From positions 386 through 64,385 of the forward strand of contig CAJWZC010000009.1 in assembly GCA_913049915.1 (NCBI GenBank): 64,000 nucleotides of DNA. The letters are read 5' to 3'. Below, one piece after another: positions 1 to 64,000 of the stretch. This DNA is from an uncultured Colwellia sp. GTDB lineage: Bacteria; Pseudomonadota; Gammaproteobacteria; Enterobacterales; Alteromonadaceae. Each line of letters begins with the position of its first letter. The stretch's first letter is position 1. Made by a program: the position numbers and the translations under genes. A model generated the notes under the pieces. The model was not told where the DNA came from. It saw only the letters and a list, made by a program, of their open reading frames with translations, and ran no database searches.

Positions 1-1
1 A

Positions 2-529
2 AACTATGATGTGAGATTTGAATCAGGCTTTCAATTTGTCAAAAGTGGAAAGCTCCATGGCCTAGGCCCAGCCAAACCAATAACTGGCGGTAAGGCTATG
101 CAGCCTGCAGGTTGGTCAGCGCGGGCTACCTTTAAGGAAAAAGGTAACTTAACCACCTATGTTTATCATCAAGACAAGCCTAGGGAATATGGTGCACATG
201 GCAAGGTTGTCGCGCCATTTTCGTTCAGTCATCAACGTTTTTATGCGGTAAGCTTACATGTGAAAATTAACAGTCATGCAGAAACAGCTGACGGATTTGT
301 ACACCTTTATGTTGATGGTGTACTGATTGAACGTTTAGATAATATTCGTCTTCATGCTGATAAAGAAAATGCTGCGATCAGTCAAATGCTATTTAGCACT
401 TTTCATGGTGGCAGTAGTCCAAAGTATGCGCCTAGAGATGAAAATGGTAACTATACCAGTGTATACGCTACCTTCGATAACTTTTCAGTCTATCGAAATA
501 AACGTATTCGTTTGGCACCGGGTAAATAG
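2..529 (+). CDS. Polysaccharide lyase family 14-like (alginate/glucuronan lyase) domain, 5'-truncated by window edge
   Basis: Frame is open to base 2 (NYDVRFESGFQFVKSGKLHGL). Motifs GKL(H/P)GL and MLFSTFHGGS resemble the PL14 GGKLPGL and FSTFFGG motifs. Confidence 0.65.
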   Translation, partial: NYDVRFESGFQFVKSGKLHGLGPAKPITGGKAMQPAGWSARATFKEKGNLTTYVYHQDKPREYGAHGKVVAPFSFSHQRFYAVSLHVKINSHAETADGFVHLYVDGVLIERLDNIRLHADKENAAISQMLFSTFHGGSSPKYAPRDENGNYTSVYATFDNFSVYRNKRIRLAPGK

Positions 530-694
530 CTCCTATTATATAGAAAGTTATTCGCTAAATAATTAACCGTTAACAGGCAGAAGATTGTATATGTTATTTC
601 CTTCATAGGTCTTCTATTTAAAGTAACCCTGTTAGGGTTGGATTTACGGTAAATTGACTACTTTATCAGCACTTCCAGTAGTCACTACAGTGGT

Positions 695-1687
695 CTAACT
701 TACGCCTGCAGGCTTGCCAACTATTGAATAAACAAATTCCTGAAGAGTTGGAATCCAATCTTTGTCTACTTTTTTACGATTTAATCCAAAGCCATGCCCC
801 CCTTTTCCGAGCTTAACAAAATCGAACTTGATCTTATTTTTCTTAAGCTCTTCGATATACATCTCGCTATTTTGGTAAGGGACCGATGTATCATCTGTAG
901 CAAAAACTAAAAAGGTAGGTGGCGTATTTTTAGTCACTCTAGTTTCCATAGAGTAGAACTCAATAAGTTTTGAATCATCACTTCTATCGCCTAGTAAATT
1001 GTTATGTGACCCTTTATGTTCGTAAGGTTACTTGAAAGATATCACTGGTACTCTGAGAATGGAAAAGGCTTGAACCAATTCATCCCTCTTAACACCTGGA
1101 GCAACAATTTGATCATTGGAATTATTGAGAGAAGCAATCAAATGCCCTCCTGCTGAGGCTCCTTTTACACCAACTTTTGATCTATCGATATACCAATCAT
1201 CAGCTTTTCGATGCATGGTAGCCAAAGCCATTTGAGCATCACATAATGGCACTTTGTGCGGTTCATTGACTATTCTCCCATCAGGTAACCTGTATTTCAA
1301 AACAACAACGGTAGTAAAGCCCATTTTAAAAAATAATCTTGCATAGGCTACTCCTCTATCTACACCTGTAGTAACATGTTTATACCCTCCTCCTGGTGTG
1401 TACAACAATGCAGGCCCTGCTTTGGTGACACCTTTTTTTCTATAAACAAACATAACAGGGTTCGAAACCTGACGAAAGCGCTTATTCTCTTCATCTAACA
1501 GTTCTCCCAGCTCTATCACATCCTTGTTGAAAGGAATATCCCCTGATGGCCATACCCGCAACATGTCGACCGTAAAATCCTGTGCCATTACACCTGACGT
1601 GAGGAGAATCATCAGAAATATCATCGTGGCTTTAGTCATTTTGATCATCCTATTATTTACTCCTATGTTCGTTGTATTCTTAATCAA
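695..1687 (-). pseudogene. Secreted alpha/beta-hydrolase (BD-FAE/xylan-esterase-like) broken by one in-frame TAA at 1028-1030
   Basis: ORFs 1028..1687 and 695..949 are in the same frame, joined by 26 stop-free codons (SFK*PYEHKGSHNNLLG...YSMETRV). Ser motif GASAGGHL, TPPTFL..ATDD and GGHGFG are present. Confidence 0.85.
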
Positions 1688-1791
1688 ACTCTATTTCTAG
1701 TCTTTTGGTTTTTGCCTTCAAGCTAGCAGCCTCGTTTGCATTGACAATTGTAACTAAACATATTTAAGTAACAGGGGAAGTTAAATATTAT

Positions 1792-1858
1792 GACGGGTTA
1801 CGCCTTTGGCTATCCATCCTACGGTAGGATGGGTTAGCTCGTAAGAGCGTAACCCGTC
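1792..1858. repeat. Inverted doublet of GTAG-type REP elements (REPIN-like)
   Basis: GACGGGTTACGCCTTTGGCTATCCATCCTAC followed by GTAGGATGGGTTAGCTCGTAAGAGCGTAACCCGTC. Each unit reads GTAG plus an imperfect hairpin. Confidence 0.7.
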
Positions 1859-1888
1859 GTAGTAGTAACTTTGTAGAGGTGCTGAAAC

Positions 1889-1948
1889 CGTCATGCTGAA
1901 TTTATTTCAGTATCAGCATGACAGCCGCAGCGTCTTCACGAACTTGTT
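1889..1948. repeat. Short palindromic repeat pair (GTCATGCTGAATTTATTTCAG / GTCTTCACGAACTTGTTTCGGGATC)
   Basis: Two related GTC..GAA(C/T)TT(G/A)TTTC units. The first is closed by the inverted repeat GTCATGCTG...CAGCATGAC. Confidence 0.45.
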
Positions 1949-2035
1949 TCGGGATCTCGTTGCCAGCTAATAAAGTTACTCAGCAGCTTCTTATTGAATT
2001 ATACCTATTGAATAAGAAGCTATTAACAAAGGCTC

Positions 2036-2803
2036 TTAACGAGCCATCCAGCCACCATCTACCAGCATAATGTGACCATTAACATAATCAGACGCTTTTG
2101 ATGCTAGGAACACCGCTGCACCAGCTAAGTCTTCTGGGTTACCCCATCGTCCTGCTGGTATACGGGCTGAAATTGAAGCGTTGCGCTCTGCGTCGGCGCG
2201 AAGTGCTGTGGTATTGTCGGTAGCAAAATATCCAGGAGCAATCGCATTGATTTGTAAACCTTTTGCTGCCCACTCATTGGCCAGTGCCTTGGTTAACTGC
2301 ATTACGGCACCTTTACTGGCGGCGTATGCTGGCACAGTAATACCACCGGAGAAACTAAGTAAGGATGCAATATTGACAATTTTGCCACTACCGCGTTCTA
2401 ACATATGTTTACCAAGACCGCGTGATAACCTAAACACGCCATTGATATTGGTTTCCATCACCGCATTCCAATCTTCATCGCTAAATTCCTCTGCAGGTGC
2501 ACGACGTATGGTACCGGCGTTATTGACCAAAATATCAACCTGACCAAATGCTGCAATACTATCTATTACCAACTGCTTTACCTGTTCAGCATCATCTTGC
2601 TGACAACCTAGTGCTACCGCTTTACCACCTAAGGCTTTGATTTTTACAACGGTGTCAGCAGCATTTTCTGCCTTTGAAGCAACGGCAATAATAGTGGCAC
2701 CAGCCTGAGCAAGACCTATGGCCATGCCCTGCCCTAAGCCACGACTAGCACCGGTAATAACCGCTACTTTTCCTGTTAAATCAAATAACTTATTCATATT
2801 CAT
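2036..2803 (-). CDS. kduD: 2-dehydro-3-deoxy-D-gluconate 5-dehydrogenase (SDR)
   Basis: TGASRGLG, NNAG and YAASK motifs; LLSFSGGITVPAY and GHIMLVDGGWMAR are typical of KduD; adjacent to kduI. Confidence 0.92.
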   Translation of the reverse strand: MNMNKLFDLTGKVAVITGASRGLGQGMAIGLAQAGATIIAVASKAENAADTVVKIKALGGKAVALGCQQDDAEQVKQLVIDSIAAFGQVDILVNNAGTIRRAPAEEFSDEDWNAVMETNINGVFRLSRGLGKHMLERGSGKIVNIASLLSFSGGITVPAYAASKGAVMQLTKALANEWAAKGLQINAIAPGYFATDNTTALRADAERNASISARIPAGRWGNPEDLAGAAVFLASKASDYVNGHIMLVDGGWMAR

Positions 2804-2849
2804 CTCTATATTAAATTCCTATTACCTGCTACCTATTAACTACTATCTA

Positions 2850-3680
2850 CTATTTAAGGTCACTTATCTTTAAATGATCCATATCGGTGAATTCTTGGTT
2901 CTCACCACCCATAGACCAACAAAAAGTATACGCTGAAGTACCGGCGCCACTATGAATTGACCAGCTAGGAGACAGCGCCACTTCGCCAGTTTTCATAATT
3001 AATGGGCGAATATTATCGACCTCGCCCATCATATGAAAAACCACATTGTCTTCAGGTAAGTTGTAATACATATAATATTCGCTGCGACGTCGATGAGTAT
3101 GTGGCGGCATAGTATTCCAGACACTACCCTCAGATAAACTGGTAAAGCCCATCACTATTTGACAACTTTCAACAATACCTGGACGAATAGGCTGATAAAT
3201 CACGCGTTTATTTGCCGTTTCCAACGAACCCATTTCAATCTTATTTGCCATATCTTTCGTTACCAGCTTAGTTGGGTAGCTGGTATGGGCGGGATAACTG
3301 ACGATATAAAATTTTGCTGGCTTAGTCGCATCACTACTTTCAAACGTGATCTCTTCATTACCACGTCCGATGTACAATGCATCTTCGAAGGCCAAGTTAT
3401 AGGCCGTACCATTAACGGTAATTTTGCCTGCGCCACCAATGTTTAATACGCCCACTTCACGGCGCTGAGTGAAATAATCACAGGCCAGCTCTTTATGAAT
3501 AGGCAAGGTTAGTACTTTAGTCACAGGCACTGCTGAGGCAATCACGCCACGGTCGATGTCTGAATATGTCATCGGCACTTCGTCAGCTGTGTATAAATCA
3601 TTAACCAAATAGCTTTCACGTAATTCATCACTAGTCATCCGCTTATAACGGATATTGTCTGCTGAAAATCTTAATTCCAT
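2850..3680 (-). CDS. kduI: 5-dehydro-4-deoxy-D-glucuronate isomerase
   Basis: RREVGVLNIGG, WNTMPPHTHRRRSEYY, SPSWSIHSGAGT and MGGENQEFTDMD are KduI signatures. Confidence 0.93.
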   Translation of the reverse strand: MELRFSADNIRYKRMTSDELRESYLVNDLYTADEVPMTYSDIDRGVIASAVPVTKVLTLPIHKELACDYFTQRREVGVLNIGGAGKITVNGTAYNLAFEDALYIGRGNEEITFESSDATKPAKFYIVSYPAHTSYPTKLVTKDMANKIEMGSLETANKRVIYQPIRPGIVESCQIVMGFTSLSEGSVWNTMPPHTHRRRSEYYMYYNLPEDNVVFHMMGEVDNIRPLIMKTGEVALSPSWSIHSGAGTSAYTFCWSMGGENQEFTDMDHLKISDLK

Positions 3681-3715
3681 AATATTTTCTCCAAAAAATT
3701 AATTTTATATTTTGT

Positions 3716-5767
3716 CTATAAATTATCTAAATATGATTGCCATGCATTATTGTCTATTATCTCGCCAGCAGCCTGCCAAGCAAAGCCTGCGCGATATGAA
3801 AGTTTGCCTTGGGCGTCAGAATTGGTAAAAATCCAAATATGGCTTTCGTCTTTGTTTTCACTGGGTAAATGTTGAATATCGGTGATAATACTCGGCTCAA
3901 CTAAAGCCGCAGTACCAACACCTAATTGGTCAATGGTTTCCCAGGCAGAAATTCTGCCAGTGGCTTTACTGAACGAAACATTGGCATTTTCATCATGGGT
4001 GGAAACACCTATCGCAATAGGTAAAGCAGTTGGCTTACCATTTAAGCTAAAGACAGAATTCACTTGATAAAGTTGATCGCCCAGTGCTAAAGAAATTGTT
4101 TTACTCTCTGCAACAAGACCTAATGGCGTTTGCCACTCATACTCTAAGGAGAACACCACTTCGTCAACGCCACTTTTTAAAACTTTATAGCTAGAATATG
4201 TATTTGCTGCATAAGGCTTTCCTTCGATCCAAATTGCACTACCACCGGTACCTCGACTACCTCCCACGTGATAGGGATCATAACCCTCGCCTTTATTTTT
4301 GTGATAAGAAATACCATTTAAGTGCGCTGCATACCATTTATCAATAATTGCATAATCGACTTTCTTAAACCAGTTGTCGACACCACTAAAACTGCCTTCT
4401 TTTGGGCCTGCAGGGCCATAAACACGGAAGGCAACCTTATCGTTTTCCCAAGTAAAATCATCATCTCGCTCAGGAACAAAGCGACCATAAGCCATCACTT
4501 TCTTTTCAGGTGTTTCCCACTTACTCATTTCTGAGGCGGCAAGTAATAGCGCACCTACACCGTATAACTGCGTATCATTTATCGCTACCGGATCCGGTGA
4601 TTTACCAATCTGTTGTACCCAATGCAACATGCCATCGGAGTCAACCGATGAAGCAAGTGCCGCCCAACCTTTTTTAACCGCGTCGACAGTCCCTTGATCA
4701 GTAATGACACCGTTGTTAACGCCCCATGCCAAACCAAAGGTAATAAAAGCTGTACCACTAGTCTCAGGGGTTTTAACCTTATCGGCATCCATCAAAGATG
4801 CAGGCCAAAAACCATTGGGGTTTTGAACTTTAACTAGGGCTTTTGCCATTTTTGTATAAAGTGCTAAATATTTCTTTTTAGATTTATGCCCTGCTGGAAT
4901 TTCTTCAATAATTAATGGTAGCGCGGCGAACACCCAACCATTACCACGACTCCAAAACACATGGCTGCCGTTGTCACTTTTCTTGGTAAAGTAGCGGCTA
5001 TCACGGAAGAACAGGTCGTAATCGTCAGAAAACAAATAATCAACCGTGGCCCAGTATTCTTTGTTAGCGTAGTCAAAGTATTTTTGATCACCAGTCGCCG
5101 TACTTAGCTGCATCCAAGTGCGCGGTGCCATAAACAAAGCGTCTGCCCAACACCATCGGTCTTGACAGGTACCTTCAAAGCCTTTTTCTTTACTTTTAAA
5201 AAATTCCAAACTATTAGTAGGTTTATTTGCAAGAATATTATCAAAGCTTGTTTGAATATTTTTATAGGTCGCTTTATTATCAGTTTTTTCATTTAACCAA
5301 AGGTACATTTGACCAATGGTATGATCATCGCCATGCACTGGACGATGGCCTAATTGATAGTCGCTATTTTTAGCAATTTGTGACATCACCTCAACTAAAT
5401 TTTGATCTTCAACCGTATCTGCCCAGCGAGACAAGCCTATATATAAAGCCCCTTGGATCCACTCTTTTGGATCAGCAATCTGTTTAATTCTTTTTTGGTC
5501 AGGAATATAATCAAAATTTTCAAGACGTGCTACTTGCCATTCAGTGGCGCGTATACCCACATCTATTGCCGATTGTCTAATAGCGGATGCGTTAACTGTA
5601 TTATCAACGGCGTTAACTACGCGCTCTGTTGTAGATTGTTCCGTTGCTGTTTGGCTAACTTGAGTAGTTTGGCTTAGAGTCGCGTCATCAGAACAAGCAA
5701 AAATTAGCGAGGATAATCCTGCAATTAAACTGACTTTTGTTAGCTTGTATTTTGTACTTTTATGCAT
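3716..5767 (-). CDS. Lipoprotein: GH105 unsaturated glucuronyl hydrolase fused to C-terminal DUF4861-like domain
   Basis: Lipobox LIFAC; GH105/GH88-clan motifs WCWADALFMAP, FWSRGNGWV, ETSGTA, WVQQIG; C-terminal FVPERDDDFTWENDKVAFRVYGP. Confidence 0.82.
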   Translation of the reverse strand: MHKSTKYKLTKVSLIAGLSSLIFACSDDATLSQTTQVSQTATEQSTTERVVNAVDNTVNASAIRQSAIDVGIRATEWQVARLENFDYIPDQKRIKQIADPKEWIQGALYIGLSRWADTVEDQNLVEVMSQIAKNSDYQLGHRPVHGDDHTIGQMYLWLNEKTDNKATYKNIQTSFDNILANKPTNSLEFFKSKEKGFEGTCQDRWCWADALFMAPRTWMQLSTATGDQKYFDYANKEYWATVDYLFSDDYDLFFRDSRYFTKKSDNGSHVFWSRGNGWVFAALPLIIEEIPAGHKSKKKYLALYTKMAKALVKVQNPNGFWPASLMDADKVKTPETSGTAFITFGLAWGVNNGVITDQGTVDAVKKGWAALASSVDSDGMLHWVQQIGKSPDPVAINDTQLYGVGALLLAASEMSKWETPEKKVMAYGRFVPERDDDFTWENDKVAFRVYGPAGPKEGSFSGVDNWFKKVDYAIIDKWYAAHLNGISYHKNKGEGYDPYHVGGSRGTGGSAIWIEGKPYAANTYSSYKVLKSGVDEVVFSLEYEWQTPLGLVAESKTISLALGDQLYQVNSVFSLNGKPTALPIAIGVSTHDENANVSFSKATGRISAWETIDQLGVGTAALVEPSIITDIQHLPSENKDESHIWIFTNSDAQGKLSYRAGFAWQAAGEIIDNNAWQSYLDNL

Positions 5768-5844
5768 TGTTTGTTTTTTCCTTATATTTAGCCATAATCA
5801 TTCAAAAGGCAGACGAATTAGACCTATACGACAAAAATATTACA

Positions 5845-5906
5845 TGGTACAGGAACTCAACAATTGGTCTGTCCAATAATAATTGGTAATTACTATGTGT
5901 GTCAAG
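5845..5906 (-). promoter_or_regulatory. Promoter/operator module copy A (operator 5862-5877; -35 TTGACA at 5905-5900; -10 TATTAT)
   Basis: AATTGGTCTGTCCAAT ends 24 nt from GTCAA, the same spacing as five other copies; lies upstream of the GH105-kduI-kduD run. Confidence 0.8.
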
Positions 5907-6082
5907 GTAACTTTAATTCTTGAGCCGATACATATAATAAAAACAATGATTACAAATAAAATAAAGGCAGAATATAAGCAACTTAACAGCGTTCCTTTTA
6001 AAATAAGAAAAGCACGAATGATATTAATTGGTCAAATAGGCGCGTATGAATATCTCATTTACCGAGTCAATAAGAAAATTAT

Positions 6083-6579
6083 ATGAACATGCCAACTAAG
6101 CTCTTTTTTGCTTTTGTTACCCTAGTCGTGCTCTCCGAGCCAACCTTTGCCTAAGTTTATGATGAATCTGATATTCTGGGCATTGAATCCATTGTCATAA
6201 AACTTCAGAATAAAAAGACTGGCGAGCAGTCGCTGACAAACGTATTGATAAAATACGCAAGTCTGACCTCTCTATTCAGATCATCGACGCTGAAGGAGAA
6301 GCGCTAGAAGGGGCTAAGGTGGATGTTCGGTTAAGACGCTATTCCTTCACCTTTAGCGGTGTTATCTCAGCCAAGAAGTTTGGTAAGTTAAAGCCTTTGC
6401 TCAAAAATTTTTTCAATCAGATCGGTTTTGGCATAAGTCTCAAGTACAAGCAAAAAGAACGCATGGCCGATAAGGTTGATAAAGTAATGACTTGGGCTGA
6501 GGCTAATAACATGCCAGTGCGTGGCCATGCTCTGGTTTATCCGGGTTGGAAGTTCATGCATAAAATGCGCATGCCCTAA
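6083..6579 (+). pseudogene. Decayed, 3'-truncated GH10-like glycosidase
   Basis: Signal peptide MNMPTKLFFAFVTLVVLSEPTFA followed by TAA, a frame switch, then DWRAVADKRIDKIRKSDL...VRGHALVYPGW (GH10 RGH motif). Ends long before the catalytic glutamates. Confidence 0.65.
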
Positions 6580-6615
6580 AATACAAAACGTCTGAACTGC
6601 GCGCATTTATAGACA

Positions 6616-6651
6616 ATCAGATCAAAGTTAAATATAACCTTGTTCTGATCC
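6616..6651. repeat. Degenerate inverted doublet of the GGGTCAGAACAAAGTTA REP-like unit
   Basis: ATCAGATCAAAGTTAAATATAACCTTGTTCTGATCC. Confidence 0.6.
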
Positions 6652-6790
6652 TCGCCATAAGACATTTAGTTAAACTGTAGGATCATATGTAGAGTATCCA
6701 TTTCCAGTACGAAATTTGTTGATTGCTGATGTAAAAGGCCTTGGCATTATTACCTCTTGAGTTTATCTTCTGTTTAATTTAATTAAAATA

Positions 6791-8326
6791 TTATAAATCC
6801 TGAACTGTTACTGTGCCGCTAGATGTCCATTTAATCAGTAATTGCTGCCACTCTGTTACGTCCCAGTTGTAATCTTCCCCTAAATCGATTGCCTCACGAA
6901 TAAGGGTAACAGATTTCGACAGTTGTCTGGGTTGCATATTATTATAGGCTATGGCTTTCAAATAATGAAATTGTGGGTTTTCATCCTGGCTTTCGGCTAT
7001 TTGTTCTAAATACTTCATTGCTCCATTGACGTCATGCAAAGATTGATCTTTTGCCAGAAGCTTTAATTCTGCCACTTTGCGGATCGCTGCGAGATGTTTT
7101 TTCTCTGCTGCTGAATTTAACCAGAATAGGGCTTTTTCTTCATCATGAATAACCCAGGGACTATCAAGCAAAATCCTGCCTAAGCGATATTCCGCCTGAG
7201 AAAGCCCCTCTTTACTCGCTCTAGCGATCCAGTATATGGCTTGCTGTAGGTCTTTTTGCTCACGATAGAGTTTTAAACCATACTCAAACTGGGCTTCGCT
7301 ATGACCTTCCTGAGCGGCATTTTTTAGTAGACTATCTACTTGACCTACTTTCGGTTTTAGCCAGGTGAAATTCATTAAAATCTGTGCATATTGATACTTG
7401 TCTTGTGGGGTGTTGCTTGTTTTTAGCTTGTTGACCAAGCGGCGGACTTTTCTATATAAGACCCCATAATCACGACGTATTCTGAAAATGTCATAGTTGG
7501 CTATGCCTAGGAAAGTACGGTTAACAAAATGAATATTTTCGCCCTTAAATTTAGGCTGTGGCAAAGTAGATAAAGACAGCTCGTATAACCCCTTGTTAAT
7601 TACGCCCATGGTTTGTCTTGGCACAAAATCTCTGCGTGAGCCGTCAGGAGCAATATCATAATCGACAACTAAAAAATAAGGTTTATTAAATAACGCATCA
7701 TTGGTGGTTATATAAACTGATGAGTACGATTGTAAACTGTCGCCACCAAATTCATCTTCACCTCCAAAATTATCATCCATGCTGTTTTCTAAAGACGAGA
7801 ATTGGCTGTCAAAATCATCAATATCGTCATCAAAGCTGCTGTGTTTTCCAGAAAGTTCACTTTCGTCGCCAAAATGCACCTCAGTGGTCAAGTTATCTTT
7901 TTTTAATACTGGAAAATATTTTGCATTAATACTGGCTTGACCGTATTGTTTTTGAAATTTATCAATATAGGATTGCACCAACACTTTTTGATCTTGGGGT
8001 ATGCCAGCCATCAAAAATTCTACAATTTCAACTGAATTATCATAATGATACTCTGCCGCCAAGGAGAACCAAACAAGGGCTGTTACCTTATTGATCTCAG
8101 TGCCTAGACCTTGGTGATGAATAGCCCCCAGTTGATAATAAGCTCTAGGGTTGCCGATTTCTGCTGCCGCTTGATATTCGGTTCGAGCTTTAAGGTAATT
8201 TTTTTGTAGAAAGCTTTGGTCGGCTACAAATATAGTATTGGCAAAGGCAACTACTTGAGTACTGTGACTCAGTAAAAACAGGCTAATAACTAATCCAAAC
8301 CGATTCACAATAGATTGACGCTTCAT
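6791..8326 (-). CDS. Secreted Sel1-like repeat protein
   Basis: Signal peptide; repeated AYYQLG/AQFEYG/AEYRLG-..A..W..AA Sel1 units; acidic linker. Confidence 0.8.
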   Translation of the reverse strand: MKRQSIVNRFGLVISLFLLSHSTQVVAFANTIFVADQSFLQKNYLKARTEYQAAAEIGNPRAYYQLGAIHHQGLGTEINKVTALVWFSLAAEYHYDNSVEIVEFLMAGIPQDQKVLVQSYIDKFQKQYGQASINAKYFPVLKKDNLTTEVHFGDESELSGKHSSFDDDIDDFDSQFSSLENSMDDNFGGEDEFGGDSLQSYSSVYITTNDALFNKPYFLVVDYDIAPDGSRRDFVPRQTMGVINKGLYELSLSTLPQPKFKGENIHFVNRTFLGIANYDIFRIRRDYGVLYRKVRRLVNKLKTSNTPQDKYQYAQILMNFTWLKPKVGQVDSLLKNAAQEGHSEAQFEYGLKLYREQKDLQQAIYWIARASKEGLSQAEYRLGRILLDSPWVIHDEEKALFWLNSAAEKKHLAAIRKVAELKLLAKDQSLHDVNGAMKYLEQIAESQDENPQFHYLKAIAYNNMQPRQLSKSVTLIREAIDLGEDYNWDVTEWQQLLIKWTSSGTVTVQDL

Positions 8327-8377
8327 ATTTTAACTCTCACTGAGTGGGAAATAACTGTATCAAGTTAGTAACATAAA

Positions 8378-8427
8378 ATAATTAGGGTCATAACAAAGTT
8401 ATTTAACTTTGTTATGACCCTAATTAT
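8378..8427. repeat. Perfect 24-bp inverted doublet of the REP-like unit
   Basis: ATAATTAGGGTCATAACAAAGTTA-TT-TAACTTTGTTATGACCCTAATTAT. Confidence 0.85.
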
Positions 8428-8443
8428 ATCTGCATTGGTAGCA

Positions 8444-9937
8444 TTACTTCTTCCTAGTAATGCCGTATTTACTGAGCTTTTTCTCAAAATGTTCATTAAC
8501 GGCATTGCCGTAAATATATTCCGATATTGGCGCTGGGTTGATGGGCAAGTGCTTTATAAAGCGTTTTTTGATATCAGCATATTCTTTATTTAAGGCCAAA
8601 TTTGTCCACTCTTCAGGGTCTTTATCATGGTCATAAAGTTCCTCGCTACCATCGGAATATCGAATATAGCGATAGCGCTCGCCACGAATACTATGATTGC
8701 CTTCACCATATGTGGTGATAGCTGGACGGCCTGAGGTGTTGGCATCACCTGTCAATAGTGGTTTCAAACTTGTGCCTTCATTACGATCGTATGCGGGCAG
8801 ACCAGCGATATCCAGTAAGGTTGGGTATAAATCCAATAAGCTCACCGGTGTTGCTAACTTTTGACCTTTGAGTGTTTCAGGGCTTTTGATAATAAACGGA
8901 ACGTGTGTTGCTTCCTCCCAGACACTATGTTTGGCAAAACGTCCCTTTTCGCCAAGATGATAGCCATGATCAGACCACAACACGACAATGGTATTATCAC
9001 GGTAAGGACTTTGTTCAAGTTCATCTAAAATCTCTCCAACGTATTGGTCAACAAAAGAAATACTGGCGAGATAGCCCTGAACTGCTTTTGCCCACTCCCC
9101 GTTTTTAATAGCCCAGTCAGTCGTTGGCATCATTGGCATTTCATGAATAGCTTTACTGATTTGGGGAACATCATTCATATCTGTTGCCAAATAAGGCGGC
9201 GTTATGATGTCTTCAAGTGGATTGAGATCAAAGTATTTTTGTGGGGCATACCAGGGCGCATGTGGACGAATAAAACCAACGGTCAAAAGGAACGGTCTGT
9301 GATGATCTTCTTTTATCTTGTCTATCGCCCATATTGCAGACTTATAATCAATCATGTCCTCATCTTTTTCAGGAAACACTCCCCAATCAGTATTCGTGCC
9401 GTTGCTATCCCAAGCAAAAGCTTTATCCGGCTTAGGGCCAAATCCTTTAATTCGTCCGCCATACTGCTCAAAAGCACCTTCTGCTGAACTGTTATGGAAA
9501 ATTTTGCCAATACCCATGGTTTTATAACCATGGTCGCCAAAATATTCCGGTAAGAAGGCAATCCCCTTAGTGGCAGGGCTAGCTTTTTTAATGTCTTTGT
9601 CTTTAATATGCCAATAAATACCGGTGGTGGTTGGACGAAGACCGGTCATAATACTGGCGCGTGATGGCCCACAAAGTGCTGCAGTAGAATGTGCATTAGT
9701 AAAAAGCATGCCTTGGGAAGCAAGACGATCAATATTGGGGGTTTTAGCATTGGGGTGCCCTTCCATCGCGCCTATCCAATCATTGAGATCATCCACGATG
9801 ATCATCACAACATTTGGCTTTTTATTAACATCAGCTTGTTTGCTCTTATCAGACGCATTGCAAACGGCACATAAAACTGTGCATACCAACACAGTTATCA
9901 ATTTAAGAACACGGATTAGAGCATGGAATTGACGCAT
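8444..9937 (-). CDS. S1 sulfatase (iduronate-2-sulfatase/choline-sulfatase-like)
   Basis: IIVDDLND, CGPSRAS, GKIFH, GFIRPHAPW, SDHGYHLGEK; signal peptide. Confidence 0.9.
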   Translation of the reverse strand: MRQFHALIRVLKLITVLVCTVLCAVCNASDKSKQADVNKKPNVVMIIVDDLNDWIGAMEGHPNAKTPNIDRLASQGMLFTNAHSTAALCGPSRASIMTGLRPTTTGIYWHIKDKDIKKASPATKGIAFLPEYFGDHGYKTMGIGKIFHNSSAEGAFEQYGGRIKGFGPKPDKAFAWDSNGTNTDWGVFPEKDEDMIDYKSAIWAIDKIKEDHHRPFLLTVGFIRPHAPWYAPQKYFDLNPLEDIITPPYLATDMNDVPQISKAIHEMPMMPTTDWAIKNGEWAKAVQGYLASISFVDQYVGEILDELEQSPYRDNTIVVLWSDHGYHLGEKGRFAKHSVWEEATHVPFIIKSPETLKGQKLATPVSLLDLYPTLLDIAGLPAYDRNEGTSLKPLLTGDANTSGRPAITTYGEGNHSIRGERYRYIRYSDGSEELYDHDKDPEEWTNLALNKEYADIKKRFIKHLPINPAPISEYIYGNAVNEHFEKKLSKYGITRKK

Positions 9938-10147
9938 TATATCTCAAAATAGTAATAATAGTGGAAGAACATCAGTATACTCAAACAATTCGACCTTACC
10001 AATACTTTGTTTGAATATCATAACATAAACGGACAAATAACTGATATAAAAGGGTTAATATTTAATCCGATCTACTAATTAAATCTAAAGTAAATTAATC
10101 TTGCAGATTTGGTCAGGCCTATTTATAATACCAATACTTAAATATTC

Positions 10148-12178
10148 ATGATACGCTTGGAGAACAACCTGATGCGACTTAATAGACATTTCACCCTCCG
10201 CTCAATTTGGGGATTGGGCATACTGATTAGTATTTTGTCGATAGGGGTACATGCGAGTAATGAACGTCCGAACATTTTACTCATAGTGAGTGATGATCAC
10301 AGCCCAATGTTAGGTACCTACGGCGATGATTACGCAACAACCCCAAACCTAGACGCAATGGCAACCCGAGGCCTTCAATATAATCACGCATGGTCCAATG
10401 CTCCGGTATGTTCCCCTGCTCGCGCAACACTGATTACAGGCATGTATCCGACATCTTTAGGTTTGCAAAACATGCGAACCCTTTTTGCAACACCAGACTA
10501 TGTAAAATGGTTACCCGAATATCTACGCGAAGCTGGCTATTATACGGCGAATATCGGTAAACATGACTACAACACCTTAGAGCCTAAAGGCGCTTGGTCT
10601 GAGCGGGTCAAGGTTAGAACCTTGAAAGACTGGGATAGGACAAATTACTTTAAAGAAACTGATGGAAAAAAACCCTTTTTTGCTATTGTTAACTTACTGC
10701 AAACTCATGAAAGCAAAGTGATGTTTGATATGGAAGGCAAGCCAAGATCCATTGATGACATCAAGCACAACATAAACAAAGCTCCCTTAGCAAAATACTT
10801 TCCCAAAGACGCCATGATCCAGCGCATCATTGCCCAATATTATGACAATGTCAGTGAAGTAGATGAAGCGGTAGGCGTTATCCTCAAAAGCCTAGAACAT
10901 GATGGCCTCAAAGAAAATACTATCGTTATTTTCATGGCCGACCACGGTACAGGAATCGTGAGATCGAAACGCTGGCCCTATAATAGTGGTCTGCAGATCC
11001 CCTTAATCGCCCAGTTTCCAGAGAAATTAAAACATCTAGCTACCGCAGTACCTGGCAGTAAAATGGATGAAGTGGTCAGTTTTGTCGATATTGCGCCAAC
11101 TGTTTTGAATCTAGCCGGCCTTGAAGTTCCAAAACACTTTCAAGGCAGAGCATTTTTAGGTGAAAAACCTGGTGATGCACCCAAATATGCGTTTGGTTTT
11201 CGCGATCGTATGGACGAACGACTAGACCTTGTACGCACGGCAATGGACGGCCGTTATCACTACATGCGTAACTTTTTGCCTAAATTACCTTATGCTCAGC
11301 ACATTGATAGCCAATATGCCTTTCAACCACTAATGCCAATTTGGCACAAAGCTTACAACGATAATTCCCTGAATACTGTTCAATCTAAATGGTTCGAGGA
11401 TAAACCTGCTGAAGAGCTCTATGATCTGCATAGCGACACTCAGGAAATCAACAACCTAGCCGCTGATCCTAACTATAAAAAGGTGCTTGAACGTATGCGA
11501 GCGGCTACTATACAGTGGATGACCGATACTCTCGACACGGGTGTACTAACAGAAGTTGGAATGACCGCGCTTGCCGGCGATAAAGTGTTGTACACCTTGC
11601 TACGCGAAGACAATGCTCCAGATTATGGTGCATTCCTCAAAGCTGCCGATCAAGCGTCTAGATCAACGGATATCAATGACCATCTGACTAACCTTCAAGA
11701 CCCCAGTGCCATCATCCGATTTTGGGGAGTAACGGGTTTGCAAACAATGGGAGGTAAAGGAAACAAGGCAGTTAAATTACTTGAAAATGCGCTGAGTGAT
11801 AAAAGCGCCGCTGTTCGCGTTGTTGCCGCAGAAGCTTTATGTAGTATCAGCTCATGCACCCGTGCACTAGAAGAGTTGATGCACATCACCGAGACTCAAG
11901 AAGGTGCTGCCCGTTTGACTGCTATCAATGCAATTGACCGATTAAATATGAAAGCAAAACCTGTTGAAAACAGACTAAAAGCGCTGGCGAAAAAACTATC
12001 TCCCATTGCGTCCCGCTCTTCTGTAGGCTCTGATGCAAAAAAAGGAGACGAAGTCGCTATTCAAGCGAATATGCACCTTGAATATGCCAAACGTGTACTA
12101 AAACGTACATTACAAGACCTTGCTGGTGAAAAACCATGGAATCGTAATAAATCTCCCTTAGAAGGTGACCAACGCTAA
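10148..12178 (+). CDS. S1 sulfatase with C-terminal HEAT-like repeats
   Basis: IVSDDH, CSPARAT, ADHG; C-terminal IIRFWGVTGL / VRVVAAEAL / ARLTAINAID helical repeats. Confidence 0.88.
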   Translation: MIRLENNLMRLNRHFTLRSIWGLGILISILSIGVHASNERPNILLIVSDDHSPMLGTYGDDYATTPNLDAMATRGLQYNHAWSNAPVCSPARATLITGMYPTSLGLQNMRTLFATPDYVKWLPEYLREAGYYTANIGKHDYNTLEPKGAWSERVKVRTLKDWDRTNYFKETDGKKPFFAIVNLLQTHESKVMFDMEGKPRSIDDIKHNINKAPLAKYFPKDAMIQRIIAQYYDNVSEVDEAVGVILKSLEHDGLKENTIVIFMADHGTGIVRSKRWPYNSGLQIPLIAQFPEKLKHLATAVPGSKMDEVVSFVDIAPTVLNLAGLEVPKHFQGRAFLGEKPGDAPKYAFGFRDRMDERLDLVRTAMDGRYHYMRNFLPKLPYAQHIDSQYAFQPLMPIWHKAYNDNSLNTVQSKWFEDKPAEELYDLHSDTQEINNLAADPNYKKVLERMRAATIQWMTDTLDTGVLTEVGMTALAGDKVLYTLLREDNAPDYGAFLKAADQASRSTDINDHLTNLQDPSAIIRFWGVTGLQTMGGKGNKAVKLLENALSDKSAAVRVVAAEALCSISSCTRALEELMHITETQEGAARLTAINAIDRLNMKAKPVENRLKALAKKLSPIASRSSVGSDAKKGDEVAIQANMHLEYAKRVLKRTLQDLAGEKPWNRNKSPLEGDQR

Positions 12179-12272
12179 AGTGTTTGCTGCTTTAATTAGC
12201 AGCCAAGCTATTCAACACTTAATACTTGAATTCAAGAAAAAATAATCTTTATTTAAATAATATAGGAAAATC

Positions 12273-13778
12273 ATGATGAATAAAATGTCCAAACTGCTGA
12301 TATTGCTTATCCCTAGCCTCTCTTGTATTACTGCGAGTGCTGCGGGTGTTGAAAGTACTATGACGACTGATCAACCTAACATTATTATTATTCTTTCTGA
12401 CGATGTCGGTGTCGGCGATATCAAAACGTTTTATAAACCATCGAAAGTAACCACGCCAAACATTGATAAACTTGCCCGTCAGGGCATGAGCTTTACTCAG
12501 GCGTATGCGCCAGCATCGGTTTGTTCACCTTCACGCTATGGGTTACTCACGGGTAAGTATCCTAGCCGAGGACCGGTGAGATATGCGCCGGCGAGATTCG
12601 ATTCGCCGCTAACTATCGACACCGACATGGTGACCTTACCTAAGTTTTTGCAGCAACAAGGCTATAAAACTGCACACCTAGGTAAATGGCATTTAGGTTA
12701 CGGTGAAACAGGCATTACAAATTGGGCTGGTGATATAAAACCTAGTGCGCCTGAAATTGGCTTTGATTATTCATTAGGCTTACCAACAAACCATAGTGAT
12801 AATTTCAGATCATACGTAGAAAATCATAAACTACTTTGGCTCAAAGACAGTGTTACTAACCTGCCTAACAAGCCGACAAAAAACGACCTAAAAAAAACCC
12901 GTTTTGATGATGAGGTCGACTCAACATTGACCAGCAAAGCAATTCAGTTTATGAAAACCAACAAAGACCAGCCTTTCTTTCTCTATCTGGCGTTGGTTGC
13001 GGTACATACGCATGTAACTCCTCATAAAAAATTTCGCGGCACCAGTGAACTTGGCCAGTTTGGCGACTACATTAATGAATTGGATCACCATGTCGGAGAA
13101 ATCATGGCAACGCTTGAGGAGCTTAACCTGGCTGATAATACCATCTTAGTCTTTGCAAGTGATAATGGCGGGCAAGAAAGAGATCATCATACCGCAGGCA
13201 AAAATCTAAATTTGAAAGATACATCACAGCAAGTAGCAGAGAAATCCAAGACCGCTAAAACGGATGCAAAAGAAAAGTTTGGCCATCGCACCAATGGTGA
13301 TTTAAGTGGTTACAAAAGTAGTAATTTCGAAGGTGGCTTTAGAGTACCCTTTATTGTTCGTTGGCCTGGAAAAGTAGCAAAAAATTCTGAGTCGAAACAA
13401 GTATTCGTGTTAACTGATATCTTGGCAACAACTGCAGGATTACTTGAAAAAGACTTACCTAAATCAGCCGGTGGCGATTCATTTGATTTTAGCTCGGTTT
13501 TGCTTGGCGAGAACGTAACAAAGCCAATTCGCACCACCAGTATTTTTCAAACACCCAATGGCTTATTTGCGTTTAGACAAGTCGACTGGAAACTTCGATA
13601 TGTACCCGACTCAAAAACCAAAGGTAAAGCAGTCAACTTGTTAAAAGTACCGGTTGAGCTTTATAACTTGGCTGAAGATCCCTATGAAAAAAATGATGTC
13701 GCAAGCTTACATCCTAAGCGAGTGACTGACATGAGAGAGTTACTTGTTGCACAATTAGAAAGAGGCCACTCGCACTAA
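12273..13778 (+). CDS. S1 arylsulfatase-like sulfatase
   Basis: ILSDDVGVGD, CSPSRYGLLTG, GKWHLG, SDNGG, EGGFRVPFIVRWPG. Confidence 0.9.
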   Translation: MMNKMSKLLILLIPSLSCITASAAGVESTMTTDQPNIIIILSDDVGVGDIKTFYKPSKVTTPNIDKLARQGMSFTQAYAPASVCSPSRYGLLTGKYPSRGPVRYAPARFDSPLTIDTDMVTLPKFLQQQGYKTAHLGKWHLGYGETGITNWAGDIKPSAPEIGFDYSLGLPTNHSDNFRSYVENHKLLWLKDSVTNLPNKPTKNDLKKTRFDDEVDSTLTSKAIQFMKTNKDQPFFLYLALVAVHTHVTPHKKFRGTSELGQFGDYINELDHHVGEIMATLEELNLADNTILVFASDNGGQERDHHTAGKNLNLKDTSQQVAEKSKTAKTDAKEKFGHRTNGDLSGYKSSNFEGGFRVPFIVRWPGKVAKNSESKQVFVLTDILATTAGLLEKDLPKSAGGDSFDFSSVLLGENVTKPIRTTSIFQTPNGLFAFRQVDWKLRYVPDSKTKGKAVNLLKVPVELYNLAEDPYEKNDVASLHPKRVTDMRELLVAQLERGHSH

Positions 13779-13810
13779 GAAAAGTAAAGACTTCTTGTGA
13801 AGCTTTACTC

Positions 13811-14076
13811 TATAACCGTGCTACTTCAAAATGCACGTTTTAGGACTACTGAGAAATTCATGATCAAGGCGCATCTTTTTATTAATGGTCATTCCCTTAA
13901 AAACAGATGCAACGATGAGCAGGGTTTGCTCAGTAGCCCCCGTAGGGTTGGCTTAGAAACGTTTTATGCAGCGTTATTGATATTGAGAAGGGAGTAACCA
14001 TTCTCAATATCAATGCCTCGCCTAAAACGTTTCTAATTCCAACTGAAATCGAGAATTTTGAGGTAACACGGGTATA
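13811..14076 (+). mobile_element. ERIC-like MITE copy 1 (266 bp including flanking TA)
   Basis: Termini TATAACCGTGCTACTTCAAAAT...ATTTTGAGGTAACACGGGTATA are inverted repeats; the interior is clearly homologous to 18009-18273. Confidence 0.8.
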
Positions 14077-14097
14077 TCTACTAACAACTAACTAAGA

Positions 14098-15144
14098 TTG
14101 AAGAATGATATGAGAACATTAGTTTTTATTTTTACAGTAATTTTCGGTTATTGTTTAACTGCTCATGCTAGCGGTTACTCGAATCCTTATGCGGTTGTTG
14201 AAGATTGGGCAAAGCTGCCACAAGGACGTACTTTTGGCGCGGTTGGCGATGTTGATATCGATCCTGATGGTGAGCACATCTGGGCCGTTATCCGCTGCGA
14301 TGCTACCGAAAGGAAAAAGTTTGGCTCTGAATGTTTAGACTCAAACTTAGATCCAATTATAAAGTTTAATAAACATGGCGAAGTGGTCGCAAGTTTTGGC
14401 GCCGGTATGTTTATTTGGCCACATGGCCTTGAAATAGACTCACAAGGTAATGTATGGGTGACCGATGCGGTTAAATCTAAACGTATTCCTAAGGGTGATA
14501 AACGCGGTCATCAAGTAATAAAGTTTAGTAATACCGGTGAAGTCTTGATGGTGTTAGGCATCCCCGGTGAAGTCGGAACTGACAATAAACACTTTAACCA
14601 ACCTGCCGATGTGGTTGTGGCTGACAACGGCGATATCTTTGTCGCCGATGGCCATGCACTCGATGGCAACAATCGGGTAATGAAATTCGACAGTAAAGGC
14701 AAATTCATTAAGGCTTGGGGGCAAACAGGTTATGCGCCGGGTGAATTTCGTATGCTGCATACTATTAACATAGATATGCGGGGCCGTATTTTTGTTGGTG
14801 ACCGTTTCAATAACCGCATACAGCTATTTGATCAAGAGGGAGATTTCATTAGCCAATGGACTCAGTTTGGTCGACCCAGTGGTATTTTCTTTGATAACAA
14901 AGACAATATTTACGTCGCCGATTCAGAATCAGATAACGAACAAAATCCCGGTTGGGAAATGGGTATCCGTATCGGTGATGCGCATTTAGGTTGGGTGAAG
15001 CATTTTATCAAACTGCCAAGCGGCGATCCCCGAGTAAAAAGAGGCAATGGCGCAGAATTTATTGCGGTAGACAGTAGTGGCAATATCTATGGCGGTGAAC
15101 CCGCACCGAGGAAACTTACCAAGTATGTCAGGGTAAGGCCTTAA
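14098..15144 (+). CDS. Secreted NHL-repeat beta-propeller (peptidyl-alpha-hydroxyglycine lyase-like family)
   Basis: WPHGLEID, FNQPADV...GDIFVADG, NNRVMKF, DRFNNRIQLF, RPSGIF NHL repeats. Confidence 0.8.
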   Translation: MKNDMRTLVFIFTVIFGYCLTAHASGYSNPYAVVEDWAKLPQGRTFGAVGDVDIDPDGEHIWAVIRCDATERKKFGSECLDSNLDPIIKFNKHGEVVASFGAGMFIWPHGLEIDSQGNVWVTDAVKSKRIPKGDKRGHQVIKFSNTGEVLMVLGIPGEVGTDNKHFNQPADVVVADNGDIFVADGHALDGNNRVMKFDSKGKFIKAWGQTGYAPGEFRMLHTINIDMRGRIFVGDRFNNRIQLFDQEGDFISQWTQFGRPSGIFFDNKDNIYVADSESDNEQNPGWEMGIRIGDAHLGWVKHFIKLPSGDPRVKRGNGAEFIAVDSSGNIYGGEPAPRKLTKYVRVRP

Positions 15145-15160
15145 TTAATTTATCTAGTTA

Positions 15161-17545
15161 TTGCAGTTATCACTAAATCCGGTGAAAGCAATATTTGCCG
15201 TTAGAGCAATCAATATTATCGAGGAAGTCACTATCAATAATAAAAAATCAGTCTCACATTTACTAGTTTCTTTATTAGCTTCTCTATCAATGCTTACCAC
15301 GCAGTTAGCCTTTGCTGCAGAGTCTAGTCTGGTCAAAGTCGGCTCAGACGGTAAACTGGATTACACCCCATTTGCCATGACCGACCAAACCAACCAAGTG
15401 AATGTTATCCCCGATTATTCGCATGCCGGTTATAAAGGCGGCGGCGTCGCTATTCCTGATGCACCAGTTAAGATCACTCTTTATCCTCAATCAGGTGATG
15501 ATCGCACCCAGATCCAGGCAGCTATTGATCAGGTAGAAGCTATGCCATTGGATGAAAACGGTTTCAGGGGCGCTGTTTTATTGTCGGCTGGCGCTTATGA
15601 GATCGACGCCCAATTAACTATCCAAGCCAGTGGTGTTGTTCTGCGTGGTGAAGGCCAAGGTTCAAACGGCACTGTTATTACTGCCACAAGTACCATACTA
15701 GGCACCAAATTTGATCACGATAATGATGCGCTTTATATCCATGGCCCGTCAGCCTATGTTGTTGACGACTCTAGCGTGACCCGTATTACCAGCAGTTATG
15801 TGCCGGTGGGAAGTTATAGCTTCAATGTTGCTTCTAGTGCAGGTTACTCGGTTGGTGATGATATTGTTGTTAAAATGACCCGCAATAATTTCTGGGTCGA
15901 TGATTTGACCATGACCCAGTGGGGTTGGACCGCCAGTTCATACTCGATTAATCATCAAAGAGTCATTAGCAGTATTTCCGGCAATACCGTGACGGTTAAT
16001 ATCCCTATTGTCGATGTTATTGAAGACCAATATGGCGGCGCCGAGATCTATCAAATAGATACTTCAGGTAATATCAGTCAGGTCGGCGTAGAGAACCTAA
16101 GGTTCGAGTCGGTTTACGCTTCAAAGTTTGATGAAAACCACGCTTGGAACGCGATTATAACTGAAAACCTGACCAACTCATGGGTCAAGCAAGTCACTTG
16201 TCAGTATTTTGCCAAGGCCTGTGTGCATTTCTTAGACAGCTCCAGTTTTATTACCGTTGAAGAAGTAGCCATGCTCGACTATAAATCACAAATAAGTGGC
16301 GGTCGCCGCTATGGCTTTGATATCCGGGATGGCTTGGGCATTCTTGTGCAACGAAGTTATACCCGAGAAGGCCGACATGATTACGCGCTTAATTCACGCA
16401 CCACAGGTCCTAATGTATTTCTTGATTCTTATTCAACCAATACTCATGCCGATATTGGCCCACATGCGCGTTGGTCTACGGGGGTACTTTTCGACAATAT
16501 ACGCGGTGGCGAAATCCGTGTTCGTAATAGAAAAGATTCAGGCTCTGGCCACGGTTATTCTGGTGCACAGGTCATGTTTTGGAACTGTCATTCATATCAA
16601 GGTGATGTTTGGGTAGAGAGTCCAAAAGGGGCAATGAACTGGGCAATAGGCTGTGGTGGTGGCTCTAAAAATAACGACAGTGCCGATAGTGGTTTTTTTG
16701 AGCAGTGGAATAATGCTGTTATGCCACGCAGTTTGTATCTAAAGCAGCTAGAAGACCGACTAGGGTCACCTGCTGTCGCTAACGTAACAACTACTGCACA
16801 GCGAAAGGGTTCCATCTGGAATGATCTGCAACTTTGGGCGGGCGAAGGCAAGCTTGACGGGGGTGCAGTAAACGAGCTGCCAGTTGTTAATGCCGGTAGC
16901 AATCAAACGATTACCCTGCCGTCTAACAGTGTGACTGTCAGCGCGGTTTGCACCGATATCGATAATGGCCCTGGATCGTTAACGTGTACCTGGTCGGGTT
17001 CAACAGGCGTCAGTTTTGCCAATATCAATGCACTAACGACTACAGCAACTTTCAGTGACAGCGGTAGCTATACCGTAACGATGACTGCTTATGATACGCT
17101 TAATTCAAGCGCAGACAGTGCAACCATTACCGTCACTACAGCAAGTCCAGCTAATATTGTCCCCGCTTATAACGGTGGCATGACTCAGCGTACAGCAAAC
17201 ACATACAGTTCTTTTTCCTATGATATATCATCATCTTTCTCCGATGCAGATGCTAATGGCGATGATACTCTTTCATTTAGCGCTACTGGTTTACCTTCAG
17301 GGCTGTCTATCTCCTCAGCTGGTTTAATCAGTGGTAGCTCCAGTACAGAGGGTACTTTTATCGTAATAGTCACAGCTACAGACACATCGAACTCTGCTGT
17401 AAGTGGAAGTTTTTCAATGACTATAAATGAAGTGGTAGTTGATGACAGTGGTGGAGGTGGCGGTTCATTTGATTTATGGCTGTTGGTGCTCGCTTTGACG
17501 GTGTATACCCAGAAAAACGCTTTAGTTGGAAAAATAATTAACTAG
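15161..17545 (+). CDS. Secreted right-handed beta-helix (lyase-like) protein with PKD/Ig domains and GlyGly-CTERM anchor; true start probably downstream of 15161
   Basis: IPDYSHAGYKGGG and VVLRGEG (pectate_lyase_3-like N-terminus), HARWSTGVLFDN; VVNAGSNQTI (PKD-like), LPSGLSISSAGLISG (He_PIG-like); C-terminal GGGGGSFDLWLLVLAL. Confidence 0.72.
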   Translation: MQLSLNPVKAIFAVRAINIIEEVTINNKKSVSHLLVSLLASLSMLTTQLAFAAESSLVKVGSDGKLDYTPFAMTDQTNQVNVIPDYSHAGYKGGGVAIPDAPVKITLYPQSGDDRTQIQAAIDQVEAMPLDENGFRGAVLLSAGAYEIDAQLTIQASGVVLRGEGQGSNGTVITATSTILGTKFDHDNDALYIHGPSAYVVDDSSVTRITSSYVPVGSYSFNVASSAGYSVGDDIVVKMTRNNFWVDDLTMTQWGWTASSYSINHQRVISSISGNTVTVNIPIVDVIEDQYGGAEIYQIDTSGNISQVGVENLRFESVYASKFDENHAWNAIITENLTNSWVKQVTCQYFAKACVHFLDSSSFITVEEVAMLDYKSQISGGRRYGFDIRDGLGILVQRSYTREGRHDYALNSRTTGPNVFLDSYSTNTHADIGPHARWSTGVLFDNIRGGEIRVRNRKDSGSGHGYSGAQVMFWNCHSYQGDVWVESPKGAMNWAIGCGGGSKNNDSADSGFFEQWNNAVMPRSLYLKQLEDRLGSPAVANVTTTAQRKGSIWNDLQLWAGEGKLDGGAVNELPVVNAGSNQTITLPSNSVTVSAVCTDIDNGPGSLTCTWSGSTGVSFANINALTTTATFSDSGSYTVTMTAYDTLNSSADSATITVTTASPANIVPAYNGGMTQRTANTYSSFSYDISSSFSDADANGDDTLSFSATGLPSGLSISSAGLISGSSSTEGTFIVIVTATDTSNSAVSGSFSMTINEVVVDDSGGGGGSFDLWLLVLALTVYTQKNALVGKIIN

Positions 17546-17564
17546 GGTCAAAACAAAGTTAAAT
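17540..17564 (+). repeat. REP-like unit left of RAYT pseudogene
   Basis: AACTAGGGTCAAAACAAAGTTAAAT. Confidence 0.8.
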
Positions 17565-17615
17565 AAAATACAAACTATACTTAGTGTTCACTTCACTCAA
17601 AGATAAGGAAATCTT

Positions 17616-18492
17616 ATGAGCCGTTTACACCGAGTATGTCCTCTAGGTATTCCCCCAACACATCATTCAGAGGGGGCAACAACCATCAAATTTGTTTTGC
17701 TAGCGAAAAATAATTTTTGATTATGTTGGTTGGTTAAAGGAGTGTTCTGTTAAATTTGGTGTTGATGTCCACGCTTGAGTATTATTGACTAATCACGTGC
17801 ATTTACTTTTGTACTCCTCGTAAAGCAAATAGTGTTAGTCAAATGATGCAAGCTTTAGGAAGACTATATGTCAGATATTTTAACCGTCGTTATATTGAAC
17901 TCAATCCTGTTAGAGCCTGTATGGTTGATGAGCCATCAGAATATGTCTGGTCAAGCTACCAGATCAATGCATTAGGTAAAATATCGAGTTTATGTACCCC
18001 TCATCCCTTATACTCAAGCGACTTCAAAGTGCTTGTTCAGGACTGCTGAGTAATTCATGATCAAGGCGCATCTTTTTATTAATGGTTACTCCCTTAAAAA
18101 CAGATGCAACGACGGGCATGATTTACTCAGAAGTCCCCAAAGGGTTGGTTTATAAACCTATTATGTTGCGTTATTGATTTTGAGAAGGGAATAACCATTC
18201 TCTTCATTCAATGCCTTGCATAATACGTTTCTAATTCCAACTGAATCATGTAGTTTGAAGTGGTTTGAGTATATACACAGCCTTAGGTGTTAATGAAGAT
18301 GAACGTCAGGCTCATTATCGATGTTTGTTTACTCGTCATGTTGAAGAGCCATTGCTGAAAGATATTAGAGCCGCCACCAAATCAGGTATGGCATTGGGTA
18401 ATGACAGATTCAAACAAAACTTATTATCTCTCACAGGCCGGCGATTACAGCCTATGCCTTTAGGAAGAAAAATTGGCTGGCGTAAAAACTGA
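17616..18492 (+). pseudogene. REP-associated tyrosine transposase (RAYT, Y1 HUH family) pseudogene, interrupted by a MITE
   Basis: MSRLHR..GIP(Q)HIIQRGNN, HUH motif TNHVHLL, YIELNPVRA, WSSY. Carries stops, frameshifts, an apparent internal deletion (YFNRRY joined directly to IELNP) and an insertion at 18011-18273. Confidence 0.85.
18009..18273 (+). mobile_element. ERIC-like MITE copy 2, inserted at a TA inside the RAYT gene
   Basis: TA|TACTCAAGCGACTTCAAA...TTTGAAGTGGTTTGAGTA|TA. Removing it restores CAT CCC TTA TAC ACA GCC (HPLYTA). Confidence 0.88.
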
Positions 18493-18516
18493 TTTAACTT
18501 TGTTCTGACCCTAGTT
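18492..18516 (-). repeat. REP-like unit right of RAYT pseudogene (inverted relative to 17540)
   Basis: ATTTAACTTTGTTCTGACCCTAGTT. Confidence 0.8.
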
Positions 18517-18637
18517 ATTTCAATTTATTAAAAAATTTTAAATCGACTTGAGGTAAACTTTAAAAGTGAGCCACCTTCAGAAGCGTCAGGTAGTGCTTAA
18601 TAACAGTGGAGTCATACCTATGAGAAGCTGCTTCTAA

Positions 18638-19357
18638 TTATAAATTAAAATTAATGGTCGTCGTAGCGTTATCAAGGTGGTTCTTCATCGCTGTACGCGC
18701 CCTTTCAGGGTTTCTTTGCGCAATAGCCAAAACAATCTTTTTATGTTCATCAATGCAAAGTCCCTGCTTCTTAATTTCTTCTTGAATACATTTAGTAAAT
18801 ATAGACTCTGAACGTAATTTCCATAACCACTGTATCGACTCTTTCATCGCTGCATTATCACAATATTCAGCAATGGCTACATGCAATTTAGTATCTGCTT
18901 GTTCAAAAGATTCTGCATTTATATCATCAGCTTCCATTTCCCTAATAATATTTTTTAGTTCTTGAATTTGTTCATCACTAATTCTTGCTGCCGTTAATGC
19001 ACATATTTCTGGTTCAAGGATATAGCGCATTTCTAAAACTTCAAAGGGGCCAATTCCACTACCAATGAGGGCGGTATAGCTTTTGCTAGTATTATCAGTA
19101 ATATAGGCACCTGATCCAGTACGTATATCGATAAGACCTGATAATTCAAGCGCTATCATGGCTTCACGTATTGTTTGACGGCTAACCTGTAATTTATCTG
19201 CCAGAGCCCTTTCTGCAGGAAAGCGATCGCCAACTTTAAAATAACCATTATCAATTAACGAGCGTAATTGTTCCGCAACTTTGAGATATAATTTATCTGT
19301 TTTTTTTTCTTCAACTTTTATCGCTTCAAACTGCATTATCGCACTCACTGTCCACAC
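18638..19357 (-). CDS. GntR family, FadR-subfamily transcriptional regulator
   Basis: wHTH FPAERALADKLQVSRQTIREA...RTGSG plus FCD effector domain (EMRYILEP, ADTKLHVAIA, EHKKIV). Confidence 0.92.
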   Translation of the reverse strand: MWTVSAIMQFEAIKVEEKKTDKLYLKVAEQLRSLIDNGYFKVGDRFPAERALADKLQVSRQTIREAMIALELSGLIDIRTGSGAYITDNTSKSYTALIGSGIGPFEVLEMRYILEPEICALTAARISDEQIQELKNIIREMEADDINAESFEQADTKLHVAIAEYCDNAAMKESIQWLWKLRSESIFTKCIQEEIKKQGLCIDEHKKIVLAIAQRNPERARTAMKNHLDNATTTINFNL

Positions 19358-19433
19358 CTTAAAAATGTAATAATTTTGATAATATAATGTCTTTTAAATC
19401 ATTTTACCTAAGGCCTTGCGATATTAATAGAAC

Positions 19434-19455
19434 TTACTTTGTTCTGACCCTAGTT
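19434..19455 (-). repeat. REP-like unit
   Basis: TTACTTTGTTCTGACCCTAGTT. Confidence 0.75.
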
Positions 19456-19475
19456 ATTATATTTAAACAGCCATA

Positions 19476-20924
19476 TTATTTATTAAGATGTTCTGCCTCA
19501 GATTTTAAGCGTTTGATTGCGCCATTATCACCAAACAGCGACATCTGGTAATAGTCTTTATATTTACCCTTGAGCTTGGCGGCGACAAAAAATCTTGCGT
19601 CTGGATGAGCGTTTCTGATAAAAGATGAAAGCCTATAAGTTGTTTTAGTGCTAACCACCGTTTTGCCTTTTATAAAGCTTTTGCCGCCATCAGTGCTGTG
19701 CCACCAAACAACTTCACTTTGTTTTTTACCCTTTTTACTAACTGTCTTAGCAGTCAACAATAAACTAACATCAGTGGCAGATGAAACCCGTAGTTCGCTT
19801 TCTTTGGTAGCAGGCAGGCCATTATTGTTGCCAGTTACCCACTCGTTACCAGTCCAGCGATAATAGGCTGGTAGAGCACCAGGACCAATATGTTTTTCTC
19901 CCCCTTTACCGATATAAAAGATCAGATGGGGATTGCCTTTATCATCAAGTCGTGTCAAGCCACGCACTGTCCATAGATCGCCGGTATCCTTAACCAAGGT
20001 CATTTCATCGGCAAGCTCTTTAGTGACCGGCGTTTTAAGTTTTTCACCCTGCACATTCCGCCAAGTATGATCCTTGGTATCCATCACCATATAATAAACG
20101 TTTTTACGATGGCCATTATGCTTGGTAGCGCCGTATCCGTGCATATGATAATTGTAGGTTGTAATAATATCACTGCCCTGACCTCGACTAAAAGAAGGAT
20201 ACCAACTATCCATGAAACCCGGGGTATCGGTGTTCACTTTGGTTTTGAGGATTGATACCGGTGGCTCAAAAGTACGGGCATTGTCCGTTGACAATTGGTA
20301 AACCCAGTTACTTTCGTGGGCACCGTGACGATATAAATAATAGATATTGCCATTGTCCATTTTTATAAACTGGGCATAGGTACCAAAGGCTGGAATGTTA
20401 TCCAGCACTTCCCAACTGGTTATATCTTGTGGATTTTTCGATACCACGTGTGTCATATCACCGTAATGGGAGTTTCCAAGAGGGTTTTCACCATGTAATG
20501 ACAGCCCGCCATGACCGCCAAAGATAAGATGAATATAACCCGCATTATCAACAACCAAAGCAGGTTTACCGTGGTTATCTATTTTGCGGTTGGGATCTTT
20601 ACCCATGGTACTGACGCCCGCTTTTATAGGGCCAGTCCATGTTTTTGTTTTATGTTTGTACGCTGTCACATAGGCATCTTCAAGCGGGCCTTGGTATGCC
20701 ACATAGGTAACTCCGTTATAATATTCCCCTGAGTCTTTGCCAGGTGTAATGGTATTACTGAAGCCATTGTCGGTAAAATAATCTACCTCAACTATTGGTT
20801 TTGATTGCGTGTGAGCTGAGATTAACCCTATTAGAATTAATATAATTTTTAAACTATTAGAGTATTTGTTGTCCATACATAGTTGCCTTTTAATATTGCC
20901 CGCTTGAGTTTTGAGCAAGATCAC
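19476..20924 (-). CDS. BNR-4 repeat beta-propeller; PL25 (ulvan lyase)-like candidate lyase
   Basis: DNHGKPALVVDNAGYIHLIFGGHG and GTYAQF...YYLYRHG; signal peptide follows the likely start MDNK. Confidence 0.65.
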   Translation of the reverse strand: MILLKTQAGNIKRQLCMDNKYSNSLKIILILIGLISAHTQSKPIVEVDYFTDNGFSNTITPGKDSGEYYNGVTYVAYQGPLEDAYVTAYKHKTKTWTGPIKAGVSTMGKDPNRKIDNHGKPALVVDNAGYIHLIFGGHGGLSLHGENPLGNSHYGDMTHVVSKNPQDITSWEVLDNIPAFGTYAQFIKMDNGNIYYLYRHGAHESNWVYQLSTDNARTFEPPVSILKTKVNTDTPGFMDSWYPSFSRGQGSDIITTYNYHMHGYGATKHNGHRKNVYYMVMDTKDHTWRNVQGEKLKTPVTKELADEMTLVKDTGDLWTVRGLTRLDDKGNPHLIFYIGKGGEKHIGPGALPAYYRWTGNEWVTGNNNGLPATKESELRVSSATDVSLLLTAKTVSKKGKKQSEVVWWHSTDGGKSFIKGKTVVSTKTTYRLSSFIRNAHPDARFFVAAKLKGKYKDYYQMSLFGDNGAIKRLKSEAEHLNK

Positions 20925-20978
20925 CCCTAGACTAAAAACGCCCTACAGGGATAACCGTATTAGCACTTTATAAAAGTT

Positions 20979-22187
20979 TTATTTTTCCCATTTCAGCATT
21001 TCTGATGCCGCCAATAACACGGCGCCTGTCCCGTATACTTGAGTATGATGCGAAGCTGCAGGATCCGGAGATTTACCAATTTGTTGCACCCAGTGAACCA
21101 TACCCTCGTCATCAACCGAAGCTGTCAATGCCGCCCAGCCTTTTTTCGCTGCATCGATACTTTCTTGATCGGTTAAGAAACCGTTGTTAATACCCCAAAC
21201 AAGTCCATAAGTCATAAAACCTGTACCACTTATTTCTGGCGTTTTCAGAGAATTAGGATCCATCAAAGAGGTTGCCCAGTAACCGTCAGGTTTTTGTACA
21301 TTAACTAACCCCTTAGCCAGGATTTTGAAGAGTTCAATGTAACGTGGGCGCTCAGGATGATCTTCCGCCATATCATCTATAAACATTGGTAAAGCAGAGA
21401 ATACCCAACCATTGCCACGGCTCCAAAACACTGGGGCACCATTATCACCTTTTTCTTTAAAATAACGGCTATCTCTATAATAAAGGCTATGCTCTTTCGA
21501 GAATAAGTAGTCAGTCGTTGCCCAAAACTCTTTATTAGCATAATCAATATAACGAGAATCACCGGTGGCATTACCTAGCATTAACCAGGTACGCGGTGCC
21601 ATAAACAAGGCGTCAGACCAACACCAACGTTTTTTACAAGAGCCGACATAATCAGGTGAGCCTTTGTCTGCATGTGACAGGCTAGTGGCGGGGCTTTCCG
21701 CTAACACAAGATCCAATACTTTTTGTGTTGGCTCATACATTGACTTATCGCCACCTTGTTCAGCAAGCCATAAGTATATTTGGCCAACGGCCTGATCATC
21801 GGCATGAAAAGGTCGTTCCGCTAGCTGATAATCGTTATGGATGGCTAGCTCTTTAAGGGCGGTTAATCCTGCTTGATCATTAGTGGCTTCTACCCATTGA
21901 GTTAGACCAATATAAAAAGCAGCCTGCACCCATTCTTTAGTATTCGGGGTTCTACCCATTTTAACAATATAATCTTCAAAATTGTCCATACGAGCAAGCT
22001 GCCATGCCATAGCACGGTCACCCACTTCTTTGGCTTCTGCCCTGATAGATTCTGGCGTTGCATTTAGCGCTAATTGTGCTTGATCTGCATTGATACTGTA
22101 TGTTGATTTAAAGGCACTACAAGCCACCAGTAACGACGATAGTGTAATAGCCAAACCTGTAAATATTTTACTTGATGAATTTTTCAT
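20979..22187 (-). CDS. GH105 unsaturated glucuronyl hydrolase, lipoprotein
   Basis: Lipobox LLVAC; HADDQ, RWCWSDALFMAP, FWSRGNGWV, PEISGTG; paralog of the N-terminal domain of 3716..5767. Confidence 0.85.
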   Translation of the reverse strand: MKNSSSKIFTGLAITLSSLLVACSAFKSTYSINADQAQLALNATPESIRAEAKEVGDRAMAWQLARMDNFEDYIVKMGRTPNTKEWVQAAFYIGLTQWVEATNDQAGLTALKELAIHNDYQLAERPFHADDQAVGQIYLWLAEQGGDKSMYEPTQKVLDLVLAESPATSLSHADKGSPDYVGSCKKRWCWSDALFMAPRTWLMLGNATGDSRYIDYANKEFWATTDYLFSKEHSLYYRDSRYFKEKGDNGAPVFWSRGNGWVFSALPMFIDDMAEDHPERPRYIELFKILAKGLVNVQKPDGYWATSLMDPNSLKTPEISGTGFMTYGLVWGINNGFLTDQESIDAAKKGWAALTASVDDEGMVHWVQQIGKSPDPAASHHTQVYGTGAVLLAASEMLKWEK

Positions 22188-22276
22188 TTCTTATCCACTG
22201 TTTCTTATTAATTTAAATGTATTGAATATTTCAAGCTTTCGTTAATGCTTGCTATGTCAAAGACCTTATTTGTGAG

Positions 22277-23152
22277 CTATTTTACTGCCCACACCTTAAA
22301 GTCGTCATAGCTAACTTTATTAACACCTGACATGTTTCTAAGGCCAATGTAGCCACCTTGATGTACCGAACTTTCGTCGATAACATGGTTAACAACTTTA
22401 CCGTTGATTTCAACGGTAATAGCGCCACCGACTTTCAGAATACGAACGTTATAATCGCAGTTGTCACATTTATCCGTATGGCTATCATTGCTTGCTATAA
22501 TTTTAAACTGCGGATTGGTGCGGATGCGATTGGTTTCTCTTTCACGATTTTTAAGTGCTCTCGGCCATGAATTTCTACTCCAATACGAGACAGTGTAACC
22601 CGCAAGACCTCGGTTATACTTTTTGTATACCCCGTCACGAACAGGCAAGCTGATATCGAAAATATCTTGTCCTTCCTTCCCTGTCGTTGCAAAGAAAACT
22701 AAGGTTAAGCCCGCGTCTGAACTGTGATGATTGACGGTAAATTCAAATAGTACATCAGACGGGTAGGATTTTTTATGCCAGACCACCATATGAGATCGTT
22801 CTTTGACTTCTGTTTCAATAGGCTGCCCGCAAGATTTAAAGGGAACCGGAGAAACCCAAAGTTTCCCCTGACAAACTGCCGCACCGCCCCAACCTTCGAC
22901 AATCCACTGTGCCGCGGGGTTGGGTGTTCTAGATCGTTTATCACCCTTAACCATGTTGCTTTCAAAATCGAGAACATCCTTGCCTGAAAAATCATTTTTA
23001 TACAACAGGTTAAGCTTTACTTCATTGATATTTAATGGCGCACCGATTTGCTGTGTTGAGTCAAAAGCGTAAACACTGCTGCTAGCAAGCAACAAAGCGC
23101 TAGCATGCAATACAGAAGATCGGCCAATTGATAAAATTAATTTATTGAGCAT
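22277..23152 (-). CDS. DUF1961/YesU-like secreted jelly-roll protein
   Basis: Signal peptide; WIVEGWG, RSHMVVW, LTLVFFA, YTVSYW, GGYIGLR. Confidence 0.6.
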   Translation of the reverse strand: MLNKLILSIGRSSVLHASALLLASSSVYAFDSTQQIGAPLNINEVKLNLLYKNDFSGKDVLDFESNMVKGDKRSRTPNPAAQWIVEGWGGAAVCQGKLWVSPVPFKSCGQPIETEVKERSHMVVWHKKSYPSDVLFEFTVNHHSSDAGLTLVFFATTGKEGQDIFDISLPVRDGVYKKYNRGLAGYTVSYWSRNSWPRALKNRERETNRIRTNPQFKIIASNDSHTDKCDNCDYNVRILKVGGAITVEINGKVVNHVIDESSVHQGGYIGLRNMSGVNKVSYDDFKVWAVK

Positions 23153-24515
23153 TTGATGCGCCTTTAGTTGGATTAGATTGCAAGGCAGGACTAGCTGTGC
23201 TTAAACGGTAGTCACCTTTGCTAGCGTCACGAAAGAGTGGATCTGCAAACATAGGATCTTCTCCAGGGAAGGAAACGATTGCATCTCCTTGGGCAAAGTA
23301 TAAATTACCCGCAATGAGATTATTGGGGGCACGATCGACCATGCATAGATCGCCACTCGTGCCAGTAATAATATTATTGATAATACTATTATTTTCAGGG
23401 GCCACAGTCTGTATGCCATTTTCGCCATGTTCATTAAGCCGTTCATCGCCGATATGAATACCCGCCCGCTTCGCATTGATGATGGTATTATTGGTTATCA
23501 AGCACTTAGTAGGTGCTTGGTAGTGAAGCCCCTGCACTAAACTCATACCATAAAACAAACGAATGCCAGTACCCTTACTGTTAATGATTACATTGTCTTT
23601 GATAACGTGACCCGCACCAGAAATGCGAATACCACCCGCACCTTCAATAAAACGATTGCCTTCAACTAAACAATTGGTGCCGCCTCGCATCACAAGCTCA
23701 CCATCACATTGTTGAAATACATTGTTGCGATAGGTATTTCCTCCGCATTTATTGCTGATAATCTCTCTTTCACCATTACAACGTAAAAATAGGTTTTCTT
23801 CGACAATGGTGGCCACGTCAATATGTCCATATTTCGGCTGATTTGTGCCAATTTTAACCGCTTCAAAGCCATTATCACCAGAAAAAGAAGGAAGATCTTG
23901 GAAATGGTTTTTGGCAATAACATTGCCAATCGGCACGCCGTATTTAATCATCGCTTTACTCATCATCAAGTTGACACAACGGGCAGCGATATTGGTAAAG
24001 CGACAATCAGTAATATGATTATATTGAGCGCCTGGTGAAATACTTATCGCCGATTTTTTGCTCCCCTTATTGCTACTATCCTTAAATACGCAATTTTGAA
24101 TCCGACAATGCTCGGACCGATTGAAATCTAAAAGATTCTGTTCAAAAACACATTGTTCAAAATGAAAACCGTCTAAAGTGACATAACGTCCCGAAATAGT
24201 AAATTGGTTTACGCCAGAAAAGACAACACCACCAACACTCTGCGGACGAATGGTCACGCCATGTTTGGCGCTACCCTGACAATCTATAATGGCAGACCAG
24301 TTATGATATCGGCCATTAGTAATAACAAGGGTATCGCCTGCTTTAGCTTTTTTTATCGCCTTGGCAAAAGATTCCTTAGAATCGACTATCGCTTTGGCAG
24401 AAGATAATGGCGCAAGTAATGCTGCCGTGTTTTTCGACCACACGGCACTAGACAGCATGGTGCTGGCTAGACCCACAGAAGTTAAAGACAAAAATTTACG
24501 TCTGTTAATGCGCAT
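23142..24515 (-). CDS. Tat-exported PL6/chondroitinase-B-like beta-helix lyase (copy 1)
   Basis: Twin-arginine NRRKFL; EAVKIGT, EIISNKC...GELVMRGG, GGIRI. Confidence 0.82.
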   Translation of the reverse strand: MRINRRKFLSLTSVGLASTMLSSAVWSKNTAALLAPLSSAKAIVDSKESFAKAIKKAKAGDTLVITNGRYHNWSAIIDCQGSAKHGVTIRPQSVGGVVFSGVNQFTISGRYVTLDGFHFEQCVFEQNLLDFNRSEHCRIQNCVFKDSSNKGSKKSAISISPGAQYNHITDCRFTNIAARCVNLMMSKAMIKYGVPIGNVIAKNHFQDLPSFSGDNGFEAVKIGTNQPKYGHIDVATIVEENLFLRCNGEREIISNKCGGNTYRNNVFQQCDGELVMRGGTNCLVEGNRFIEGAGGIRISGAGHVIKDNVIINSKGTGIRLFYGMSLVQGLHYQAPTKCLITNNTIINAKRAGIHIGDERLNEHGENGIQTVAPENNSIINNIITGTSGDLCMVDRAPNNLIAGNLYFAQGDAIVSFPGEDPMFADPLFRDASKGDYRLSTASPALQSNPTKGASNAQ

Positions 24516-24634
24516 AAGAAAAATCCATATAAAAATTTGTCAGGATAAATTTCATCCTCTATTTCTCTATTCCAAATAAATGTGTCAAATAAAGTCGTTA
24601 TTCAACTTCACTTTACCGGTTAATAATCCCGATT

Positions 24635-26005
24635 TTAGTGAGCATTTGCAGCGCCTTTCGCTGGTTTCGATTTCAAGGCCGGACTCGCTTTGCTTAATCG
24701 GTAATCGCCTTTCTTAGCGTCGCGAAAAAGTGGATCGGCAAACATAGGATCATCACCTGGGAATGAAACTTTTGCTTTTGCTTGCGCAAAATATAGATTG
24801 CCAGCAATTAGATTGTCGGGGGCATGATCAACCTTGCACAGGTCGCCTTTCGTGCCGGTAACGATATTGTTGATAATACGATTGGCTTCGGGAGCCACAT
24901 TCTGTATTCCTTTCTTGCCATGATCATTACCACGTCCAACACCGATAAGAATGCCGACTTTTTCCGCATTGACTATGGTATTGTTGGCTATCAAGCACTG
25001 GGTTGCTGCCTGGTAATGACCACCCTGCTCTTTGGTAATGCCATAATACAAACGAATGCCAGTATTTTTACTATTAACAATAAGATTATCTTTGACTACA
25101 TGACCTTTACCGCAAAGCCGAATGCCGCCTTTTCCGCCAAAAAATTGATTGCCTTCTACTATGCAATTCTCGCCGCCGCGCATTACCAGCTCACCATCAC
25201 ATTGATTAAAAATATTTCGGCGATAAGTATTTCCCGCACATTTATTGCTTATGATTTCAGCTTCGCCATTGCATCGATCAAAGACGTTTTCCTCAACAAT
25301 TGCACCTACTACAACGTTGCCATACTTAGGCTGTTTAGTACCAATTTTAACTGTTTCTCGTCCATTTTCGCCAAACGCAGGAATATCTTTGAAATGGTTA
25401 TGGCGAATGACATTGCCTGTCGGTATACCGTGTTGGTATATATCATCATTCATGGTCAGGTTTACACAACGGGCACCGATATTGCTAAATTGGCAATCAG
25501 TAATGTGATTATTTTGAGCGCCTGGCGAAATACCTACCGCCGCCTTTGCCCCACCAGCATGACCACTATTCTCGAACAGACAATTGTTAATGTGACAATG
25601 ACTGGAGCGCTTAAATTCCAAAAGATTCTGCTTCATATTACATTTATCGAAGTGAAGGCCTATTACAGTGACATAACTGCCAGTAATCGAAATATGGCTG
25701 GCTTCGGTAAAGAGCACACCACCAGCACTCTGTGGGCGAATGGTCACAGGTTGTTTAGCCGTGCCCTGACAATCTAATTCGACAGACCAGTCATGGTATC
25801 GTCCATTGGCTATAACAATGGTATCGCCTGGCTTGGCATTTTTAACGGCCTTGGCAAAAGACTTCTTAGAATCAACTGTCGCTTTGGCAGCAGCTAATGG
25901 CGCAAGTATTCCTGCTGTTTTATTTGACCAAACGGCACAAGAAAGTAGGGTACTGGTTAGAGCAACTGAAGTTAATGATAAAAATTGTCGTCTGTTAATG
26001 GGCAT
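24635..26005 (-). CDS. Tat-exported PL6/chondroitinase-B-like lyase (copy 2)
   Basis: NRRQFL; ETVKIGT, EIISNKC...GELVMRGG; collinear with copy 1. Confidence 0.82.
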   Translation of the reverse strand: MPINRRQFLSLTSVALTSTLLSCAVWSNKTAGILAPLAAAKATVDSKKSFAKAVKNAKPGDTIVIANGRYHDWSVELDCQGTAKQPVTIRPQSAGGVLFTEASHISITGSYVTVIGLHFDKCNMKQNLLEFKRSSHCHINNCLFENSGHAGGAKAAVGISPGAQNNHITDCQFSNIGARCVNLTMNDDIYQHGIPTGNVIRHNHFKDIPAFGENGRETVKIGTKQPKYGNVVVGAIVEENVFDRCNGEAEIISNKCAGNTYRRNIFNQCDGELVMRGGENCIVEGNQFFGGKGGIRLCGKGHVVKDNLIVNSKNTGIRLYYGITKEQGGHYQAATQCLIANNTIVNAEKVGILIGVGRGNDHGKKGIQNVAPEANRIINNIVTGTKGDLCKVDHAPDNLIAGNLYFAQAKAKVSFPGDDPMFADPLFRDAKKGDYRLSKASPALKSKPAKGAANAH

Positions 26006-26046
26006 GATAAAATCCTAATAAATATGTGGTTATTGCAATTTGCATA

Positions 26047-26082
26047 AGTTAATCATTCAGTTAATCATTCAGTTAATCATTC
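26047..26082. repeat. 12-bp tandem repeat x3 (AGTTAATCATTC) overlapping a sulfatase stop codon
   Basis: AGTTAATCATTC AGTTAATCATTC AGTTAATCATTC. Confidence 0.85.
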
Positions 26083-27422
26083 AACTGAATTCTTCCTTTT
26101 AATAGTTCGGGGAACATGGCTACCGCTTCTAGCTCGGTATCTATACCTTTATCGCCGACACTTTGTTGCCATTTTTTAAGTCTGCTTAACAAATCAGCTT
26201 GAATGTTTTGAAATTCAATTTTTCCTGCCAAATTATTATCTTCTTTAGCATCATTTTGCAGGTCATATAATTCAAATTCCGTTGATGTTTTCTGCTTAGA
26301 CTTACCCTTTGGGTTGCCGGCCTTAATATTGATATTGTGAATGAGTTTATAACGTTCGGTAACCACAGCACGAATGGGATATGGTGTATAAATTTCCTTA
26401 ACACCCAAGGATGTATAACTAAGAAATAGATCTTCACGCAATGCCGTTTCATCTCCTTTGAGCAGGCTAGTGATGCTATTTCCATCCATTTCAGCCAGAG
26501 GTTTGCCACCACCTAATTCCATTAGGGTCGGCATAATATCGGTAAAGTCTACTAGTTGCTGTGAGGTCGAATTGGCTTTGACCTGTCCTGGCCAACGTAC
26601 AATCATAGGTACATGTACAGCTGGTTGGTACAAGGTAAATTTTGAATATGGCGTATTTGAACCATGGTCACTGACATAAATAACAATGGTATTGTCAGTT
26701 TTGCCGGCTTCATCAAGCATCTTAAGGAACATGCCAAATTGATAATCTGTGAGCCAATTGTTAGCTGGGTAGCCTTCAAAGCCATTTTCTATTTTACCGA
26801 GTTGAGGACCATGGGGCAAAGTAGAGGCAACAAACATCACAAAAGGCTTTTCACTTTTTGCGTTTAAAAATTCTTCAACACCTTTGTAGTCTATGCCCTT
26901 ATGTTTTTTAGCTACTTTTCCGCCACGCTCAGTACCTTGTACGGGTTTACCCGTATGGGGATATTTAGCGTCCCAAACAAAGGTATTATTTGGTCTGGTT
27001 GGCTTTTTGTGTACACCATCTTTTCCAACAAGTGCCGCGCGATAACCCAGCTTATTCATGATGGTTGGCATACTTGCCACATCTTTTTTCAATCCAGAAT
27101 GGTTGGGATGTGAGCCATTATGAATGGGATACATGCCGGTATACAGCGATGAACGTGCCGGTGTACATATCGAAGTGGTGGCATATGCTTTAGTAAACAG
27201 CATGCCTTGTTTGGCGAAATTATCAATGTTTGGAGTCTGTTTTGGATCGCCCCCGTAGACACCTACCGATTCAAGGTATTGATCATCGGCGACCCAAATC
27301 AAAATATTTGGCTTTTCTGTGATTTGTGCTTTTTTACTTGGAGAATCTTTACTTAGCGCCGCGCCATTGAAAAACATCAAACTGGCCATTATGATCAAAT
27401 TTACTTTCAAAATATTTTTCAT
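26073..27422 (-). CDS. S1 sulfatase (N-sulfoglucosamine sulfohydrolase-like)
   Basis: WVADDQ, CTPARSSLYTGMYP, GKDG, PHGP, SDHG, VPMIVRWPG. Confidence 0.88.
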   Translation of the reverse strand: MKNILKVNLIIMASLMFFNGAALSKDSPSKKAQITEKPNILIWVADDQYLESVGVYGGDPKQTPNIDNFAKQGMLFTKAYATTSICTPARSSLYTGMYPIHNGSHPNHSGLKKDVASMPTIMNKLGYRAALVGKDGVHKKPTRPNNTFVWDAKYPHTGKPVQGTERGGKVAKKHKGIDYKGVEEFLNAKSEKPFVMFVASTLPHGPQLGKIENGFEGYPANNWLTDYQFGMFLKMLDEAGKTDNTIVIYVSDHGSNTPYSKFTLYQPAVHVPMIVRWPGQVKANSTSQQLVDFTDIMPTLMELGGGKPLAEMDGNSITSLLKGDETALREDLFLSYTSLGVKEIYTPYPIRAVVTERYKLIHNINIKAGNPKGKSKQKTSTEFELYDLQNDAKEDNNLAGKIEFQNIQADLLSRLKKWQQSVGDKGIDTELEAVAMFPELLKGRIQLND

Positions 27423-27494
27423 TTTGTTTTCCGTCTTTATTTTCTTTTATTAATGGATTCTGGTGGAATTAAGCCGATACAACAAAAAAATACG

Positions 27495-27569
27495 TGGTAT
27501 AGCCACCCTGTCAACCAATCCACGAATTGGTCTGTCCAATACTACTGGCAACATATCATACAAGTCAAG
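27495..27569 (-). promoter_or_regulatory. Promoter/operator module copy B (operator 27525-27540; TTGACT-N18-TAGTAT)
   Basis: AATTGGTCTGTCCAAT 24 nt from GTCAA (27564); secondary TGGTATAGCCA at 27495. Confidence 0.8.
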
Positions 27570-27693
27570 ATAACTTATATTTTAGAGTAGTGATATAGGA
27601 AATAAATAATCTACAAAATAATTTTAAACATTAAGAATCAGATACTTAAACAGGTCATATTGAAGATATAAAGTTTAGTAAAGTTAAATAAGT

Positions 27694-27733
27694 GGGGTCA
27701 GAACAACATTAAAGTTAATTTTGTTCTGATCCC
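27694..27733. repeat. Degenerate inverted doublet of REP-like unit
   Basis: GGGGTCAGAACAACATTAAAGTTAATTTTGTTCTGATCCC. Confidence 0.7.
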
Positions 27734-27766
27734 GGTTAATTTGTGCTGAATTCATCTACTAAGCGT

Positions 27767-29848
27767 TTAAAGTTGCTTGAGTATTAAGTTTTGATAACCA
27801 ATGCGGTAACCAGCGGGAACGTCGGACTCGTACAAACCTATTTTTAGGTAGTAACTAGGGCCAGCGCCATCAATATTACTGCAATCAGTGACCGATAAGC
27901 TATTATCTATATCCAGCACATTTCCATCTATAGTAAGCGATAGCAGTGTTTTTGAATTTTCAATGGTATATTCAATAATATGCCAGCCTTCATTTAAATG
28001 ACCAGGGGTATCTGCAAGGACCTTCTCCCCGCCACTTTGAACACGAACACCTCCTCCAGCTGTTATTTTAATGTTTATCGGTGGCTTTCCTGAGCCACAT
28101 TTTATTTGCGATATAGTCGAATCAAAATCTGAGGGAACTGTTTCGACAAAAAATTTAAATGATACTTTGTAATCACCTACCGGAATGAAAGCGACTTTAG
28201 CTTCTGTTCTGCGGCTATCACCTGGGTCCCTTGTGTCAGTCTGAGTAGCTATAAGGGCCTGGCTATTACCAATATTTCCGATTATAAACCCATCGTTATT
28301 GTCATCATCTTTGGTTCCTCCTGTCCTAAAGGCAATAACCCAAGATTCAAAATCATCTAATTGAATTGCATTAGAGAAATCGATTTGGCAATCTACCCAT
28401 GATCCAAATGCACAACTTTGTGCATCATATCGCCACTGAACGTAGCTATTTATATCTGTACAATTAACATCTCTATTAATCGTGGTATTGGTTAACATGG
28501 TCGCTAGATTATCGATATCAATACAAGCAAGATTAGGGTTATTGGTAAGATACAAGTAATGTAAATCAGTCTTTCCTAATAATACTGAGATATCACTGAT
28601 ACTGTTAGCATTAATAAACAAGTTATTCATAGCGTTCAACGCTGATAGCGCCGAGATATCACTAATCGAGTTATAAGAAAGCGATAGGCCCTTTATGAAC
28701 GTTAATTGAGATAACGCCAAGATATCACTGATATTATTTTCATCAAGATACAAATACATCAACCCTGTTGTGCCTGATAGCGCAGAAATATCACTAATAC
28801 TGTTAGCGGTGAGATATAAATAATTCAGTGCGCTCATCCCTGATAACGCAGAAATGTCACTGATATTGTTATAGCCAAGTTGAAGCACTGATAAAGCCGT
28901 TAAGCTTGATAGTGCCGAGAGTTCACTAATATTATTAGTAGTAAGGTTTAACTCATTTAAAACGGTTAAATTTGATAACGCCGAAATATCACTAATATTA
29001 TTGTTATCTAACCCGAGTGTTTGTAGATTAATAAACACCTCGATACCACTGATACTTGATATAGACGAACTATTGCAATCTAAGCTGTCGACTTCGCTAA
29101 TAAGCTGCCAATTGTTCGTCGATACATGAGAGTCGAAACAAGTTTGGAAATTGCTATCTGCCAAAGTGACATCAGCAATACTGGCAGTAGCTTCCACTAT
29201 AGGTGGCGGTGTTGTATCAGCAACTGCAGTTACTGTAACGGTTCGAGTAACTTCAGTGGCCACATTACCCGATGCATCACTAACATTATAAGTAAGCGTG
29301 TAACTACCAATAGTATCGATATCTACAGACCCAGTTTCTACAATGTTGGCGGTGATAATGCCATCTTTATTATCTTTAGCTTCAGCGCCTTGATCGGTAT
29401 AAGCTTCTCCTTCCTCTAGTTCCACAGTCGCCGGACCGGTAAGCGTCATAACAGGCGCTGTTGTGTCAGCCGCTTTCACTCCCCCTGCAGTTACTGTAAC
29501 GGTTCGAGTAACTTCAGTGGCCGAATTATCCGCAACATCACTGACATTATAGGTAAGCGTGTAACTGCCAGTGGCATCGACATTCACTGCAGATTCATCT
29601 ACTACAATATTGCCGCTGATATCGCCATCTATATTATCGCTAGCTGAAGCACCTTGATCGACATAGGCTTCTCCTTCCTCAAGTTCGACAGTAGCCGGAC
29701 CGGTAAGCGTAATAATAGGCGCTGTTGTGTCAGCCGCTTTCCCACCACTGTCACCACTATCAACGCCGGTACATGCGGCGAGAACAAAAACCAAGCTGAT
29801 AGTTGGCACTAGCCTGATGATAAAGAACTTATCTATAAAAAACATCAT
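27767..29848 (-). CDS. Lipoprotein: 2x DUF5011-type Ig repeats + internalin-like LRRs + C-terminal jelly-roll lyase-like domain
   Basis: Lipobox LAAC; DTTAP.ITLTG...DNIDGD repeats; about 8 L..L.L..N.ISDISAL repeats; C-terminal RRTEAK, ISQIK, YYLKIGLY. Confidence 0.72.
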   Translation of the reverse strand: MMFFIDKFFIIRLVPTISLVFVLAACTGVDSGDSGGKAADTTAPIITLTGPATVELEEGEAYVDQGASASDNIDGDISGNIVVDESAVNVDATGSYTLTYNVSDVADNSATEVTRTVTVTAGGVKAADTTAPVMTLTGPATVELEEGEAYTDQGAEAKDNKDGIITANIVETGSVDIDTIGSYTLTYNVSDASGNVATEVTRTVTVTAVADTTPPPIVEATASIADVTLADSNFQTCFDSHVSTNNWQLISEVDSLDCNSSSISSISGIEVFINLQTLGLDNNNISDISALSNLTVLNELNLTTNNISELSALSSLTALSVLQLGYNNISDISALSGMSALNYLYLTANSISDISALSGTTGLMYLYLDENNISDILALSQLTFIKGLSLSYNSISDISALSALNAMNNLFINANSISDISVLLGKTDLHYLYLTNNPNLACIDIDNLATMLTNTTINRDVNCTDINSYVQWRYDAQSCAFGSWVDCQIDFSNAIQLDDFESWVIAFRTGGTKDDDNNDGFIIGNIGNSQALIATQTDTRDPGDSRRTEAKVAFIPVGDYKVSFKFFVETVPSDFDSTISQIKCGSGKPPINIKITAGGGVRVQSGGEKVLADTPGHLNEGWHIIEYTIENSKTLLSLTIDGNVLDIDNSLSVTDCSNIDGAGPSYYLKIGLYESDVPAGYRIGYQNLILKQL

Positions 29849-29954
29849 CTCAAATTATTTCCTTTATTTTTACATCTTCTGCATATTCAACTTTTGTCTA
29901 TTTGACTTTTGTCTAGTTATCCATGATACCCATACTAGGTTCTAATTTACCCTC

Positions 29955-31310
29955 TTAACTTGGACCATGAAAAGAGGCTCCTTTAACTGGCTCCGACTCC
30001 AATGCAGGGCTACCTTGGCTTACTTGATAGTCGTTATTGGCAGCATCCCGAAAAAGTGGATCTGCGTAGCTAGGGTCATCTCCAGAATTTGATACGATTG
30101 CGTCTCCTTGTAAAAAGAAAAGATTGCCGGCGACAAGATTATTGGGCGCGTGATCCACCAATAGCAGATCGCCAGTCGAGCCAGTAATAATATTGTTCAA
30201 TAGTCGATTACCTTCCGGAGCCACATTTTGTATGCCTTTCTCCTCTTGATCTGCACCGCGGCTATCCCCAACAATAATACCCGTCCGCCCGGCATTGACG
30301 ATAGTATTATTGGCTATCAAACACTGACCGGCTGCCTGATAATGACCGCCCTGTTCCTTGGTCATGCCATAAAACAAACGGATGCCAGTATCCCTACTGT
30401 TGACAATAACATTGTCTTTAACAACGTGACCGGTACCGCAAATACGGATGCCGCCCCTGCTGGAATAAAAACGATTTCCTTCAATTAAACAATTTTGGCC
30501 GCCACGCATGACCAGCTCGCCATCACATTGATTAAATACATTGCGGCGATAAATATTTCCCGCACATTTATTGCTGATAATCTCAGCTTCGCCATCACAG
30601 CGTTCAAATATGTTTTCTTCAACAATAGTACTCACCACTACGTGTCCATAGGTCGGTTGATTGGTGCCAATTTTAATGGTCTCTCTACCATTTACGCCCG
30701 CGTCAGGAATATCTTGGAAGTGGTTGTTGCGAATGACATTGCCAATAGGCACGCCATATTCGTAAATATCTTCATTCATTGTTAGGTTTACACAACGGGC
30801 AGCGATATTGCTAAAATGACAATGAGTGATGAGATTCTTTACAGCGCCAACAGAAATACCTATTGCTGCTTTATCCCCACCACTATTTTCAAACACACAA
30901 TTGGCGATCGAACAATGATCGGAACGATTGAAGTACAAGAGATTTTTGTTAAAATTGCATTGTTCGAATCGAAGACCGTCAACCGTGACATAACGTCCAG
31001 TAATCAAAAAATCGCTAGTTCCGGTAAAGACAACCCCACCAACACTCTGTGGTTGAATCAATATGGGTTGCTGAGATGTTCCCCTACAATCAAGTTCGAC
31101 AGACCAGCCATGGTAGCGGCCATTTTTGATGATAATAGTATCGCCCGGCTTTGCTGCACTAATGGCTGCTTTTAAAGAGTCCTCTGATTCGACAGGCTCT
31201 TGGTCAACCGCAAACACTGCTGCTTCAATCGACAATACGCGATAAGAAACCATGCTACTGGCAAGGCCAGCTGAGGTTAATGCCAAAAACTTACGCCTAT
31301 TAATATTCAC
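29955..31310 (-). CDS. Tat-exported PL6/chondroitinase-B-like lyase (copy 3)
   Basis: NRRKFL; ETIKIGT, EIISNKC...GELVMRGG. Confidence 0.82.
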   Translation of the reverse strand: MNINRRKFLALTSAGLASSMVSYRVLSIEAAVFAVDQEPVESEDSLKAAISAAKPGDTIIIKNGRYHGWSVELDCRGTSQQPILIQPQSVGGVVFTGTSDFLITGRYVTVDGLRFEQCNFNKNLLYFNRSDHCSIANCVFENSGGDKAAIGISVGAVKNLITHCHFSNIAARCVNLTMNEDIYEYGVPIGNVIRNNHFQDIPDAGVNGRETIKIGTNQPTYGHVVVSTIVEENIFERCDGEAEIISNKCAGNIYRRNVFNQCDGELVMRGGQNCLIEGNRFYSSRGGIRICGTGHVVKDNVIVNSRDTGIRLFYGMTKEQGGHYQAAGQCLIANNTIVNAGRTGIIVGDSRGADQEEKGIQNVAPEGNRLLNNIITGSTGDLLLVDHAPNNLVAGNLFFLQGDAIVSNSGDDPSYADPLFRDAANNDYQVSQGSPALESEPVKGASFHGPS

Positions 31311-31448
31311 AATAAAATCCTTATGGAAAGTTTGTCAGTGAGCTCAGAAAATTTAGGGCTGACTGTTGAAAGTAAATATTGTATATACCCGTGTTGCCCA
31401 AAATACAGGACTAAAGCAAACGAGACCCATACGACAAAAAACTTTTTA

Positions 31449-31568
31449 TAGTATAACCACCCGACCAACTAACCCTATAATTGGTCTATCCAAGACGACT
31501 AATAACACATCATGAAAATCAATCATTGGTCTGTCCAAGACTACTAAAAACATAATATACAAGTCAAT
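31449..31568 (-). promoter_or_regulatory. Promoter/operator module copy C with duplicated operator (31479-31494 and 31524-31539)
   Basis: AATTGGTCTATCCAAG and CATTGGTCTGTCCAAG; the second lies 24 nt from GTCAA (31563). Confidence 0.78.
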
Positions 31569-31836
31569 ACAACTTTAACTTTTGAGCAACCAAATAGGCA
31601 GATAATTATATTATTAATACAACTTAACCTATAAAATCAATAGTTTAAATTATGACCCTCTGGTTTACCAAATAAAAACAAAACACCAATAAAATTGGTC
31701 AAACAGATTTAGCCTGAACACTTGACTAAACAGGTTCAATATAGTATTTTTGAATAAATGTCTATGCTAAATAATATTATTAGACATATTTTACTTGTTC
31801 TAAAATTATCATAAAAATGTAAGGAATATATATCAA

Positions 31837-34395
31837 ATGAAAATTTTTAATCCTCTATTTTCTACCATAAAAACAGTGTCCGTTATTGCGCTTGTTACTA
31901 CGCTCAGCGCTTGTGGTGGTAGTGACAGTGACACGACTGATACAACAGCGCCTGATATTGTGCTTAACGGTAGTGGTGCCTCTGTGACCATAACCCAAGG
32001 TGATGCCTATGAAGAGCTAGCAACCGCTAGCGATAATATAGATGGCGATCTCACCGCCAACATTGTAATAGGTGGGGATACTGTGGATGTCGATAGCATT
32101 GGCAGTTACGCTATTACCTATAGAGTCAGTGATGCTGCGAATAATGTCCGTGCAGTTACTCGAATAGTTAATGTTGTTGCAGTGCCTGATATAACAATAC
32201 CTACTATTACGCTTATCGGTTCGGCCACTGTGGAAATAGCGCAAGGAACAATCTATGACGAACAAGGTGCTACCGCTAACGATATTAGGGATGGCGATAT
32301 TAGCGACAATGTTGTCGTAGGTGGGGATGCTGTGGATGCAGATACCATTGGCACTTACAGTGTTACTTATAATGTTAGTGATGAAGCGGATAATGAGGCG
32401 ATAGAAGTTACTCGAACAATAAATGTAATTGCTGATACAACATTGCCTGTTATTACGCTTATCGGTTCGGCCACTGTGAACATAGAAAAAGGAACACCCT
32501 ATGTCGATGAAGGTGCTACCGCTAACGATAATAAAGATGGCGATATCACCGACAATATTTTAGATGATGCGTCTGATGTGGATGTCGATACCGTTGACAC
32601 TTACACTGTTACTTATACTGTCAGTGATGCTGCGGGTAATCCGGCTATTGCTGTTACTCGAACAGTTAATGTTACTGCAGCTGCAGTAATTGAACTGACG
32701 GGTAATTTTTCATACAGTGATGTCGCTGGTATCACTGTCGCTGGTATTAGCTATGCAACAGAGACTCAATCGGGTATAACCGATGCTTCGGGTGCATTTA
32801 GCTATGTAGATGGTGAAACAATAACCTTCTCAATAGGTGACACTGTTATTGGCGATACTGTTGATGCTGAGACTACTATCACCCCACAAGATTTAGCCAC
32901 GGGTGTAGCGTTGTATACAACGACTGCCGAGGTTGGTCATATGTTATCAGGTGATGATCGCAGCCCTGAACGCTTAGCTTTCAATAAATTTCATAACATT
33001 CTTAGCTTTTTGCATACGCTTGATGAAGATGCCGACCCTGATACTAATGGCATAGTTATCGAAGCAGGTATAGCTGCCTTGTTTGTTACCGGTCAAGTTG
33101 ACTTTGAGCAATCATATGTAGATTTTGAAGATAATAGAAAACTAAGATATATCACTCATGCTGCAAAGGTTGCAGGGTTACTGACTACTACTACAGCGGC
33201 TATTAAAAAAACAGGCTTTGCCATAGAGCATTTTTATAGTGCACAAGGCATTACTCATACCCTGGAAGCCAATACCAAAATAATCTTTGACGATGCACTT
33301 GATAACACTCTAGACAATGTTCAAACCTATGGATATGACCCTGTCGGCAATGTTAACAAAGCTATTGAATGGGAGTTATCGGACGATAACCCTGCAGCTG
33401 CCCCTTTAACTGACTCTTTAACTGAGGGTGGTTACGAGAAAAAATACACCTTCATTACCGACGCTAACGGTGTTGCACAAAAGTTTGTAGAAGACCAATT
33501 CGACTGGGCAGGCGTTGAGAGACCATACGAATATAGATATGACACTAACGGCAATCTATTTGAATACGATTGGGCAAAGGATGCAGTAAAGAGCTTTGTC
33601 TATGCCTACGTATTTGATGCTAGCGGTAATAGGACTGCATTTGAAAGAGCTAAGGAGCTAAAAAATGGGGACTTTAAAAAAGATAAAAACGACAAGCAAT
33701 TCACCTATGCTTATGACGCTAGAGGTAACCTGACGCAAAAGGTGGAAGTTGATGAATCTTTCACTGACACTTACACTTATACTTATACTGATAGTAACGA
33801 TGTAACCACTACTGCTGATGATAGTGACGGTGAAATAACACAAATCATCGGGTTTAACGATGAAGATGACCAGACCACCACTGTTATCTATAATACTGAC
33901 GGTCAGCTGATCTCAGAAGCTTTAGTATCAGCTGCAGATGCCACACTAAATGAGACTACTACCTACACCTATGATGCTACAACTGGTTATCTGGAGACCC
34001 TCACGGTTGTAGATGGCGCTGCAGTGACGACTGTTACCACCCACACCTATGATGCTGCAGGTTATAAAGCAACAAGTACTGCTGTAGTTGATGATGGCAT
34101 TACGGCAACCAAGAGCACCACCTTCAATTATAATGGTGACGGCTATCTGGCAACAAGCGACACTGACAAAGATGAAGACGGTACAGCAGACATGATCACC
34201 ACCTTCGTATATACCGGTGACAAACTGATGTCAGAAACAGCTGTAGATAAAAATGATAGTGACAGTGTTATCGAGACCACTACCTATGAATACGTAGCCT
34301 CTACCTGGGTAGCAGTTTTGAAGAAGGTCGTTTTCAATAGCAGCGCTCGACCACAAGCTGAGCCAGTTAGTTACAACGCTCCTCCAATTAAATAA
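31837..34395 (+). CDS. Acidic surface lipoprotein: 3x DUF5011-type Ig repeats, adhesin-like middle domain, YD-like repeats
   Basis: Lipobox LSAC; three P.ITL.G...D..DGD...Y.VSD repeats; GISY.T...G.T...G.FSY..GETITFSIG; many Y.YD..GN/G. repeats. Confidence 0.7.
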   Translation: MKIFNPLFSTIKTVSVIALVTTLSACGGSDSDTTDTTAPDIVLNGSGASVTITQGDAYEELATASDNIDGDLTANIVIGGDTVDVDSIGSYAITYRVSDAANNVRAVTRIVNVVAVPDITIPTITLIGSATVEIAQGTIYDEQGATANDIRDGDISDNVVVGGDAVDADTIGTYSVTYNVSDEADNEAIEVTRTINVIADTTLPVITLIGSATVNIEKGTPYVDEGATANDNKDGDITDNILDDASDVDVDTVDTYTVTYTVSDAAGNPAIAVTRTVNVTAAAVIELTGNFSYSDVAGITVAGISYATETQSGITDASGAFSYVDGETITFSIGDTVIGDTVDAETTITPQDLATGVALYTTTAEVGHMLSGDDRSPERLAFNKFHNILSFLHTLDEDADPDTNGIVIEAGIAALFVTGQVDFEQSYVDFEDNRKLRYITHAAKVAGLLTTTTAAIKKTGFAIEHFYSAQGITHTLEANTKIIFDDALDNTLDNVQTYGYDPVGNVNKAIEWELSDDNPAAAPLTDSLTEGGYEKKYTFITDANGVAQKFVEDQFDWAGVERPYEYRYDTNGNLFEYDWAKDAVKSFVYAYVFDASGNRTAFERAKELKNGDFKKDKNDKQFTYAYDARGNLTQKVEVDESFTDTYTYTYTDSNDVTTTADDSDGEITQIIGFNDEDDQTTTVIYNTDGQLISEALVSAADATLNETTTYTYDATTGYLETLTVVDGAAVTTVTTHTYDAAGYKATSTAVVDDGITATKSTTFNYNGDGYLATSDTDKDEDGTADMITTFVYTGDKLMSETAVDKNDSDSVIETTTYEYVASTWVAVLKKVVFNSSARPQAEPVSYNAPPIK

Positions 34396-34475
34396 ACCCG
34401 ATCAATAAGGTGACACTGCTCATCTTATTGGCTTAGTTTATGATAACTAATAACGGTTAAATTTAAGATACAAGC

Positions 34476-34506
34476 AAAAGCCACCTCATTGAGGTGGCTT
34501 TTTTTT
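34476..34506 (+). terminator. Rho-independent terminator
   Basis: AAAAGCCACCTCA-T-TGAGGTGGCTTTT followed by a T-run, downstream of 31837..34395. Confidence 0.85.
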
Positions 34507-34514
34507 CGTCTCAA

Positions 34515-35092
34515 TTTCTGAACAAATAACTAGACAAGGCAAACATATCCAATCGAGTAAATCGAACCAGCATGCGGAAAGTGGCAAGGAAGCTTGGCTG
34601 CTCGTCACATCGCTGGCAGTCACCAGTAAACTAGCCAAGCGAGTGGTAAAAATATATAAAAAAGGATGGAAACTGAAGAAGGCTATCGTGACATGAAAAG
34701 CGAGCATTATGGATTGGGATTCAACGCCAGTATGAGCTACAAAGTAACCAGAATAGCCATACTGATGTTGATTGCTGCATTGGCGGCAATACTGTTGCTC
34801 ATCATTGGAACCGCAGCGGAACAAGCAGGGTTAGCTCGTCACTATCAAGCAAATACAGTTAAACATCGACGGGTACTTTCCCTTCACTTCCTGGGCAGAA
34901 GAGTGGTAAAGAACCCCCGCCTTAATCTAACCTTTGAGCATATTCAAAAAGCAATCCTACACATGCAAAAAATTACCTTAACTGCAGATAGAAGTATGTA
35001 GAAAAGTAAAGAAAATGACCAGGTTCAACTGCAACCATCTCTTCAAAAAATTGAAAGTTGCATGTTCATTTAAATTTGTGGGGATCCTTCAG
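34515..35092 (+). mobile_element. IS4-family (IS10-like) transposase 3' remnant with right terminal inverted repeat
   Basis: KEAWLLVTSL...IY(fs)RMETEEGYRDMKS..YGLG, YQANTVKHRRVLS; end TTTGTGGGGATCCTTCAG resembles IS10-type ends (CTGA.GATCCCC). Confidence 0.75.
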
Positions 35093-35129
35093 GTTCTGAC
35101 CCCAATAATTAAACTCTAATTATTTTAGT

Positions 35130-36158
35130 CTATTTCTGGCAGTCAATCATAATGTGAATGGCATCACCGAGTTGCTCGTCTCGCTTAGTAAACGCTTCGC
35201 TGATTTCTTCCATGGTGTAGGTATGGGTGATCATTTCAGCGACATTGACCAAACCCTGCTCGACCATATTCACACCTTCAGTAAACATACGCCGCATATC
35301 GATGTCGCGGCGCGGCTCAGTCGAGACAATTGACAAGCGTTTACGATGCACCTTTAACCAATCAAACGGCTCATTGCAGGTACCTATGCAACCGTACATA
35401 ATGATGCGTCCTCCCATCGAAGCACAGTCGACGGCATCAATCATGCCCGCGCCCTCTAAGAGACAGGGAATGACCACTTCAAATCCATCAGGAAAATCAG
35501 CGCCAATGGTTTCCATGGTAAGTGCATCATGACCCGATAATTTATAGGTCTTGGTCGCCCCATATTGTTGAGCAAGTGCTAAATTGCGATCTTTAAGGTC
35601 AGTCACAATTAAATTACGCGGTAAAAATAAGCTGACCACTTGGGTCATGACCAAACCAGAAACACCCTGTCCCATAATCAGCACATCAGTATGGGTCGAT
35701 ATAGTGCTTTACTCAGCGGCATGAATAATACCGGGCAGCACTGCGATTGGTGAAATGTCTTCATCACGAAAATGTTCTGGAACGACATGGACGTTAAATG
35801 GTTTACATACTATGCATTCGGCAAAGGCGCCCCACACATAACGACAGCTTACGTGCTGTCCTACTTGCAGGCCGCATACGCCAGGGCCAATTTTTTCAAT
35901 CACACCGCTCACTTCATGACCAAGCCGACTTGGCGTACTGAGGAATTCTGGCGAGCGTGCGCCACGGTAACTCTCCAAATCGGAACCACAAATACCGACG
36001 TAACGAATTTTGATACGGATCTCGCCATGACCTGGCTCAGGAATGAGCGCATGACGCATGCTAAGCTTGCCTGGTTCATCAAGCACAACGACGCGCTGGG
36101 CACCGGGCGTACCCACATCCACGAGATCTAGTTCAGCAATATTCATTTTGGTAGCCAT
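35130..36158 (-). pseudogene. Zn-dependent (MDR) sugar/uronate dehydrogenase split by one in-frame TAA at 35709-35711
   Basis: GICGSD, GHE and G.GVSG motifs. ORFs 35709..36158 and 35130..35684 share a frame and are joined by IHAAE*STISTHTDVLIMGQG. Confidence 0.85.
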
Positions 36159-36214
36159 AGTTTGTCCTCTTATATGAGTTGGGGCATCACACCCCGATTA
36201 GTATTACTCCGTGA

Positions 36215-36546
36215 TTACAGAAAATCTTCACGAATAGGATTAAATGAATCCACCAGCCTGACATGCTTTGTCAGCAGCTGTACCGTATGAGGAACATTTG
36301 CGGGTACAGTAAACATATCCCCTTGTTCCAGTGTTGTCGGTTCACCATCGAGAAAAAAAATAATACGACCTTCAGCCATATAACAAATTTGTTCATGGGG
36401 GTGCCAATGTGGCTCGTCAGGTTGCTCGGTAGGACCATCATGAAAATCAATCACCGCCATCATCAGATTATCGAGTTTTGATAAATAGCGGGTGCGTTTA
36501 TCACCTATAGCCGTCAAGGGGTGTCGGCTTGTTTTACAGTTCCCAT
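36215..36546 (-). pseudogene. KdgF-like cupin with a 1-nt frameshift near its start
   Basis: AAGGAG RBS then ATG at 36546 (MGTVKQADTP) meets TGA. The cupin frame (TTG at 36517) is offset by 29 nt. PHWHPHEQICY...NVPH cupin motifs. Confidence 0.7.
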
Positions 36547-36662
36547 AATTTATTCTCCTTTTGATAGCTTGATGAAACCTTTTGGCTGCTGATTTTTGAG
36601 ATTATCATTAGCCTTCGTTGCAGCCCTGAGCATTGACAGGGCTCTTGGTGCAAACGTACCTT

Positions 36663-36928
36663 TATACCCATCACACTTCAAGATGCAGATTTAAGCAAGT
36701 CGAGAAAGGGCCAGGTACAACGCATTGATTGAAGAAAATAGTAATTCTATTATCGAAATCAATAACGCCGTAGATGACCCTTTATCGCCTTGCCCGCAGG
36801 GAGCTAAGCTAGATCATCAGTTCAGCGTTGCGATACTTGATAAGGGAATGACCATTATCTGCGTAACGCGCCTTGAGCTGATTTCCTAGCTTAGCTCTGA
36901 AACTGCATCATGAGGTATGATGGGTATA
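36663..36928 (-). mobile_element. ERIC-like MITE copy 3 (266 bp, opposite orientation, more diverged)
   Basis: TATACCCATCACACTTCAAGATGCAG...CTGCATCATGAGGTATGATGGGTATA. The reverse complement shares TCAAGGCGC, AATGGTCATTCCCTTA, GCAACG and GCGTTATTGAT blocks with copy 1. Confidence 0.78.
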
Positions 36929-36966
36929 TACCACTTTAATAAATGTACACTTGTCAGAACCGTTAC

Positions 36967-38235
36967 TTATTTGGTTGCTTTTGAGGCCCATAATAATGGG
37001 TGTCGCAACGGAAGATTACGTAATACTTCATACGTTTCGGGGTCCGCGTCTAAAGTTTTCCATGTTGTTAAGTAGTCGGCTTGTTCAAATTCCAGTCCTG
37101 CCATAATTAGTGAAGGGTGGCGCACTGGCCACTCGTCGAAGTACATTACATCGGGCTGCAACGGCCAGCTTTTCTTGTCTTTAATGTAAGGCGCAATATA
37201 TGACATGCCTTTTTTCATGCCTCGACCATCTGGCAGTTGATACGTCCAGAGATCGTCGTCTGGCGTTGATGCTATTTGTGCCACAGCTGCCATAGCGTCA
37301 ATAACAAAGAGCGAATATCCATAGGGTTTTGTCCGTCTAAGTTCTTGCGGAAAGCCGCCGTTTTGATCCATCATCACTTTTATGAAATTATCTTTGAAAT
37401 GCTGACGGATCCATTTAAGCATTTCTTGATCATCAACAAGGTAAGCAAAAGTTGCGGCCTGCATAGACCAGCAGACGCTATGGTTATTGGGTTGAAATTT
37501 TTCTCTTAAGCCATATTTGTGGCTATTAATCCATGTTAAATATGTCCTAAACCACGCTTTAACCTCTGCCTGAACTTCGCTAGTAAATGCATCGGATTTA
37601 AATAAATATTTAGCCCCGAGTGCAACTTCTACCAGATGGATAGTGTCAATAATGCCAATGCTACGCCCGGTATGGCGTCCTTTGATGGCTTGACCATAAA
37701 GTAGGTTCGGGTTCATGCGCGTTTTTTCATCAACAAACCATGCTTTTAAATGTACAACGGCATGTGCCGCATACTTATCATCATGAGTGATCATGTAAGC
37801 CGAGGTGAGTGTACCGATGATATCACTCAGACGCATCAATGATATTCGGTGGGCGATAAAATTATCGGGATTTGTTTGTCCATCACGCCGGATGTAACGG
37901 CCATCAGGATTTTTCGGGTCTGGCCACCAATAATCACCTTCTGAGAAAAAATCGTGCTGAGTGCCCATACTTCTTTCACTTGTATCTGCGGTCACTGTGC
38001 GCGGTGCTTGTTGCAAATACTGTTGTGCCTTTTTAAGAATACGTGGCTTTTCGATTTCAATGAGATTGAAATTATCGACCTGCGCAGCATCCTTTGCGAA
38101 TGTGACTCCCGCAATAAGTGAGGTAAACATCAGAGAGAGTAAGATTGTAAAACAACGAAAAAACTTCATATCAAAATAGACCTTTTTTTGGATTAAACTT
38201 TTTAAGTGCATTATTGCTTTGTTAATGAATAACAA
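36967..38235 (-). CDS. Alginate_lyase-domain protein, PL38-like (glucuronan/alginate lyase)
   Basis: HDFFSEGDYWWPDP, RDG.TNP, MNPNLLYGQ, GIIDT, NNHSVCW, ELRRTKPYGYSLF. Confidence 0.75.
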   Translation of the reverse strand: MLFINKAIMHLKSLIQKKVYFDMKFFRCFTILLSLMFTSLIAGVTFAKDAAQVDNFNLIEIEKPRILKKAQQYLQQAPRTVTADTSERSMGTQHDFFSEGDYWWPDPKNPDGRYIRRDGQTNPDNFIAHRISLMRLSDIIGTLTSAYMITHDDKYAAHAVVHLKAWFVDEKTRMNPNLLYGQAIKGRHTGRSIGIIDTIHLVEVALGAKYLFKSDAFTSEVQAEVKAWFRTYLTWINSHKYGLREKFQPNNHSVCWSMQAATFAYLVDDQEMLKWIRQHFKDNFIKVMMDQNGGFPQELRRTKPYGYSLFVIDAMAAVAQIASTPDDDLWTYQLPDGRGMKKGMSYIAPYIKDKKSWPLQPDVMYFDEWPVRHPSLIMAGLEFEQADYLTTWKTLDADPETYEVLRNLPLRHPLLWASKATK

Positions 38236-38280
38236 AGCTGACTGAACTAGGGTTATTCAGCTTATGCTTTAATTGAGGTG

Positions 38281-39957
38281 TTAATCCGTCATTGAAAGGT
38301 ATCTACTTGTCGGTTTAGTTTCAGCGAGCCAACTTTCAATTTTCTCCACAATATGCGGATAGTTTTTCGCTATATCATTCTGTTCATTGACTTCATTTTG
38401 GAAGGATTGGTTATAAAGCGATGTAGCCGAACCATCAGATTTCACAACAGCTTTAAAATTGTGATAGCGAACAAAATATCTCCACTGCGGCTCTGGCGGC
38501 AAATGCTGAGACAATTGTGCGATAACGCTGGCATATTCGCTGTTGTTGGCGAGGTTGTTGAACTGTTCGGGGTCTCGTTGCATGTCGTATAGTTCAGCAG
38601 TGCCGTCAAAATAATGGATATATTCCCATTTTGGGGTATGAATACTGTGGTCACCTTTGCCAAAAGTTGTGTGGGTATAACTTTGCCATTTCGCGTCGGG
38701 ATTCTTTAGCAGAGGCAGTAGAGAATTGCCTTGCCAACCTTGGAGTTTCGGCATATTGGTCATGTCAGCAAGGGTTGGGCCAAGATCAAGCAAATTGACC
38801 ATGCGTTCACTCTTACTATTTGGTTTAAACCCTTCAGGTCGCTGGTTTTTTGCCGGGATGATGATTAGAGGTACACGGCTTGCTCGATACCAGGGGGCAG
38901 CTTTACCCCAATGCTGTTTCTCGCCAAGATGCCAGCCATTATCTGACCAGATAACGATCATGGTATTGCTCGCATACGGGCTTTTCGCGAGCGCTTCGGT
39001 TACATTACCAATCAATTCATCAACAAATGAAATTGCCGCAAGGTAAGACGATACCGCATTTCCCCACTGGCCATATTCTTTAACGCTCTTATGCAAGCCG
39101 GATGTATTGGCCGCCAAGGCATATTCCTTACCCGAGTGTGGTAAATCAAAGAGGTCATTGTCAATAGTTTTGGGTAAGACAACAGACTCAGGCGGATACA
39201 TGTCGTGGAAGCGCTTGGGACTAAATAAGGGCTGATGTGGGCGGGTAAAACCAACCGCTAGAAAGAAGGGGTTTTCTTGTTTTTGCTGTAATTTATCGAT
39301 AGCCCAGTTGATATTTATAGTATCACTGAACAGTTCATCTGGCAGATCTACAGAGCCCCAGTCAAAAGAGTGGGTGCTTCTCCAAGTGCGGTCCGCCGGA
39401 ATACCGTTGAGTGGCAGACGGAGAGTTTTCCCGCCCTTGGTGACCATGTGAAAAGGTTTTTGATATTTAGTATCCAGTTCATCTTTGGTAAAAGGCAATC
39501 CGGAGCTTGACCCCCCACCATATTCATCCCAAGCGCCATCAGGCATCTTTGCGGTGCCGGCATGAAATATCTTGCCAACACCCATGACATGATAGTTATG
39601 CTTGCGGAAGTATTCAGGTATGCTGATACGACTTACATGTTGTTTCCTGTAGTTAACATCATTGGTATAAGTACCGTTGGCGGACGGCCATACCCCGCTC
39701 ATAATGGCGGTGCGAGACGGACCACAAATAGGAGCTGGGGCGTGCGCATTGGTGAAATGAATGCCTTGTGCGGCCAGAGCGTCCATATTAGGCGTTTTAA
39801 CTTGTGGGTGGGTGTTCATAAACCCAGCCCAGTCATTCATATCATCAATGGCGATGAACAAAACATTAGGGTGCGGCTTATCCGTAGCACTATGTGCTGG
39901 GGTTAGTATAAAGCTGCAAAAAATAGCGAACCATTTTATAGGTAAAATAATCTTCAT
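38281..39957 (-). CDS. S1 sulfatase (iduronate-2-sulfatase-like) with C-terminal extension
   Basis: IAIDDMND, CGPSRTA, GKIFH, GFTRPHQP, SDNGWHLGEK. Confidence 0.9.
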   Translation of the reverse strand: MKIILPIKWFAIFCSFILTPAHSATDKPHPNVLFIAIDDMNDWAGFMNTHPQVKTPNMDALAAQGIHFTNAHAPAPICGPSRTAIMSGVWPSANGTYTNDVNYRKQHVSRISIPEYFRKHNYHVMGVGKIFHAGTAKMPDGAWDEYGGGSSSGLPFTKDELDTKYQKPFHMVTKGGKTLRLPLNGIPADRTWRSTHSFDWGSVDLPDELFSDTININWAIDKLQQKQENPFFLAVGFTRPHQPLFSPKRFHDMYPPESVVLPKTIDNDLFDLPHSGKEYALAANTSGLHKSVKEYGQWGNAVSSYLAAISFVDELIGNVTEALAKSPYASNTMIVIWSDNGWHLGEKQHWGKAAPWYRASRVPLIIIPAKNQRPEGFKPNSKSERMVNLLDLGPTLADMTNMPKLQGWQGNSLLPLLKNPDAKWQSYTHTTFGKGDHSIHTPKWEYIHYFDGTAELYDMQRDPEQFNNLANNSEYASVIAQLSQHLPPEPQWRYFVRYHNFKAVVKSDGSATSLYNQSFQNEVNEQNDIAKNYPHIVEKIESWLAETKPTSRYLSMTD

Positions 39958-40114
39958 TGTAGCGAATTGTCCTTATTTGAGTATAAGTAAATTACCTGCT
40001 CTTTAATAATAACCTCCTCAAATAACTTGACTAAAAGCTACTTAGAGGACTATCCATCCTGAGTACGGCAACCGCCTGTATCGTCTGAGGCGACCGCAGC
40101 TCAGGTAAAGGTGC

Positions 40115-41410
40115 TTAGTTAATTTTAGTTTTTGGGATCAGCGGTTGGATGAGGTCTACCCAGAGTAGTGGATGACGAAGGGGTAGATTTCTCAAAACTT
40201 CGAAAGTGGTCGGGTCCGCTTCCAGTGGCTTGTAGAGCTCGATCAATTTAGGCCTTTGAAGGATGAAGCCAGCGTGCAGTAGCGAAGGCTGGCGTACCGG
40301 CCATTCGTCCCAATACAACACATCCGGTGGCAATGTCCATGTTGACTTGTCTTCGATATAAGGTGCGATAAAGTCAAGACCTAGCTCCATACTCCGACCA
40401 TCTTTTAGCGTGTGGGTCCAAAGGTTATCTTTTGGTGTTGATGCCAGCGTGGCGACACCGGCCATAGCATCAATCACAAAAAGCGAGTATCCGTAAGGTT
40501 TAGTTCGGGTAAGCTCTTTTTTGAATCCACCTTCTTTATTCATCATGTAACCAAGGAAAACATCCTTGAATTGGCGACGTATCCAGGTGAGTTGTTCTTC
40601 ATCACCAATAAGTCGAGCGAATGCGGCAGCCTGCATAGACCAGCAGACACCATGGTTGCTTAGGTAAGTACGTTCTTTCTGGCCATTGGGATGTTCATTA
40701 AGCCAGCGAAGATAGGTGCGGAACCAGTCCTTGATAGCAGTCAGGGTTTTAGGCGGTATTTTGTCATGTTCTGCAAGGATCTCGATGGAGCGGGCGACTT
40801 CGACGAGATGGATAGTGTCGATGATTCCCGATGCGCGTCCGAGATAGCGCCCTTTGATACCTTGAGAATACTGAAGTGACGGGTTCATTCTTGTTTCAGG
40901 ATCAACAAACCAGCTAGAAATGTGTCGGATGATATGGTCTACATATTCCTGCTTACCATTTATCAGGTAGGCAGAGGTGAGAGTCGCGACGACCTCGCTA
41001 AGGGCAACCATGGCATGACGATGGGCCACGAAATTGTTCGGGTTTGATTCGCCATCACGGCGAATGTATTTTCCGCCTGGATTTTTCGGATCAGGCCACC
41101 AGTAATCGGCTTCAGAGAACCAATCGTGCTTATTACCCAGGCTCCTTTCACTGGTATCAGCAGTAACGGTGCGCGGTACTTGTTTTAGGTACTTCTGTGC
41201 CTTTTTAAGAATGCGTGGTTTTTCGTCTTCAAGGAGATCGTAATTATCGACTTGGGGAACATCCATTGCGAATGTGATCCCAGAAATAAGTGAAACAAGC
41301 AATATCAATACTGAAGCCATAGTTGCTTTTGTTAGTATGTGTTTGGGTTGTTTTTGCATTATTAATTTGTCCTTATATACCCTTGAAGTTAAATTCTCTA
41401 TTAATAACAC
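40115..41410 (-). CDS. Second PL38-like Alginate_lyase-domain protein
   Basis: HDWFSEADYWWPDP, GIIDT, SNHGVCW, ELTRTKPYGYSLF; paralog of 36967..38235. Confidence 0.75.
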   Translation of the reverse strand: MLLIENLTSRVYKDKLIMQKQPKHILTKATMASVLILLVSLISGITFAMDVPQVDNYDLLEDEKPRILKKAQKYLKQVPRTVTADTSERSLGNKHDWFSEADYWWPDPKNPGGKYIRRDGESNPNNFVAHRHAMVALSEVVATLTSAYLINGKQEYVDHIIRHISSWFVDPETRMNPSLQYSQGIKGRYLGRASGIIDTIHLVEVARSIEILAEHDKIPPKTLTAIKDWFRTYLRWLNEHPNGQKERTYLSNHGVCWSMQAAAFARLIGDEEQLTWIRRQFKDVFLGYMMNKEGGFKKELTRTKPYGYSLFVIDAMAGVATLASTPKDNLWTHTLKDGRSMELGLDFIAPYIEDKSTWTLPPDVLYWDEWPVRQPSLLHAGFILQRPKLIELYKPLEADPTTFEVLRNLPLRHPLLWVDLIQPLIPKTKIN

Positions 41411-41424
41411 CTTACCGTGAACTG

Positions 41425-43785
41425 CTATAAGGTGTTTTTAGTTATTAAAGGACGTACTTCATTATTACTAATGTCGGCGGTGTTTTTCTCAGCGCTGTTA
41501 AGCTCGACAACAACAGGTGTGCCTGTTTCCAAAAACAGATTGTTGATTATTTTTGTAAAGGGTTCGCTAACGGTATGGTTAATTTTAATAGGCTGGCTAT
41601 GTTCAAAGCGGTTGCCCTTAATGGTACTCACCTGAACACCCTGTAACATGATCGAGGCAGCTGTATTGTTACTCTTACCATGTCCGACATTATCTATCAG
41701 TGAAGAGGTAAGAGTAAAATGTGGCCCATAGGTACTTTCATCAGCGCCGCCACGGTACAAGTTGATCAGCGGCCCATCAATATTTTTAAATTCTGATGCT
41801 GAAATGGTGACATATTCGGCATTATAACGGCCCCATTGGTCATTTTTCTTTTTATCAAAATACAAGACAGCACCGGTTACATTTAGCTGCAATGCAGCGC
41901 CGGTCAAATTTTCAAATATACTGTTGGTCAATTCAATACTGTCAGCCATGGTGTTTTTTGCCACCGACAAGAAATTAAAAGTATGGCTTTTATCAAGATC
42001 AATAATATGACAATTTTCAACTACAAGCCGGTAGTTAGTTAACATTGACTTGCGACTGGTTCTGATCAAGCTGTTGCCTGTACTGCCCGGTGCCTTTTTA
42101 CCTGAAATGGTTAAACCATTGAGTTTCAAATCACCGCCCTCAATAATTTCAAACAATGTTGTCTCAGCAAAGGTAATTTTAACACTTGTGCCCGCAGCCC
42201 CTTTACCTGTTGCAGGACGTTGTGATCTGATGGTCAGTGGTTTGTCAACGACAATTAAACTCCTAACATGATACTTGCCCGGTGCAAGCAGCAGAATATC
42301 ACCGACTTTGGCAGCCTTTACCGCTTCGCTCAGCGATCCCTCTGCTGCGGATACCTCGATAGCCCTACCGGTATCGAAATTATTGTCACTGCCTGGTTTT
42401 TTGTACCAAAACACGCCTGTTTCTTCACGAGATATAGGGGTCAAAAATCTGCTCGCACCAACCCATACCTTGTCCTTATAAAGCATTTCACTGTAAAGCA
42501 AGCCATTTTCAGCCCGCTTCATCAAAAGCGTCTTACCTTTAAAACCAGACTTGAACTGCGATGGCACCCCCTCTGCTAGGATATTATCGGCCATTTTAAT
42601 GCCTGAAACATCATCAAAAAGGCTAAAGATATCTTTGCCTGACTCATTGGCGATCAAATTTTTACGGAAAACACTGTTTTGTGGAATGGCCTGACGTACA
42701 GCGTCACTGCCAACCGCTAACTGAATATGATCACTGTTAACGATGGTATTATTTTCAATGAGGGCATTTTTAACACGGTGATATTTGTTAATCGGTGAAT
42801 TTATTACGCCGTTCATCACGGCAATGGCACTGCCAAATCGGTAACCGGTCAATCCCTCCATATAGTTATTACGGACAATATGGTCGGCATTAATGACACG
42901 AATTCCGCCGGTATGGTCGACACCATTACCAAAGAAGATATTGTCTTCGACAAGGTTGCTATTACCGTGGCGCAAGGTCAACGTGCCTTTGGCTTCATAA
43001 AAAACATTGCCTTTAATGGTGTTTTTCCCAGACTTGATAGAAATAATTTCCACCTCGCCGTTGGTACGATCAAAGTAGTTATTTTCAACAAGTGTATTCG
43101 AGTTTGTCAGAGAATAACGACTGGTACCAATACGCAGTGTTTCACCAGCATTGGAACCTAAAATAGGCCTTGGGCCAAAATAGTTATGGTCGATTCGGTG
43201 GTAGTTTTCCTGACTGTTTTTGCTATCAAGCCGAACAATCATGGTCGCCCCCAGATTGCGCTTGCCAATAATATGATTATGGTCAAAACGGTTATTTTTA
43301 CCGTGCATATCAATCCAGTGATCCTTGTCGAAACGTGTTGGATTATTATAATTATCAATCACTACCTCAGTAACGCGGCTATTATAGGCTAGACGTTTCT
43401 TATCAGCGCGAAAATTAATCACAGTCGACAGTGGTGTGTAGCCATTTTTAAAGACAAGGCCGCTAACAATAAGGTGCTTTCCTGCAAGTCTAAGGCTACT
43501 TTGACCAGAAAGAATGACTGAACCCTTGGTTTGTGCTTGCAGTGTAATTGGCTTATCGGCCGTTCCGTTTGCCTCAAACAAAATTTCAAAGTCATTCCAG
43601 ACGCGATTTTTCAATATTACCGCATCACCCGGTTGTAATTGTTTAACTATTTCTTGGTATTCATCTGGTGAAGAAACCAAGTACTCTTCACTATAGCTAA
43701 CTGTTGAAGTAAACAAACCCACTACAGCCACAACGTCCACGACCATGGCAATCAATAGTTTGTTGCTATTTAGTTTTTTACTCAT
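41425..43785 (-). CDS. Two-domain PL6 lyase (canonical alginate-lyase-like)
   Basis: GETLRIGTS, EIISIKSG...GTLTLRHG, GGIRV; second beta-helix domain. Confidence 0.88.
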   Translation of the reverse strand: MSKKLNSNKLLIAMVVDVVAVVGLFTSTVSYSEEYLVSSPDEYQEIVKQLQPGDAVILKNRVWNDFEILFEANGTADKPITLQAQTKGSVILSGQSSLRLAGKHLIVSGLVFKNGYTPLSTVINFRADKKRLAYNSRVTEVVIDNYNNPTRFDKDHWIDMHGKNNRFDHNHIIGKRNLGATMIVRLDSKNSQENYHRIDHNYFGPRPILGSNAGETLRIGTSRYSLTNSNTLVENNYFDRTNGEVEIISIKSGKNTIKGNVFYEAKGTLTLRHGNSNLVEDNIFFGNGVDHTGGIRVINADHIVRNNYMEGLTGYRFGSAIAVMNGVINSPINKYHRVKNALIENNTIVNSDHIQLAVGSDAVRQAIPQNSVFRKNLIANESGKDIFSLFDDVSGIKMADNILAEGVPSQFKSGFKGKTLLMKRAENGLLYSEMLYKDKVWVGASRFLTPISREETGVFWYKKPGSDNNFDTGRAIEVSAAEGSLSEAVKAAKVGDILLLAPGKYHVRSLIVVDKPLTIRSQRPATGKGAAGTSVKITFAETTLFEIIEGGDLKLNGLTISGKKAPGSTGNSLIRTSRKSMLTNYRLVVENCHIIDLDKSHTFNFLSVAKNTMADSIELTNSIFENLTGAALQLNVTGAVLYFDKKKNDQWGRYNAEYVTISASEFKNIDGPLINLYRGGADESTYGPHFTLTSSLIDNVGHGKSNNTAASIMLQGVQVSTIKGNRFEHSQPIKINHTVSEPFTKIINNLFLETGTPVVVELNSAEKNTADISNNEVRPLITKNTL

Positions 43786-43879
43786 TATTCTTACCTTTTA
43801 AAGACCTTATTAATCACTTATTTAATAGCTTATTCAATACCTTGATAAACACATAAAGTTGTCTCAGACTATTGAAATA

Positions 43880-46045
43880 TTAGGGTGTAAATTTCTTAAC
43901 AGTAGCGCCAGGGTTAACGGGTTCTTTCAGCCATGTTGGTTGAGTGAAAGCGCCATTGCGGGCGATGTCCCAAACTTCCAGACGTACCCAAGTCGCACGA
44001 CTCAAGTCGATGGGGAAATTCATATTTTCCCGACCAAATTCCCGGCTCTGTGACATATTAATGGTATGAGTTTTTATCTGATCACCTTCGCCCCAAATAA
44101 TTTCAGCAAAACCTAGCGGAAAGGTCCATTCAACGTCGACTGTAACTTGAGATTTAGTGATTTTATGATCATGCAGCAGCACCTCACCGGTACTAACAAA
44201 GAAGTCACCGCGTCTGAGTACGTCCGATACCGCTGACCAATCTCCGCTATCCATATCCGGAAGTTTAGGCAACTTCAGGTAGTTAATATTCATTTGACTG
44301 TAGAGTTCAGATTCAAAATCAACATAGAAGATATCTCCTGCGCCAACTAATTTCTTTTTGTAACCCCACTGAGACATGTCATCAAGGAGTTTCAAGGCAC
44401 GGCGACCCAAGCGAGGCTCGGAAAGATCAGAAGGTATTGCCTTCCACTCCGCCCCTAAAAAGACCTCATCATCTTTGAAGAAATCTTCTGTTGCATAGTC
44501 ATCGGGGAATAGTTGTGAGCCCTTCACCCGTGGATGAGCAGTGAAAGCCAAACCGCCTTCACGTTTTAACATTTCATAAACTTCAGCAGAGTTACCAAGC
44601 CGGTAAACCGTGCCATAGGGTTCTAACTGTTCGACAAAGGGTTCATTTTCTTCTCGGCTTTTGACGAAATAAACCGGCTTGGGAAACAAGTAATTCCAAT
44701 GACCACCAAAGTGAGCATTGGCTTCTTCTCCGGGTAACATCACGAACTCATCATCAGAATACTTCTTAGCAAGGTCGAACATGGCTTTAAGTTGTTTAAA
44801 TCGTTTTTCCCCGATGTCTCTGCCATTATAATCACCACAACAATGGAACTCGGCCAGGTGCAAAATTTGCACATTTAGACTTTTCATTACCTCTTTAAAT
44901 TCAAGTGCGGTAGTGAAAGGGGATATTTTGCCTTTCTTTTTGCCTTTTTTGTACACTTTCATCTTACCCATCTCTTTACGCGTCATTGCCGGATGGTAGT
45001 GCTCGGTGTAGGTTTTATAGCCTTCAATGATTTTGAATTGATCGCCATGGGTATAGCGCTTGACACGTTCGAGTGTATCTTCTGCCTTAGTGGGACTGAG
45101 CAAGAGAAATGCGCCCATACGCTGCACTGTGCCCACTTTCGCATCCACCCAAGGAGCATGGGTATGATCACCTTCTTTTTCCTGACGAATACCAATAATT
45201 CCGGCGCCTGCTTTCACATAACCTCTATTGTGGGCATATTTATTAACTGGCCAAGAGGATGCATGAGGTGGCGGGAAAAAGGCAATGGTGCCGTTATCAT
45301 ACTCAGCCATGACTGTTCTGTGTACGACCTTGAGCGGAATGGCTTTTTTAGACGGAACCTGACGCACGATTTGTTTAGTTTTATTATCCTTATATACGAT
45401 CATCGGCACTTGGGTTTGAAAAAGCCCTTCGTAAATATAAGCGACCGAAGATTGTTCGGTGCTCATCAAAGCTTCCCAATAAAGCAAGGGACTGCCAGCA
45501 TAGATATTAAGCACCAAATCACCCGAGAAAGAGCCACTACTGAACGTTGAAAAAACCAGTTTTACCCGGCCCCCCTCTGAACTGACTTTGACAGACTTTA
45601 AGTCGAGGCGCGAAGTAAAGGTTTTTGATGGTCGCTCATTTGGCGTATCAAAAAAGATATACGGCCATTCTTTCTTACTGAGAGAGTTGCCGCGCGACTT
45701 GCCACGAGAACCAATGGTGACAGGAAAGTCAGGTTGAATATTTTGCGCCAAAATCGTAAATGAAGATGCCCCATTCTCAGCATAAGGATGGGCATATGAG
45801 ATGGATTTCATTAGCGGATTTTTACCAGAAATATCCAATACCAGCTGATAGGTAATTTTGTCTGCTGCCTGCCAATCTAGCGTTAAAGCATCTCCAGCAT
45901 GTGTAATTTTTACTGGACTTAAAGGGTTATATTGGCTCAAGTCGACCTGTTGAGCAACTACCTGCTGGTTAGCTATCTGTTTGGCACACAAAGGAAGACT
46001 ACAGCAAACAAGGAAAATCACTGCAAGAAAGTTATTTTGAGTCAT
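43880..46045 (-). CDS. Secreted hypothetical protein with C-terminal PHP/amidohydrolase-like metal-binding motifs
   Basis: Signal peptide; EHYH, AEFH, PGEEANAHFGGHW, AHPR, GAGD. Confidence 0.5.
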   Translation of the reverse strand: MTQNNFLAVIFLVCCSLPLCAKQIANQQVVAQQVDLSQYNPLSPVKITHAGDALTLDWQAADKITYQLVLDISGKNPLMKSISYAHPYAENGASSFTILAQNIQPDFPVTIGSRGKSRGNSLSKKEWPYIFFDTPNERPSKTFTSRLDLKSVKVSSEGGRVKLVFSTFSSGSFSGDLVLNIYAGSPLLYWEALMSTEQSSVAYIYEGLFQTQVPMIVYKDNKTKQIVRQVPSKKAIPLKVVHRTVMAEYDNGTIAFFPPPHASSWPVNKYAHNRGYVKAGAGIIGIRQEKEGDHTHAPWVDAKVGTVQRMGAFLLLSPTKAEDTLERVKRYTHGDQFKIIEGYKTYTEHYHPAMTRKEMGKMKVYKKGKKKGKISPFTTALEFKEVMKSLNVQILHLAEFHCCGDYNGRDIGEKRFKQLKAMFDLAKKYSDDEFVMLPGEEANAHFGGHWNYLFPKPVYFVKSREENEPFVEQLEPYGTVYRLGNSAEVYEMLKREGGLAFTAHPRVKGSQLFPDDYATEDFFKDDEVFLGAEWKAIPSDLSEPRLGRRALKLLDDMSQWGYKKKLVGAGDIFYVDFESELYSQMNINYLKLPKLPDMDSGDWSAVSDVLRRGDFFVSTGEVLLHDHKITKSQVTVDVEWTFPLGFAEIIWGEGDQIKTHTINMSQSREFGRENMNFPIDLSRATWVRLEVWDIARNGAFTQPTWLKEPVNPGATVKKFTP

Positions 46046-46059
46046 ATTACACTCCTTTA

Positions 46060-46264
46060 AAATTTGGGGACTTATTTATTTGGGTAACAGTTTCAAAGCA
46101 TAAAAAAGTGAGTTGACTGTTTATGGAAGAAGTCTCTCTGGCAAGGATGCCAGAGCGAAGCCTACATAGATGTATTTATGGCGACTTCTGGAATAAATAG
46201 TTAACTTACTTGACTCGATCAAATTGCTACTCTGTTTAGCTTTACATAGTCAGTCCCAAAATTT
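46060..46264. repeat. Nested palindromic MITE-like element
   Basis: Outer IR AAATTTGGGGACT/AGTCCCAAAATTT; inner IR AGTGAGTTGACTGTTT/AAATAGTTAACTTACT; GAAGTC/GACTTC; central hairpins GGCAAGGATGCC and TACATAGATGTA. Confidence 0.6.
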
Positions 46265-46289
46265 GGTAATTGCTAGCTAATCAGTAATT

Positions 46290-46337
46290 AACTAGGATCA
46301 GATCAAAGTTAAATTTAACTTTGTTCTGACCCTAGTT
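46290..46337. repeat. Inverted doublet of REP-like unit
   Basis: AACTAGGATCAGATCAAAGTTAAATTTAACTTTGTTCTGACCCTAGTT. Confidence 0.82.
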
Positions 46338-46342
46338 ATTTC

Positions 46343-47755
46343 TTATTTCAATACGCCCGACAGATCGGCAACAAAAACGCGCCTTGTTCCGTCAACCACA
46401 CCGTTGATGGCGACACGAGTATAGTTACTGCGATCCCATGCAGGATGCAGATCCACTCGCATTGCTTTAGCCTTGTTGAAGTCTGCATCAAAAAACGTGG
46501 TTACCGCATCCATGCGTACCAGGGTTTGTCTTTGGTGGTTTTCGAGATCAACAAAATGCAAAGGTACGGTGCCATCACCGAATGCATCGGCTTCACGTGG
46601 ATAAACATCGCTGATCATATATCGACCATCAGGATGAATTGCTGGGTGACCATGGTTGGCGGGGACTGTGGTGAATGTTCTCAAATCTTTACCATCGTAT
46701 CGTGCCTGCACATACTTCCAGTTTTCTTCATCTGAATCAAGGTCCACTTTATCGATATCAAGGTTCATCATCACATGCTCACCATCAGGGTGCCAGTTAG
46801 GGTGGTTACCTCCTTTGTCAGCCCACTCAGATGCATCAATGGCAACATGAATATCCTCACCTGTGCGAGTCATGGTGATCAACATCGGCTTGCGTTGTTT
46901 TTCGTTGTAGGGCATGTAACGTAGTACCAGCATGATACGATCGGATTTAGCATTAAATTTAGTATGGAAGCCATAGAAATCACCAGCGCCATAGCGACTT
47001 ACGTCGATTTTAGGCAATGCTTGCTCAACAATGGTTTTATATGAAACCACCATTTTACTTTCACCCGTTGTGGTATTAACAACATAAACACCGTCATCAT
47101 CTACGAATCCCTTGTTGACAGGAACATATTCCTTAGGAACAATCACGCCATAACCTGCTTGGGTTGCGCCGATACGTCGTAAACTGGTACGAACCCCCCA
47201 TTTACCATCGGGTGATATATCGTAAATGGCGCCATCAAGTTTTTGTTTTTCACCAGATAAGTGATTCATTTTTACGGCAAATGGCATCCAAGTCTCTGGA
47301 TTAACGTCATTAAAATATAACTCTTGATCTGTGCTGCCCCACTGCACCTGGGCGCCAAGTTGGGTATCCCAGCCAATGGTTTGTGCAACGATTTTCTGCT
47401 CACCCGTTTCAAGGTCAACAACAACTACCCGTGCAACATCGCCGGGTTGTGGCTCTTTATCTTCACGTTGTAAACAAGTTAACCCCAAATAGCGGCCAGA
47501 AGGGCTAAAGGGTGAGGAAAGGTGAAAGCGATGAATACATCGGTTGATGTCTGGTGTCACATTCCAGATAGGAACACTGGGATTATACTCGGTGTAGCGT
47601 GTAAACACTTTGTCGAGAGGATGGGTCAATTCGACTGTTGCTGTGCTAGTCTCGACCGAAGCACTATCTGTATCGGTATTTGTATCTGAACAGGCACCTA
47701 ACGTCAGGGTTAAAAACACCGCTGACATTGCCTTAACTAAATTACGTTTTTGCAT
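46343..47755 (-). CDS. Lipoprotein beta-propeller, TolB/oligogalacturonate-lyase (PL22)-like
   Basis: Lipobox LGAC; HRFHLSSPFSPSGRYL, QLGAQVQW, HPNWHPDG, HPAIHPDG, RVDLHPAW. Confidence 0.55.
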   Translation of the reverse strand: MQKRNLVKAMSAVFLTLTLGACSDTNTDTDSASVETSTATVELTHPLDKVFTRYTEYNPSVPIWNVTPDINRCIHRFHLSSPFSPSGRYLGLTCLQREDKEPQPGDVARVVVVDLETGEQKIVAQTIGWDTQLGAQVQWGSTDQELYFNDVNPETWMPFAVKMNHLSGEKQKLDGAIYDISPDGKWGVRTSLRRIGATQAGYGVIVPKEYVPVNKGFVDDDGVYVVNTTTGESKMVVSYKTIVEQALPKIDVSRYGAGDFYGFHTKFNAKSDRIMLVLRYMPYNEKQRKPMLITMTRTGEDIHVAIDASEWADKGGNHPNWHPDGEHVMMNLDIDKVDLDSDEENWKYVQARYDGKDLRTFTTVPANHGHPAIHPDGRYMISDVYPREADAFGDGTVPLHFVDLENHQRQTLVRMDAVTTFFDADFNKAKAMRVDLHPAWDRSNYTRVAINGVVDGTRRVFVADLSGVLK

Positions 47756-47812
47756 ATTATCCTTCCACTTTCATTTATTAATTTTTTATTTAGCTGCTAT
47801 TTTTTTTCACTT

Positions 47813-49339
47813 TTACTTCATCCAATTGGGGCCAACATTAGCCGCTACCAGAGGTCGATGTATTTGTGCCTTATCAGCGAATTCAATAGCGCCGACATCA
47901 CGTTTCTCGCCGCGATGTTTGCCGTGCAGATCTATCGCTAGATATGACGACGTCGCCGCATCGATGGCTGGGCTGTTGTTACTTAGCATCAATAAACCGC
48001 TGTTCGATGCCTTAAGCTTGGGATCGACAAATGTCACTTCCACGGACTGAAATGAGGGGTTTTTCCCTGCAAAAGCGATATTTCCGACAAAGGTATTCTC
48101 GTCGAAATTAAATAGTTCTAAAGGCGCGGCTTTATCTTGAATTGCCATTTCAATCGCCTCATTACCAAATTGATAAATAAGATTATTGGCTATGACGTTT
48201 TTCTCAGGCAACAGTACCTGTTGAAGACCTGGCCAACCAGCTTTATAGCCATGCGCAAGATTAATCGCGCTCTCTCCGACGTCAATAAGAGTATTGTGAG
48301 CGATGTAGCTATGGGTAACCTGTAAATATTTCGCCAATACTTTTTTCTTAGGCGTCCACTTATCAGTCAAGGGCGCTGCAAAATATTCGCCCGAAATCAA
48401 ACGTATGCCATCTTGTTCAACATGGCTGATGTAATTATTGATCACCCGATGATGAGAACCCGCAAGACGTATACCTGTTGTACCATTTAGCCCCTCTCCT
48501 AGGATGAAATTTCCTTCGAAGGTATTGAATTTACCTCTTCTTCCAACTAGTCCGCCTCGGGTGCCACGCACGGTATTGAAACGTACAATATTATAATTAG
48601 ACTTCAATGAAACGATTTCAGCACCTTCACCATGAGCCCTTTCAAACAAGTTGTATTCGATGGTGAAATACGCGCCATCATCACCGGTTTCATCGGCATG
48701 ACCATAACCCCAGATCCTGAATATTTCCCTACCGTTGCCATTGGGCTCTTCAGGCACATAAGGCATGTCCTTAAAATGACTGCGACTAACGATATTGTAG
48801 CGAGCGTTCAAATCTGCATTACCTATTAATGGTCCCTTATTAGTTTTCCCTTCGAAATAACTATTAAGCACTTTATTCGCATTGCCGTTAAACATGACCC
48901 AATAGTATTGGGTTTCAAACTTTTCAGGGTTGTAATTGATGATAGCCGTTTGATTCAAAGTGCAGTGATCCGAATTGAAGGTGATCACCGACCCCTCTTC
49001 AATGGCACCCCCTTCAAATAATAAACCCTCGACGTTCAAATAAGGTTTCGAAAAAATCAAGCTAGAGCTTCCGGTAAGCTTCACTTTTCCAGACGTCTCG
49101 GCGCGTAAGGTAATAGGTGCCAAGGCAGTGGCAGCAGCATTGAAATCGATTACCGCATCTCGCCAAACGCCATCTTTCATCACAATCGTATCGCCCGGCT
49201 CAGCCGAAGCAAACGATGCAGTTAACTGCGACAGATTCGAGACCTTTAATTCCTCCGCGCTAAGGGTCGCGGTCAAGGCTAGTCCTACACATAGAAGCAA
49301 ACCTACTCGACCAAAGTTACCAAGTTTAATTGCCTTCAT
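47813..49339 (-). CDS. Single-domain PL6/chondroitinase-B-like lyase
   Basis: Signal peptide; GDTIVMKDG, EIFRIWG, EIVSLKSN...GGLVGRRG, TGIRL. Confidence 0.82.
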   Translation of the reverse strand: MKAIKLGNFGRVGLLLCVGLALTATLSAEELKVSNLSQLTASFASAEPGDTIVMKDGVWRDAVIDFNAAATALAPITLRAETSGKVKLTGSSSLIFSKPYLNVEGLLFEGGAIEEGSVITFNSDHCTLNQTAIINYNPEKFETQYYWVMFNGNANKVLNSYFEGKTNKGPLIGNADLNARYNIVSRSHFKDMPYVPEEPNGNGREIFRIWGYGHADETGDDGAYFTIEYNLFERAHGEGAEIVSLKSNYNIVRFNTVRGTRGGLVGRRGKFNTFEGNFILGEGLNGTTGIRLAGSHHRVINNYISHVEQDGIRLISGEYFAAPLTDKWTPKKKVLAKYLQVTHSYIAHNTLIDVGESAINLAHGYKAGWPGLQQVLLPEKNVIANNLIYQFGNEAIEMAIQDKAAPLELFNFDENTFVGNIAFAGKNPSFQSVEVTFVDPKLKASNSGLLMLSNNSPAIDAATSSYLAIDLHGKHRGEKRDVGAIEFADKAQIHRPLVAANVGPNWMK

Positions 49340-49418
49340 GTTAGATGATTTAATAATATTTATTTTCTCTCATGTTGTTGCGTCTGATGATTCCAGCACT
49401 AAAAAACGACCTTAATTT

Positions 49419-49441
49419 AATTAGGGTCAGAACAAAGTTAT
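49419..49441 (+). repeat. REP-like unit
   Basis: AATTAGGGTCAGAACAAAGTTAT. Confidence 0.78.
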
Positions 49442-49495
49442 TTTAAAAATAAGCGAGATATCCCATGTGTGGTTAGTCTCCCAAATTCTCGTCTG

Positions 49496-50908
49496 TTAAA
49501 GCTCAGCAGCGTAACCCTTCTTTAAAGCAGATAATTCAACATCTTTTTGAGCGATCATCCAGTTGCTTAGTAAGCCATAAAGGCGTTTTATTTCAGCCTG
49601 ATTTTCAGGCTTATCTGCGACATTGTTTTTTTCAAATGGATCGCTCTCAATGTTATAAAGCTCGATGTAAGGACGATGATAAATCCGCTCCAGTGCTACC
49701 TTCGCACTGGCATCGACTTTGGCGAGTTCATGCCACTCAGCCAATACATGATGAGGATGAATTCCTTCACGCTCATCTTTGTTAGTCAGTGCTTCGATCA
49801 AATATTTATTTTGATGAGCTAAGTTAACAATGAGTTTAAATTTCTTGGTACGCACAGCTCGCATGGGGTAGCGATTAGCCCCTTTAACACCTAAGTTGGT
49901 ATAGGTGGCAAAAATATGCTCGTTAAGCTCAGTTTCTTGACCTGTTGCTTTCTGCTCGACTAATAAGGGTAGAAAGCTTTGACCGTCCAAACTAGGATGC
50001 GGTGATCCGCCTGCCACTTCAACAAGCGTTGGGAGAAAATCCACTAAGGAGATAAGGCCGTCATTAACCGTGCCCGCTTTAACTTTACCAGGCCATTTAA
50101 CAATCATCGGCACCTTCAAACCTTCATCATATAGCGACCATTTTGAATTGGGGAAACCATAACCATGATCGCTGACATAAATTTGTAGCATATCGTGCAA
50201 AAGACCATATTTTTGCAACCAGAACTGATGGCTGCCAATCTCATGGTCTAAGTTGGTTATTAAGTCATAATATGCGGCGGTCATTCGCTTGGCCATTGGC
50301 ACATTCGGCAAGCTGGGTTTAAGGGTGACTTTATCCGGTGAGTAGCCTTTTTTAATCGGTACAAACGGGCTATGGGGCATATTGTAAGCAATGATCAAAG
50401 CAAAGGGTTTGTCTCCAACAATTTTAAGATAGTTGGGGATTTCATGCCTTTTAATATACTTAAAGGGAAAGGCTATTTCTGGCTTAACATGTACTTTCCC
50501 AGCGAGTACTACTTCATAGCCAAGAGCTGAGAGATAATGCGGCATACTTTTAACATCTGCACGTGCTTGACTATGGTTTTTATGCATGCCATTTTTTTGC
50601 GGATAAAGTCCGGTATACATGGAGGTCCGAGAAGGCGCACAAACTGAAACCGAGGAAAACACATTGGTAAACCTCATGCCCTCTAAGGCTAATTGATCCA
50701 TGACGGGGGTATTGACCTCTTTGTTACCATACGCCCCCATATCACTGGCACTATGGTCATCGGAATAGAAGACGACAATATTAGGTAATGTGTTAGCTAA
50801 ACTATTATCCGCACCGCTGTCATCTGCGTAAACTGACGACATAGTCATGCCTGACAAGGTTATAACCGTGAACAGTGTCTTGAACAATAATTGGCGCGTA
50901 ATTTTCAT
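49496..50908 (-). CDS. S1 sulfatase (N-sulfoglucosamine sulfohydrolase-like)
   Basis: YSDDH, CAPSRTSMYTGLYP, GKVH, PHSPF, SDHG, KWSLY. Confidence 0.88.
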   Translation of the reverse strand: MKITRQLLFKTLFTVITLSGMTMSSVYADDSGADNSLANTLPNIVVFYSDDHSASDMGAYGNKEVNTPVMDQLALEGMRFTNVFSSVSVCAPSRTSMYTGLYPQKNGMHKNHSQARADVKSMPHYLSALGYEVVLAGKVHVKPEIAFPFKYIKRHEIPNYLKIVGDKPFALIIAYNMPHSPFVPIKKGYSPDKVTLKPSLPNVPMAKRMTAAYYDLITNLDHEIGSHQFWLQKYGLLHDMLQIYVSDHGYGFPNSKWSLYDEGLKVPMIVKWPGKVKAGTVNDGLISLVDFLPTLVEVAGGSPHPSLDGQSFLPLLVEQKATGQETELNEHIFATYTNLGVKGANRYPMRAVRTKKFKLIVNLAHQNKYLIEALTNKDEREGIHPHHVLAEWHELAKVDASAKVALERIYHRPYIELYNIESDPFEKNNVADKPENQAEIKRLYGLLSNWMIAQKDVELSALKKGYAAEL

Positions 50909-50947
50909 CTTATAACTTTCTCTTTATTATTTTCTTTTAGTCAATTA

Positions 50948-50976
50948 TTAGGTTACATGTTCCAGATGTAACCTAA
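50948..50976. terminator. 11-bp perfect hairpin between GH2 fusion and sulfatase (terminator or RNA-processing stem)
   Basis: TTAGGTTACAT-GTTCCAG-ATGTAACCTAA. Confidence 0.55.
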
Positions 50977-51020
50977 GTTCGTATATATCTATACGCAAAG
51001 TCCAACCTACAACAATTGAT

Positions 51021-54000
51021 TTATTGAGCTGCCAAATAACCAAGCGAGACTAAAAATTCATCCATTGCTGCTACGGTCTTTTGATAATGCTCTGGATGGG
51101 AGTAATTAAAGAAGCCATGCTTTTGCCCTTCATAGATATGCAAGTCACTACGCACACCTTTTGCTTCCATCAACGTTTTATATTTTTCAGCGGTTGCAAC
51201 AGGAATAAGCCTATCGTTGCTGCCCAACATAACGAGGGTCGGTGGTGTCTGTTCACTTAAGTTATGCATCGGTGAAATTTCTTGCCAATACGCTTTTACT
51301 TTCTTATAACCATAGCCCTTTTCACTATTATCATAAACAGGATTAAACAGCACCAGTGCTTCGGGACGTGCTGATATTGACAGGTTATCACTGGATTCAT
51401 TAAACCCTTGCAGTGTGCCAGTAGCGGCTGCCAAATGACCGCCAGCAGAGCCGCCGCCAGCAAGTATTTTCTCAGGGTCTATACCAAATTCACTCGCGTG
51501 TTCCCGAACCCAGCGCATAGCCGACTTTGCGTCCATCACACTTTCACGGGGTGTAGAGTTATTACGTTTGTTCACTCGGTACTCTGCTGATATTCCTACA
51601 ATGCCGCGACTAGCAAGATATTGTGCCTGAGAAAAGAGTTTACTGGCTTCACCGCCACTCCAACCGCCGCCATGAAAAAAGACCATGGCGGGTCGTTTAT
51701 CTGAAACCTTCAAGCCCTTTGGATTATATATATGGAGCTTTAGGCTGACATCGCCAATGGTTTTATAAACTACCGCAGCATCTGGCACCTTATCTAACTT
51801 AAATTGAGTCCCTTTGTTCGTTTGAGAACGGATCTCAATTATTGCGCCTTCAACATCATCATTCGGTTTAAACAAAATCTTGGCGACACCGTTAGCCAAA
51901 GTTAAAATGGCACTTTTGTTGGGCGTACCATAGGCGGTAAGAAGTTCACCACCGACGCCTTCATTGGTGTGGCTGAAATAAACCCGATCTTTGGCTTGAA
52001 GAACTCTAACGCCTTCAGCATCCACTGCTATTGCTGAAATCTCAATCAAGCCGTCAACACGTTTTTTTGCAGTCAGATCAAATTCATATAATTTGCCCGA
52101 TTTTTTGTTGGTAAAATTAAGGTTCAATGCGTCCTGTGTAGTGATTTTATCGGCTGAAAAACCGGTCACAGCAAGACTGTTATGGCCTTCTTTAAAATCA
52201 ACATCCCAATACAGACCTGACGCAGGAAAATTTTCAATATTACGTTGTTTGCGACCGAGCGATTTACCATTAAGACTAAGCTCTGCACTATCAACGTTAC
52301 AATAAACTCGGATACGACTTTGTGTCCCTTCCGGTGTATATCGCTCTGTCCAGTCATGACCATAGATGCGACAGAAAGGCTCCGTAGTCCAGTAGCTTTT
52401 AAATACCCAATAGGCTTCTTTAGGCTTTCCGTCTCGAGTCACTAATCCTTTTTGATTAATATAAGGCAGGTGATTTTCCGGACGTATTGGTGTGGCAAAA
52501 TCTTTGAACGCCCATTGCGCGTTACCGACAAAATCTGGCTGCGTTTCCGATACTTTTAAATGCCAATCAAACAAATCAACGATATAACTTTCGTCCCAGT
52601 CGCTGCCTTTAGCCACTGACTTTACGCCAGATTGATTGACCATTTCTTCAACACTAAGCTGACCACCTTCTAAACCATTGGGACCAAATGGCGTTGCAGT
52701 GTGTCTACCGACATGGCTCGAACCACCATATTCTGCATGTAAAAAACGAGGGTACTTCTTTTGAGCTCGGTCAAGGGCCGCACCGTATTGACCAAAACCG
52801 CCACCATACCAACCCGCCCAAATAGAGGGTGAGTAAACGTCAACTAGGTCTGGGCCCACTTCAAACTTGCGTGTCGCAGTGGCACGTGATGGATCTAGTA
52901 GGTGCGATAAATCGTTCATTTCACCCATAAAATCACGCAGTACATCCGGCTCACCACCGCCTTCAATATCAGGCATCCAGTAAACTTCATTACCAAGCGA
53001 CCAAATGATAACACTGGGATGATTGCGGTTTTGCGCAATCATTTCTCTCAGATGATTTTTGGTATTTTCACGCCATACTGTGCCACCTACGCCACCTCGA
53101 TTCCATGGCACCTCGTCCCACAGTAGGATGCCTAATTCGTTGGCAGCATCATAAACAGACGGGTCATGCGAATAGTGACCAAGGCGAAGGAAGTTTGCGC
53201 CAACATCTTTTATCTGGCGCATATCTACCCAATGTTGTTCATTGGTCAAGGCGCTGCCAACCCCTGCTTCACCTTCATGTAAGTGGGTACCGCGAAGTAA
53301 TAAGCGCTCACCGTTTAAATAAAATGCACCATGTGCTTTAAATTCAAACCAACGGTAACCAAATCGTTCACTGTGTGAGGCGATATCGAGGCCGGTGGCA
53401 TCGGTCAATGTAGCTTCGGCTGTATATAAATTGGGGCTATCAACATGCCATAAACTTGGATTTTTCAAAACAGGCAGATCAAAGTTCAAGCTATTTGAGC
53501 CCGGCGCTACTTCAATATTTTTATTCGAGGTAAGCACCACGTTATCGGCATTATCACGTATGGTAACACTGAGGTTCATAGTCTGGGCTCCTTGGTGATT
53601 AACCAGTAACACAGAGGCTTTTGTTTCGGCATTTTCTGCACTGACAACAGGTGTTTCGATAAATATTCGCTCAACATGGACAGCTTCACGTACTTTTAAA
53701 GAAACGTCTCGCGTTAAACCACCATAAATAACAAAGTCTGCTTTTTGTGATGGTATTAAGTCGAGATCAACTGTGTTATCAACGCGAACAAAAACGGTAT
53801 TTTTCGCACCTTTGTTAAGATAATCAGTGATGTCTACATCGAAGCCTAAATAGCCGCCGATATGACCACCTGCCCGTTGATCATTGACATATACATCGGC
53901 TACAAGTTGTGCAGCTTCAAATGAAAGAATATAACGCAGACCTTTATCGTCAGTTGCAATATCAAATGATTTTTGATACCAACTTGCTGCCCGTCTATAA

Positions 54001-54296
54001 CCGGGTTTCGAATCGGTAGGATCAAAAGCATTCCAAGTATGTGGTAGATCAATCGATTGCCATTCGCTCTTACTCTGAGCGAGTTTAATATCTTTGCTGC
54101 TGTACTCAAGGTATTCCCAGTCCGCAGAAATGAGCAAGTTTTGGACATCAGGTTTAACGCTCAAAGCTCGAGTCGTTTCAGGGTTTACCGAAGCCGTTTG
54201 TTCAAAACAGCCAACGAGCAGAAACGCCGTAGATAACGCCGCAACTAACCCCATAATATTTCGGGTCAAGGGATTGAAAATCGATCTTATTGACAT
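51021..54296 (-). CDS. Lipoprotein GH2 glycosidase fused to C-terminal alpha/beta-hydrolase esterase
   Basis: Lipobox LVGC; GH2 HIGGY, RLGHY, WSLGNE (acid/base), AEYG (nucleophile); C-terminal FHGGGW, GGSAGGHLA, GSND, KHGFFN. Confidence 0.85.
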   Translation of the reverse strand: MSIRSIFNPLTRNIMGLVAALSTAFLLVGCFEQTASVNPETTRALSVKPDVQNLLISADWEYLEYSSKDIKLAQSKSEWQSIDLPHTWNAFDPTDSKPGYRRAASWYQKSFDIATDDKGLRYILSFEAAQLVADVYVNDQRAGGHIGGYLGFDVDITDYLNKGAKNTVFVRVDNTVDLDLIPSQKADFVIYGGLTRDVSLKVREAVHVERIFIETPVVSAENAETKASVLLVNHQGAQTMNLSVTIRDNADNVVLTSNKNIEVAPGSNSLNFDLPVLKNPSLWHVDSPNLYTAEATLTDATGLDIASHSERFGYRWFEFKAHGAFYLNGERLLLRGTHLHEGEAGVGSALTNEQHWVDMRQIKDVGANFLRLGHYSHDPSVYDAANELGILLWDEVPWNRGGVGGTVWRENTKNHLREMIAQNRNHPSVIIWSLGNEVYWMPDIEGGGEPDVLRDFMGEMNDLSHLLDPSRATATRKFEVGPDLVDVYSPSIWAGWYGGGFGQYGAALDRAQKKYPRFLHAEYGGSSHVGRHTATPFGPNGLEGGQLSVEEMVNQSGVKSVAKGSDWDESYIVDLFDWHLKVSETQPDFVGNAQWAFKDFATPIRPENHLPYINQKGLVTRDGKPKEAYWVFKSYWTTEPFCRIYGHDWTERYTPEGTQSRIRVYCNVDSAELSLNGKSLGRKQRNIENFPASGLYWDVDFKEGHNSLAVTGFSADKITTQDALNLNFTNKKSGKLYEFDLTAKKRVDGLIEISAIAVDAEGVRVLQAKDRVYFSHTNEGVGGELLTAYGTPNKSAILTLANGVAKILFKPNDDVEGAIIEIRSQTNKGTQFKLDKVPDAAVVYKTIGDVSLKLHIYNPKGLKVSDKRPAMVFFHGGGWSGGEASKLFSQAQYLASRGIVGISAEYRVNKRNNSTPRESVMDAKSAMRWVREHASEFGIDPEKILAGGGSAGGHLAAATGTLQGFNESSDNLSISARPEALVLFNPVYDNSEKGYGYKKVKAYWQEISPMHNLSEQTPPTLVMLGSNDRLIPVATAEKYKTLMEAKGVRSDLHIYEGQKHGFFNYSHPEHYQKTVAAMDEFLVSLGYLAAQ

Positions 54297-54380
54297 AATT
54301 AGTATGATCCTTATTACAAATACTTAAAATAGTTTTATTATTTTTTAAAATTTTTTCTAACAATTAATAGTCGCTATCAT

Positions 54381-55982
54381 TTAGAAGGGTTCTTCTAAAT
54401 GGACAATGCCTGACTCAACCGTTTTCCACCAAGCATCATATTGCGCAATTAGCTCGGCGAGTTTTTCAGGATGGCTTGATGCCAGATTATTGGTCTCGGT
54501 TCGATCTTTACTCAGGTCATATAACTCCCACTGACCGGTAGCAAAGCTCCAAAGTTGATCGTTATTTTGTTTTTTCTTAGATTCATGCACCACCAATTTC
54601 CAGTTGCCGTCAACCACTGATTTACCACTGGCCCACTGATTAAAAACAGGAATTTCGCGTTGCACCGTGCCATTTTTAAAGGCTGACAATAGGCTCATGC
54701 CATCAAGCGTACCCACTTTTTCGCCCTGAAATACTTTCGGATAACTTGCGCCTGTGATATCGATAAAGGTCGCCAGAATATCAACAAGATGTGATGATGT
54801 TTGATTAACCGGCCCACCTGATTTGACTACACCGGGCCAATTGACGATGAATGGGGTAGCAACACCACCTTCAAAACTATCAGTTTTATAGGCTTTAAAT
54901 GGCACATTCGAAACATTAGCCCAATGGCCACCAATGGAAGACCAACGGTCAATAGCGCCAATCTCGCCGTCGCCTATATCGAGCGCTTGAGCCGAAGCAC
55001 CATTGTCGGATAAAAAGATGATTAGGGTATTATCAACTTCACCAGTATCTTTGAGATGAGCCAATACACGACCAACATTCTGGTCGAGATTATCAATCAT
55101 CGCACCATAGACTTGCATCACACGAATTTGATCTTTTCTTTCTTTATCACCCAGATCATTCCATGATTGAAACATTGCCTTTGAACGTTTATGAGTGTCC
55201 TTGCTGATGATACCTAGCTCAAGTTGGCGCTCATAGCGCGCTTTGGCGATGGCTTCATAACCAACATCATAAACGCCTTCGTATTTGGCAATGTCTTTTG
55301 GCCATGCCTGAATAGGATCATGTGGTGCTGTGTAAGACAAATACATAAAAAATGGTTGTTCATCATCTGACTTTTCGTGACGTTCAAGTAATTCTATGGT
55401 CCAATCGGTAAAAGTATCGGTGCTATAATAGGTTTTCTTTGGCGGTGTGAAAGGTTGTACACATTTGGTATCAAAGCAAAAATGCCGAATATTTTGTCTT
55501 TTGTGGGCAGGAAAAGCTTCACCATCACGCTGATAACCGGGGTTAAAATGATTTGCCGCTCCGTCGCGCATCCCCCAATAATGGTCAAAACCCATGTCGT
55601 ATGGGTTATCGGATGAATGGTGCTTGCCGACCATTAGCGTTTTATAACCAACACTTTGCAGTAGCTCACCAAAAGTGACACTGTTTTGATAACTACCACG
55701 ACTGGCACCCATGCCGACCTTTTGTGGAAATTGTCCTGTCATTAAGGAAGCGCGAGTAGTATTACATTTTGAGGTATTGCGAAACTGATTAAAGCGCATG
55801 CCTTCTTTTGCGAGATTATCAAGGTTAGGGGTTTTCACCTCGCTACCATAAGTACCGATATCGGAAAAACCCATATCGTCAACCATGATGAGCAAGATAT
55901 TAGGATTTTTGGCTTGATCGGCAACAGCAGATAATGATGCCATAATCAACCCGATTGATAAAATTAGTGTTTTCAAGGGCAT
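54381..55982 (-). CDS. S1 arylsulfatase (AtsA-like)
   Basis: MVDDMGFSD, variant motif CNTTRASL, GKHH, YTAPHDP, SDNGA, EGG..TPFIVNWP. Confidence 0.88.
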   Translation of the reverse strand: MPLKTLILSIGLIMASLSAVADQAKNPNILLIMVDDMGFSDIGTYGSEVKTPNLDNLAKEGMRFNQFRNTSKCNTTRASLMTGQFPQKVGMGASRGSYQNSVTFGELLQSVGYKTLMVGKHHSSDNPYDMGFDHYWGMRDGAANHFNPGYQRDGEAFPAHKRQNIRHFCFDTKCVQPFTPPKKTYYSTDTFTDWTIELLERHEKSDDEQPFFMYLSYTAPHDPIQAWPKDIAKYEGVYDVGYEAIAKARYERQLELGIISKDTHKRSKAMFQSWNDLGDKERKDQIRVMQVYGAMIDNLDQNVGRVLAHLKDTGEVDNTLIIFLSDNGASAQALDIGDGEIGAIDRWSSIGGHWANVSNVPFKAYKTDSFEGGVATPFIVNWPGVVKSGGPVNQTSSHLVDILATFIDITGASYPKVFQGEKVGTLDGMSLLSAFKNGTVQREIPVFNQWASGKSVVDGNWKLVVHESKKKQNNDQLWSFATGQWELYDLSKDRTETNNLASSHPEKLAELIAQYDAWWKTVESGIVHLEEPF

Positions 55983-56142
55983 TATTTTTTCCTCATTAAT
56001 ACCATATCGCAGTCACGATCAAATGAATAAGCAGACTGAGTGTTTGATCTGCCTTTAATGCAAAATTTTTATAGTTTAGTTGATAACTTACTTCTGGCGA
56101 ATTAGGCCTAAACGACATTAAACTATACCATTTTACTTTTCA

Positions 56143-56205
56143 TGGTATAGCCACCTCATTAATTGGCCTGTCCAATATTACTCGTAACATATCATATATG
56201 TCAAG
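56143..56205 (-). promoter_or_regulatory. Promoter/operator module copy D (operator 56161-56176; TTGACA-N18-TAATAT)
   Basis: AATTGGCCTGTCCAAT 24 nt from GTCAA (56200); TGGTATAGCCA at 56143. Confidence 0.8.
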
Positions 56206-56419
56206 ATAACTTTAGTTCCTTAACAGCAGTAATTGCTGATTGAACAAAATAAATCATAATAATATCTTTATTTAGATATATATTAACGACTTAGCTTAAA
56301 AATTTAAAAGTTATCAATTAAAAGCCACCAAGGAAATAAATTGGTCAAATAGGTGTTAATAAAAGGTCTAAATATAAGCAACGATTTTTCGTTAATCCGC
56401 TTTTGGTTACGCAAATAAA

Positions 56420-56453
56420 AAACTCCCCTACATATTACTATGCAGGGGAGTTT
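56420..56453 (-). terminator. Rho-independent terminator for the PL6-CBM gene
   Basis: AAACTCCCCT...AGGGGAGTTT stem with an A-run (T-run on minus strand). Confidence 0.8.
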
Positions 56454-56564
56454 CTTTATTAAATGAATAGTTTGCCCTCGGCACTGTCTCTATTGAGCGT
56501 GTTTTAGGCAGCCTATTTTTTATTGCCACGATGTGGCACTTTATAAATATGCGCAGCAGATTTA

Positions 56565-59273
56565 TTAGAACTCAATATCAATATAAGCTTTATGGCTGCC
56601 ACCATTATACTCCTTGGTAAGCATATAGAAGAAAATGCCTGTTTCATCGGCCTCCATAATCGCTAAGCTGAGGGTACCATCACCATCGACTTCACCTTGA
56701 ACCAAAGCGGTTATATCAAGGGTTCGCCAGCCATAATCGGCGTCAGCCACAGTAAATGAGCCTGCTGAACTAGCCAAATCTGGCAGTTCATCCCAAGTAA
56801 GTCCGTTTTCTGTCCAGTTATCGTGGTCAATCGGCTTTATTTTCTGTTTAACACTATCACCATTTTTGGTATAGCCATAGACGTTAAGGGTCGCTGAGGT
56901 AATGGTTGCACTATTGGCCGCACTGACATCAAACTTCATGACAATAATTCTATCGGAGTCTGCATCGCCGCTGCCCTCTTTACTTTTGATGGTATCATCT
57001 GTGCCATAATCGGTAGTGGCAGAGCCTTCACCTCTTTGAACATAAGTGTCAGCAGTTACATTTGCAGTGTAACTTGGTACCTCACTTGAACTTGCATAGC
57101 ACAGTGCATCCCAGCCATAAAAGTAACCCGCCGCAAAACAGGCACTTTCATCACCATGATAATCACTTTCATTATCATCAACTGGGGCTGCTAGTATTAT
57201 TTCAAGGTAAGGGTTTTCGTCGCTAAAGTCGGACGTTTTTATCTGTTGGGCTACATCTAGACCATTAGTTTGGCTGAACGCTAGACTTAAGATGCCGTCG
57301 CCGTCGATTTGGGTTTGCACATAAGCGGTAATATCTACTGTCTGCTTTTGATAATCATCGCTGTTATTGGTGGTCATTGAGCCGATACTATCACCAATTT
57401 CGAGATTATCATTCCAGTTTACTTCATGCTGATCCCAGCCATCAGCGCTTACTGCACCGATATCGGTTGTGATAGTGGTGTTGTTACTGTTTTTGGTGAA
57501 TACATGGAGAATAGCGCTGCTAATGTTGGCATCAATGGCGCTAACATCAAACCTCATATAACCAACCTTGTCCTTAGTACTACTATTTTTAACCTTTATC
57601 TTAGTAACTGATCCGAAATATTTATCCGGCTTACCGCTGTCAACATAGGTTTCGGCTACTGGAAACCTGATAATAGGTAGCGTAGGTTTAGGGAGTAAAT
57701 CAGTGGGGCCAACGTCCGCTACCGTTAACGGCTTATTAATACTAGCGGTTGTCGTGTACTCAGCAGCACCCACATCATGAATTGAATCGCGTGATAAACC
57801 ATGTATGTCAATATTGGCTAAGCTGTAGTTAGTGTTAACCGCATTAACTACGGCACTAGAAACAGTAGGGACAAACACACCATCAACATCAGCGGATAAA
57901 CCTGGATTAATTTCATCGATTTGTGCAGCAGTAATGGTTCTACCGAGTACGGCTAATTCATTGCTTATGGAAGTGGAAGAACCATAAGCAATATTACCAA
58001 TAAAAGTAATGCTAGGCTCAATATCCAAGTACTTTGGGTCATCATCAAACAATGCAGTGCTGCCGGCATAATAAATAGCGTTGTTAGCGATAATTGAATT
58101 TATAGGCGCATTAATATGTTGAAACGGGTCACTACCTACCTGCCCAATAACCAGCGAAGGTTTTGAGTTAACAATAGTATTGTTGTAAATTTCTAAATCT
58201 TCGGCACTTCTATATTCGCTGCCATTGCCGCCAGTGCCAGCATATATAGTAATACCCGCTTTTTTAGTGTTTTTAATGTGATTGTTATAAACTTTATGTC
58301 CATTACCAATAATACGAATACCGCCAGTGCCATTAATGCCACCACCATCAATAAAATTACCATAGACTTGGTTATCATCACCATTACGTAAGGTAATAGA
58401 ACCTTGATTATCAAGGAATGTATTGTACCTAAAGATGTTGCTGTCAGATTTACTAGAAATAATCTCAGCTTCTCCGTCTATTTTATAAAATAGATTGTAT
58501 TCCGCAATGGTATTGGAATCAGTTCCTGCCTCGGCACCACTGCCTATCTTAAGGCCTTCTTGTCCGTTTGCACGATCTGGGTAATTGACAGAAATACGCG
58601 TATCGAAGTAATTATGATGAAAATGATGATTATCCTCAAAATTAGGGTAGTTAGCATCAGTCGAGTCGCGACGATTAACTATCACCATAACGCCACTCAT
58701 CTGCATATTGGTAAAATGATTATGGTCTATTTCATTATGAGAGCCACGCACATTAACCCAGTGGTACCTAACCTCTGAATCTTGGCTGTTGAAACCATCA
58801 ATAGTGGTATTTGTTAAGCGACTGTGATTCGCAAAAGTGCTGGTATCTGTAGAGTCATCATAAAAACGAATGATCCCGCGACCATCAGCTCTTTCACCAT
58901 TTTGAAAATGCAAACCATCGACGATTAAATAATCACCCGCAATTTTTAAGCCTGAATTTCCTTCCAGAGAAACACCACCTTTGCTTTGGGCTTGCAACAG
59001 TATCGGCGAACTTGCCGTGCCATCGACATTAAACAATATTTCTAAGTTAGTATAGGTACCATCTTTAATGACGACGGTATCTCCTGGGACAGATGCTGCA
59101 ATCGCATCTTCAATTTCTGTTGGTGACCCTGCGGTTCTGACCGTAGCAAAAACACTTCCTGCCAGGCTGATGCTTAATAGTACCACCACTGTTTTACATA
59201 AACGGCTTCTCAAACGCATTGTTAAATCAACCAAAGTTAACTTCTTTATATTTTGTAATAACTTTAAATGCAT
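56565..59273 (-). CDS. Secreted PL6 lyase with two C-terminal CBM96/DNRLRE-like modules
   Basis: EGLKIGSG, EIISSKS...GSITLRNG; two A(E/D)TYV...(Y/V)M(R/K)FDVS...SA.L.V modules. Confidence 0.78.
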   Translation of the reverse strand: MHLKLLQNIKKLTLVDLTMRLRSRLCKTVVVLLSISLAGSVFATVRTAGSPTEIEDAIAASVPGDTVVIKDGTYTNLEILFNVDGTASSPILLQAQSKGGVSLEGNSGLKIAGDYLIVDGLHFQNGERADGRGIIRFYDDSTDTSTFANHSRLTNTTIDGFNSQDSEVRYHWVNVRGSHNEIDHNHFTNMQMSGVMVIVNRRDSTDANYPNFEDNHHFHHNYFDTRISVNYPDRANGQEGLKIGSGAEAGTDSNTIAEYNLFYKIDGEAEIISSKSDSNIFRYNTFLDNQGSITLRNGDDNQVYGNFIDGGGINGTGGIRIIGNGHKVYNNHIKNTKKAGITIYAGTGGNGSEYRSAEDLEIYNNTIVNSKPSLVIGQVGSDPFQHINAPINSIIANNAIYYAGSTALFDDDPKYLDIEPSITFIGNIAYGSSTSISNELAVLGRTITAAQIDEINPGLSADVDGVFVPTVSSAVVNAVNTNYSLANIDIHGLSRDSIHDVGAAEYTTTASINKPLTVADVGPTDLLPKPTLPIIRFPVAETYVDSGKPDKYFGSVTKIKVKNSSTKDKVGYMRFDVSAIDANISSAILHVFTKNSNNTTITTDIGAVSADGWDQHEVNWNDNLEIGDSIGSMTTNNSDDYQKQTVDITAYVQTQIDGDGILSLAFSQTNGLDVAQQIKTSDFSDENPYLEIILAAPVDDNESDYHGDESACFAAGYFYGWDALCYASSSEVPSYTANVTADTYVQRGEGSATTDYGTDDTIKSKEGSGDADSDRIIVMKFDVSAANSATITSATLNVYGYTKNGDSVKQKIKPIDHDNWTENGLTWDELPDLASSAGSFTVADADYGWRTLDITALVQGEVDGDGTLSLAIMEADETGIFFYMLTKEYNGGSHKAYIDIEF

Positions 59274-59364
59274 AATATTAATACTCTTTGAATGTTAAAT
59301 AGATTTGTTTATTATTTTAGTTATCTCTTTGTTCATCCTTTTGTTCATCCTTTTGTTTATCTTT

Positions 59365-59435
59365 GTTACTTTTATTTCTTCCTCTTAAGCATAAATTCTC
59401 TATTTATACTCGTCATCATTCAGGCAAATTAGCGC
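59365..59435 (-). promoter_or_regulatory. Conserved 71-nt 5' leader, copy 1
   Basis: Identical at 69 of 71 positions to 62804-62874. Confidence 0.75.
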
Positions 59436-59455
59436 ATGATGTATAAAATGCAAAT

Positions 59456-59517
59456 TGGTATGCCCCCTTAAAAATTGGACGGACCAATAATACCAAGCAC
59501 ACATTATATATGTCAAT
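59456..59517 (-). promoter_or_regulatory. Promoter/operator module copy E (operator 59473-59488; TTGACA-N18-TATTAT)
   Basis: AATTGGACGGACCAAT 24 nt from GTCAA (59512). Confidence 0.8.
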
Positions 59518-59621
59518 ATGTGTTCAATAAAAACTCAATAAATGTTTAGAATTCAATCTGCAGTGTATTTGAAGAAACACCACGAATCTTAACATGTGAA
59601 TACTATCAATAACTTACAGTA

Positions 59622-60735
59622 ATACCAATGATATTAAGTTTGTGATCTAATGTCTTTTATTTTATATCTCTCAATATAAGTATTATGAGCCCCTTTGATC
59701 GCATTGATTTCAAATCTCTTATCGCTAAGGAAACGAACGGACGCATGCGCGTACGACTAATGGTACTTTCTCATATAAAGGAAGGTATTAATAATTCACA
59801 AACACCAAGAAATCTACATATTAGCCTTCGTATTGTTAATGATTAGGTTAAAAGTTCTTATTCTCAAGGACTTGAAGGATTAAAAGAAAAGCCTCGCTCT
59901 GATCGCCCCTCACGTTTAAATGAAGCTCAACTTGCGCAACTAAGCGAGTACATTCGCAATAATAGCATTAAAGAAAGTGGTGGTAGACTTAACGCACAAG
60001 CGCTTGTTAACTATATTACTCAAGAATTTAAACTCAATTATGGCATTTCTAATGTTTATCGACTGCTTCATCAGCTAGGTTTTTCATGGATAACGAGCCG
60101 CTCCAGACATCGAAAACAGTCGATAGAAATCTAATATAATTTTAAAAAAATTCGAAATGGAAATGATCCTCACGATCCCGTGGAATGTGTGCCTTAAAAA
60201 GGTTGACGTATGGTGCCAAGACGAAGCTCGATTTGAGCAGCAGAATACGACAACACGGCTCTGGGCAGAGAAAGGCACAAGGCCAAGAGCCGTAAAACAG
60301 CAGCAGTTTGAATATTCCTATCTTTTTGGTGCCGTTTGCCCAGCAACAGGAGATACCGAAGCATTAATAGCACCGTGTATGAATATGGATGTAATGAAAA
60401 ACATCTAGCGCTAATTTCGAAAAAAGTGCCTGAAGGGCGTCATGCTCTGATCGTTGCAGATGGTGCAGCTTGGCATCAATGTCACTTAACGGATAGATTT
60501 GAAAACTTATCAATTATTAAGTTGCCGCCTTATTCGCCAGAGTTGAATCCAATAGAGCAAGTTTGGCAATGGCTCCGCCAAAATGAACGCGCAAATAGGT
60601 GCTTCAAGGGATATGACGATATTGTTGATGAATGCAGTAGAGCGTGGAATAGCTTTATATCTGATGCCTCCAGAGTGATAAAATTATGCTCTAGAGACTG
60701 GATACAAGTGGGAAGTTAATTAATGGAATTCGTAT
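59622..60735 (+). mobile_element. IS630-family element, pseudogenised
   Basis: OrfA from 59685 (HTH, KPRSDRP; in-frame TAG at 59844); TTTAAAAAAA junction; OrfB DEARF, DGAAWH, PYSPELNPIE with a frameshift; imperfect ends ATACCAATGATATTAA / TTAATGGAATTCGTAT. Confidence 0.85.
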
Positions 60736-61136
60736 AACTTTTTAAAACTTAAAACCACAAACAATATTAATTGGTCAAATATGAATGTATTAACAGTTCG
60801 AAATATAAGGAATAAATTCAGATGGCCTCAGCTAAATTTGTGTGGTTTTATTCGAAGAATAAACGATATATGACGAGTATGAAGATAAATAATACTCTCG
60901 CTCAGTACATTTTAATTCAAGAAGTCAAGCTAAAAATAAAAAATCACCTACTGTTGATAAACCAGTTCTGAATATGGTTTTTATTTGCTTCTATTCTTGT
61001 TTATTTAAATAGATTTATCGGCATAGAGTCATTATTAGAGAGAAGTGGTCTTATCTTCTTAGTTTTCTTTATTGGTTAACCTAATTATACAGTGTAGGTG
61101 TTTTTCGCTCATCCGCTTTTGGTTACGCACATAAAA

Positions 61137-61170
61137 AAACTCCCCAACATATTGCTATGCTGGGGAGTTT
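61137..61170 (-). terminator. Rho-independent terminator, paralog of 56420-56453
   Basis: AAACTCCCCA...TGGGGAGTTT. Confidence 0.8.
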
Positions 61171-61211
61171 TATTAAATTAAGAGCTCTACTGTCGGCACT
61201 GTCTCTATTGG

Positions 61212-62744
61212 TTAGTTGCTACAAGATTCTGGAGCAGCGGTTGTTTGTTCCAATGGCATGTAAGATTCATTGGGGAATGAGCTAGCGACTTTATATTGAT
61301 TAGGATAATCTGTATAACCGACACATTCTGATGATGTATCACCTTGACAACCACCCCTTATATATAAGTATTCGGTATAACCAAATCCAGGACCACCACC
61401 ATTACCGTATCCCTCTTTATACATTTTTTTCACTGCTTTAAAAGGCGTTATTTCTACACCGCCATTGTATTGATTCAAAAGGATCCAGCGTGCCATTTTT
61501 TTAGTGTCTGTATCACAATCTCCGGTGCCATTTACAAACTCATGGATCAGACCATCAGCTTCATACATAACCGTGGAAAAGGTGTAGCTTATTTTCTCAA
61601 GAAGGTCTTCATCAATAAATTGGCTCGACTCGTTTGAATGATAACCCATTGAATATAGCTTAACTATTGCCTGAACATCTATTCCACCATGACCTGCATC
61701 TTCCCATTTACTTGAATAAACAGGTTCAGCATAATGCCACTTTATTTTTGAACCATTGACTCTTTTTTCGTCATCTCAAGATTCCAACAAGTTACCGATT
61801 AACTCTTCATAGAAGCCCTTGCGATTATTATATTCATCTTCGTCAACTATCGCTAACGCCTTTAACGTATTAGCCATGACAACTGCAGCTGCAAAACCGC
61901 GGTTAAAGGCTATTTCTTCACCCCGTTTTTTATCTGCACTGCTGAACAATTCATCAAGATCTTCAAAACTACCTTTATCTGGGTATCTAAATAACCAACC
62001 TTCATCGTAGTAATCCATCGTGCTTGAATCAATTCTTTTGCCATTTGAGACCCATCTTTTCTTAATATCGTTATCTTGTGGGCCCAATGATTTTGAATCT
62101 AACAGAACAAAATCATCTAAAGTAATGAGTACATTTCCAATCCACCCCTTGGCAACATCCGCGTAGGTTTGGGTGGTTGAGCCACAAATAGTTTGATTGC
62201 CTAACGTTGGATGGGACAGAATATAATTAGCGGCCTCAGCAATAGGCTCAACAATCATCATTGTTTGCACCAAATTTGCCACATAAACCGTTGACCCGTT
62301 AGCTGTCGTTTCTTCGGCCCAAGCATTTAGGGCTTGCCCTTGTATGTAGTCGTTTTGTGCTCCACTAGAGCGAGACGTTTCTGACCGTGAAAAGATAAAG
62401 TCTGCGTGATGCTTAAACTCTTCCATAAAGCCAACGCTTGTTGAATTATTACAAGATTGTCCGGTCATGCGGTGCATATTGAGCAGACCTCTCATCAAGT
62501 AGCTACCACTCCATGCCCACTTGCCCTTCCTATTGTCTGACCACTTTTTGTTAGTTAACTGATATATGCCATTGTCTTCCTTGTATGTGTCATACCAACT
62601 ACTGTAAGTATCGATCTCATCCTGAGTAATTTTTGTTCCTAAACTCAGACCCGTATTCGGCCCGTAAAGACTTGCTGCACAGATACTATAGCTTGTTGCT
62701 AATGTTAATGAAGCGGTTAATAAATACTTTGCTACTTTGTTCAT
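61212..62744 (-). pseudogene. Secreted hypothetical protein (probable alpha/alpha-barrel) interrupted by one in-frame TGA at 61776-61778
   Basis: ORFs 61776..62744 and 61212..61649 share a frame, joined by 42 stop-free codons (LLES*DDEKRV...WEDAGHGGIDV...YSMGY); signal peptide; WAWSGSYLMRGLLNMHRMTG. Confidence 0.78.
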
Positions 62745-62803
62745 CTTGTCACCTCTTGTTATAGTTTTTTATTTTTTTATTTTAGTTATCCTTTTTTTTT
62801 GTT

Positions 62804-62874
62804 GTTACTTTTATTTCTTCCTCTTAAGCATAAAATCTCTATTTATACTCGTCATCATTCAGGCGAATTAGCGC
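62804..62874 (-). promoter_or_regulatory. Conserved 71-nt 5' leader, copy 2
   Basis: 69/71 identical to 59365-59435. Confidence 0.75.
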
Positions 62875-62895
62875 TAAGCTATATAAAACTCTACT

Positions 62896-62958
62896 TGGTA
62901 TATCCGTCTTAATAATTGGCCCGTCCAATTATTAAGATAACATATCATAAATGTCAAT
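62896..62958 (-). promoter_or_regulatory. Promoter/operator module copy F (operator 62914-62929)
   Basis: AATTGGCCCGTCCAAT 24 nt from GTCAA (62953). Confidence 0.78.
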
Positions 62959-63235
62959 AAACACTCAATAAATGTTCAATAAATGTTCAATATTTAAACA
63001 GAGTATATAAGAATTTGGCCCTTCATGAGAATACCGAGAATATTCTCATTCCCGACGAGATTAACCAATAGTGACGGTTATCACTATCTCATTAGCGTCT
63101 TAGATTTAATACTCTACTTTATGTAGACCTTAGATGATTCTAATGTCCGCTTTAGAGATTGTATAAATAATCGTATGCTAAATATTAAGTAATATTTTGG
63201 GTGAAAATAAATAAAAGTATTTAAATTACAATAAT

Positions 63236-64000
63236 CGCAAAAGCAAAAAATTATCAAAGGTATCCTGCTGAGTTTAAACGTATGGCGTTACTCATAGCTT
63301 CTGAGGACGGTATTACTGCTAATCGTGTTTGCGAAGAACTAGGGATCATTTTTAGGCAATTAAGTCGTTGGCGTGATGAGTTTAGCTTAAAAGGTGATGA
63401 TGCTTTTAAGCGAAATAAACAAACCAGTAATAATGAATTAACTCAGTTGAAAAAAGAGTTGGCTAAAGTAAAAAAAGAGCGTGATTTCTTAAAAGATGCG
63501 GTGGTGTTATTCGCCAAGGAGTCCGGTTAAAGTTTTGTTGTATTAAGCGGTACCGCAACAGCTATCCCATAAAAATGATGTGTAATGTTTTAGATATTTC
63601 ACGCCGTAGGTATTATGCCTGGCTTAGTAGACCACTATGCAAAACTAAGGAGGAAAACATTAAGCTAACTTAGAAAATATCAACAATATTTGAGCAAAGC
63701 AGAGGTGTATACGGAGCACCAAGAATAAAAGCGAGTCTTGATTCCCAAGGGCATTGCTACGGCAATAATAGAGTGGCTAGATTGATGCAAATAGAGCGAT
63801 TAAAAGGCCGCCCTAGGCGTGTGTGGCGAAGAACGGCCCAATCAAATCCATACGCCGATCCTGCACCTAATTTACTACACCAAAACTTTGTTGTAAAAAG
63901 GGCTAATCAAGTTTGCTCATCAGACATAACGTACATCCAAATCAGACAAGGATTTGTCTACTTGGCCGTCACATCGCGATGAACGCGTTAGGGATGGCTA
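63236..64000 (+). mobile_element. IS3-family element remnant (orfA plus degraded orfB), runs off the window
   Basis: OrfA (RYPAEFKR)MAL...ELAKVKKERDFLKDA..LFAKE; orfB fragments YGAPRI, NRVARLM, PNLL.QNF, SDITYI...YLAV with stops and frameshifts. Left boundary uncertain (may extend to about 63122). Confidence 0.82.

Follow-up and report, generated by a model that had tools for sequence, protein, structure and literature searches.

The window, a 64,000-nucleotide stretch of DNA from an uncultured marine member of the Alteromonadaceae, encodes seven S1 sulfatases and ten sequence-confirmed lyases (six PL6, two PL38-like, one PL14 and one PL25), together with three lyase-like proteins, two GH88/105 hydrolases, a GH2-esterase fusion, KduI, KduD, and a GntR/FCD regulator (coordinates are those of the window, with + or − for the strand). 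Its left edge is a contig break past which the locus continues on the next contig, C11, with an eighth sulfatase, a TonB-dependent receptor, a second GntR protein, a TRAP transporter, and UxaC, UxuA, UxuB and KdgK. On the right the locus truly ends near 62.9 kb, with IS and HipA debris beyond that point. Eight of the 16 sulfatases in the genome and all six of its PL6 genes fall within 1.8% of its length (P about 1e-10). A preliminary description, confirmed overall in what it observed and supported in part in its interpretation, had called the locus a PUL of about 60 kb. The gene content that it saw is real, but the locus is larger, running into C11, and has no SusC/SusD pair; its sole TonB receptor lies just outside the window on C11. 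The window very probably makes up most of one TonB-receptor-dependent hexuronate regulon; the locus is not a Sus-type PUL. The host was recovered from Tara Oceans pelagic metagenomes, and identical contigs were found again in several independent metagenome assemblies. This pelagic origin, where Ulva-derived ulvan is no obvious substrate, speaks against an ulvan-type target.

Sulfatases, lyases and accessory enzymes

Pfam confirms the seven sulfatases described before, and with the eighth they are interspersed among the lyases. Sulfatase 1 (8444..9937, −; CGPSR motif) is S1_7-like: its best structure match is P18_S1_7, an ulvan sulfatase (6hhm, E 1.8e-52), with iduronate-2-sulfatase also matched (E 5e-40). 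Sulfatase 8, on C11, resembles S1_8; both subfamilies act on ulvan fragments (PMC8360166). The others are sulfatase 2 (10148..12178, +), with a C-terminal HEAT-repeat domain, sulfatase 3 (12273..13778, +), sulfatase 4 (26073..27422, −), sulfatase 5 (38281..39957, −; CGPSR), sulfatase 6 (49496..50908, −), and the arylsulfatase-like sulfatase 7 (54381..55982, −). The last, presumably an S1_4 member, carries the unusual motif C-N-T-T-R and has 68-73% orthologs in three related loci. C-x-P/A-x-R is present in seven of the eight, and an FGE is encoded in the genome.

Where 11-13 lyase or lyase-like domains of at least five fold types had been counted, we find 10-13 (ten confirmed by sequence plus three lyase-like) and four folds, namely beta-helix, alpha/alpha barrel, jelly-roll and propeller; a fifth is unproven. 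The window opens within the C-terminal part of a PL14 lyase (2..529, +; PF21294, E 9e-23), whose full gene encodes a 319-aa lipoprotein and starts upstream of the window, directly downstream of the eighth sulfatase. The PL25 ulvan-lyase homolog (19476..20924, −; BNR_4) matches ulvan lyase 5uam (E 2.4e-117) and keeps all four catalytic residues (His, His, Tyr, Arg) in the alignment. All six PL6 proteins match the Chondroitinase_B/PL6 Pfam family and retain their Ca ligands as well as both catalytic residues, Lys and Arg. Three are Tat-exported (PL6a, 23142..24515; PL6b, 24635..26005; PL6c, 29955..31310; all −), and a compact cluster of another organism has a PL6 with 76% identity to PL6c. PL6d (41425..43785, −) is a two-domain protein of the AlyGC type (5gkd, E 4.7e-242), followed by PL6e (47813..49339, −) and by PL6f (56565..59273, −), which carries two CBM96 modules; the founding CBM96 module binds alginate (PMC9971899). 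Both PL38-like genes belong to PF05426; lyase a (36967..38235, −; E 9e-78) is assigned to PL38 via its paralog b (40115..41410, −; 3nfv, E 1.6e-53; BoPL38 8bdq, E 5.6e-36). For PL6d (AlyGC), CBM96 and PL38, the closest relatives that have been characterised act on alginate, a further point against an ulvan-type target.

The lyase-like proteins comprise a DUF1961/YesU-like protein (22277..23152, −), whose gene overlaps the end of PL6a, and two candidates. A beta-helix protein that also has PKD/Ig domains and ends in a GlyGly-CTERM-like tail (15161..17545, +) weakly matches the model for hyaluronan endo-lyases of the BT3328 family (E 3e-15, short of the cut-off), has 40-42% homologs in related loci, and is a candidate surface endo-lyase. 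A 470-aa lipoprotein (46343..47755, −), predicted to form a 7-bladed propeller (pLDDT 89), is a candidate PL22-like oligo-uronide lyase, the best fold match of its model being oligogalacturonate lyase 3pe7 (PL22; E 1e-15, TM 0.59/0.72).

Both genes first described as GH105 have PF07470 (GH88/GH105) and encode unsaturated uronyl hydrolases that are lipoproteins, one fused to DUF4861 (3716..5767, −) and one not (20979..22187, −). The reported GH2 (51021..54296, −) is of the beta-glucuronidase type, matching gut beta-glucuronidases 6d1p (E 1.3e-173) and 6d7j, and is a lipoprotein with a C-terminal esterase (5ao9, E 7e-59). KduD (2-dehydro-3-deoxy-D-gluconate 5-dehydrogenase; 2036..2803, −; TIGR01832, 353 bits vs cut-off 338.85) and KduI (5-dehydro-4-deoxy-D-glucuronate isomerase; 2850..3680, −; NF002091, 387 bits vs cut-off 250) are genuine NCBIfam equivalogs, as had been supposed. 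A KdgF-like cupin (36215..36517, −; Cupin_2) completes the uronate genes of the window, and those of C11 encode UxaC, UxuA, a mannitol-dehydrogenase-family reductase and a PfkB kinase.

Further exported proteins include, by Pfam, a secreted Sel1-repeat protein (6791..8326, −) and a secreted NHL-repeat beta-propeller (14098..15144, +), as well as two lipoproteins, one with Ig-like domains, LRRs and a C-terminal domain (27767..29848, −), the other with three bacterial Ig-like domains and a C-terminal half (31837..34395, +). A 721-aa secreted protein of no Pfam family (43880..46045, −) has a model that combines a PHP-like metal-hydrolase barrel with two beta-sandwiches, one of them mutarotase-like; its 81% homolog adjoins a giant PL8 and a sulfatase. 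In-frame stops break three genes, which we count against the best explanation given below: an alpha/beta-hydrolase esterase (BD-FAE/Abhydrolase_3; 695..1687, −), intact (314 aa) in another assembly; a Zn-dependent alcohol dehydrogenase (35130..36158, −), whose split at the TAA at 35709-35711 recurs in three metagenome assemblies; and a secreted protein of no known family (61212..62744, −; TGA at 61776-61778).

Operator and operon layout

The 3.8-Mb genome contains six copies of a 15-nt operator, ATTGGNCNGNCCAAT, where 0.19 would be expected. Five copies lie in promoters of the window and one upstream of the TonB receptor, with none outside locus promoters, which therefore points to one regulon. 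With up to two mismatches the genome has 16 sites, 11 of them in contigs C9 or C11, including the GntR2/TRAP and kdgK/uxaC intergenic regions. The operator is found at 5863..5877 (ATTGGTCTGTCCAAT, within a conserved promoter), 27526..27540 (ATTGGTCTGTCCAAT), 56162..56176 (ATTGGCCTGTCCAAT), 59474..59488 (ATTGGACGGACCAAT) and 62915..62929 (ATTGGCCCGTCCAAT, in the outermost promoter of the regulon), with two copies at 31480..31539 in the divergent PL6c/Ig852 promoter region. Eight look-alike promoters combine the operator with a -35 TTGACA and a TATACCA element, the operator ATTGGACAGACCAAT overlapping the -10 region. In the 1.8 Mb of DNA compared, the motif appears once in the locus of a sister MAG and nowhere else.

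The window does encode a single GntR/FCD regulator (18638..19357, −), as described before; the locus, however, has two, the other on C11, and both resemble ExuR/UxuR, not FadR, the window's regulator being closest to ExuR/UxuR. We infer that these two ExuR/UxuR-like GntR repressors probably bind ATTGGACAGACCAAT. The first ends an operon in the order Sulf4-PL6b-PL6a-DUF1961-GH105-PL25-GntR1, in which adjacent genes lie no more than 119 nt apart and PL25 would be co-transcribed with GH105 and the Tat-exported PL6a and PL6b.

Relatives of the locus

Counterparts of nine window genes (KduD, KduI, GH105, DUF4861, Sel1, Sulf1, Sulf2, Sulf5 and PL25) are found in the ulvan plasmid pAlt76 at 35-62% identity, at least 35% over most of their length. 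Identities are 61% for KduD, 53% for KduI, 54% for Sulf1, 51% and 62% for the GH88/GH105-DUF4861 fusion (to pAlt76 genes), and 37.5% over 485 aa for the Sel1-repeat protein (to a SEL1-like protein); the KdgF-like cupin reaches 41% over 64 aa. The second GH88/GH105 is 50% identical to the hydrolase beside PL25 in pAlt76, where the PL25-GH105 pair has the same arrangement. In contrast, the PL6, PL38, PL14, DUF1961, PL22-like and PHP-like genes of the window lack a pAlt76 counterpart. As to the synteny proposed earlier as a check, no characterised locus was seen to be near-completely syntenic, and pAlt76 shares only these nine genes. Rhamnose catabolism is encoded elsewhere in the genome, with RhaI 74% and RhaD-ADH 75% identical to pAlt76 and a kinase and RhaM present. 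Against an ulvan type, this cluster (C13/C120) lacks the locus operator, and alpha-L-rhamnosidase, xylosidase and PL24 were not found with pAlt76 queries. Also in line with the preliminary description, GH78, GH43, PL8 and fucosidase were not found with the queries used, and the locus has no hexosaminidase.

Fusions in other organisms tie together parts without a pAlt76 counterpart: sulfatase::PL14 in two organisms, DUF1961 to PL25 (L056) and DUF1961 to PL6 (P0202). Another gammaproteobacterium has the order TBDT-Sulf8::PL14-Sulf7-PL6-DUF1961::PL25, a Persicobacter plasmid places a PL38-like gene about 4 kb from PL25, and sulfatases flank the Tat-PL6 clade in Verrucomicrobiota. Soil Bacteroidota carry a GH2-esterase/PL38/PL6 triad without sulfatases, which we count against the best explanation; part of the set may thus act on an unsulfated polyuronate. 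In congeners, AlyGC-type PL6 genes sit in small alginate loci, and PL6d is 54% identical to one of these.

Substrate and proposed pathway

A sulfated GlcA/IdoA-type target other than plain alginate, as first proposed, is borne out. The uronate chemistry is indicated by the KduI/KduD equivalogs, the beta-glucuronidase-like GH2 and the C11 uronate genes, and sulfation by the interspersed sulfatases, the FGE, the sulfatase::PL14 fusions and the Verrucomicrobiota Tat-PL6 neighbors. PL25 and PL6 probably belong together, given their common operon, the recurring order, the DUF1961 fusions and the Persicobacter proximity. The likeliest target would be an ulvan-type sulfated rhamno-glucuronan of the GlcA/IdoA kind, with rhamnose-3-sulfate-uronate repeats and glucuronan-like stretches, an assignment that we hold at barely an even chance; PL25, the PL25-GH105 arrangement, the nine pAlt76 matches, the Sulf1/Sulf8 likeness and the genomic rhamnose genes argue for it. 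The preliminary description had set textbook ulvan aside. That pAlt76 queries found no rhamnosidase and that only nine window genes match pAlt76 bear this out, but ulvan was dismissed too quickly, because PL25 is bona fide with four catalytic residues, Sulf1 is S1_7-like, and the genome encodes rhamnose catabolism.

An unlikely alternative is a mosaic in which PL25, GH105, sulfatases and KduI/KduD form an ulvan-type module and PL6d, PL6f-CBM96, PL38, PL14 and KdgF one for alginate, regulated in common only since both release uronate-derived inducers. The AlyGC match of PL6d, the definition of CBM96 as alginate-binding, the alginate lyase BoPL38, the cupin adjoining PL38a and the alginate loci of congeners fit such a mosaic. 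However, four sulfatases are interspersed among the supposed alginate genes, and sulfatases are found fused to PL14. PL25 lies in one operon with PL6a and PL6b, and another lineage again shows both the PL6-DUF1961-PL25 order and the fusions. Moreover, the genome lacks a PL17/PL15-type (Hepar_II_III) domain (PL7 was not detected either, with an uninformative PL7 control), KduI is encoded rather than a dedicated DEH reductase, and PL6d shares merely 54% identity with the congener's enzyme. It is improbable that the target is an animal-type glycosaminoglycan resembling dermatan or chondroitin sulfate, e.g., from zooplankton or tunicates, with PL6 in the role of chondroitinase B, GH88 taking off the unsaturated uronate and an iduronate-2-sulfatase-like enzyme among the sulfatases. 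The Chondroitinase_B family matches, the iduronate-2-sulfatase match of Sulf1, the weak hyaluronan endo-lyase match of the beta-helix protein and the PL8 and sulfatase neighbors of the 721-aa homolog would agree with this, yet alginate lyases match the PL6 genes far better than chondroitinase B does (e.g., 1.9e-34 vs 9.5e-17). PL8, hexosaminidase and amino-sugar catabolism genes are absent from the locus, the GH88/105 genes share 50% identity with those of an ulvan plasmid, and PL25, whose characterised members are to our knowledge all ulvan-active, is present.

A decaying, horizontally acquired remnant with a pathway no longer working is highly improbable. The three broken genes, the transposase, HipA and AAA fragments at 59.3-61.2 kb and past 63 kb, and the lack of PL25, Tat-PL6 and the 721-aa protein in the 24-36 congeners examined would suit it; against it, some 35 of the 38 genes are unbroken and keep their signal peptides and catalytic residues, conservation extends to promoters and operators, identical contigs recur across assemblies, and one assembly has an intact esterase.

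We envisage surface first cuts or polymer binding by the beta-helix protein, PL6f-CBM96 and the Ig/LRR lipoproteins, and fragment uptake via the TonB receptor. Periplasmic cleavage would fall to PL25, the three Tat-exported PL6, PL6d, PL6e, PL14 and the two PL38-like lyases, with sulfate removed by the eight sulfatases and acyl groups by the two esterases. The PL22-like propeller, the two GH88/105 hydrolases and the GH2 would finish the oligosaccharides. Unsaturated uronate would then pass through the TRAP transporter to KdgF, KduI and KduD, yielding KDG, and free GlcA through UxaC, UxuB and UxuA, both routes ending at KdgK. The full account of one regulon, this pathway and an ulvan-type substrate is about as likely to be right as wrong. 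Judged by sequence, the island of about 75 kb matches known ulvan-degrading loci in part and is for the most part an enzyme set without a characterised counterpart; under one regulator, it very likely acts as a single regulon with which this organism would digest a sulfated glucuronic/iduronic-acid polysaccharide.

Enzyme content and extent of the locus

Pfam scans of all large ORFs bore out the gene inventory of the preliminary description. The window encodes seven sulfatases, a PL14 lyase, six Chondroitinase_B/PL6 proteins, of which one bears two CBM96 modules, two PF05426 proteins that match the PL38 structures 3nfv and 8bdq, a BNR_4 protein of family PL25 (E 2.4e-117 to the ulvan lyase 5uam), and two PF07470 (GH88/GH105) proteins, one of which is joined to DUF4861. 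For the PL38-like lyase at 40115-41410, a putative PL38 member by sequence match, E-values were 1.6e-53 to 3nfv and 5.6e-36 to BoPL38 (8bdq). Also present are a GH2-esterase fusion, whose GH2 part matches the gut Bacteroides β-glucuronidases 6d1p and 6d7j (E 1e-173), a KdgF-like cupin, one GntR/FCD regulator (GntR1, 18638-19357), and KduI and KduD, each scoring above its NCBIfam equivalog cut-off, with the window SDR as the KduD equivalog. NCBIfam offered no family name for PL38, PL14, DUF1961 or the propeller protein described below. Half of the 16 sulfatases of the genome and all six PL6 proteins fall within 1.8% of it (P ~1e-10).

Every enzyme carries a Sec, lipoprotein or Tat export signal, and the N-termini of PL6a, PL6b and PL6c read I-N-R-R-K/Q-F-L; we refer to these three as Tat-PL6. 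The Ca2+ ligands and catalytic Lys/Arg residues of PL6 (N212, E244, E246, K251 and R272 in the numbering of the two-domain, AlyGC-type PL6d) are invariant in all six paralogs. In PL25, the residues at chain positions H99, H119, Y164 and R180 of 5uam are identical; allowing for a 24-residue offset, we take these to be the catalytic H123, H143, Y188 and R204 of the 2017 structure paper. Counting the eighth sulfatase discussed below, seven of eight sulfatases contain a C-x-P/A-x-R motif, and a gene for the sulfatase-maturing enzyme FGE is located on another contig (C46). The remaining sulfatase, Sulf7 (54381-55982), has an odd C-N-T-T-R motif; among the sulfatases of the core cluster that recurs in other organisms it is nevertheless the most strongly conserved, with 68-73% identical orthologs in three other loci.

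Two proteins stand outside named families. A 470-aa lipoprotein (46343-47755) without a Pfam or NCBIfam match has over 1,000 family members, which show 50-80% conservation between phyla and invariant His residues and some of which carry Tat signals. Its structural model, a propeller (pLDDT 89), best matches the PL22 oligogalacturonate lyase 3pe7 (E 1e-15, TM 0.59/0.72, 13% identity), which makes it a candidate periplasmic oligo-uronide lyase. A 721-aa protein (43880-46045) likewise matches no Pfam family; its relatives number more than 470 and are hypothetical proteins from Planctomycetota, Verrucomicrobiota and Bacteroidota. Its model (pLDDT 88) combines a mutarotase-like sandwich, a PHP-like metal-hydrolase barrel (3e38) with family-wide invariant HxH, E-F-H, H and D residues, and a C-terminal sandwich, and it shows a weak match to CehA/McbA metallohydrolases. 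Homologs adjoin either PL8 and a sulfatase or GH92 and GH38; no close relative was found in the genome-contig search, nor among 60 relatives.

The left end of the window's contig (C9, 65.3 kb, of which the window covers positions 386-64385) is an assembly break, and the locus carries on into a second contig, C11, which we placed using flanks from a longer metagenome contig and BLAST against the genome. There, an eighth sulfatase (Sulf8) lies directly upstream of PL14. C11 also encodes a TonB-dependent receptor of 959 aa, another regulator of the GntR/FCD type (GntR2) and a DctPQM TRAP transporter. Further along, C11 encodes pentose-phosphate genes, then LarB/C/E and a nickel-dependent putative hexonate epimerase, and finally a mannitol-dehydrogenase-family reductase (UxuB-like), a PfkB kinase (KdgK-like), UxaC and UxuA. 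LarB/C/E and the epimerase, which matches NF052594 with 616 bits against a cut-off of 500, are encoded at 18-23 kb of C11; weaker operator-like sites are found close to them, and together these genes may provide a route for a C5-epimeric, iduronate-derived hexonate. The single regulator and window-wide extent proposed earlier thus describe only the part of the locus that carries GntR1. No SusD-like domain was detected in any ORF of the window and the first 30 kb of C11, where the sole receptor is a plain Plug and β-barrel TonB-dependent type; we therefore dropped a Sus-type polysaccharide utilization locus (PUL) with a susC/susD pair.

To the right of ~62.9 kb, only transposase, AAA and HipA fragments occur. 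Degraded DDE_3 and IS3-type transposase fragments at 59273-61212 and 63000-64000 flank the final two promoter cassettes on the right side of the island, and fragments of HipA and AAA_13 lie past them. The assembly comprises 178 contigs (3.8 Mb, 99.97% complete) and lacks a 16S rRNA gene; one housekeeping protein belongs to a 90%-identity cluster labelled as an Alteromonadaceae bacterium, from which the taxon is taken. GC content is 38-44%, and identical contigs recur in Tara Oceans and other marine metagenome assemblies. The locus is presumably chromosomal. Members of a REP-like palindrome family, TAATTAGGGTCAGAACAAAGTTA, dot the intergenic regions of the window (8374-8427, 17534-17564, 18492-18520, 19431-19456, 27684-27741, 46284-46341 and 49413-49443), and a gap at 17.6-18.5 kb contains no large ORF. 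Single in-frame stops interrupt an esterase (695-1687), a Zn-dependent alcohol dehydrogenase (TAA, 35709-35711) and a secreted protein (TGA, 61776-61778); the esterase is whole in another metagenome assembly, and the remaining two genes are interrupted in every assembly examined.

A shared operator and the history of the regulon

Six copies of a 70-nt promoter block emerged from a repeat search. Its core, the 15-nt operator ATTGGNCNGNCCAAT, has exactly six copies genome-wide against 0.19 expected. Five of these lie in the window, at 5863, 27526, 56162, 59474 and 62915, and one upstream of the TonB receptor gene on C11, with near-copies at 31480 and 31525. When two or fewer mismatches are allowed, 11 of 16 sites lie in C9 or C11, including the GntR2/TRAP and kdgK/uxaC intergenic regions. 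Eight promoters aligned in gene orientation have in common a -35 element TTGACA, the operator ~23 nt downstream over the likely -10, and also an element TATACCA. Behind the site at 27526 follows a tight minus-strand run, Sulf4-PL6b-PL6a-DUF1961-GH88/105-PL25-GntR1, with gaps of at most 119 nt, and PL25 would therefore be co-transcribed with PL6 genes. This arrangement argues against two independent loci, a division of the window that we rejected since the operator is common to both parts and PL25 sits inside a PL6 operon.

GntR1 and GntR2 both find their best matches in ExuR (134 and 156 bits against an equivalog cut-off of 396). The FadR label initially given to the window's regulator was accordingly withdrawn, as the best matches of both proteins are ExuR/UxuR; the two would act in an ExuR/UxuR-like manner, but fall outside these families at equivalog level. 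The enterobacterial ExuR/UxuR regulon, with its KduI/KduD side branch, likewise combines GntR/FCD repressors, a TTGG...CCAA palindromic operator and uxaC, uxuA, uxuB, kduI and kduD. It differs in that the operator variant described here is private to the locus and a sister MAG, and in that the regulon has grown to ~40 secreted polysaccharide-degrading genes.

That sister MAG, Alteromonadaceae bacterium DT_4, retains a common backbone of KduD (98% identity), KduI (95%), GntR2 (88%), GntR1 (81%) and the TRAP transporter, together with one operator copy. Its cargo is smaller and partly different, consisting of a β-helix-CBM96 protein, two sulfatases, an 86% homolog of the 721-aa protein and another TonB-dependent receptor. 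None of PL25, the Tat-PL6 clade or the 721-aa protein was found in 24-36 same-genus genomes, where PL6 is of the AlyGC type only and confined to small alginate loci. From the shared backbone, the differing cargo and the absence from congeners, the locus resembles a plastic zone whose base, a hexuronate regulon, was inherited vertically, and by these comparisons the region appears to be a hot spot for exchange of polysaccharide-degrading genes. Within the window, two divergently transcribed lipoprotein genes (27767-29848 and 31837-34395) contain Ig-like repeats that form inverted repeats of 73-82% DNA identity (29205-29757/31913-32687), a likeness that suggests recent duplication or gene conversion.

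Comparison with characterized polysaccharide loci

We compared the locus gene by gene with the ulvan plasmid pAlt76 of Alteromonas sp. 76-1 (PMC6431674). Alteromonas ulvan loci are likewise gammaproteobacterial, TonB-receptor based and devoid of SusD, and they have in common with this locus a PL25-GH88/105 pair, S1 sulfatases, a Sel1-repeat protein, DUF4861, a cupin, TRAP and KduI/KduD at 35-66% identity. Identities to the pAlt76 counterparts are 61% for KduD, 53% for KduI, 50-51% for the two GH88/105 proteins, 62% for DUF4861, 37.5% for the Sel1 protein, 54%, 35% and 38% for Sulf1, Sulf2 and Sulf5, 43% for PL25 and 48-66% for the TRAP subunits. The GH88/105 gene directly upstream of PL25 (20979-22187) is 50% identical to the gene beside PL25 on pAlt76. 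The plasmid and the locus thus have this adjacency in common.

Unlike the Alteromonas loci, the locus described here lacks PL24, GH78, GH43 and in-locus rhamnose genes, and its regulators are GntR rather than DeoR proteins. Conversely, pAlt76 has no match for the six PL6, two PL38-like, PL14, DUF1961, 470-aa, 721-aa and β-helix (794 aa, 15161-17545) proteins or the Ig/LRR lipoproteins, and its counterpart of the GH2-esterase is limited to a 30% GH2 match. tblastn with four pAlt76 GH78 queries returned no α-L-rhamnosidase match in the whole genome, nor did the GH43 and PL24-like genes of the plasmid as queries. Rhamnose catabolism is encoded away from the locus and without its operator on two further contigs (C13 and C120), with RhaI (74% to pAlt76), RhaD-ADH (75%), a rhamnulokinase-like FGGY kinase (44%) and RhaM (44%) beside PntAB, as on the plasmid. 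The C13 cluster (44-57 kb) comprises DeoR, aldolase, oxidase, RhaI, RhaD-ADH, kinase and PntAB genes and probably joins C120, which carries RhaM, a FucI-like gene, a PfkB kinase, an SDR, and esterases of the GDSL and SASA types; PntAB followed by RhaM is also the order on pAlt76.

In the published summary of the Formosa agariphila ulvan PUL, lyase attack is followed by GH88/GH105 action, S1_7- and S1_8-type sulfatases take part, and uptake via a TonB-dependent transporter precedes periplasmic finishing (PMC8360166). All these features have parallels here, those of the sulfatases being putative. As summarized there, that system differs in being a Bacteroidota SusC/D locus with PL28 and PL40 lyases and several rhamnosidases/xylosidases, and the summary reports no PL6, PL14 or PL38 (PMC8360166). 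Sulfatase subfamilies acting on ulvan fragments are S1_7, S1_8 and S1_25 (PMC8360166); the best solved relatives in our set are the ulvan-active sulfatase 6hhm for Sulf1 and the S1_8 enzyme S1_8A for Sulf8.

Alginate systems, represented by the AlyGC-type PL6 5gkd and the Bacteroides ovatus PL6/PL17/PL38 locus with BoPL38, resemble the locus in their PL6, PL38 and PL14 families, CBM96 module, KdgF-like cupin, GntR regulator and TonB receptor. However, alginate is unsulfated, whereas eight sulfatases are embedded here, and KduI with the UxaC/UxuA route points to GlcA/IdoA. An AlyGC-like PL6 is present, yet it is not accompanied by the PL7/PL17/PL15 and DEH reductase set of a sulfatase-free alginate locus; no Hepar_II_III domain was found, and PL7 was not detected in a search that was also silent in control genomes. 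Dermatan sulfate degradation by chondroitinase B (PL6, 1dbg) offers a PL6 fold, Ca-dependent Lys/Arg machinery and a sulfated substrate, but similarity to 1dbg is weak (E 1e-17 to 3e-29) and the locus lacks an amino-sugar pathway. Neither a Lyase_8 domain nor hexosaminidase or amino-sugar genes, as expected of a chondroitin/dermatan sulfate locus, occur in the window and the C11 part. Literature on PL6 with sulfated substrates yielded alginate and glycosaminoglycan work only, plus the unrelated β-helix fucoglucuronomannan lyase FdlA.

A recurring gene core and the likely substrate

We followed the Tat-PL6 clade through metagenomes and through a set of genomes with one per species; percentages below are identities to the proteins of the present locus. 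One compact cluster, from a different organism, consists of a TonB-dependent receptor (66%), a sulfatase::PL14 fusion (58%, 52%), a 472-aa homolog of the 470-aa protein (31%), a Sulf7 ortholog (68%) and Tat-PL6 (76%). An uncultured gammaproteobacterium combines a receptor, sulfatase::PL14, Sulf7 (~70%), PL6 (69%) and a DUF1961::PL25 fusion (58%), and DUF1961::PL6 fusions were also found. In marine Verrucomicrobiota (Pelagisphaera, Opitutales MAGs), PL14 adjoins PL6 in the company of sulfatases, and one marine verrucomicrobial MAG also encodes a 36% homolog of the 721-aa protein. We take the conserved core, which recurs in Gammaproteobacteria and marine Verrucomicrobiota, to comprise a TonB receptor, an S1_8-like sulfatase (PL14-fused elsewhere), an arylsulfatase-like sulfatase, Tat-PL6, DUF1961 (PL6- or PL25-fused elsewhere) and the PL22-like propeller. 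On a Persicobacter plasmid, PL25 (50%) and a PL38-like gene lie ~4 kb apart, in the neighborhood of sulfatases and UxuA. Soil Bacteroidota (Mucilaginibacter, Chitinophaga and others) possess a triad of GH2-esterase, PL38 and PL6 that lacks sulfatases, has 33-50% identity to the window proteins and often comes with KduI/KduD. This triad may be a module for acetylated polyglucuronate, and its sulfatase-free form suggests a polyglucuronate-type core chemistry to which desulfation was added in marine versions.

A sulfated GlcA/IdoA polymer is the very likely substrate, judging from the chemistry of KduI/KduD, the β-glucuronidase and UxaC/UxuA, from the sulfatases embedded in the locus or fused in other organisms, and from the single operator. 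The preliminary description had arrived at the same chemistry and at the lack of a syntenic characterized locus; its dismissal of ulvan was too quick in view of the intact PL25 and its GH105 partner. These two genes, the ulvan-like sulfatases, the rhamnose catabolism and the recurrent linkage of PL25 with PL6, PL14 and DUF1961 lead us to favor an ulvan-type polymer, whose glucuronan-like stretches would be the substrate for PL38 and PL14. The main rival is a mosaic for ulvan plus alginate, since the nearest characterized relatives of PL6d, CBM96 and PL38 are alginate-active; the location of PL25 within a PL6 operon speaks against such a composite. Those alginate-acting relatives, together with the pelagic habitat and the lack of any rhamnosidase or xylosidase match to the pAlt76 queries, nevertheless count against the ulvan type as well, and the substrate may therefore be an uncharacterized planktonic polymer instead of Ulva ulvan. 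A bolder proposal, which we advance tentatively and consider somewhat unlikely, is that a sulfated rhamno-glucuronan or iduronan of pelagic origin, distinct from Ulva ulvan, is the target of the conserved core, which would then be an enzyme system so far unrecognized. The Tat-PL6 clade and PL14 would in that case have new specificities for sulfated GlcA/IdoA linkages, and DUF1961 and the 721-aa PHP-like metalloenzyme would each represent a new family of carbohydrate-active enzymes.

Algal sulfated acidic polysaccharides form a large, slowly degraded ocean carbon pool, and to our knowledge their degrading enzymes are known for few macroalgal polymers only. The 15-nt private operator could be used to mark out the regulon and to screen for its inducer. 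By way of common promoters and operons, and of gene fusions known from other organisms, the locus ties an ulvan-lyase module to PL6, PL14 and PL38, families so far known for unsulfated polyuronates, and it presents Tat-PL6, the sulfatase-linked PL14, DUF1961, the PL22-like propeller and the PHP-like protein as candidates for new specificities.

Follow-up and report, generated by a model that had tools for sequence, protein, structure and literature searches.

A reused promoter with a built-in predicted repressor site precedes at least seven operons in a marine bacterial polysaccharide cluster

In 64,000 nt of DNA from an uncultured Colwellia sp. (the window, that is, the whole stretch analysed), one imperfect palindrome recurs before the operons of a polysaccharide cluster. 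Do its copies form a regulon, and which protein would read them? The original prediction placed the palindrome at six sites, with an extra copy at 31479, and the pattern MATTGGHCBRWCCAAK recovers the same seven positions (5862, 27525, 31479, 31524, 56161, 59473 and 62914). Shuffled versions of the window contain a mean of 0.02 matches, and none reaches seven. In the whole 3.8-Mb genome there is one further match, C11:4768, 5' of a TonB-dependent receptor gene on a contig other than the window's. The copies resemble each other far outside the palindrome too: a 131-position sequence-only profile returns eight copies at E-values from 1e-26 to 4e-8, and a genome search with it gave no further convincing match. 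The palindrome also keeps a fixed register. At every one of the six promoters, and likewise in the C11 copy, its 16-mer ends 23 nt ahead of GTCAA, which therefore begins at the 24th base, as had been predicted; the extra copy has ATCAA in place of GTCAA, at identical spacing.

Read on the minus strand, the copies form a near-consensus sigma-70 promoter, TTGACA-N18-TAtTAT, with the palindrome built into it. This palindrome (box1, consensus ATTGGACAGgCCAATT, ATTGG-N5-CCAAT) begins within the -10 and spans the +1, which is predicted from the -10 alone. Of 15 cassettes from three organisms, 12 keep the predicted register, with TTGG 29 nt from the -35; the remainder are off by 1-3 nt. Across the 15 cassettes, box1 reads ATTGG(A)-CAG-(G)CCAAT, with two half-sites and A/T-rich flanks. 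The canonical GT/AC core is usually present in no more than one half-site (e.g. TTGGTCTGTCCAA on the plus strand), and TTGG/CCAA is invariant. A second box (box2, consensus GTGGcTATACCA) lies 3' of box1 in the form GTGG(C)-TAT-ACCA, its half-sites being GGC on the left and ACCA on the right. The centres of the two boxes are 20-22 bp apart in 11 copies; in two others (27525 and 31479) the distance is 33 bp. The second box of TGGTA(Y) type, predicted 17-18 or 30 nt further on, was found in six of the seven copies, before the palindrome on the plus strand. By itself, box2 is non-specific across the genome, and its weight comes solely from its position relative to box1. Further conserved blocks (box3 and a leader block) follow box2. 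These two and an upstream element are conserved, yet the operator model gives them no role. The cassettes in the window are as follows.

5811..5905, minus strand: cassette A, heading GH88-DUF4861 / KduI / KduD (3716-5767 and onwards); -35 TTGACA 5905-5900, 18 nt, -10 TATTAT 5881-5876 (11/12 consensus matches); box1 ATTGGACAGACCAATT 5877-5862; box2 TTCCTGTACCA 5855-5845; box3 GTCGTATAGGTCTAATTCGTCT 5832-5811; predicted +1 at about 5869, 102 nt 5' of the ATG.
6026..6040, minus strand: upstream element CCTATTTGACCAATT, 135 nt 5' of the cassette A -35, containing a single box1-like half-site, GACCAATT.
27462..27568, minus strand: cassette B, heading sulfatase-PL6-PL6-DUF1961-GH88-BNR4-R1; -35 TTGACT 27568-27563, 18 nt, -10 TAGTAT 27544-27539 (9/12); box1 27540-27525; box2 TGGCTATACCA 27505-27495 (33 bp from the box1 centre); box3 27483-27462.
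31414..31567, minus strand: cassette C, a tandem promoter-operator pair heading PL6 (29955-31310) and an Ig/LRR lipoprotein; distal unit with -35 TTGACT 31567-31562, 18 nt, -10 TAGTCT 31543-31538 and box1 CTTGGACAGACCAATG 31539-31524; proximal unit with -35-like TTGATT 31522-31517, box1 CTTGGATAGACCAATT 31494-31479, box2 TGGTTATACTA 31459-31449 and box3 31435-31414.
56095..56204, minus strand: cassette D, heading a sulfatase (54381-55982) and then a long same-strand string (GH2-esterase, sulfatase, PL6 etc.); -35 TTGACA 56204-56199, 18 nt, -10 TAATAT 56180-56175 (10/12); box1 ATTGGACAGGCCAATT 56176-56161; box2 TGGCTATACCA 56153-56143; box3 56116-56095.
59422..59516, minus strand: cassette E, heading PL6-CBM96 (56565-59273); -35 TTGACA 59516-59511, 18 nt, -10 TATTAT 59492-59487 (11/12); box1 ATTGGTCCGTCCAATT 59488-59473; box2 GGGGCATACCA 59466-59456; variant box3 59443-59422.
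62861..62957, minus strand: cassette F, heading a gene for an unknown protein (61776-62744, plus 61212-61649); -35 TTGACA 62957-62952, 18 nt, -10 AATAAT 62933-62928 (11/12); box1 ATTGGACGGGCCAATT 62929-62914; box2 CGGATATACCA 62906-62896; variant box3 62882-62861.

In a consensus promoter scan, the cassette promoters rank first or close to it in their regions. Five of the six in the window match the -35 and -10 consensus at 9-11 of 12 positions, with a spacer in the 16-18-nt range; that at 31567 falls under the scan threshold. The upstream element occurs in 9 of the 15 cassettes, 131-149 nt 5' of the -35, with further copies in the window at about 31693-31707 and 56339-56353. Cassettes E and F are 78% identical and have a leader in common; IS remnants adjoin only this most similar pair. 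REP/MITE-type elements are frequent in the window.

The eight copies head non-homologous genes (GH88, sulfatase, PL6, PL6-CBM96, the unknown protein and the TonB receptor). They might be a propagated promoter or other repeat kept by descent, its palindrome no functional operator, as in promoter reuse, where the same upstream DNA precedes non-homologous genes (PMC3575422). The IS remnants flanking the two most similar copies and the commonness of REP/MITE-type elements fit this reading, but we consider it very improbable: the copies are mutually just 50-78% identical, yet their blocks are near-invariant. An Alteromonadaceae MAG and metagenome contigs also have the cassette before their orthologous operons (GH88-DUF4861/KduI/KduD, the TonB receptor and a 533-aa sulfatase operon), whose encoded proteins are 73-98% identical to those of the window. 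Counterparts of cassette A head the GH88-DUF4861 operon in L009 (MAG_a) and in L017 (MG17a), and L015 has one of cassette D ahead of the orthologous sulfatase. At the orthologous promoters, the -35, -10, box1, box2 and box3 are kept, while the flanks have diverged. Because the blocks are conserved and the rest has diverged, the cassettes are old, constrained copies and no recent clones. The suggestion that the module had been 'cloned' goes too far, and only 59473 and 62914 resemble a more recent duplication. Orthologous placement with block conservation in three organisms speaks against descent alone, as do box1-class sites in unrelated promoters (the 10107 spacer, dctP and kdgK/uxaC). A genome search found no spread of cassette sub-motifs elsewhere. 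As with putative mobile promoters (Nijveen, Matus-Garcia and van Passel 2012; PMC3575422), homologous promoter DNA here precedes non-homologous genes of one genome and recurs in other genomes. The present copies differ from these in their age, their confinement to one functional locus and their operator-centred block conservation; no sign of a transposition mechanism was noticed on unsystematic inspection.

The conserved transcribed part (box2, box3 and the leader block) could instead be a cis-acting RNA, such as a hairpin, an attenuator or a target of an sRNA or protein, leaving box1 as the sole operator. In 78% of cells, box2 (CTATAC) is complementary to box3 (GTATAG), and leader conservation persists to about +105. 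In cassette D, where box3 has decayed, a 14-nt insertion pairs with box2 as a perfect 9-bp hairpin (z = -4.95). However, tests on the cassettes gave no support for a structured leader: no Rfam family matched at gathering thresholds, the consensus fold energy is just -0.64 kcal/mol, single-sequence z-scores are mostly about -1, there are no compensatory changes, and the box2-box3 pairing was matched by 433 of 500 shuffles. Moreover, box2 shows exact operator geometry, two helical turns from box1. An RNA role is consequently unlikely.

If box1 is an operator, where else does it occur? A genome-wide motif search, as the original prediction had recommended, bore out the specificity of the palindrome (eight pattern matches), and also revealed extra box1-type sites near hexuronate genes. 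In a box1 weight-matrix scan of the genome, the eight cassettes come out on top, followed almost exclusively by sites at dctP, gntK, window position 10107, kdgK/uxaC and upstream of R2, a regulator gene; one C27 match lies outside the polysaccharide and hexuronate set. The main sites and the two candidate regulators are listed below.

10101..10129, plus strand: non-cassette promoter (-35 TTGCAG 10101-10106, -10 TATAAT 10124-10129) driving operon 10148-17545 (two sulfatases, NHL protein, beta-helix/PKD protein).
10107..10123, plus strand: candidate box1-type operator, the 17-nt spacer ATTTGGTCAGGCCTATT of this promoter; PWM score 16.5, above genome background.
18638..19357, minus strand: R1, a GntR HTH + FCD regulator of the FadR subfamily (Pfam GntR 6e-18, FCD 2e-26).
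C11:5286-6053: R2, an R1 paralogue (GntR+FCD), 41% identical to R1.
C11:6344 and 6207: box1-class sites at dctP/R2.
C11:23440/23386: box1-class sites at gntK.
C11:26695: box1-class site at kdgK/uxaC.

The region orthologous to the 10101 promoter in L016/L017 retains TTGAGA-TTTTGGTCAGACCGTTT-TACACT. On C11, box1-type sites stand ahead of R2 and its TRAP transporter, and also of kdgK/uxaC and gntK; the predicted targets of R2 include uxaC, uxuA, uxuB, kdgK and a uronate-type transporter. The best non-cassette match is the dctP promoter adjoining R2 (ACTGGACAGGCCAATT, 22.2 bits). The six sites had been taken for a complete regulon. The eighth cassette on C11, the operator at 10107-10123 and about five hexuronate-gene sites extend it, and given the sites at R2 and hexuronate genes, the regulon exceeds six sites.

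The predicted FadR-subfamily style of the operator agrees with box1, whose geometry, TKGN-N3-NCMA, fits the subfamily consensus palindrome TKGT-N2-3-ACMA (PMC4494728). Binding by the fatty-acid regulator FadR itself, whose operator TGGTC-N-GACCA is similar, is scarcely credible. Marine gammaproteobacterial FadR sites (e.g. AGGTGGTCTGACCTCTA and AACTGGTACGACCAATA) do resemble plus-strand box1 (PMC4494728 supplement), but the sites here are found only at polysaccharide and hexuronate loci, in the company of R1/R2, the top matches lack fatty-acid genes, and one half-site always deviates from GGT/ACC.

R1, which ends the same-strand gene string starting at cassette B (27422->18638), had been named as the likely repressor. 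It is indeed a GntR/FCD protein within the locus, and its orthologues co-occur with the cassette in both other organisms, adjoining cassettes in L009 (81% identity) and L016 (77% identity). R2 is an equal candidate, however. Among NCBIfam models, ExuR is the best match of both R1 (133.7 bits) and R2 (155.6 bits), and UxuR scores 109 and 130 bits, respectively. All of these scores are far under the equivalog cutoffs (396 bits for ExuR, 442 bits for UxuR), so both proteins fall outside ExuR and UxuR proper. The second-best match of R1, at 119 bits, is NanR, a FadR-subfamily protein that binds TGGTATAW repeats, three closely spaced direct repeats. Box2 holds TGGTATAG on the opposite strand and box3 holds CGTATAG; unlike in NanR sites, the GGTATA-like units here are inverted and about 32 bp apart, and the dominant site, box1, is a palindrome.

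Because box1-type sites lie before R2 and its putative targets, and are found too in two congeners with R2 but with neither R1 nor the cassette, box1 cannot be assigned to R1 alone. The candidate repressor is probably R1, R2 or both. A division of labour is conceivable, though rather doubtful: R2 would act on box1, in the cassettes and at its own targets, and R1 on box2 and perhaps box3, so that each promoter would integrate two signals, e.g. a monomer-level uronate and an oligosaccharide. The strongest non-cassette box1 match lies beside R2, the R2-only congeners retain box1-class sites in the R2-uxuB intergenic region, the fixed-distance box2 is found only in cassettes, and cassettes only in R1-bearing genomes. 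Against this, R1 and R2 have nearly identical recognition helices and wings, and the sole variable recognition-helix position (Q/A/P) differs even among R1 orthologues. Box1-class sites also occur in a Thalassotalea that has two R1-like genes but lacks a close R2; it and the R2-only congeners carry almost the same box, (A/C)TGGTAAGGCC(G/A)C. The dctP promoter also holds a second box1-like site, about 31 bp 3' of the first by hand count. L009 encodes both regulators.

The closest parallels are sugar-acid repressors. Like ExuR and UxuR of E. coli and other Gammaproteobacteria (GntR family, FadR subfamily), R1 and R2 are a paralogous pair scoring best against the ExuR model, with A/T-flanked palindromic operators of TKGN-N3-NCMA geometry (PMC4494728) and, for R2, hexuronate genes and a uronate-type transporter as predicted targets. 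In contrast, the conserved core here is TTGG/CCAA rather than GT/AC, and the reused cassette extends the regulon to about 40 kb that encode lyases, sulfatases and a TonB receptor. AusR of Zobellia galactanivorans is a PUL-encoded GntR/FadR repressor of alginate catabolism, with one to three FadR-type operators overlapping the core promoter (PMC7641319). The Colwellia locus likewise has its own repressor candidate, probably autoregulated, one to three putative FadR-type operators over the core promoter and a gluconokinase gene with putative operator sites; the strongest control is expected where paired operators sit close to the promoter. The systems differ in phylum, promoter (-33/-7 in Bacteroidota, sigma-70 -35/-10 here) and substrate (alginate versus a sulfated uronan, as suggested by PL6, PL5/PL38-like lyases, GH88 and sulfatases). 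Here, a promoter-operator-leader unit of at least 130 nt is repeated at fixed register, and there are two paralogous regulators. For AusR, binding and effectors have been demonstrated; for the cassette system they are predicted.

The copies are probably one portable promoter/operator cassette, serving a regulon under repressor control that deals with a sulfated polysaccharide containing uronic acid. A strong sigma-70 promoter would be fused to a primary operator (O1, box1) over the -10 and predicted start site, a position that implies repression, with a second operator of the same geometry (O2, box2) two helical turns 3', or about three in two copies. Dimers of an ExuR/UxuR-like GntR/FCD repressor on O1, probably together with O2, would block RNA polymerase, and a uronate-derived catabolite or unsaturated oligosaccharide would release them. 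R1 and R2 may form mixed dimers, as ExuR and UxuR of E. coli reportedly do; cross-regulation and heterodimers have been described for that pair (PMC9369180). The cassette set is a clear yet fairly ordinary sugar-acid repressor regulon.

The promoter-operator cassettes of this locus constitute a real, well-defined regulon, predicted to be repressor-controlled. A degenerate 16-mer describing their palindrome (box1) has exactly seven matches in the window (5862, 27525, 31479, 31524, 56161, 59473, and 62914), the positions given by the original prediction, against a mean of 0.02 in dinucleotide-preserving shuffles. The window corresponds to C9:386-64385 of a 3.8-Mb draft genome (36.7% G+C), in which a search with this pattern returned a single further match, at position 4768 of contig C11. 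The fixed register that had been claimed also holds: 23 nt separate the end of the 16-mer from GTCAA in the six window promoters and the C11 copy. In the extra copy, at 31479, ATCAA stands in place of GTCAA at equal spacing. Likewise, the second box of TGGTA(Y) type lies where it had been placed. Alignments show that the likeness between copies extends far past the palindrome. A 131-position sequence-only profile recovers eight copies in the whole genome (E = 1e-26 to 4e-8), with no convincing match beyond them.

All copies lie on the minus strand, ahead of minus-strand genes, and have the following parts.

Conserved parts of the cassette
5' end: AAAGTT(A/G)TC
-35 hexamer: TTGACA, then an 18-nt spacer
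-10 hexamer: TAtTAT, its last two bases being the first two of box1
Box1: ATTGGACAGgCCAATT
Box2: GTGGcTATACCA, 3' of box1
Box3: TTTTGTCGTATAGGnCTAATTCGCCTG, 3' of box2
Leader block: AATGATTAcGaGTATAAATAgA, 3' of box3
Ribosome-binding site: 100-220 nt downstream of the predicted +1
Upstream element: CCTATTTGACCAATT, present in 9 of 15 cassettes, 131-149 nt upstream of the -35

The -35 hexamer lies 29 nt from the TTGG of box1 in 12 of 15 cassettes, and in a consensus scan the cassette promoters rank first or close to first in their regions (11/12, 11/12, 10/12, 11/12, and 9/12 matches). Given these -10 positions, the predicted transcription start falls at the centre of box1, and this overlap of an operator with both -10 and +1 implies repression. 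Box1 and box2 share a TKGN-N3-NCMA geometry; FadR-subfamily operators have the consensus TKGT-N2-3-ACMA, with ExuR placed in the N3 class (PMC4494728). Their centres are 20-22 bp apart in 11 copies and 33 bp apart in two, equivalent to two or roughly three helical turns. In genome-wide motif scans, the upstream element, box2, box3, and the leader block show no enrichment outside cassettes; all but box2 are conserved blocks that the operator model does not account for. In the leader of the C11 cassette, four tandem copies of AAAACTATA occupy C11:4640-4690, between box3 and the start codon. A palindrome, TTATTC-N3-GAATAA, precedes the upstream element by ~80 nt in just three cassettes, one on C11 (~4990-5010) and two in an Alteromonadaceae metagenome-assembled genome (MAG; L009 ~6480-6500 and ~11340-11360), and may be another regulator's site.

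Box2 (CTATAC) is complementary to box3 (GTATAG), and an insertion in the cassette at 56161 forms a perfect hairpin with box2. However, an Rfam search gave no match for the leader, the consensus fold reaches only -0.64 kcal/mol, and single-sequence fold z-scores are mostly near -1. The box2/box3 stem has no compensatory changes, and its pairing does not exceed that of shuffles. These results outweigh the hints of a functional RNA structure; a structured RNA leader was rejected, and box2 is therefore treated as a putative second operator. A leader peptide was also considered, as some leaders contain short open reading frames (for example, MMTSINR... in the cassettes at 59473 and 62914), and was dropped because frame and start codon vary between copies. 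For a second promoter at the conserved leader sequence TATAAATA, no consistent -35 was found at workable spacing, and no CRP site was seen in or beside the promoter.

Across the genome, the box1 weight matrix shows high specificity: scores of 21-30 bits go to the eight cassettes, and the sites listed here come next.

Predicted box1-class sites outside the cassettes
dctP promoter, beside the second GntR gene (R2): 22.2 bits
Upstream of gntK: 19.0 bits
Window 10107-10123: 16.5 bits
kdgK/uxaC intergenic region: 16.4 bits
Upstream of R2: 15.5 bits

Matches below the cassettes are functionally coherent almost throughout, with one unexplained (contig C27, 17.0 bits). The predicted operator at 10107-10123 takes up the whole 17-nt spacer between TTGCAG and TATAAT in the promoter of a plus-strand sulfatase operon, and is kept in the third organism described below. 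With these sites and the C11 cassette, the predicted regulon is larger than the six promoters once taken to be complete. On the minus strand at 9972-10010, a candidate operator, ATTGGTAAGGTCG, lies over a -35-like TTGGTA in the predicted promoter of the sulfatase gene 8444-9937. It is not kept in metagenome contigs L016/L017, where the orthologous intergenic region is much shorter.

Neither 36 congeneric species nor 24 other families of the order carry the cassette, and it was not found among 40 relatives of the MAG. A search with R1, the GntR/FCD regulator encoded in the window, identified orthologues in this Alteromonadaceae MAG (JABSOI010000010, L009; 81% identity) and in Thalassotalea sp. 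PLHSN55 (L010; 66%). The MAG carries four full cassettes inside about 15 kb. A pattern scan of metagenome contigs re-found the MAG and added a third organism, with three further cassettes (L015, and L016 = L017) and an R1 orthologue (77% identity) on the cassette-bearing contig L016; the hit on a fifth contig, L019, appeared to be due to chance. According to BLASTP against the window proteins, cassettes precede orthologous operons in all three organisms (GH88-DUF4861/KduI/KduD, a TonB receptor, and a 533-aa sulfatase operon). The orthologous intergenic alignments show a conserved -35, -10, box1, box2, and box3, along with some of the leader, separated by diverged DNA. Pairwise identity across all cassettes is 50-78%, with 75% for the orthologous pair of 5862 and its MAG copy and 78% for the paralogous pair 59473/62914, which has a common leader. 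Such block conservation amid diverged DNA argues that these are old copies maintained by constraint, not recent clones as the description of a 'cloned' module had implied. Thalassotalea has no cassette. Its two tandem R1-like GntR/FCD genes (L010 9244-10699; 57% and 68% identical to R1) are accompanied by GH88-like, DUF4861, KdgK-like, TonB-receptor, sulfatase, and rhamnosidase genes, several of which are preceded by ATTGGTAAGGCC(A/G)C boxes.

The genes of the window make up a large locus directed at a sulfated polysaccharide that contains uronic acids.

Main genes of the window
PL6-type lyases (Chondroitinase_B domain): seven
Alginate_lyase-domain proteins: two
GH88 enzymes: two
Sulfatases: about nine
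KduI and a KduD-like dehydrogenase
A GH2-esterase and a PL14 fragment
GntR/FCD regulator R1 (18638-19357): one

Gene strings headed by cassettes start at 5767, 27422, 31310, 55982, 59273, and 62744. R1 is the final gene of the string starting at 27422, which makes autoregulation by read-through plausible. A zinc-dependent alcohol dehydrogenase at the end of a long operon is divided between two open reading frames (ADH_N, 35709-36158; ADH_zinc_N, 35130-35684) and is probably a frameshifted pseudogene. On C11, the eighth cassette precedes a TonB-dependent receptor gene (C11:1752-4631), beside R2 (C11:5286-6053), a TRAP transporter, and a transketolase; gntK, uxuB, kdgK, uxaC, and uxuA lie farther along.

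R1 had been named the likely repressor, and both a GntR/FCD gene in the locus and the FadR-type operator geometry bear this out in part. R1 and R2 are 41% identical, and ExuR is the best match of each, far under the equivalog cutoff. Their DNA-reading segments are nearly alike (PAER ... VSR(Q/A/P)TIREA ... R(T/I/M)GSG), and the sole variable helix position (Q/A/P) differs even among R1 orthologues. Two congeners have R2 without R1 or the cassette, and carry box1-class sites between R2 and uxuB, for example AACTGGTAAGGCCGC. Thalassotalea, with its R1-like pair and no close R2, has nearly the same box. Both paralogues thus appear to read one operator class, so the regulon cannot be assigned to R1 alone, and mixed dimers may form, as reported for E. 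coli ExuR/UxuR. Repression, effector, start sites, and the identity of the binder are here inferred from sequence.

ExuR, UxuR, and NanR are the closest regulators by homology. The functionally closest studied case is AusR of Zobellia, a FadR-type GntR repressor encoded in a polysaccharide utilisation locus (PUL), which has one to three operators overlapping the core promoter, is relieved by unsaturated oligosaccharides, and also has sites at a gluconokinase gene (PMC7641319). The recurrence of one promoter region ahead of non-homologous genes matches promoter reuse as described elsewhere (PMC3575422). Particular to this locus are the fixed-register promoter-operator-leader unit, the paralogous regulator pair, and the substrate.

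Horizontal acquisition of the locus is likely. Its G+C content is 38-44%, against 36.7% for the genome, and it carries IS remnants and REP-like elements. It is absent from the sampled congeners (~40) but shares synteny with the MAG, the amino-acid identity being 73-98% (96.8% for the transketolase). Of a REP/MITE-like palindrome, TAGGGTCAGAACAAAG...CTTTGTTCTGACCCTA, the window contains 10 arms where 0.5 would be expected (6638, 8383-8422, 17543, 18498, 19437, 27693, 46293-46334, and 49422), and its complete hairpins resemble terminators in their behaviour and position behind genes. One MAG cassette (L009 ~5880-5930) has a related element inserted in its leader in place of box3. The cassettes at 59473 and 62914 are flanked by non-coding IS-like remnants (59600-60720 and 63000-64000), among them a fragment of a DDE_3 transposase (60336-60719). 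As these are the most similar cassettes, local duplication or rearrangement of this region is suggested.

A fuller reading, unlikely when all its parts are taken jointly, is of a composite transferable unit with two same-face operators, two paralogous GntR repressors or their heterodimer, and added conserved parts. Each operon would then integrate two catabolite signals; the upstream half-site ~160 bp away, box3, and the leader block would add DNA looping or post-transcriptional control; and the unit would have been copied before unrelated genes and moved between genera with the locus.

PUL regulation in marine Gammaproteobacteria is little characterised. As a repressor regulon, the locus is a ready-made test system, with a strong promoter, a sharply delimited operator, some 14 sites predicted across one genome, a pair of candidate repressors, and orthologous promoters elsewhere for comparison. 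The cassette could be used as an inducible expression part in marine hosts, and the identity of the effector would point to the sulfated uronan that the locus degrades.

Follow-up and report, generated by a model that had tools for sequence, protein, structure and literature searches.

Polysaccharide lyases of family PL7 (PF08787, Alginate_lyase2) are built on a single β-jelly roll of ~230 residues carrying three active-site motifs, and are often exported and encoded in uronate clusters; examples are Sphingomonas A1-II′ (2cws/2z42), Pseudomonas PA1167 (1vav), Paradendryphiella PsAlg7A/C and the glucuronan lyase of Trichoderma parareesei (7nde). A second group, PF14099 ('Polysacc_lyase'), we take to comprise enzymes of the heparin lyase I (PL13) and glucuronan lyase (PL20) type, and family PL36 likewise has a jelly-roll fold. 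According to PMC11920209 and its references 20 and 23, the roles of base and acid in PL7 both fall to Tyr, whose pKa is tuned by a conserved Arg, and a Tyr/Tyr mechanism is reported for PL7 glucuronan lyases; the title of reference 20 gives Lys as catalytic base and acid in the PL36 alginate lyase Aly36B of Chitinophaga pinensis, a precedent for an active-site Lys.

For the non-catalytic part of the protein described below, the nearest counterparts are the Listeria internalins InlA and InlB, in which tandem 22-residue leucine-rich repeats (LRRs) with caps precede Ig-like domains and anchoring is by LPXTG or GW. LRRs do also occur in a carbohydrate-active enzyme, as the EndoS LRR domain (PF23952) illustrates. 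A functional analogy, not homology, also relates the protein to pullulanase PulA of Klebsiella and to surface endo-enzymes and SGBPs of Bacteroidota PULs: a lipid anchor, a utilisation cluster and Ig-like spacers are shared with them. Literature searches found no precedent for an LRR-bearing polysaccharide lyase or for a Colwellia PL6/GH88/sulfatase locus.

The window, that is, the whole stretch of DNA analysed, comprises 64,000 nucleotides from an uncultured Colwellia sp. An open reading frame of 693 aa spans exactly positions 27767..29848 on the minus strand, a strand left unstated in the original prediction, and encodes, in this order, a lipobox signal peptide, two Ig-like domains, eight LRRs and a C-terminal head (Table 1). 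The lipid anchor, two Ig repeats, about eight 22-residue LRRs and β-rich head of ~230 residues previously proposed from the sequence were all recovered. The signal peptide runs from a basic n-region through a hydrophobic core to an L-A-A-C lipobox, found by eye to follow the lipoprotein pattern [LVI]-[ASTVI]-[GAS]-C (...SLVFVLAAC, aa 18-26), with Cys26 as the predicted lipidated residue and Thr at position +2. The two copies of PF16403 scored 131.7 bits against a gathering threshold of 27 and are ~74% identical to each other (~60/81 residues). The LRR region matched LRR_4 (E 3e-20, 72 bits against 27) and LRR_8 (E 3.4e-12), all eight repeats being in perfect register between N- and C-caps that carry Cys residues. 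These domain matches are far above chance.

Table 1. Features of the lipoprotein gene and its immediate surroundings (positions in the window; aa, residues of the 693-aa protein).
Feature	Position	Strand	Basis
Upstream Tat-signal PL6 lyase	29955..31310	-	Chondroitinas_B E 2e-48; twin-arginine NRRKFLALT
Signal peptide and lipobox, aa 1-26, MMFFIDKFFIIRLVPTISLVFVLAAC	29771..29848	-	read from translation
Ig-like domain 1, aa 38-125, Bact_surface_Ig-like	29474..29737	-	PF16403, E 9.7e-39 for two stretches
Ig-like domain 2, aa 126-208	29225..29473	-	best PF16403 stretch aa 134-206; pairwise alignment
Linker and LRR N-cap, aa 209-261, Cys237 and Cys258	29066..29224	-	internalin B N-cap region aligned from aa 212
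Eight 22-residue LRRs, aa 262-437, consensus xISDISALSxLxxLxxLxLxxN	28538..29065	-	LRR_4, LRR_8, internalin A matches
LRR C-cap and linker, aa 438-465, Cys442 and Cys463	28454..28537	-	sequence
Head, 228-aa β-jelly roll, aa 466-693, remotely PL7/PF14099-like putative lyase module	27770..28453	-	AF2, Foldseek, hhalign
Motif 1, RRTEAK, aa 546-551	28196..28213	-	R547-T-E549-A-K551 on R-[ST]-E-L-R of PL7 (hhalign)
Motif 2, SQIK, aa 580-583 (ISQIK from 579)	28100..28111	-	Q581 on Q and K583 on H of PL7 Q-I-H (hhalign)
Motif 3, YYLKIGLY, aa 666-673	27830..27853	-	Y667-L-K669-I-G671-L-Y673 on Y-F-K-A-G-N-Y of PL7 (hhalign)
Candidate terminator hairpin, 34-73 nt after stop codon	27694..27733	-	-20.5 kcal/mol, z -4.3

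When the PDB was searched with the full-length sequence, only LRR proteins were matched, the best being Rab-family LRR proteins and internalin A (E ~1e-49 to 1e-51; InlA itself E 1.5e-49), while the EndoS LRR domain was matched weakly (E 4.8e-5, under the gathering score of 27.9). Unlike the internalins, the protein has a Gram-negative lipobox, and its domain order is Ig-Ig-LRR-head. The class 1 internalin models NF033189 and NF033188 of NCBIfam scored far under their cut-offs (104 bits against 1600 and 90 against 1050), the LRR part alone being matched. No other protein combining LRRs with this head was present in the databases searched, so that the architecture, which had been called unrecognised, is indeed without a second example there.

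The head (228 aa) had no sequence match in Pfam, NCBIfam or the PDB. Its AF2 model was a β-jelly roll with a pLDDT of 85 and a pTM of 0.84, the strands bearing the motifs reaching 87-98, and a Foldseek comparison with the PDB placed PL7 lyases on top (5zqi, 8r43, 7nde, 2z42 and 1vav; E ~1e-7, TM 0.5-0.57, prob 1.00, identity 14-18%). Model and fold matches thus bear out the jelly roll of the original prediction, and the non-jelly-roll fold that had been set as its refutation did not occur. The best named viral fold matches were alginate lyases, and no PL36 enzyme was found among the best 50 Foldseek matches. Non-catalytic ConA-like lectin domains (neurotoxin binding, trans-sialidase lectin) scored nearly as well as PL7, so the fold alone cannot separate an enzyme from a lectin.

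Remote homology was assessed with hhalign, using a profile of ten family sequences. Against an alignment of 50 PL7 sequences it gave a probability of 91-92.5% over ~131-133 columns, in comparison with 2% for the reversed profile and ≤3.2% for six block-shuffled profiles; against an alignment of 15 PF14099 sequences it gave 91.3%. Individual sequences scored below the thresholds of both families. The head itself reached 11.9-12 bits with PF08787 (E 0.19-0.2; gathering threshold 29.7), and weak PF08787 matches were present in 7/10 members (best E 2.9e-4, still under threshold). PF14099 (gathering threshold 29.9) did not match the head, and matched three of the ten members weakly (best E 7.6e-4, all under the gathering threshold), with 16.3 bits for relative P0002 and 17.8 bits for P0003. 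These were the only two Pfam families to recur among the ten; no HMM of a CBM or lectin matched any of them at E up to 10, and a PDB search with the family profile gave nothing relevant (one chance match, E 0.31). The head is a remote relative of PL7-type alginate/glucuronan lyases. A neighbouring DUF1961 protein (22277-23152) was ruled out as a relative of the head (hhalign 1.3%).

The motifs RRTEAK, ISQIK and YYLKIGLY had been proposed to echo the PL7 motifs R-x-E-L-R, Q-I-H and Y-F-K-x-G-x-Y with substitutions, and the hhalign alignment, at 92.5% against the controls above, supports this equivalence; as in PL7, the three occur in a single domain of ~230 residues, in the same order and at similar spacing, and all three matches recur in both the PL7 and the PF14099 alignments. 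Motif 3 matches its PL7 counterpart column for column, and Y673 is aligned with the catalytic Tyr, Y284 of A1-II′, the position of which was fixed from the sequence of the Y284F mutant. Relative to R-[ST]-E-[LV]-R, motif 1 retains Arg, Thr and Glu and has an invariant Lys at the place of the last Arg (R-T-E-A-K). The active-site His of Q-[IV]-H is absent: the head reads Q-I-K, followed directly by a conserved Cys (Cys584), and 10/10 members have Q-[IVM]-K; the PL7 glucuronan lyase 7nde also lacks this His (Q-V-F). In PF14099, the motifs R-x-E, Q-x-H and Y-[LF]-K-[LI]-G-[IV]-Y are aligned with those of the head, the last being nearer to YLKIGLY than the PL7 version is, and here too the head family differs by having Lys in place of His. 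Further differences from PL7 are four conserved Cys, the poor alignment of the N-terminal ~80 residues of the head, and the small size and separateness of the family. Conservation was read from A3, a full-length-domain alignment of the family, in which R81, R82, T83, E84 and K86 of motif 1, Q116, K118 and C119 of motif 2, and K204, G206, L207, Y208 and E209 of motif 3 are invariant although members share 39-75% identity.

The family comprised 14 matches among 1.84 billion representatives and was not found in the 48 congeneric genomes searched. In the window's own genome the head and the LRR module are each present in a single copy, and no canonical PL7 (PF08787) or PF14099 protein was found. 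Members are mostly lipoproteins, the majority consisting of the head alone on a lipid anchor; a lipobox or signal peptide is present in nearly all ([LIV]-x-[AS]-C lipobox in homologues P0004, P0005, P0008 and P0016-P0020), and the four Cys are conserved. P0002 and P0003 have an N-terminal partner domain of ~140 aa (AF2 pLDDT 49.8). CBMs go with catalytic modules, and one member combines the head with a CBM96 (E 5.8e-20), a module by which lyases bind alginate (PMC9971899).

The lipoprotein gene sits between the Tat-PL6 gene and a sulfatase gene, in a cluster with seven PL6 genes, two PF05426 lyases, two GH88, ~8 sulfatases and KduI/KduD; unlike in Bacteroidota PULs, no SusC/SusD pair adjoins it. 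The Tat-PL6 gene lies directly upstream, as anticipated, at a distance of 106 nt (107 nt in the original prediction). Within this gap no terminator-like site was found on the minus strand, and the two genes are probably co-transcribed. Downstream, a hairpin (Table 1), the stability of which was reached by 0/200 shuffles in RNA folding, is a candidate terminator closing the unit of PL6 and lipoprotein genes; a consensus terminator scan did not pick it up because of its long loop and weak U-tract. On metagenome contig L035, from a related organism, a 75%-identical gene lies between two PL6 genes of the orthologous cluster and adjoins the counterpart of window gene 46343-47755, an orthologue with 79% identity. 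This orthologue of the lipoprotein has a signal peptide, one Ig domain and the head, and is without LRRs, so that the conserved unit is the head. Elsewhere the setting varies: 3/7 contexts (L001, L004 and L036) are without CAZyme neighbours, and for several members the locus is not a uronate one, the genes close by encoding GH26, an H-type lectin protein or housekeeping functions.

The head is probably a highly divergent member of the PL7/PL13/PL20-type superfamily that founds an undescribed polysaccharide-lyase family. We prefer, with moderate confidence, to read it as a divergent uronate lyase of such a family, borne on an LRR/Ig stalk that would be an accessory specific to this lineage. The protein would then be an exported, lipid-anchored enzyme, presumably located at the outer membrane or cell surface, with a C-terminal catalytic jelly roll of 228 aa acting by analogy with PL7. 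R547 and Q581 would neutralise and position the C6 carboxylate of the uronic acid at subsite +1; neighbouring basic residues would lower the pKa of Y673, which could take H5 and protonate the leaving O4 in a β-elimination; and K583 would stand in for the PL7 His, either in substrate positioning or as an auxiliary base. The sulfated uronic-acid polysaccharide at which the rest of the cluster is directed would be the expected substrate, and the two Ig domains and eight LRRs would form a stalk or targeting insert which the head does not need. Several observations count against a lyase: the PF08787 score under threshold and the lack of a PF14099 match of the head's own, the exchange of the canonical His and of the last Arg of R-x-E-L-R for Lys, the fold scores of lectin domains close to those of PL7, the three contexts that have no CAZyme neighbours, a nonsense codon in the Colwellia copy described below, and the expectation that basic and aromatic residues would also be conserved in a lyase-derived binder of anionic glycans.

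Such a binder is the main alternative, which we consider doubtful though deserving of serious attention. The protein would be a non-catalytic surface glycan-binding protein, similar to a Bacteroidota SGBP or a large type-B CBM, whose lyase-derived jelly roll holds anionic polysaccharide near the cell for the Tat-exported PL6. The near-equal scores of ConA-like lectin domains, a fold common to many of these, the replaced catalytic His and the position of the head below the threshold of every lyase HMM are consistent with it, as is a long Ig and LRR stalk suited to capture at a distance; in addition, another lyase may be redundant in a cluster with at least nine recognisable ones. Against it, the PL7 active-site set (R, E, Q and K-x-G-x-Y with the catalytic Tyr) is invariant, whereas its loss would be expected in an inactivated derivative. 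A CBM96 of its own in one member would be odd if the protein were merely a CBM, most members carry the head alone on a lipid anchor, and no CBM or lectin family of Pfam was matched even weakly.

Quite improbable, in our view, is a host- or surface-directed adhesin, in which the internalin-like LRRs would be the functional part, binding a protein carried by an alga, an animal or a particle, and the head an auxiliary lectin. The LRRs do resemble those of internalins A (E ~1e-49) and B (E ~1e-27), Ig-like repeats are typical of bacterial adhesins, and giant LRR-bearing surface proteins occur in 11/54 congeners. However, the related organism's orthologue dispenses with the LRRs and keeps signal peptide, one Ig domain, head and PL6 context, the gene lies within a catabolic cluster, probably co-transcribed with PL6, and the NCBIfam internalin models remain far under their cut-offs.

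The least probable reading, by a slight margin, is a different enzyme on the jelly-roll scaffold, uronate C5-epimerase-like or hydrolytic, with Tyr/Lys taking H5 without elimination or acting on a non-uronate substrate: the invariant change of His to Lys might alter the chemistry relative to PL7 and several members lie away from uronate loci, but every recurrent weak family match is to a lyase, the sequence shows no E-x-D-x-x-E motif of the GH16 type, Lys and Tyr/Tyr variants are already reported for true jelly-roll lyases, and we know of no jelly-roll epimerase.

Within the lyase reading, a more specific proposal can be made tentatively, as one rather more apt to fail than to hold: the family would be a sister to the PL7 and PF14099 lyases, would use an invariant Tyr/Lys pair (Q-I-K) to break a linkage, within a sulfated marine uronan, that is closed to the PL6 and PF05426 enzymes of the cluster, and would in this lineage sit on an internalin-like LRR module of recent insertion, through which the enzyme docks to a partner protein (an outer-membrane transporter, or a surface protein of a host or particle). 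If the head is active, it would represent a new CAZy lyase family in which the PL7-type active site naturally has Lys for His, with a bearing on the debated identity of the base in enzymes of this fold (Tyr alone, Tyr/His, Tyr/Tyr or Lys), and could provide a new specificity for sulfated marine uronans; if LRR docking also holds, it would be the first LRR-targeted polysaccharide lyase. As the family is very rare, its importance would be mechanistic and biotechnological, not global. One of the two orthologues has the additional Ig and LRR insert and the other lacks it, and together they offer a natural experiment on the contribution of a stalk or LRR to a glycanase bound to the cell.

The gene has a GC content of 40.3%, compared with 41.4% for the window, and thus no horizontal-transfer anomaly, and the identical protein, with the same neighbours, is encoded on nine metagenome contigs. 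A further copy, in a Colwellia MAG, follows a Tat-GH28 gene among TonB receptors; its codon for the motif Glu is replaced by a nonsense codon, which makes the gene dispensable in that genome.

The minus-strand open reading frame of 693 codons encodes a lipoprotein whose N-terminus, MMFFIDKFFIIRLVPTISLVFVLAAC, as read from the translation, is a signal peptide with an L-A-A-C lipobox at its end. Pfam searches identified two Bact_surface_Ig-like domains (PF16403, E 9.7e-39), about 74% identical to each other, and leucine-rich repeats (LRR_4, E 3e-20; LRR_8, E 3.4e-12); residues 262-437 form eight LRRs of 22 residues each in perfect register, bordered on both sides by caps containing Cys. The last ~228 residues (466-693), referred to as the head, had no match in Pfam, NCBIfam or PDB sequences. 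The lipid anchor, the two Ig repeats, the approximately eight 22-residue LRRs and the motifs RRTEAK, ISQIK and YYLKIGLY (starting at residues 546, 579 and 666) of the original prediction were all confirmed, the strand being the sole correction.

The AF2 model of the head, based on a 14-row alignment, is an all-beta domain (pLDDT 85, pTM 0.84). Foldseek against the PDB ranked PL7 lyases first (5zqi, 8r43, 7nde, 2z42, 1vav; E ~1e-7, TM 0.5-0.57), in line with the predicted jelly-roll, and the top named matches in BFVD were likewise alginate lyases. Generic ConA-like lectin domains scored only slightly below PL7, and the fold, as modelled, is by itself no proof of a lyase.

Single-sequence Pfam scans of ten head-family members gave recurrent matches to two families only, both below threshold: PF08787 (PL7; seven of the ten, best E 2.9e-4) and PF14099 (three, best E 7.6e-4). 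With hhalign, the head profile was matched at 91-92.5% probability over ~131-133 columns to an alignment of 50 PL7 sequences (two taken from the PDB, the others being a PL7 encoded by a genome of the same class and its homologues in databases), with 2% for the reversed and <=3.2% for six block-shuffled controls, and at 91.3% to 15 PF14099 sequences from same-class genomes. Both alignments pair R547-T-E549-A-K551 with R-x-E-L-R, Q581-I-K583 with Q-I-H, and Y667-L-K669-I-G671-L-Y673 with Y-F-K-A-G-N-Y. These are the three motifs that were predicted to echo jelly-roll lyases, with substitutions. The catalytic residues mutated in the PDB entries of A1-II' (Y284F, H191N) are the second Tyr of Y-F-K-A-G-N-Y and the His of Q-I-H. 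Although head-family members are just 39-75% identical, R81/R82/T83/E84/K86, Q116/K118/C119 and K204/G206/L207/Y208/E209 (family alignment numbering) are invariant. Judged from these alignments, the head would work like PL7 and PF14099 lyases in every alignable feature, although it falls outside both by HMM thresholds and lacks the canonical His.

In PL7, neutron, X-ray and QM/MM work assigns the roles of both base and acid to Tyr, the pKa of which is lowered by a conserved Arg, while the His merely hydrogen-bonds the substrate (PMC11920209); as cited there, PL7 glucuronan lyases use Tyr/Tyr and PL36 Aly36B uses Lys. At the site of Q-I-H, the glucuronan lyase 7nde, itself a PL7, reads Q-V-F. 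Given these cases, the His-to-Lys change does not exclude catalysis. We lean towards a divergent uronate lyase, exported and lipid-anchored, from a family not yet described, as the probable identity of the lipoprotein. Its head would act alongside PL6 enzymes on a sulfated uronan, with the Ig/LRR stalk as accessory spacer or docking module; the protein is presumably surface-exposed. Weighing the lectin-like Foldseek scores and the missing His against the invariant motifs, we regard a lyase-derived, non-catalytic glycan binder as unlikely.

Very few proteins carry the head. Two relatives turned up in a word-indexed search of 5.8 billion proteins, 14 matches in total in an exhaustive HMMER scan of 1.84 billion cluster representatives, and a few more in a profile search. 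Searches of 48 congeneric and 32 same-order genomes did not find it, and a pattern scan of 185,579 species genomes located it in one representative genome, a Colwellia MAG. The source genome (99.97% complete) has a single copy; 9 metagenome contigs encode exactly this protein, again with the PL6 and the sulfatase as neighbours. Among database relatives (P numbers), the head forms a bare lipoprotein (P0005, P0016-P0019), follows one Ig (P0004, 75% identical), PKD (P0008 and the Colwellia MAG), CBM96 (P0006, E 5.8e-20) or a ~140-residue unannotated domain (P0002; P0003 from Corallincola luteus), or precedes a long C-terminal region (P0009). The ~140-residue domain is present in three proteins (P0002, residues ~45-195; P0003, ~50-205; C-terminal part of P0009), with the pattern YIDENYTFTDV...YVLYDK...PxWL; it had no Pfam match, was modelled by AF2 from two sequences with a pLDDT of 49.8, and may be a CBM. 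CBM96 is also found in a PL6 of the window.

Metagenome contig L035, from a related organism, has the order GH2(DUF4982) - PL6 - orthologue of the window's 470-aa lipoprotein gene - Ig + head gene - PL6 (L035:919-7020, compared with window 46343-49339). The orthologue (468 aa) is 79% identical, and the Ig + head product has a homologous signal peptide and a 75% identical head. L032 carries the same Ig + head gene, then a PL6. This assigns the head to the same type of cluster in a second lineage; within the orthologous cluster on L035 its gene occupies a different position, between the 468-aa lipoprotein gene and a PL6. These Ig + head genes are without a second Ig and any LRR, with the head beginning, as in the window, at INSY; the Ig + LRR block of 340 aa is therefore an indel specific to one lineage, dispensable for the head. 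The top PDB sequence matches of the lipoprotein are Rab-family LRR proteins (E ~1e-50 to 1e-51), with internalin A close behind (E ~1e-49), and no second protein among the head relatives found joins LRRs to it; given the indel, an LRR-driven adhesin is very improbable. Another chemistry on the same scaffold is likewise very improbable.

In the Colwellia sp. DT_21 MAG (JABSOZ010000019.1), the PKD + head gene (head 82% identical) follows a Tat-GH28 among TonB-dependent receptors, and a single-base change from GAA to TAA places a nonsense codon at the Glu of RRTEAK (L008:4948-4950). P0008, a separate ENA record, ends at the same site and differs by one N-terminal residue; the gene in the MAG is likely an inherited pseudogene. 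Elsewhere the neighbouring genes are of little or no help (a GH26 two genes off, an H-type-lectin protein, housekeeping genes).

Positions of the lipoprotein gene and other features in the window
Feature	Position	Strand	Description
Gap to downstream sulfatase	27423-27766		344 nt
Sigma-70-like site	27514-27487	minus	
Sigma-70-like site	27568-27539	minus	
Hairpin	27694-27733	minus	-20.5 kcal/mol, z -4.3
Lipoprotein gene	27767-29848	minus	693 aa
PL6 gene	29955-31310		RRKFL twin-arginine signal
Ig-like protein gene	31837-34395	plus	852 aa, divergent; same Bact_surface_Ig-like domain x3, E 6.6e-45
Gene in lyase operon	43880-46045	minus	721 aa
Lipoprotein gene in lyase operon	46343-47755	minus	470 aa
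GH2-esterase gene	51021-54296	minus	1091 aa; GH2 (N, TIM, DUF4982), C-terminal BD-FAE/alpha-beta-hydrolase esterase
PL6 gene	56565-59273	minus	two CBM96 modules, E 1.4e-53

The window is a single large uronate-polysaccharide cluster, encoding seven Chondroitinas_B/PL6 proteins, two PF05426 lyases, two GH88, about eight sulfatases, DUF1961 and BNR_4 proteins, a GntR regulator, KduI and KduD, together with a GH2-esterase fusion, which suggests that the substrate is also esterified. Kinship of the neighbouring DUF1961 protein to the head was rejected (hhalign 1.3%). The Tat-PL6 neighbour was found upstream as predicted, across a 106-nt gap. As a terminator scan found no minus-strand terminator-like site between the two genes, and a strong hairpin lies 3' of the lipoprotein stop codon, they likely form a two-gene transcript. 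The downstream sulfatase, preceded by two sigma-70-like sites, probably has its own promoter. Pfam gave no match for the ~550 remaining residues of the 852-aa protein and no significant match for the 721-aa and 470-aa products; the latter, with its 79% conservation in another organism's cluster, is a candidate uncharacterised CAZyme.

Follow-up and report, generated by a model that had tools for sequence, protein, structure and literature searches.

Copied promoter, leader and terminator sequences frame two unrelated neighbouring genes in the PUL of a marine bacterium

Two neighbouring genes in a polysaccharide-utilisation locus (PUL) of a marine bacterium, an uncultured Colwellia sp., are each framed by copied promoter/leader and terminator sequence. 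The stretch of DNA analysed here (the window) comprises 64,000 nucleotides, and the frames in it are probably control regions that lie between genes, are paralogous and belong to a single GntR-type regulon, not mobile cassettes. A preliminary description had suggested that the PUL grew by duplicating a regulatory chassis and swapping its cargo, or by recombination between non-coding repeats, the units being plug-in cassettes; the re-use is borne out by our analysis, whereas the mobility and exchange are not. Both units follow the same order, in which an aux box precedes a sigma70 promoter with a palindrome on −10/+1, a long predicted 5′UTR, the gene and an intrinsic terminator. Each is a predicted single-gene transcription unit, with a terminator that would act in both directions. 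The array contains the following parts.

56135–56204, minus strand: module D, a promoter with its operator at 56162–56176, upstream of the sulfatase gene 54381–55982, which it is predicted to drive
56316–56381, minus strand: aux element 1, a short version, with the TTGACCAATT box
56385–56495, minus strand: 3′ region 1, with a terminator hairpin at 56417–56458, 70 nt past the cargo 1 stop
56565–59273, minus strand: cargo 1, a PL6 (Chondroitinase_B) lyase with a C-terminal CBM96 (Pfam)
59274–59352, minus strand: A-rich linker containing a 12-nt tandem repeat (59328–59361), followed by the SD/ATG of the PL6-CBM96 gene
59353–59435, minus strand: leader E, the shared 5′UTR core, with a fossil SD at 59378–59386
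59447–59516, minus strand: module E, with −35 at 59511–59516, −10 at 59487–59492 and operator ATTGGACGGACCAAT at 59474–59488
60746–60900, minus strand: aux element 2, with the TTGACCAATT box (60746–60812) and a 17-bp palindrome, TTTATTC-N3-GAATAAA (60847–60863)
61101–61210, minus strand: 3′ region 2, consisting of block CAATAGAGACAGTGCCGA, a hairpin (61136–61171) with T-tract, and block GCGTAACCAAAAGCGGAT
61212–62744, minus strand: cargo 2, a secreted orphan protein of 510 aa, predicted from a structure model to be an (alpha/alpha)6-barrel
62745–62791, minus strand: A-rich linker containing an 8-nt tandem repeat, followed by cargo 2's own SD
62792–62874, minus strand: leader F, the shared 5′UTR core, with fossil SD AAGAGGAAG at 62817–62825
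62888–62957, minus strand: module F, a sigma70 promoter with −35 TTGACA (62952–62957) and −10 AATAAT (62928–62933)
62947–62992, minus strand: 11-nt tandem repeat (ATAAATGTTCA, 4.3 copies), abutting the −35 of module F

The two leaders are near-identical, as first described (69/71; 59365–59435 versus 62804–62874), and the similar block reaches beyond this 71-nt core to 59353–59435 and 62792–62874. Identity between units E and F is a mosaic, with 97% in the leader, ~68% in the upstream promoter and 85% in the 3′ region (leader versus upstream, Fisher p = 3e-7), which suggests recent local copying or a conversion tract. The E region and its counterpart in an Alteromonadaceae MAG of another genus (G084/L024) are evenly 60–71% identical, with no extra conservation in the UTR part (67%); the identity of the two leaders thus reflects recency, not constraint. 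In the same MAG, four copies of the module family adjoin orthologous PUL genes (GntR 81%, KduI 94%, GH88 81%), and the same leader runs into the real SD and ATG of a CBM96 gene. Leaders E and F align to it as far as this start, so that the window leaders carry a fossil SD, a sign of promoter/5′UTR reuse.

The homology behind the two genes was likewise confirmed (56385–56495 versus 61101–61210; 96/113 identical). The ~110 nt originally reported do not exhaust it, as a further block lies beyond (56316–56381 versus 60746–60812), set off in copy 2 by a gap of 286 nt. This aux box is also homologous to 5995–6050, and aux element 2 is conserved in the other-genus MAG, where a diverged homologue of the 3′ region follows the CBM96 gene. 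The G+C-rich hairpins have 16–18 bp and run into a T-tract, forming an intrinsic terminator; hairpin and T-tract fold with z = −5.0 and −5.1, and none of 200 shuffles folds as well. An Rfam scan gave no family above threshold, only sub-threshold terminator-like matches.

It is conceivable, if unlikely, that selection keeps the 71–83-nt leader and the 3′ blocks near-identical as functional RNA or DNA elements of just these two transcripts, for example by binding an sRNA, an RNA-binding protein or another regulator. The 18-nt blocks CAATAGAGACAGTGCCGA and GCGTAACCAAAAGCGGAT are perfectly conserved between the 3′ regions amid diverged stretches, T-A in one stem pair is replaced by A-T, a compensatory change, and the motif GAATGAT(G/T)AC..GTATAAATAGA recurs in the 5′UTRs of several module-family members in both genera. 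However, the leaders fold no better than shuffled sequences (z = −1.3 and −0.04), their mini-ORF has no SD and no conserved reading frame, and both the Rfam result and the uniform divergence of the E region from its other-genus counterpart speak against a selected element.

Identity between E and F drops sharply where the leader begins on its 5′ side (59436/62875). Such a step would also be left by a Campbell-type or IS-mediated event, in which aux element, module E, leader, cargo 2 and terminator arrived on a circular or IS-borne segment that integrated through a crossover inside the leader, duplicating the leader and exchanging the promoters of the two genes. Two decayed insertion sequences directly adjoin the units.

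~59580–60740, plus strand: decayed IS630-family element with a DDE_3 transposase in at least three broken frames; ends approximate
~63225–64000, plus strand: decayed IS3-family element with an HTH_Tnp_1 orfA (63282–63530) and rve fragments, continuing past the window end

We regard this route as very improbable. The incoming DNA must already have held a near-identical leader, which only moves the question back, and the duplicated 3′ region is left unexplained. Moreover, the relics belong to different families and do not form a composite-transposon arrangement; the IS630-family relic, unique in the genome, lies between aux element 2 and module E within an otherwise complete block, like a simple later insertion, while the IS3-family relic marks the outer edge of the PUL. 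Neither relic was mentioned in the preliminary description, nor was the polymorphic TGA in cargo 2 reported below.

The promoter/operator module described for both genes was recovered, modules D, E and F being 64–76% alike. They are the region's three best sigma70 matches (10–11/12), and each carries ATTGG-N5-CCAAT across −10/+1; in module F the palindromic operator is ATTGGCCCGTCCAAT at 62915–62929. The start of the 5′UTR behind module D (56092–56128) is 78% like the start of leader F. The proposed D-E-F array holds as a description of the repeats, but not as a family of three modules: nhmmer and Infernal found eight members in the genome, seven in the window and one on another contig (C11), and the decayed IS630-family element also sits between the units. 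The remaining window members and the gene for a candidate regulator are as follows.

5840–5925, minus strand: homologous module preceding the GH88/DUF4861 gene 3716–5767
27525–27610, minus strand: homologous module preceding the sulfatase gene 26073–27422
31426–31587, minus strand: two tandem homologous modules preceding the PL6 gene 29955–31310
18638–19357, minus strand: GntR/FCD regulator gene of FadR-subfamily type (PF00392, E = 6e-18; PF07729, E = 2e-26)

The C11 module precedes a 959-aa protein whose N-terminus resembles a TonB-dependent receptor, so that GH88, sulfatase, PL6 and TonB-receptor-like genes are among those behind modules. The family, comprising promoter, TTGG-N5-CCAA operator and 5′UTR, aligns over ~160–200 nt ahead of these unrelated genes, and beyond this genome and the one Alteromonadaceae MAG it was not found in ~380 other sampled genomes. 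The modules are probably the common control region of one PUL regulon; they are not a private cassette chassis. The operator palindrome is enriched (11 matches versus 3.96 expected; none of 100 shuffles reaches 11), with TTGG(T/A)-N3-NCCAA across −10/+1 in eight promoters. FadR-subfamily operators have the consensus TKGT-N2-3-ACMA (PMC7641319), which the operator core fits, the fourth position of one half-site departing from T/A in most copies. The GntR/FCD protein is likely the binder at these operators and a candidate repressor; its binding to the modules is predicted from sequence.

The coding sequences inside the frames are unrelated, in agreement with the earlier reading (BLASTP best E = 1.6), and their folds differ, a beta-helix in cargo 1 and a predicted alpha/alpha barrel in cargo 2. 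Over its last 614 nt (56564–57174), cargo 1 matches the CBM96 gene in the other-genus MAG at 78% identity, while the N-terminal parts are unrelated, the MAG frame holding a different catalytic part, beta-helix X. One frame thus surrounds three coding contents in two genera: beta-helix X with CBM96, PL6 with CBM96, and the alpha/alpha-barrel gene. The last of these was correctly located at 61212–62744, but it is not an intact ORF: an in-frame TGA (61776–61778) breaks it in this genome. The codon is TGG (Trp) in four of eight population contigs; the TGA allele segregates and cargo 2 is being lost. An 8-nt indel in its linker is also polymorphic in the population, and in one metagenome contig the 11-nt repeat beside module F is shorter by one copy. 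Cargo 2 has ~17 relatives among 1.8 billion representatives. Its homologue L014 is 84% identical, and the homology ends at the CDS ends; since four-fold sites differ by 40%, divergence of the flanks is expected and is silent on swapping.

Three contents in one frame are what a recombination-based cassette exchange would predict, in which leader and 3′ region act as homology arms and coding regions are swapped by double crossover without an integrase. The tight junctions of cargo 2, with the 3′ region beginning 3 nt past its stop and the L014 homology confined to the CDS, would fit as well. So would the G+C content of the window (41.4% versus 36.7% for the genome), and the PUL, common to only two genera, has probably moved horizontally. 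We nevertheless think that such exchange is improbable. In the genome there are only two copies of the near-identical leader and 3′ region; a leader 22-mer had no match in 185,579 species genomes, and its sole match in the JGI metagenome collection was an unrelated contig. Public metagenome contigs spanning the locus, from several samples, all agree on this array (≥99.8% identity), with no cargo variation among them: in this population it is at present static and fixed. Furthermore, plain divergence explains the loss of flank homology to L014, the arms are short (71–113 nt), and the promoter parts upstream of the leaders are old paralogues (68%). Only two fixed copies across strains are also the outcome that the preliminary description had itself named as counting against plug-in cassettes moving by recombination without an integrase. 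That the frame, with regulon promoter and 5′UTR at one side and the CBM96 end and terminator block at the other, is a landing pad through which recombination keeps adding new catalytic genes to a PUL, between strains and even between genera, seems to us a still more doubtful proposition; if it were true, the three occupants in two genera would be snapshots of integrase-free cassette exchange building PULs.

No tyrosine recombinase, of the IntI type or any other, was found in Pfam-scanned ORFs of at least 100 aa in the window or among the genes called within 10 kb of it; the mobility genes that Pfam detected in the window and flanks are only the decayed DDE_3 and rve/HTH_Tnp_1 transposase fragments. 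The units resemble integron gene cassettes in that the arrayed genes are single and unrelated, each with a structured non-coding element behind it. Unlike in integrons, there is no integrase and no attC-like site was seen at the units, the 3′ element being a G+C-rich terminator hairpin with T-tract; each gene has its own promoter, there are only two units, and content does not vary between population contigs. An integron or gene cassette array was rejected on these grounds. Correia, ERIC and REPIN/MITE elements similarly supply neighbouring genes with promoters and terminators from repeated intergenic sequence, but here terminal inverted repeats and target duplications are absent, no inverted repeats being found between unit ends, and the sequence is not dispersed: all eight modules lie in the PUL regulon and the 3′ region has two copies. 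A MITE or transposon-borne promoter was rejected for the same lack of inverted repeats, the twofold occurrence of leader and 3′ region and the restriction of the modules to the regulon. Other REP-like and MITE-like repeats are present in the window, with sequences different from the frames.

If the frames are paralogous control blocks, only a tentative order of events and copying mechanism can be proposed from two genomes. The ancestral frame would have belonged to a CBM96 gene, an arrangement that persists in the other genus. A PL6 module with its own SD and ATG would then have taken the place of the 5′ part of this gene, so that the former SD stayed behind in the leader as a fossil. Leader core and 3′ region may subsequently have come to lie round the alpha/alpha-barrel gene through local copying or conversion, downstream of the older regulon promoter F, thereby wiring this gene into the regulon. 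The IS630- and IS3-family elements would have inserted beside the units later and decayed. With the leader 3% and the 3′ region 15% diverged, two events, or a later conversion of the leader, are needed. RecA-type conversion is not easy between blocks that were originally only ~70% alike.

This amounts to ordinary promoter reuse and not to a new kind of mobile element. Promoter reuse in prokaryotes has been described as putative mobile promoters (Matus-Garcia, Nijveen & van Passel 2012; PMC3575422), defined by at least 80% identity over at least 50 nt within −150 to −50 of the translation start (PMC3575422). Here, 59355–59423 (E) and 62794–62862 (F) lie inside both windows and are >93% identical, and the genes behind them are not paralogous. 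As with putative mobile promoters (PMC3575422), similar non-coding sequence stands ahead of non-homologous genes in one genome, regulation is rewired, and the family is shared with another genus and has no recognisable mobile element. Unlike in the published cases (PMC3575422), the 3′ terminator region is duplicated too, so that the match extends to both flanks; most of what was copied is 5′UTR with a fossil SD, the promoter proper being an older paralogue; and the copies are adjacent, inside one PUL. The AusR system of Zobellia galactanivorans (PMC7641319) is similar in its locus-encoded GntR/FCD regulator, in its TKGT-N2-3-ACMA-type palindromes over the core promoters of many separately transcribed degradative genes, and in that a newly acquired gene joins the regulon by gaining a control region. 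In contrast to the flavobacterial −33/−7 promoters of that system, those described here are gammaproteobacterial sigma70 promoters at which binding is predicted, and they are homologous over ~200 nt, whereas AusR targets share only the operator motif.

The locus offers a clean, datable case of how a horizontally mobile PUL wires new genes into its regulon: instead of a new operator evolving, a promoter/5′UTR, marked by the fossil ribosome-binding site, is copied along with a terminator. The locus further provides a well-defined operator/promoter set for a candidate GntR/FadR-type repressor in the PUL of a marine gammaproteobacterium, and the orphan secreted protein with its predicted (alpha/alpha)6-barrel is a candidate new carbohydrate-active enzyme.

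Between positions 63000 and 54400, read along the minus strand, the window carries an array of three single-gene units, with all three genes on that strand.

Features of the array, in minus-strand order
Unit 1, minus strand: module F (promoter/operator, 62888-62957), leader F (62792-62874), 510-codon gene 62744-61212 (cargo 2), 3' region 2 (61101-61210)
Unit 2, gene on the minus strand: aux element (a box upstream of promoters), decayed IS630-family element, module E (59447-59516), leader E (59353-59435), PL6-CBM96 gene 59273-56565 (cargo 1), 3' region 1 (56385-56495)
Unit 3, minus strand: short aux element, module D (56135-56204), sulfatase gene 55982-54381

Comparison of the units confirmed the earlier observation that frames, each consisting of promoter and leader on one side and 3' region on the other, are reused around unrelated genes. 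The leaders of units 1 and 2 are near-identical (69/71, 59365-59435 versus 62804-62874), their 3' regions of about 110 nt are homologous (96/113 identities), and modules D, E and F are alike at 64-76% identity. These modules are the top three sigma70 matches in the scanned 7.4 kb (10-11/12), with TTGACA, an 18-nt spacer and a TAATAT-like hexamer. In each, an ATTGG-N5-CCAAT palindrome overlaps the -10/+1 region; with 11 occurrences against an expectation of 3.96, this pattern is over-represented in the window, and none of the shuffles gave as many. Each 3' region folds into a hairpin of 16-18 bp with a T-tract behind it (z = -5.0 and -5.1), and at one position of the stem a T-A pair is replaced by A-T, a compensatory change; these are therefore maintained intrinsic terminators. 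In an Rfam scan, all matches were below threshold and lay on these terminators.

The coding sequences inside the two frames were described as sharing no visible similarity, and this held: BLASTP of cargo 1, a Chondroitinase_B/PL6 protein with a CBM96 domain, against cargo 2 gave a best E of 1.6. Cargo 2 had no Pfam match, no PDB-sequence match and no paralog within the window, and its relatives number only about 17 in a set of 1.84 billion representative proteins. An AlphaFold2 model of its intact allele is helical (pLDDT 76.5, pTM 0.81), and its structural matches are confined to glycoside hydrolases and lyases with an (alpha/alpha)6 barrel, namely GH105, GH88, GH76, GH8, GH116 and a polysaccharide lyase; all are weak (E ≥ 4e-3; target-normalised TM at most 0.59). 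Since BLASTP was negative, cargo 2 lacks a family match and its model resembles barrels alone, no remote homology between the cargos was found. Because it has few relatives and no Pfam match, cargo 2, a secreted orphan and predicted (alpha/alpha)6 barrel, is a candidate for a new CAZyme family.

An in-frame TGA (61776-61778) interrupts cargo 2 in the source genome; the preliminary description had overlooked it together with the IS630-family and IS3-family relics. The TGA is a segregating nonsense allele, since 4/8 population metagenome contigs carry TGG and an intact 510-aa product, and P0002, an 81%-identical homologue, has Trp at this position. Loss of cargo 2 is therefore in progress in the natural population.

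A homologue on contig L014 also adjoins a sulfatase. This neighbour was rejected as an orthologue of the sulfatase 54381-55982 (25% identity) and is therefore uninformative on ancestral gene order. No module was detectable upstream of the L014 gene, where the contig ends after 124 nt. Homology between cargo 2 and L014 (84% identical) ends at the CDS ends, which is equally uninformative because 40% of four-fold sites already differ.

A profile of promoter, operator and 5'UTR detected eight members in the 3.8-Mb genome, seven of them in the window.

Members of the module family
Before the GH88 gene 3716-5767
Before the sulfatase gene 26073-27422
Two in tandem before the PL6 gene 29955-31310
D, E and F, minus strand, before the sulfatase gene 54381-55982, the PL6-CBM96 gene and cargo 2
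Contig C11 of the source genome, 4300-4830, before a 959-aa protein with a TonB-dependent-receptor-like N-terminus and a sulfatase

The members are alignable over about 160-200 nt, beyond the operator and into the 5'UTR. In the C11 module, the 5'UTR holds an 8-nt tandem repeat in four copies (AAAACTAT), resembling the A-rich repeat linkers of leaders E and F. The window itself is a large polysaccharide-utilisation locus (PUL) encoding seven PL6 proteins, two PF05426 lyases, two GH88 proteins, a GH2-esterase, about nine sulfatases, KduI and an SDR, and the alignments indicate that the modules are the common control region of its regulon. The PUL also encodes a GntR+FCD regulator (18638-19357). 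For AusR, the GntR-type repressor that acts in the alginate system of Zobellia, the FadR-subfamily consensus has been given as TKGT-N2-3-ACMA (PMC7641319), and the operator core of the modules, TTGG(T/A)-N3-NCCAA, agrees with it. We infer that the GntR/FCD protein represses the module promoters. The aux element upstream of several promoters contains a perfect 17-bp palindrome, TTTATTC-N3-GAATAAA (60847-60863), which is conserved in both genera in which modules were found, recurring near 2150 and 7040 of L024, the locus described next; a second regulator may bind there.

The closest orthologue of the sulfatase 54381-55982 (73%) was found at L024 (JABSOI010000010.1), in an Alteromonadaceae MAG of another genus. 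L024 also holds orthologues of KduI (94%), GH88 (81%), the GntR regulator (81%) and the 721-aa protein of 43880-46045 (86%), in an order that differs from the window. This MAG contains four modules; none occurred in about 380 other genomes sampled from the family and order, and module F with its leader gave no real BLAST match among 40 relatives. The G+C content is 41.4% in the window versus 36.7% in the genome. This difference, and the presence of the PUL and modules in a single other-genus genome of the roughly 380 sampled, suggest that the whole locus was horizontally transferred.

One of the L024 modules lies in front of a gene that, over its final 614 nt, shares 78% identity with the CBM96 end of PL6-CBM96; the N-terminal two-thirds of this gene's product are unrelated to that protein and 41% identical to the protein of 15161-17545. 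Relative to L024 13889-16180, the gene 56565-59273 is thus chimeric: promoter/leader and CBM96 end are homologous (74-78% nt), and the catalytic N-termini are unrelated, being PL6 in the window and a relative of the 15161-17545 protein in L024. Leaders E and F align to the L024 leader through GAATGAT(G/T)ACGAGTATAAATAGA and on to GCT(C/T)A(T/A)GAGGAAGAA, a stretch that in L024 is the Shine-Dalgarno (SD) sequence, 9 nt before ATG. In the window, no start codon follows AAGAGGAAG (59378-59386 and 62817-62825): A-rich short tandem repeats occupy the next 50-100 nt, and the cargo's own SD and ATG come after them. The alignment identifies AAGAGGAAG as a fossil SD, which implies that promoter and 5'UTR were reused before a new coding sequence. 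The L024 gene is followed by a diverged 3' region (CTATAGGGACAGTG, hairpin and T-tract, then AACCCAAAG), which indicates that frame E corresponds to the L024 frame and that frame F is a copy.

Homologous frames and the fossil SD uphold the earlier proposal that the PUL grew by reuse of a regulatory chassis, but not its extension to plug-in mobility. The near-identical leader and 3' region occur in two copies only in the whole genome. A 22-mer identical in both leaders had no exact match in 185,579 species genomes, and its sole match in the JGI metagenome collection (L015) was attributed to chance, being without similarity to the source genome. Variable cargo at orthologous positions was not seen: the array, both IS relics included, is the same at ≥99.8% identity in all public contigs that span the locus (samples of Tara Oceans, JGI and others). 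These contigs differ only at the TGA/TGG site, by an 8-nt indel in linker F, in one copy of the 11-nt repeat next to the F -35 hexamer and at a few SNPs; an apparent 155-nt expansion of the 11-nt repeat in contig L019 was rejected as a scaffold gap of Ns. No integrase or attC-like site was found in Pfam-scanned window ORFs, flanking genes or the Rfam scan. Terminal inverted repeats between leader start and 3' region end were rejected (9-10/18 matches), and the 5' motif of the putative repeat belongs to the old module family. These comparisons indicate that the units are not mobile cassettes.

Identity between frames E and F is strongly heterogeneous by segment.

E-F identity by segment
Aux element: 53/69
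Upstream of -35: 41/60
-35 to operator: 30/43
First 40 nt of 5'UTR: 27/40
Leader core: 69/71
3' region: 96/113

The leader differs from the upstream part (Fisher p = 3e-7) and from the 3' region (p = 0.011). In the promoter part, E and F resemble each other (68%) no more than they resemble other members of the family (F-D 74%, D-27526 83%). Constraint on the leader core could also preserve such identity; however, E and its L024 counterpart show a uniform 60-71% across three segments, so the core is not unusually constrained. It folded no better than shuffles and had no Rfam match, and a mini-ORF (MMTSINR(E/D)FMLKRKK) was rejected, having no SD and a frame unconserved in the L024 and GH88 leaders. 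Recent copy, rather than constraint, is the simplest reading of the leader identity. Promoters E and F would be old paralogs, and the leader core would have been spread later by a local copy or a conversion tract whose 5' edge falls within the 5'UTR (~59436/62875); the 3' region would have been copied in that event or an earlier one. Candidate mechanisms are tandem duplication with CDS replacement, ectopic conversion, or crossover within the leader.

The IS630-family element (~59580-60740) is a single copy in the genome, and its DDE_3 frames are broken several times. The aux box was considered as its terminal repeat on the basis of a weak 55-nt inverted match, and rejected because aux elements sit at conserved positions upstream of promoters in both genera, with no IS present. 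A decayed IS3-family element from ~63225 marks the PUL edge; beyond it lie HipA-like, AAA_13, PIN/PhoH and RapA genes. Elsewhere in the window, a MITE-like repeat of about 268 nt with internal inverted symmetry occurs at 13811-14077, 18009-18274 and 36734-36928 (first two copies 81% identical). Palindromic intergenic repeats of about 50 nt, REP-like or terminator-like and distinct from the 3' regions studied here, are scattered through the PUL (8378-8427, 46286-46341, 27686-27741, 18492-18521, 19436-19458, 49418-49440, 6616-6652). A zinc-type alcohol dehydrogenase at 35130-36158 is divided into two ORFs (ADH_N 35709-36158, ADH_zinc_N 35130-35684), probably another pseudogene or a frameshift.

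Putative mobile promoters have been defined by at least 80% identity over at least 50 nt within -150 to -50 of non-homologous genes, and more than 4000 families were reported, some common to several genera (PMC3575422); the E/F pair falls within this definition of promoter reuse. In the AusR regulon, a lyase gene of horizontal origin came under common control when it acquired operators (PMC7641319), a regulatory logic that the PUL in the window parallels. Beyond these published cases, the array adds matching terminators, a fossil SD and one frame that carries different catalytic parts in two genera.
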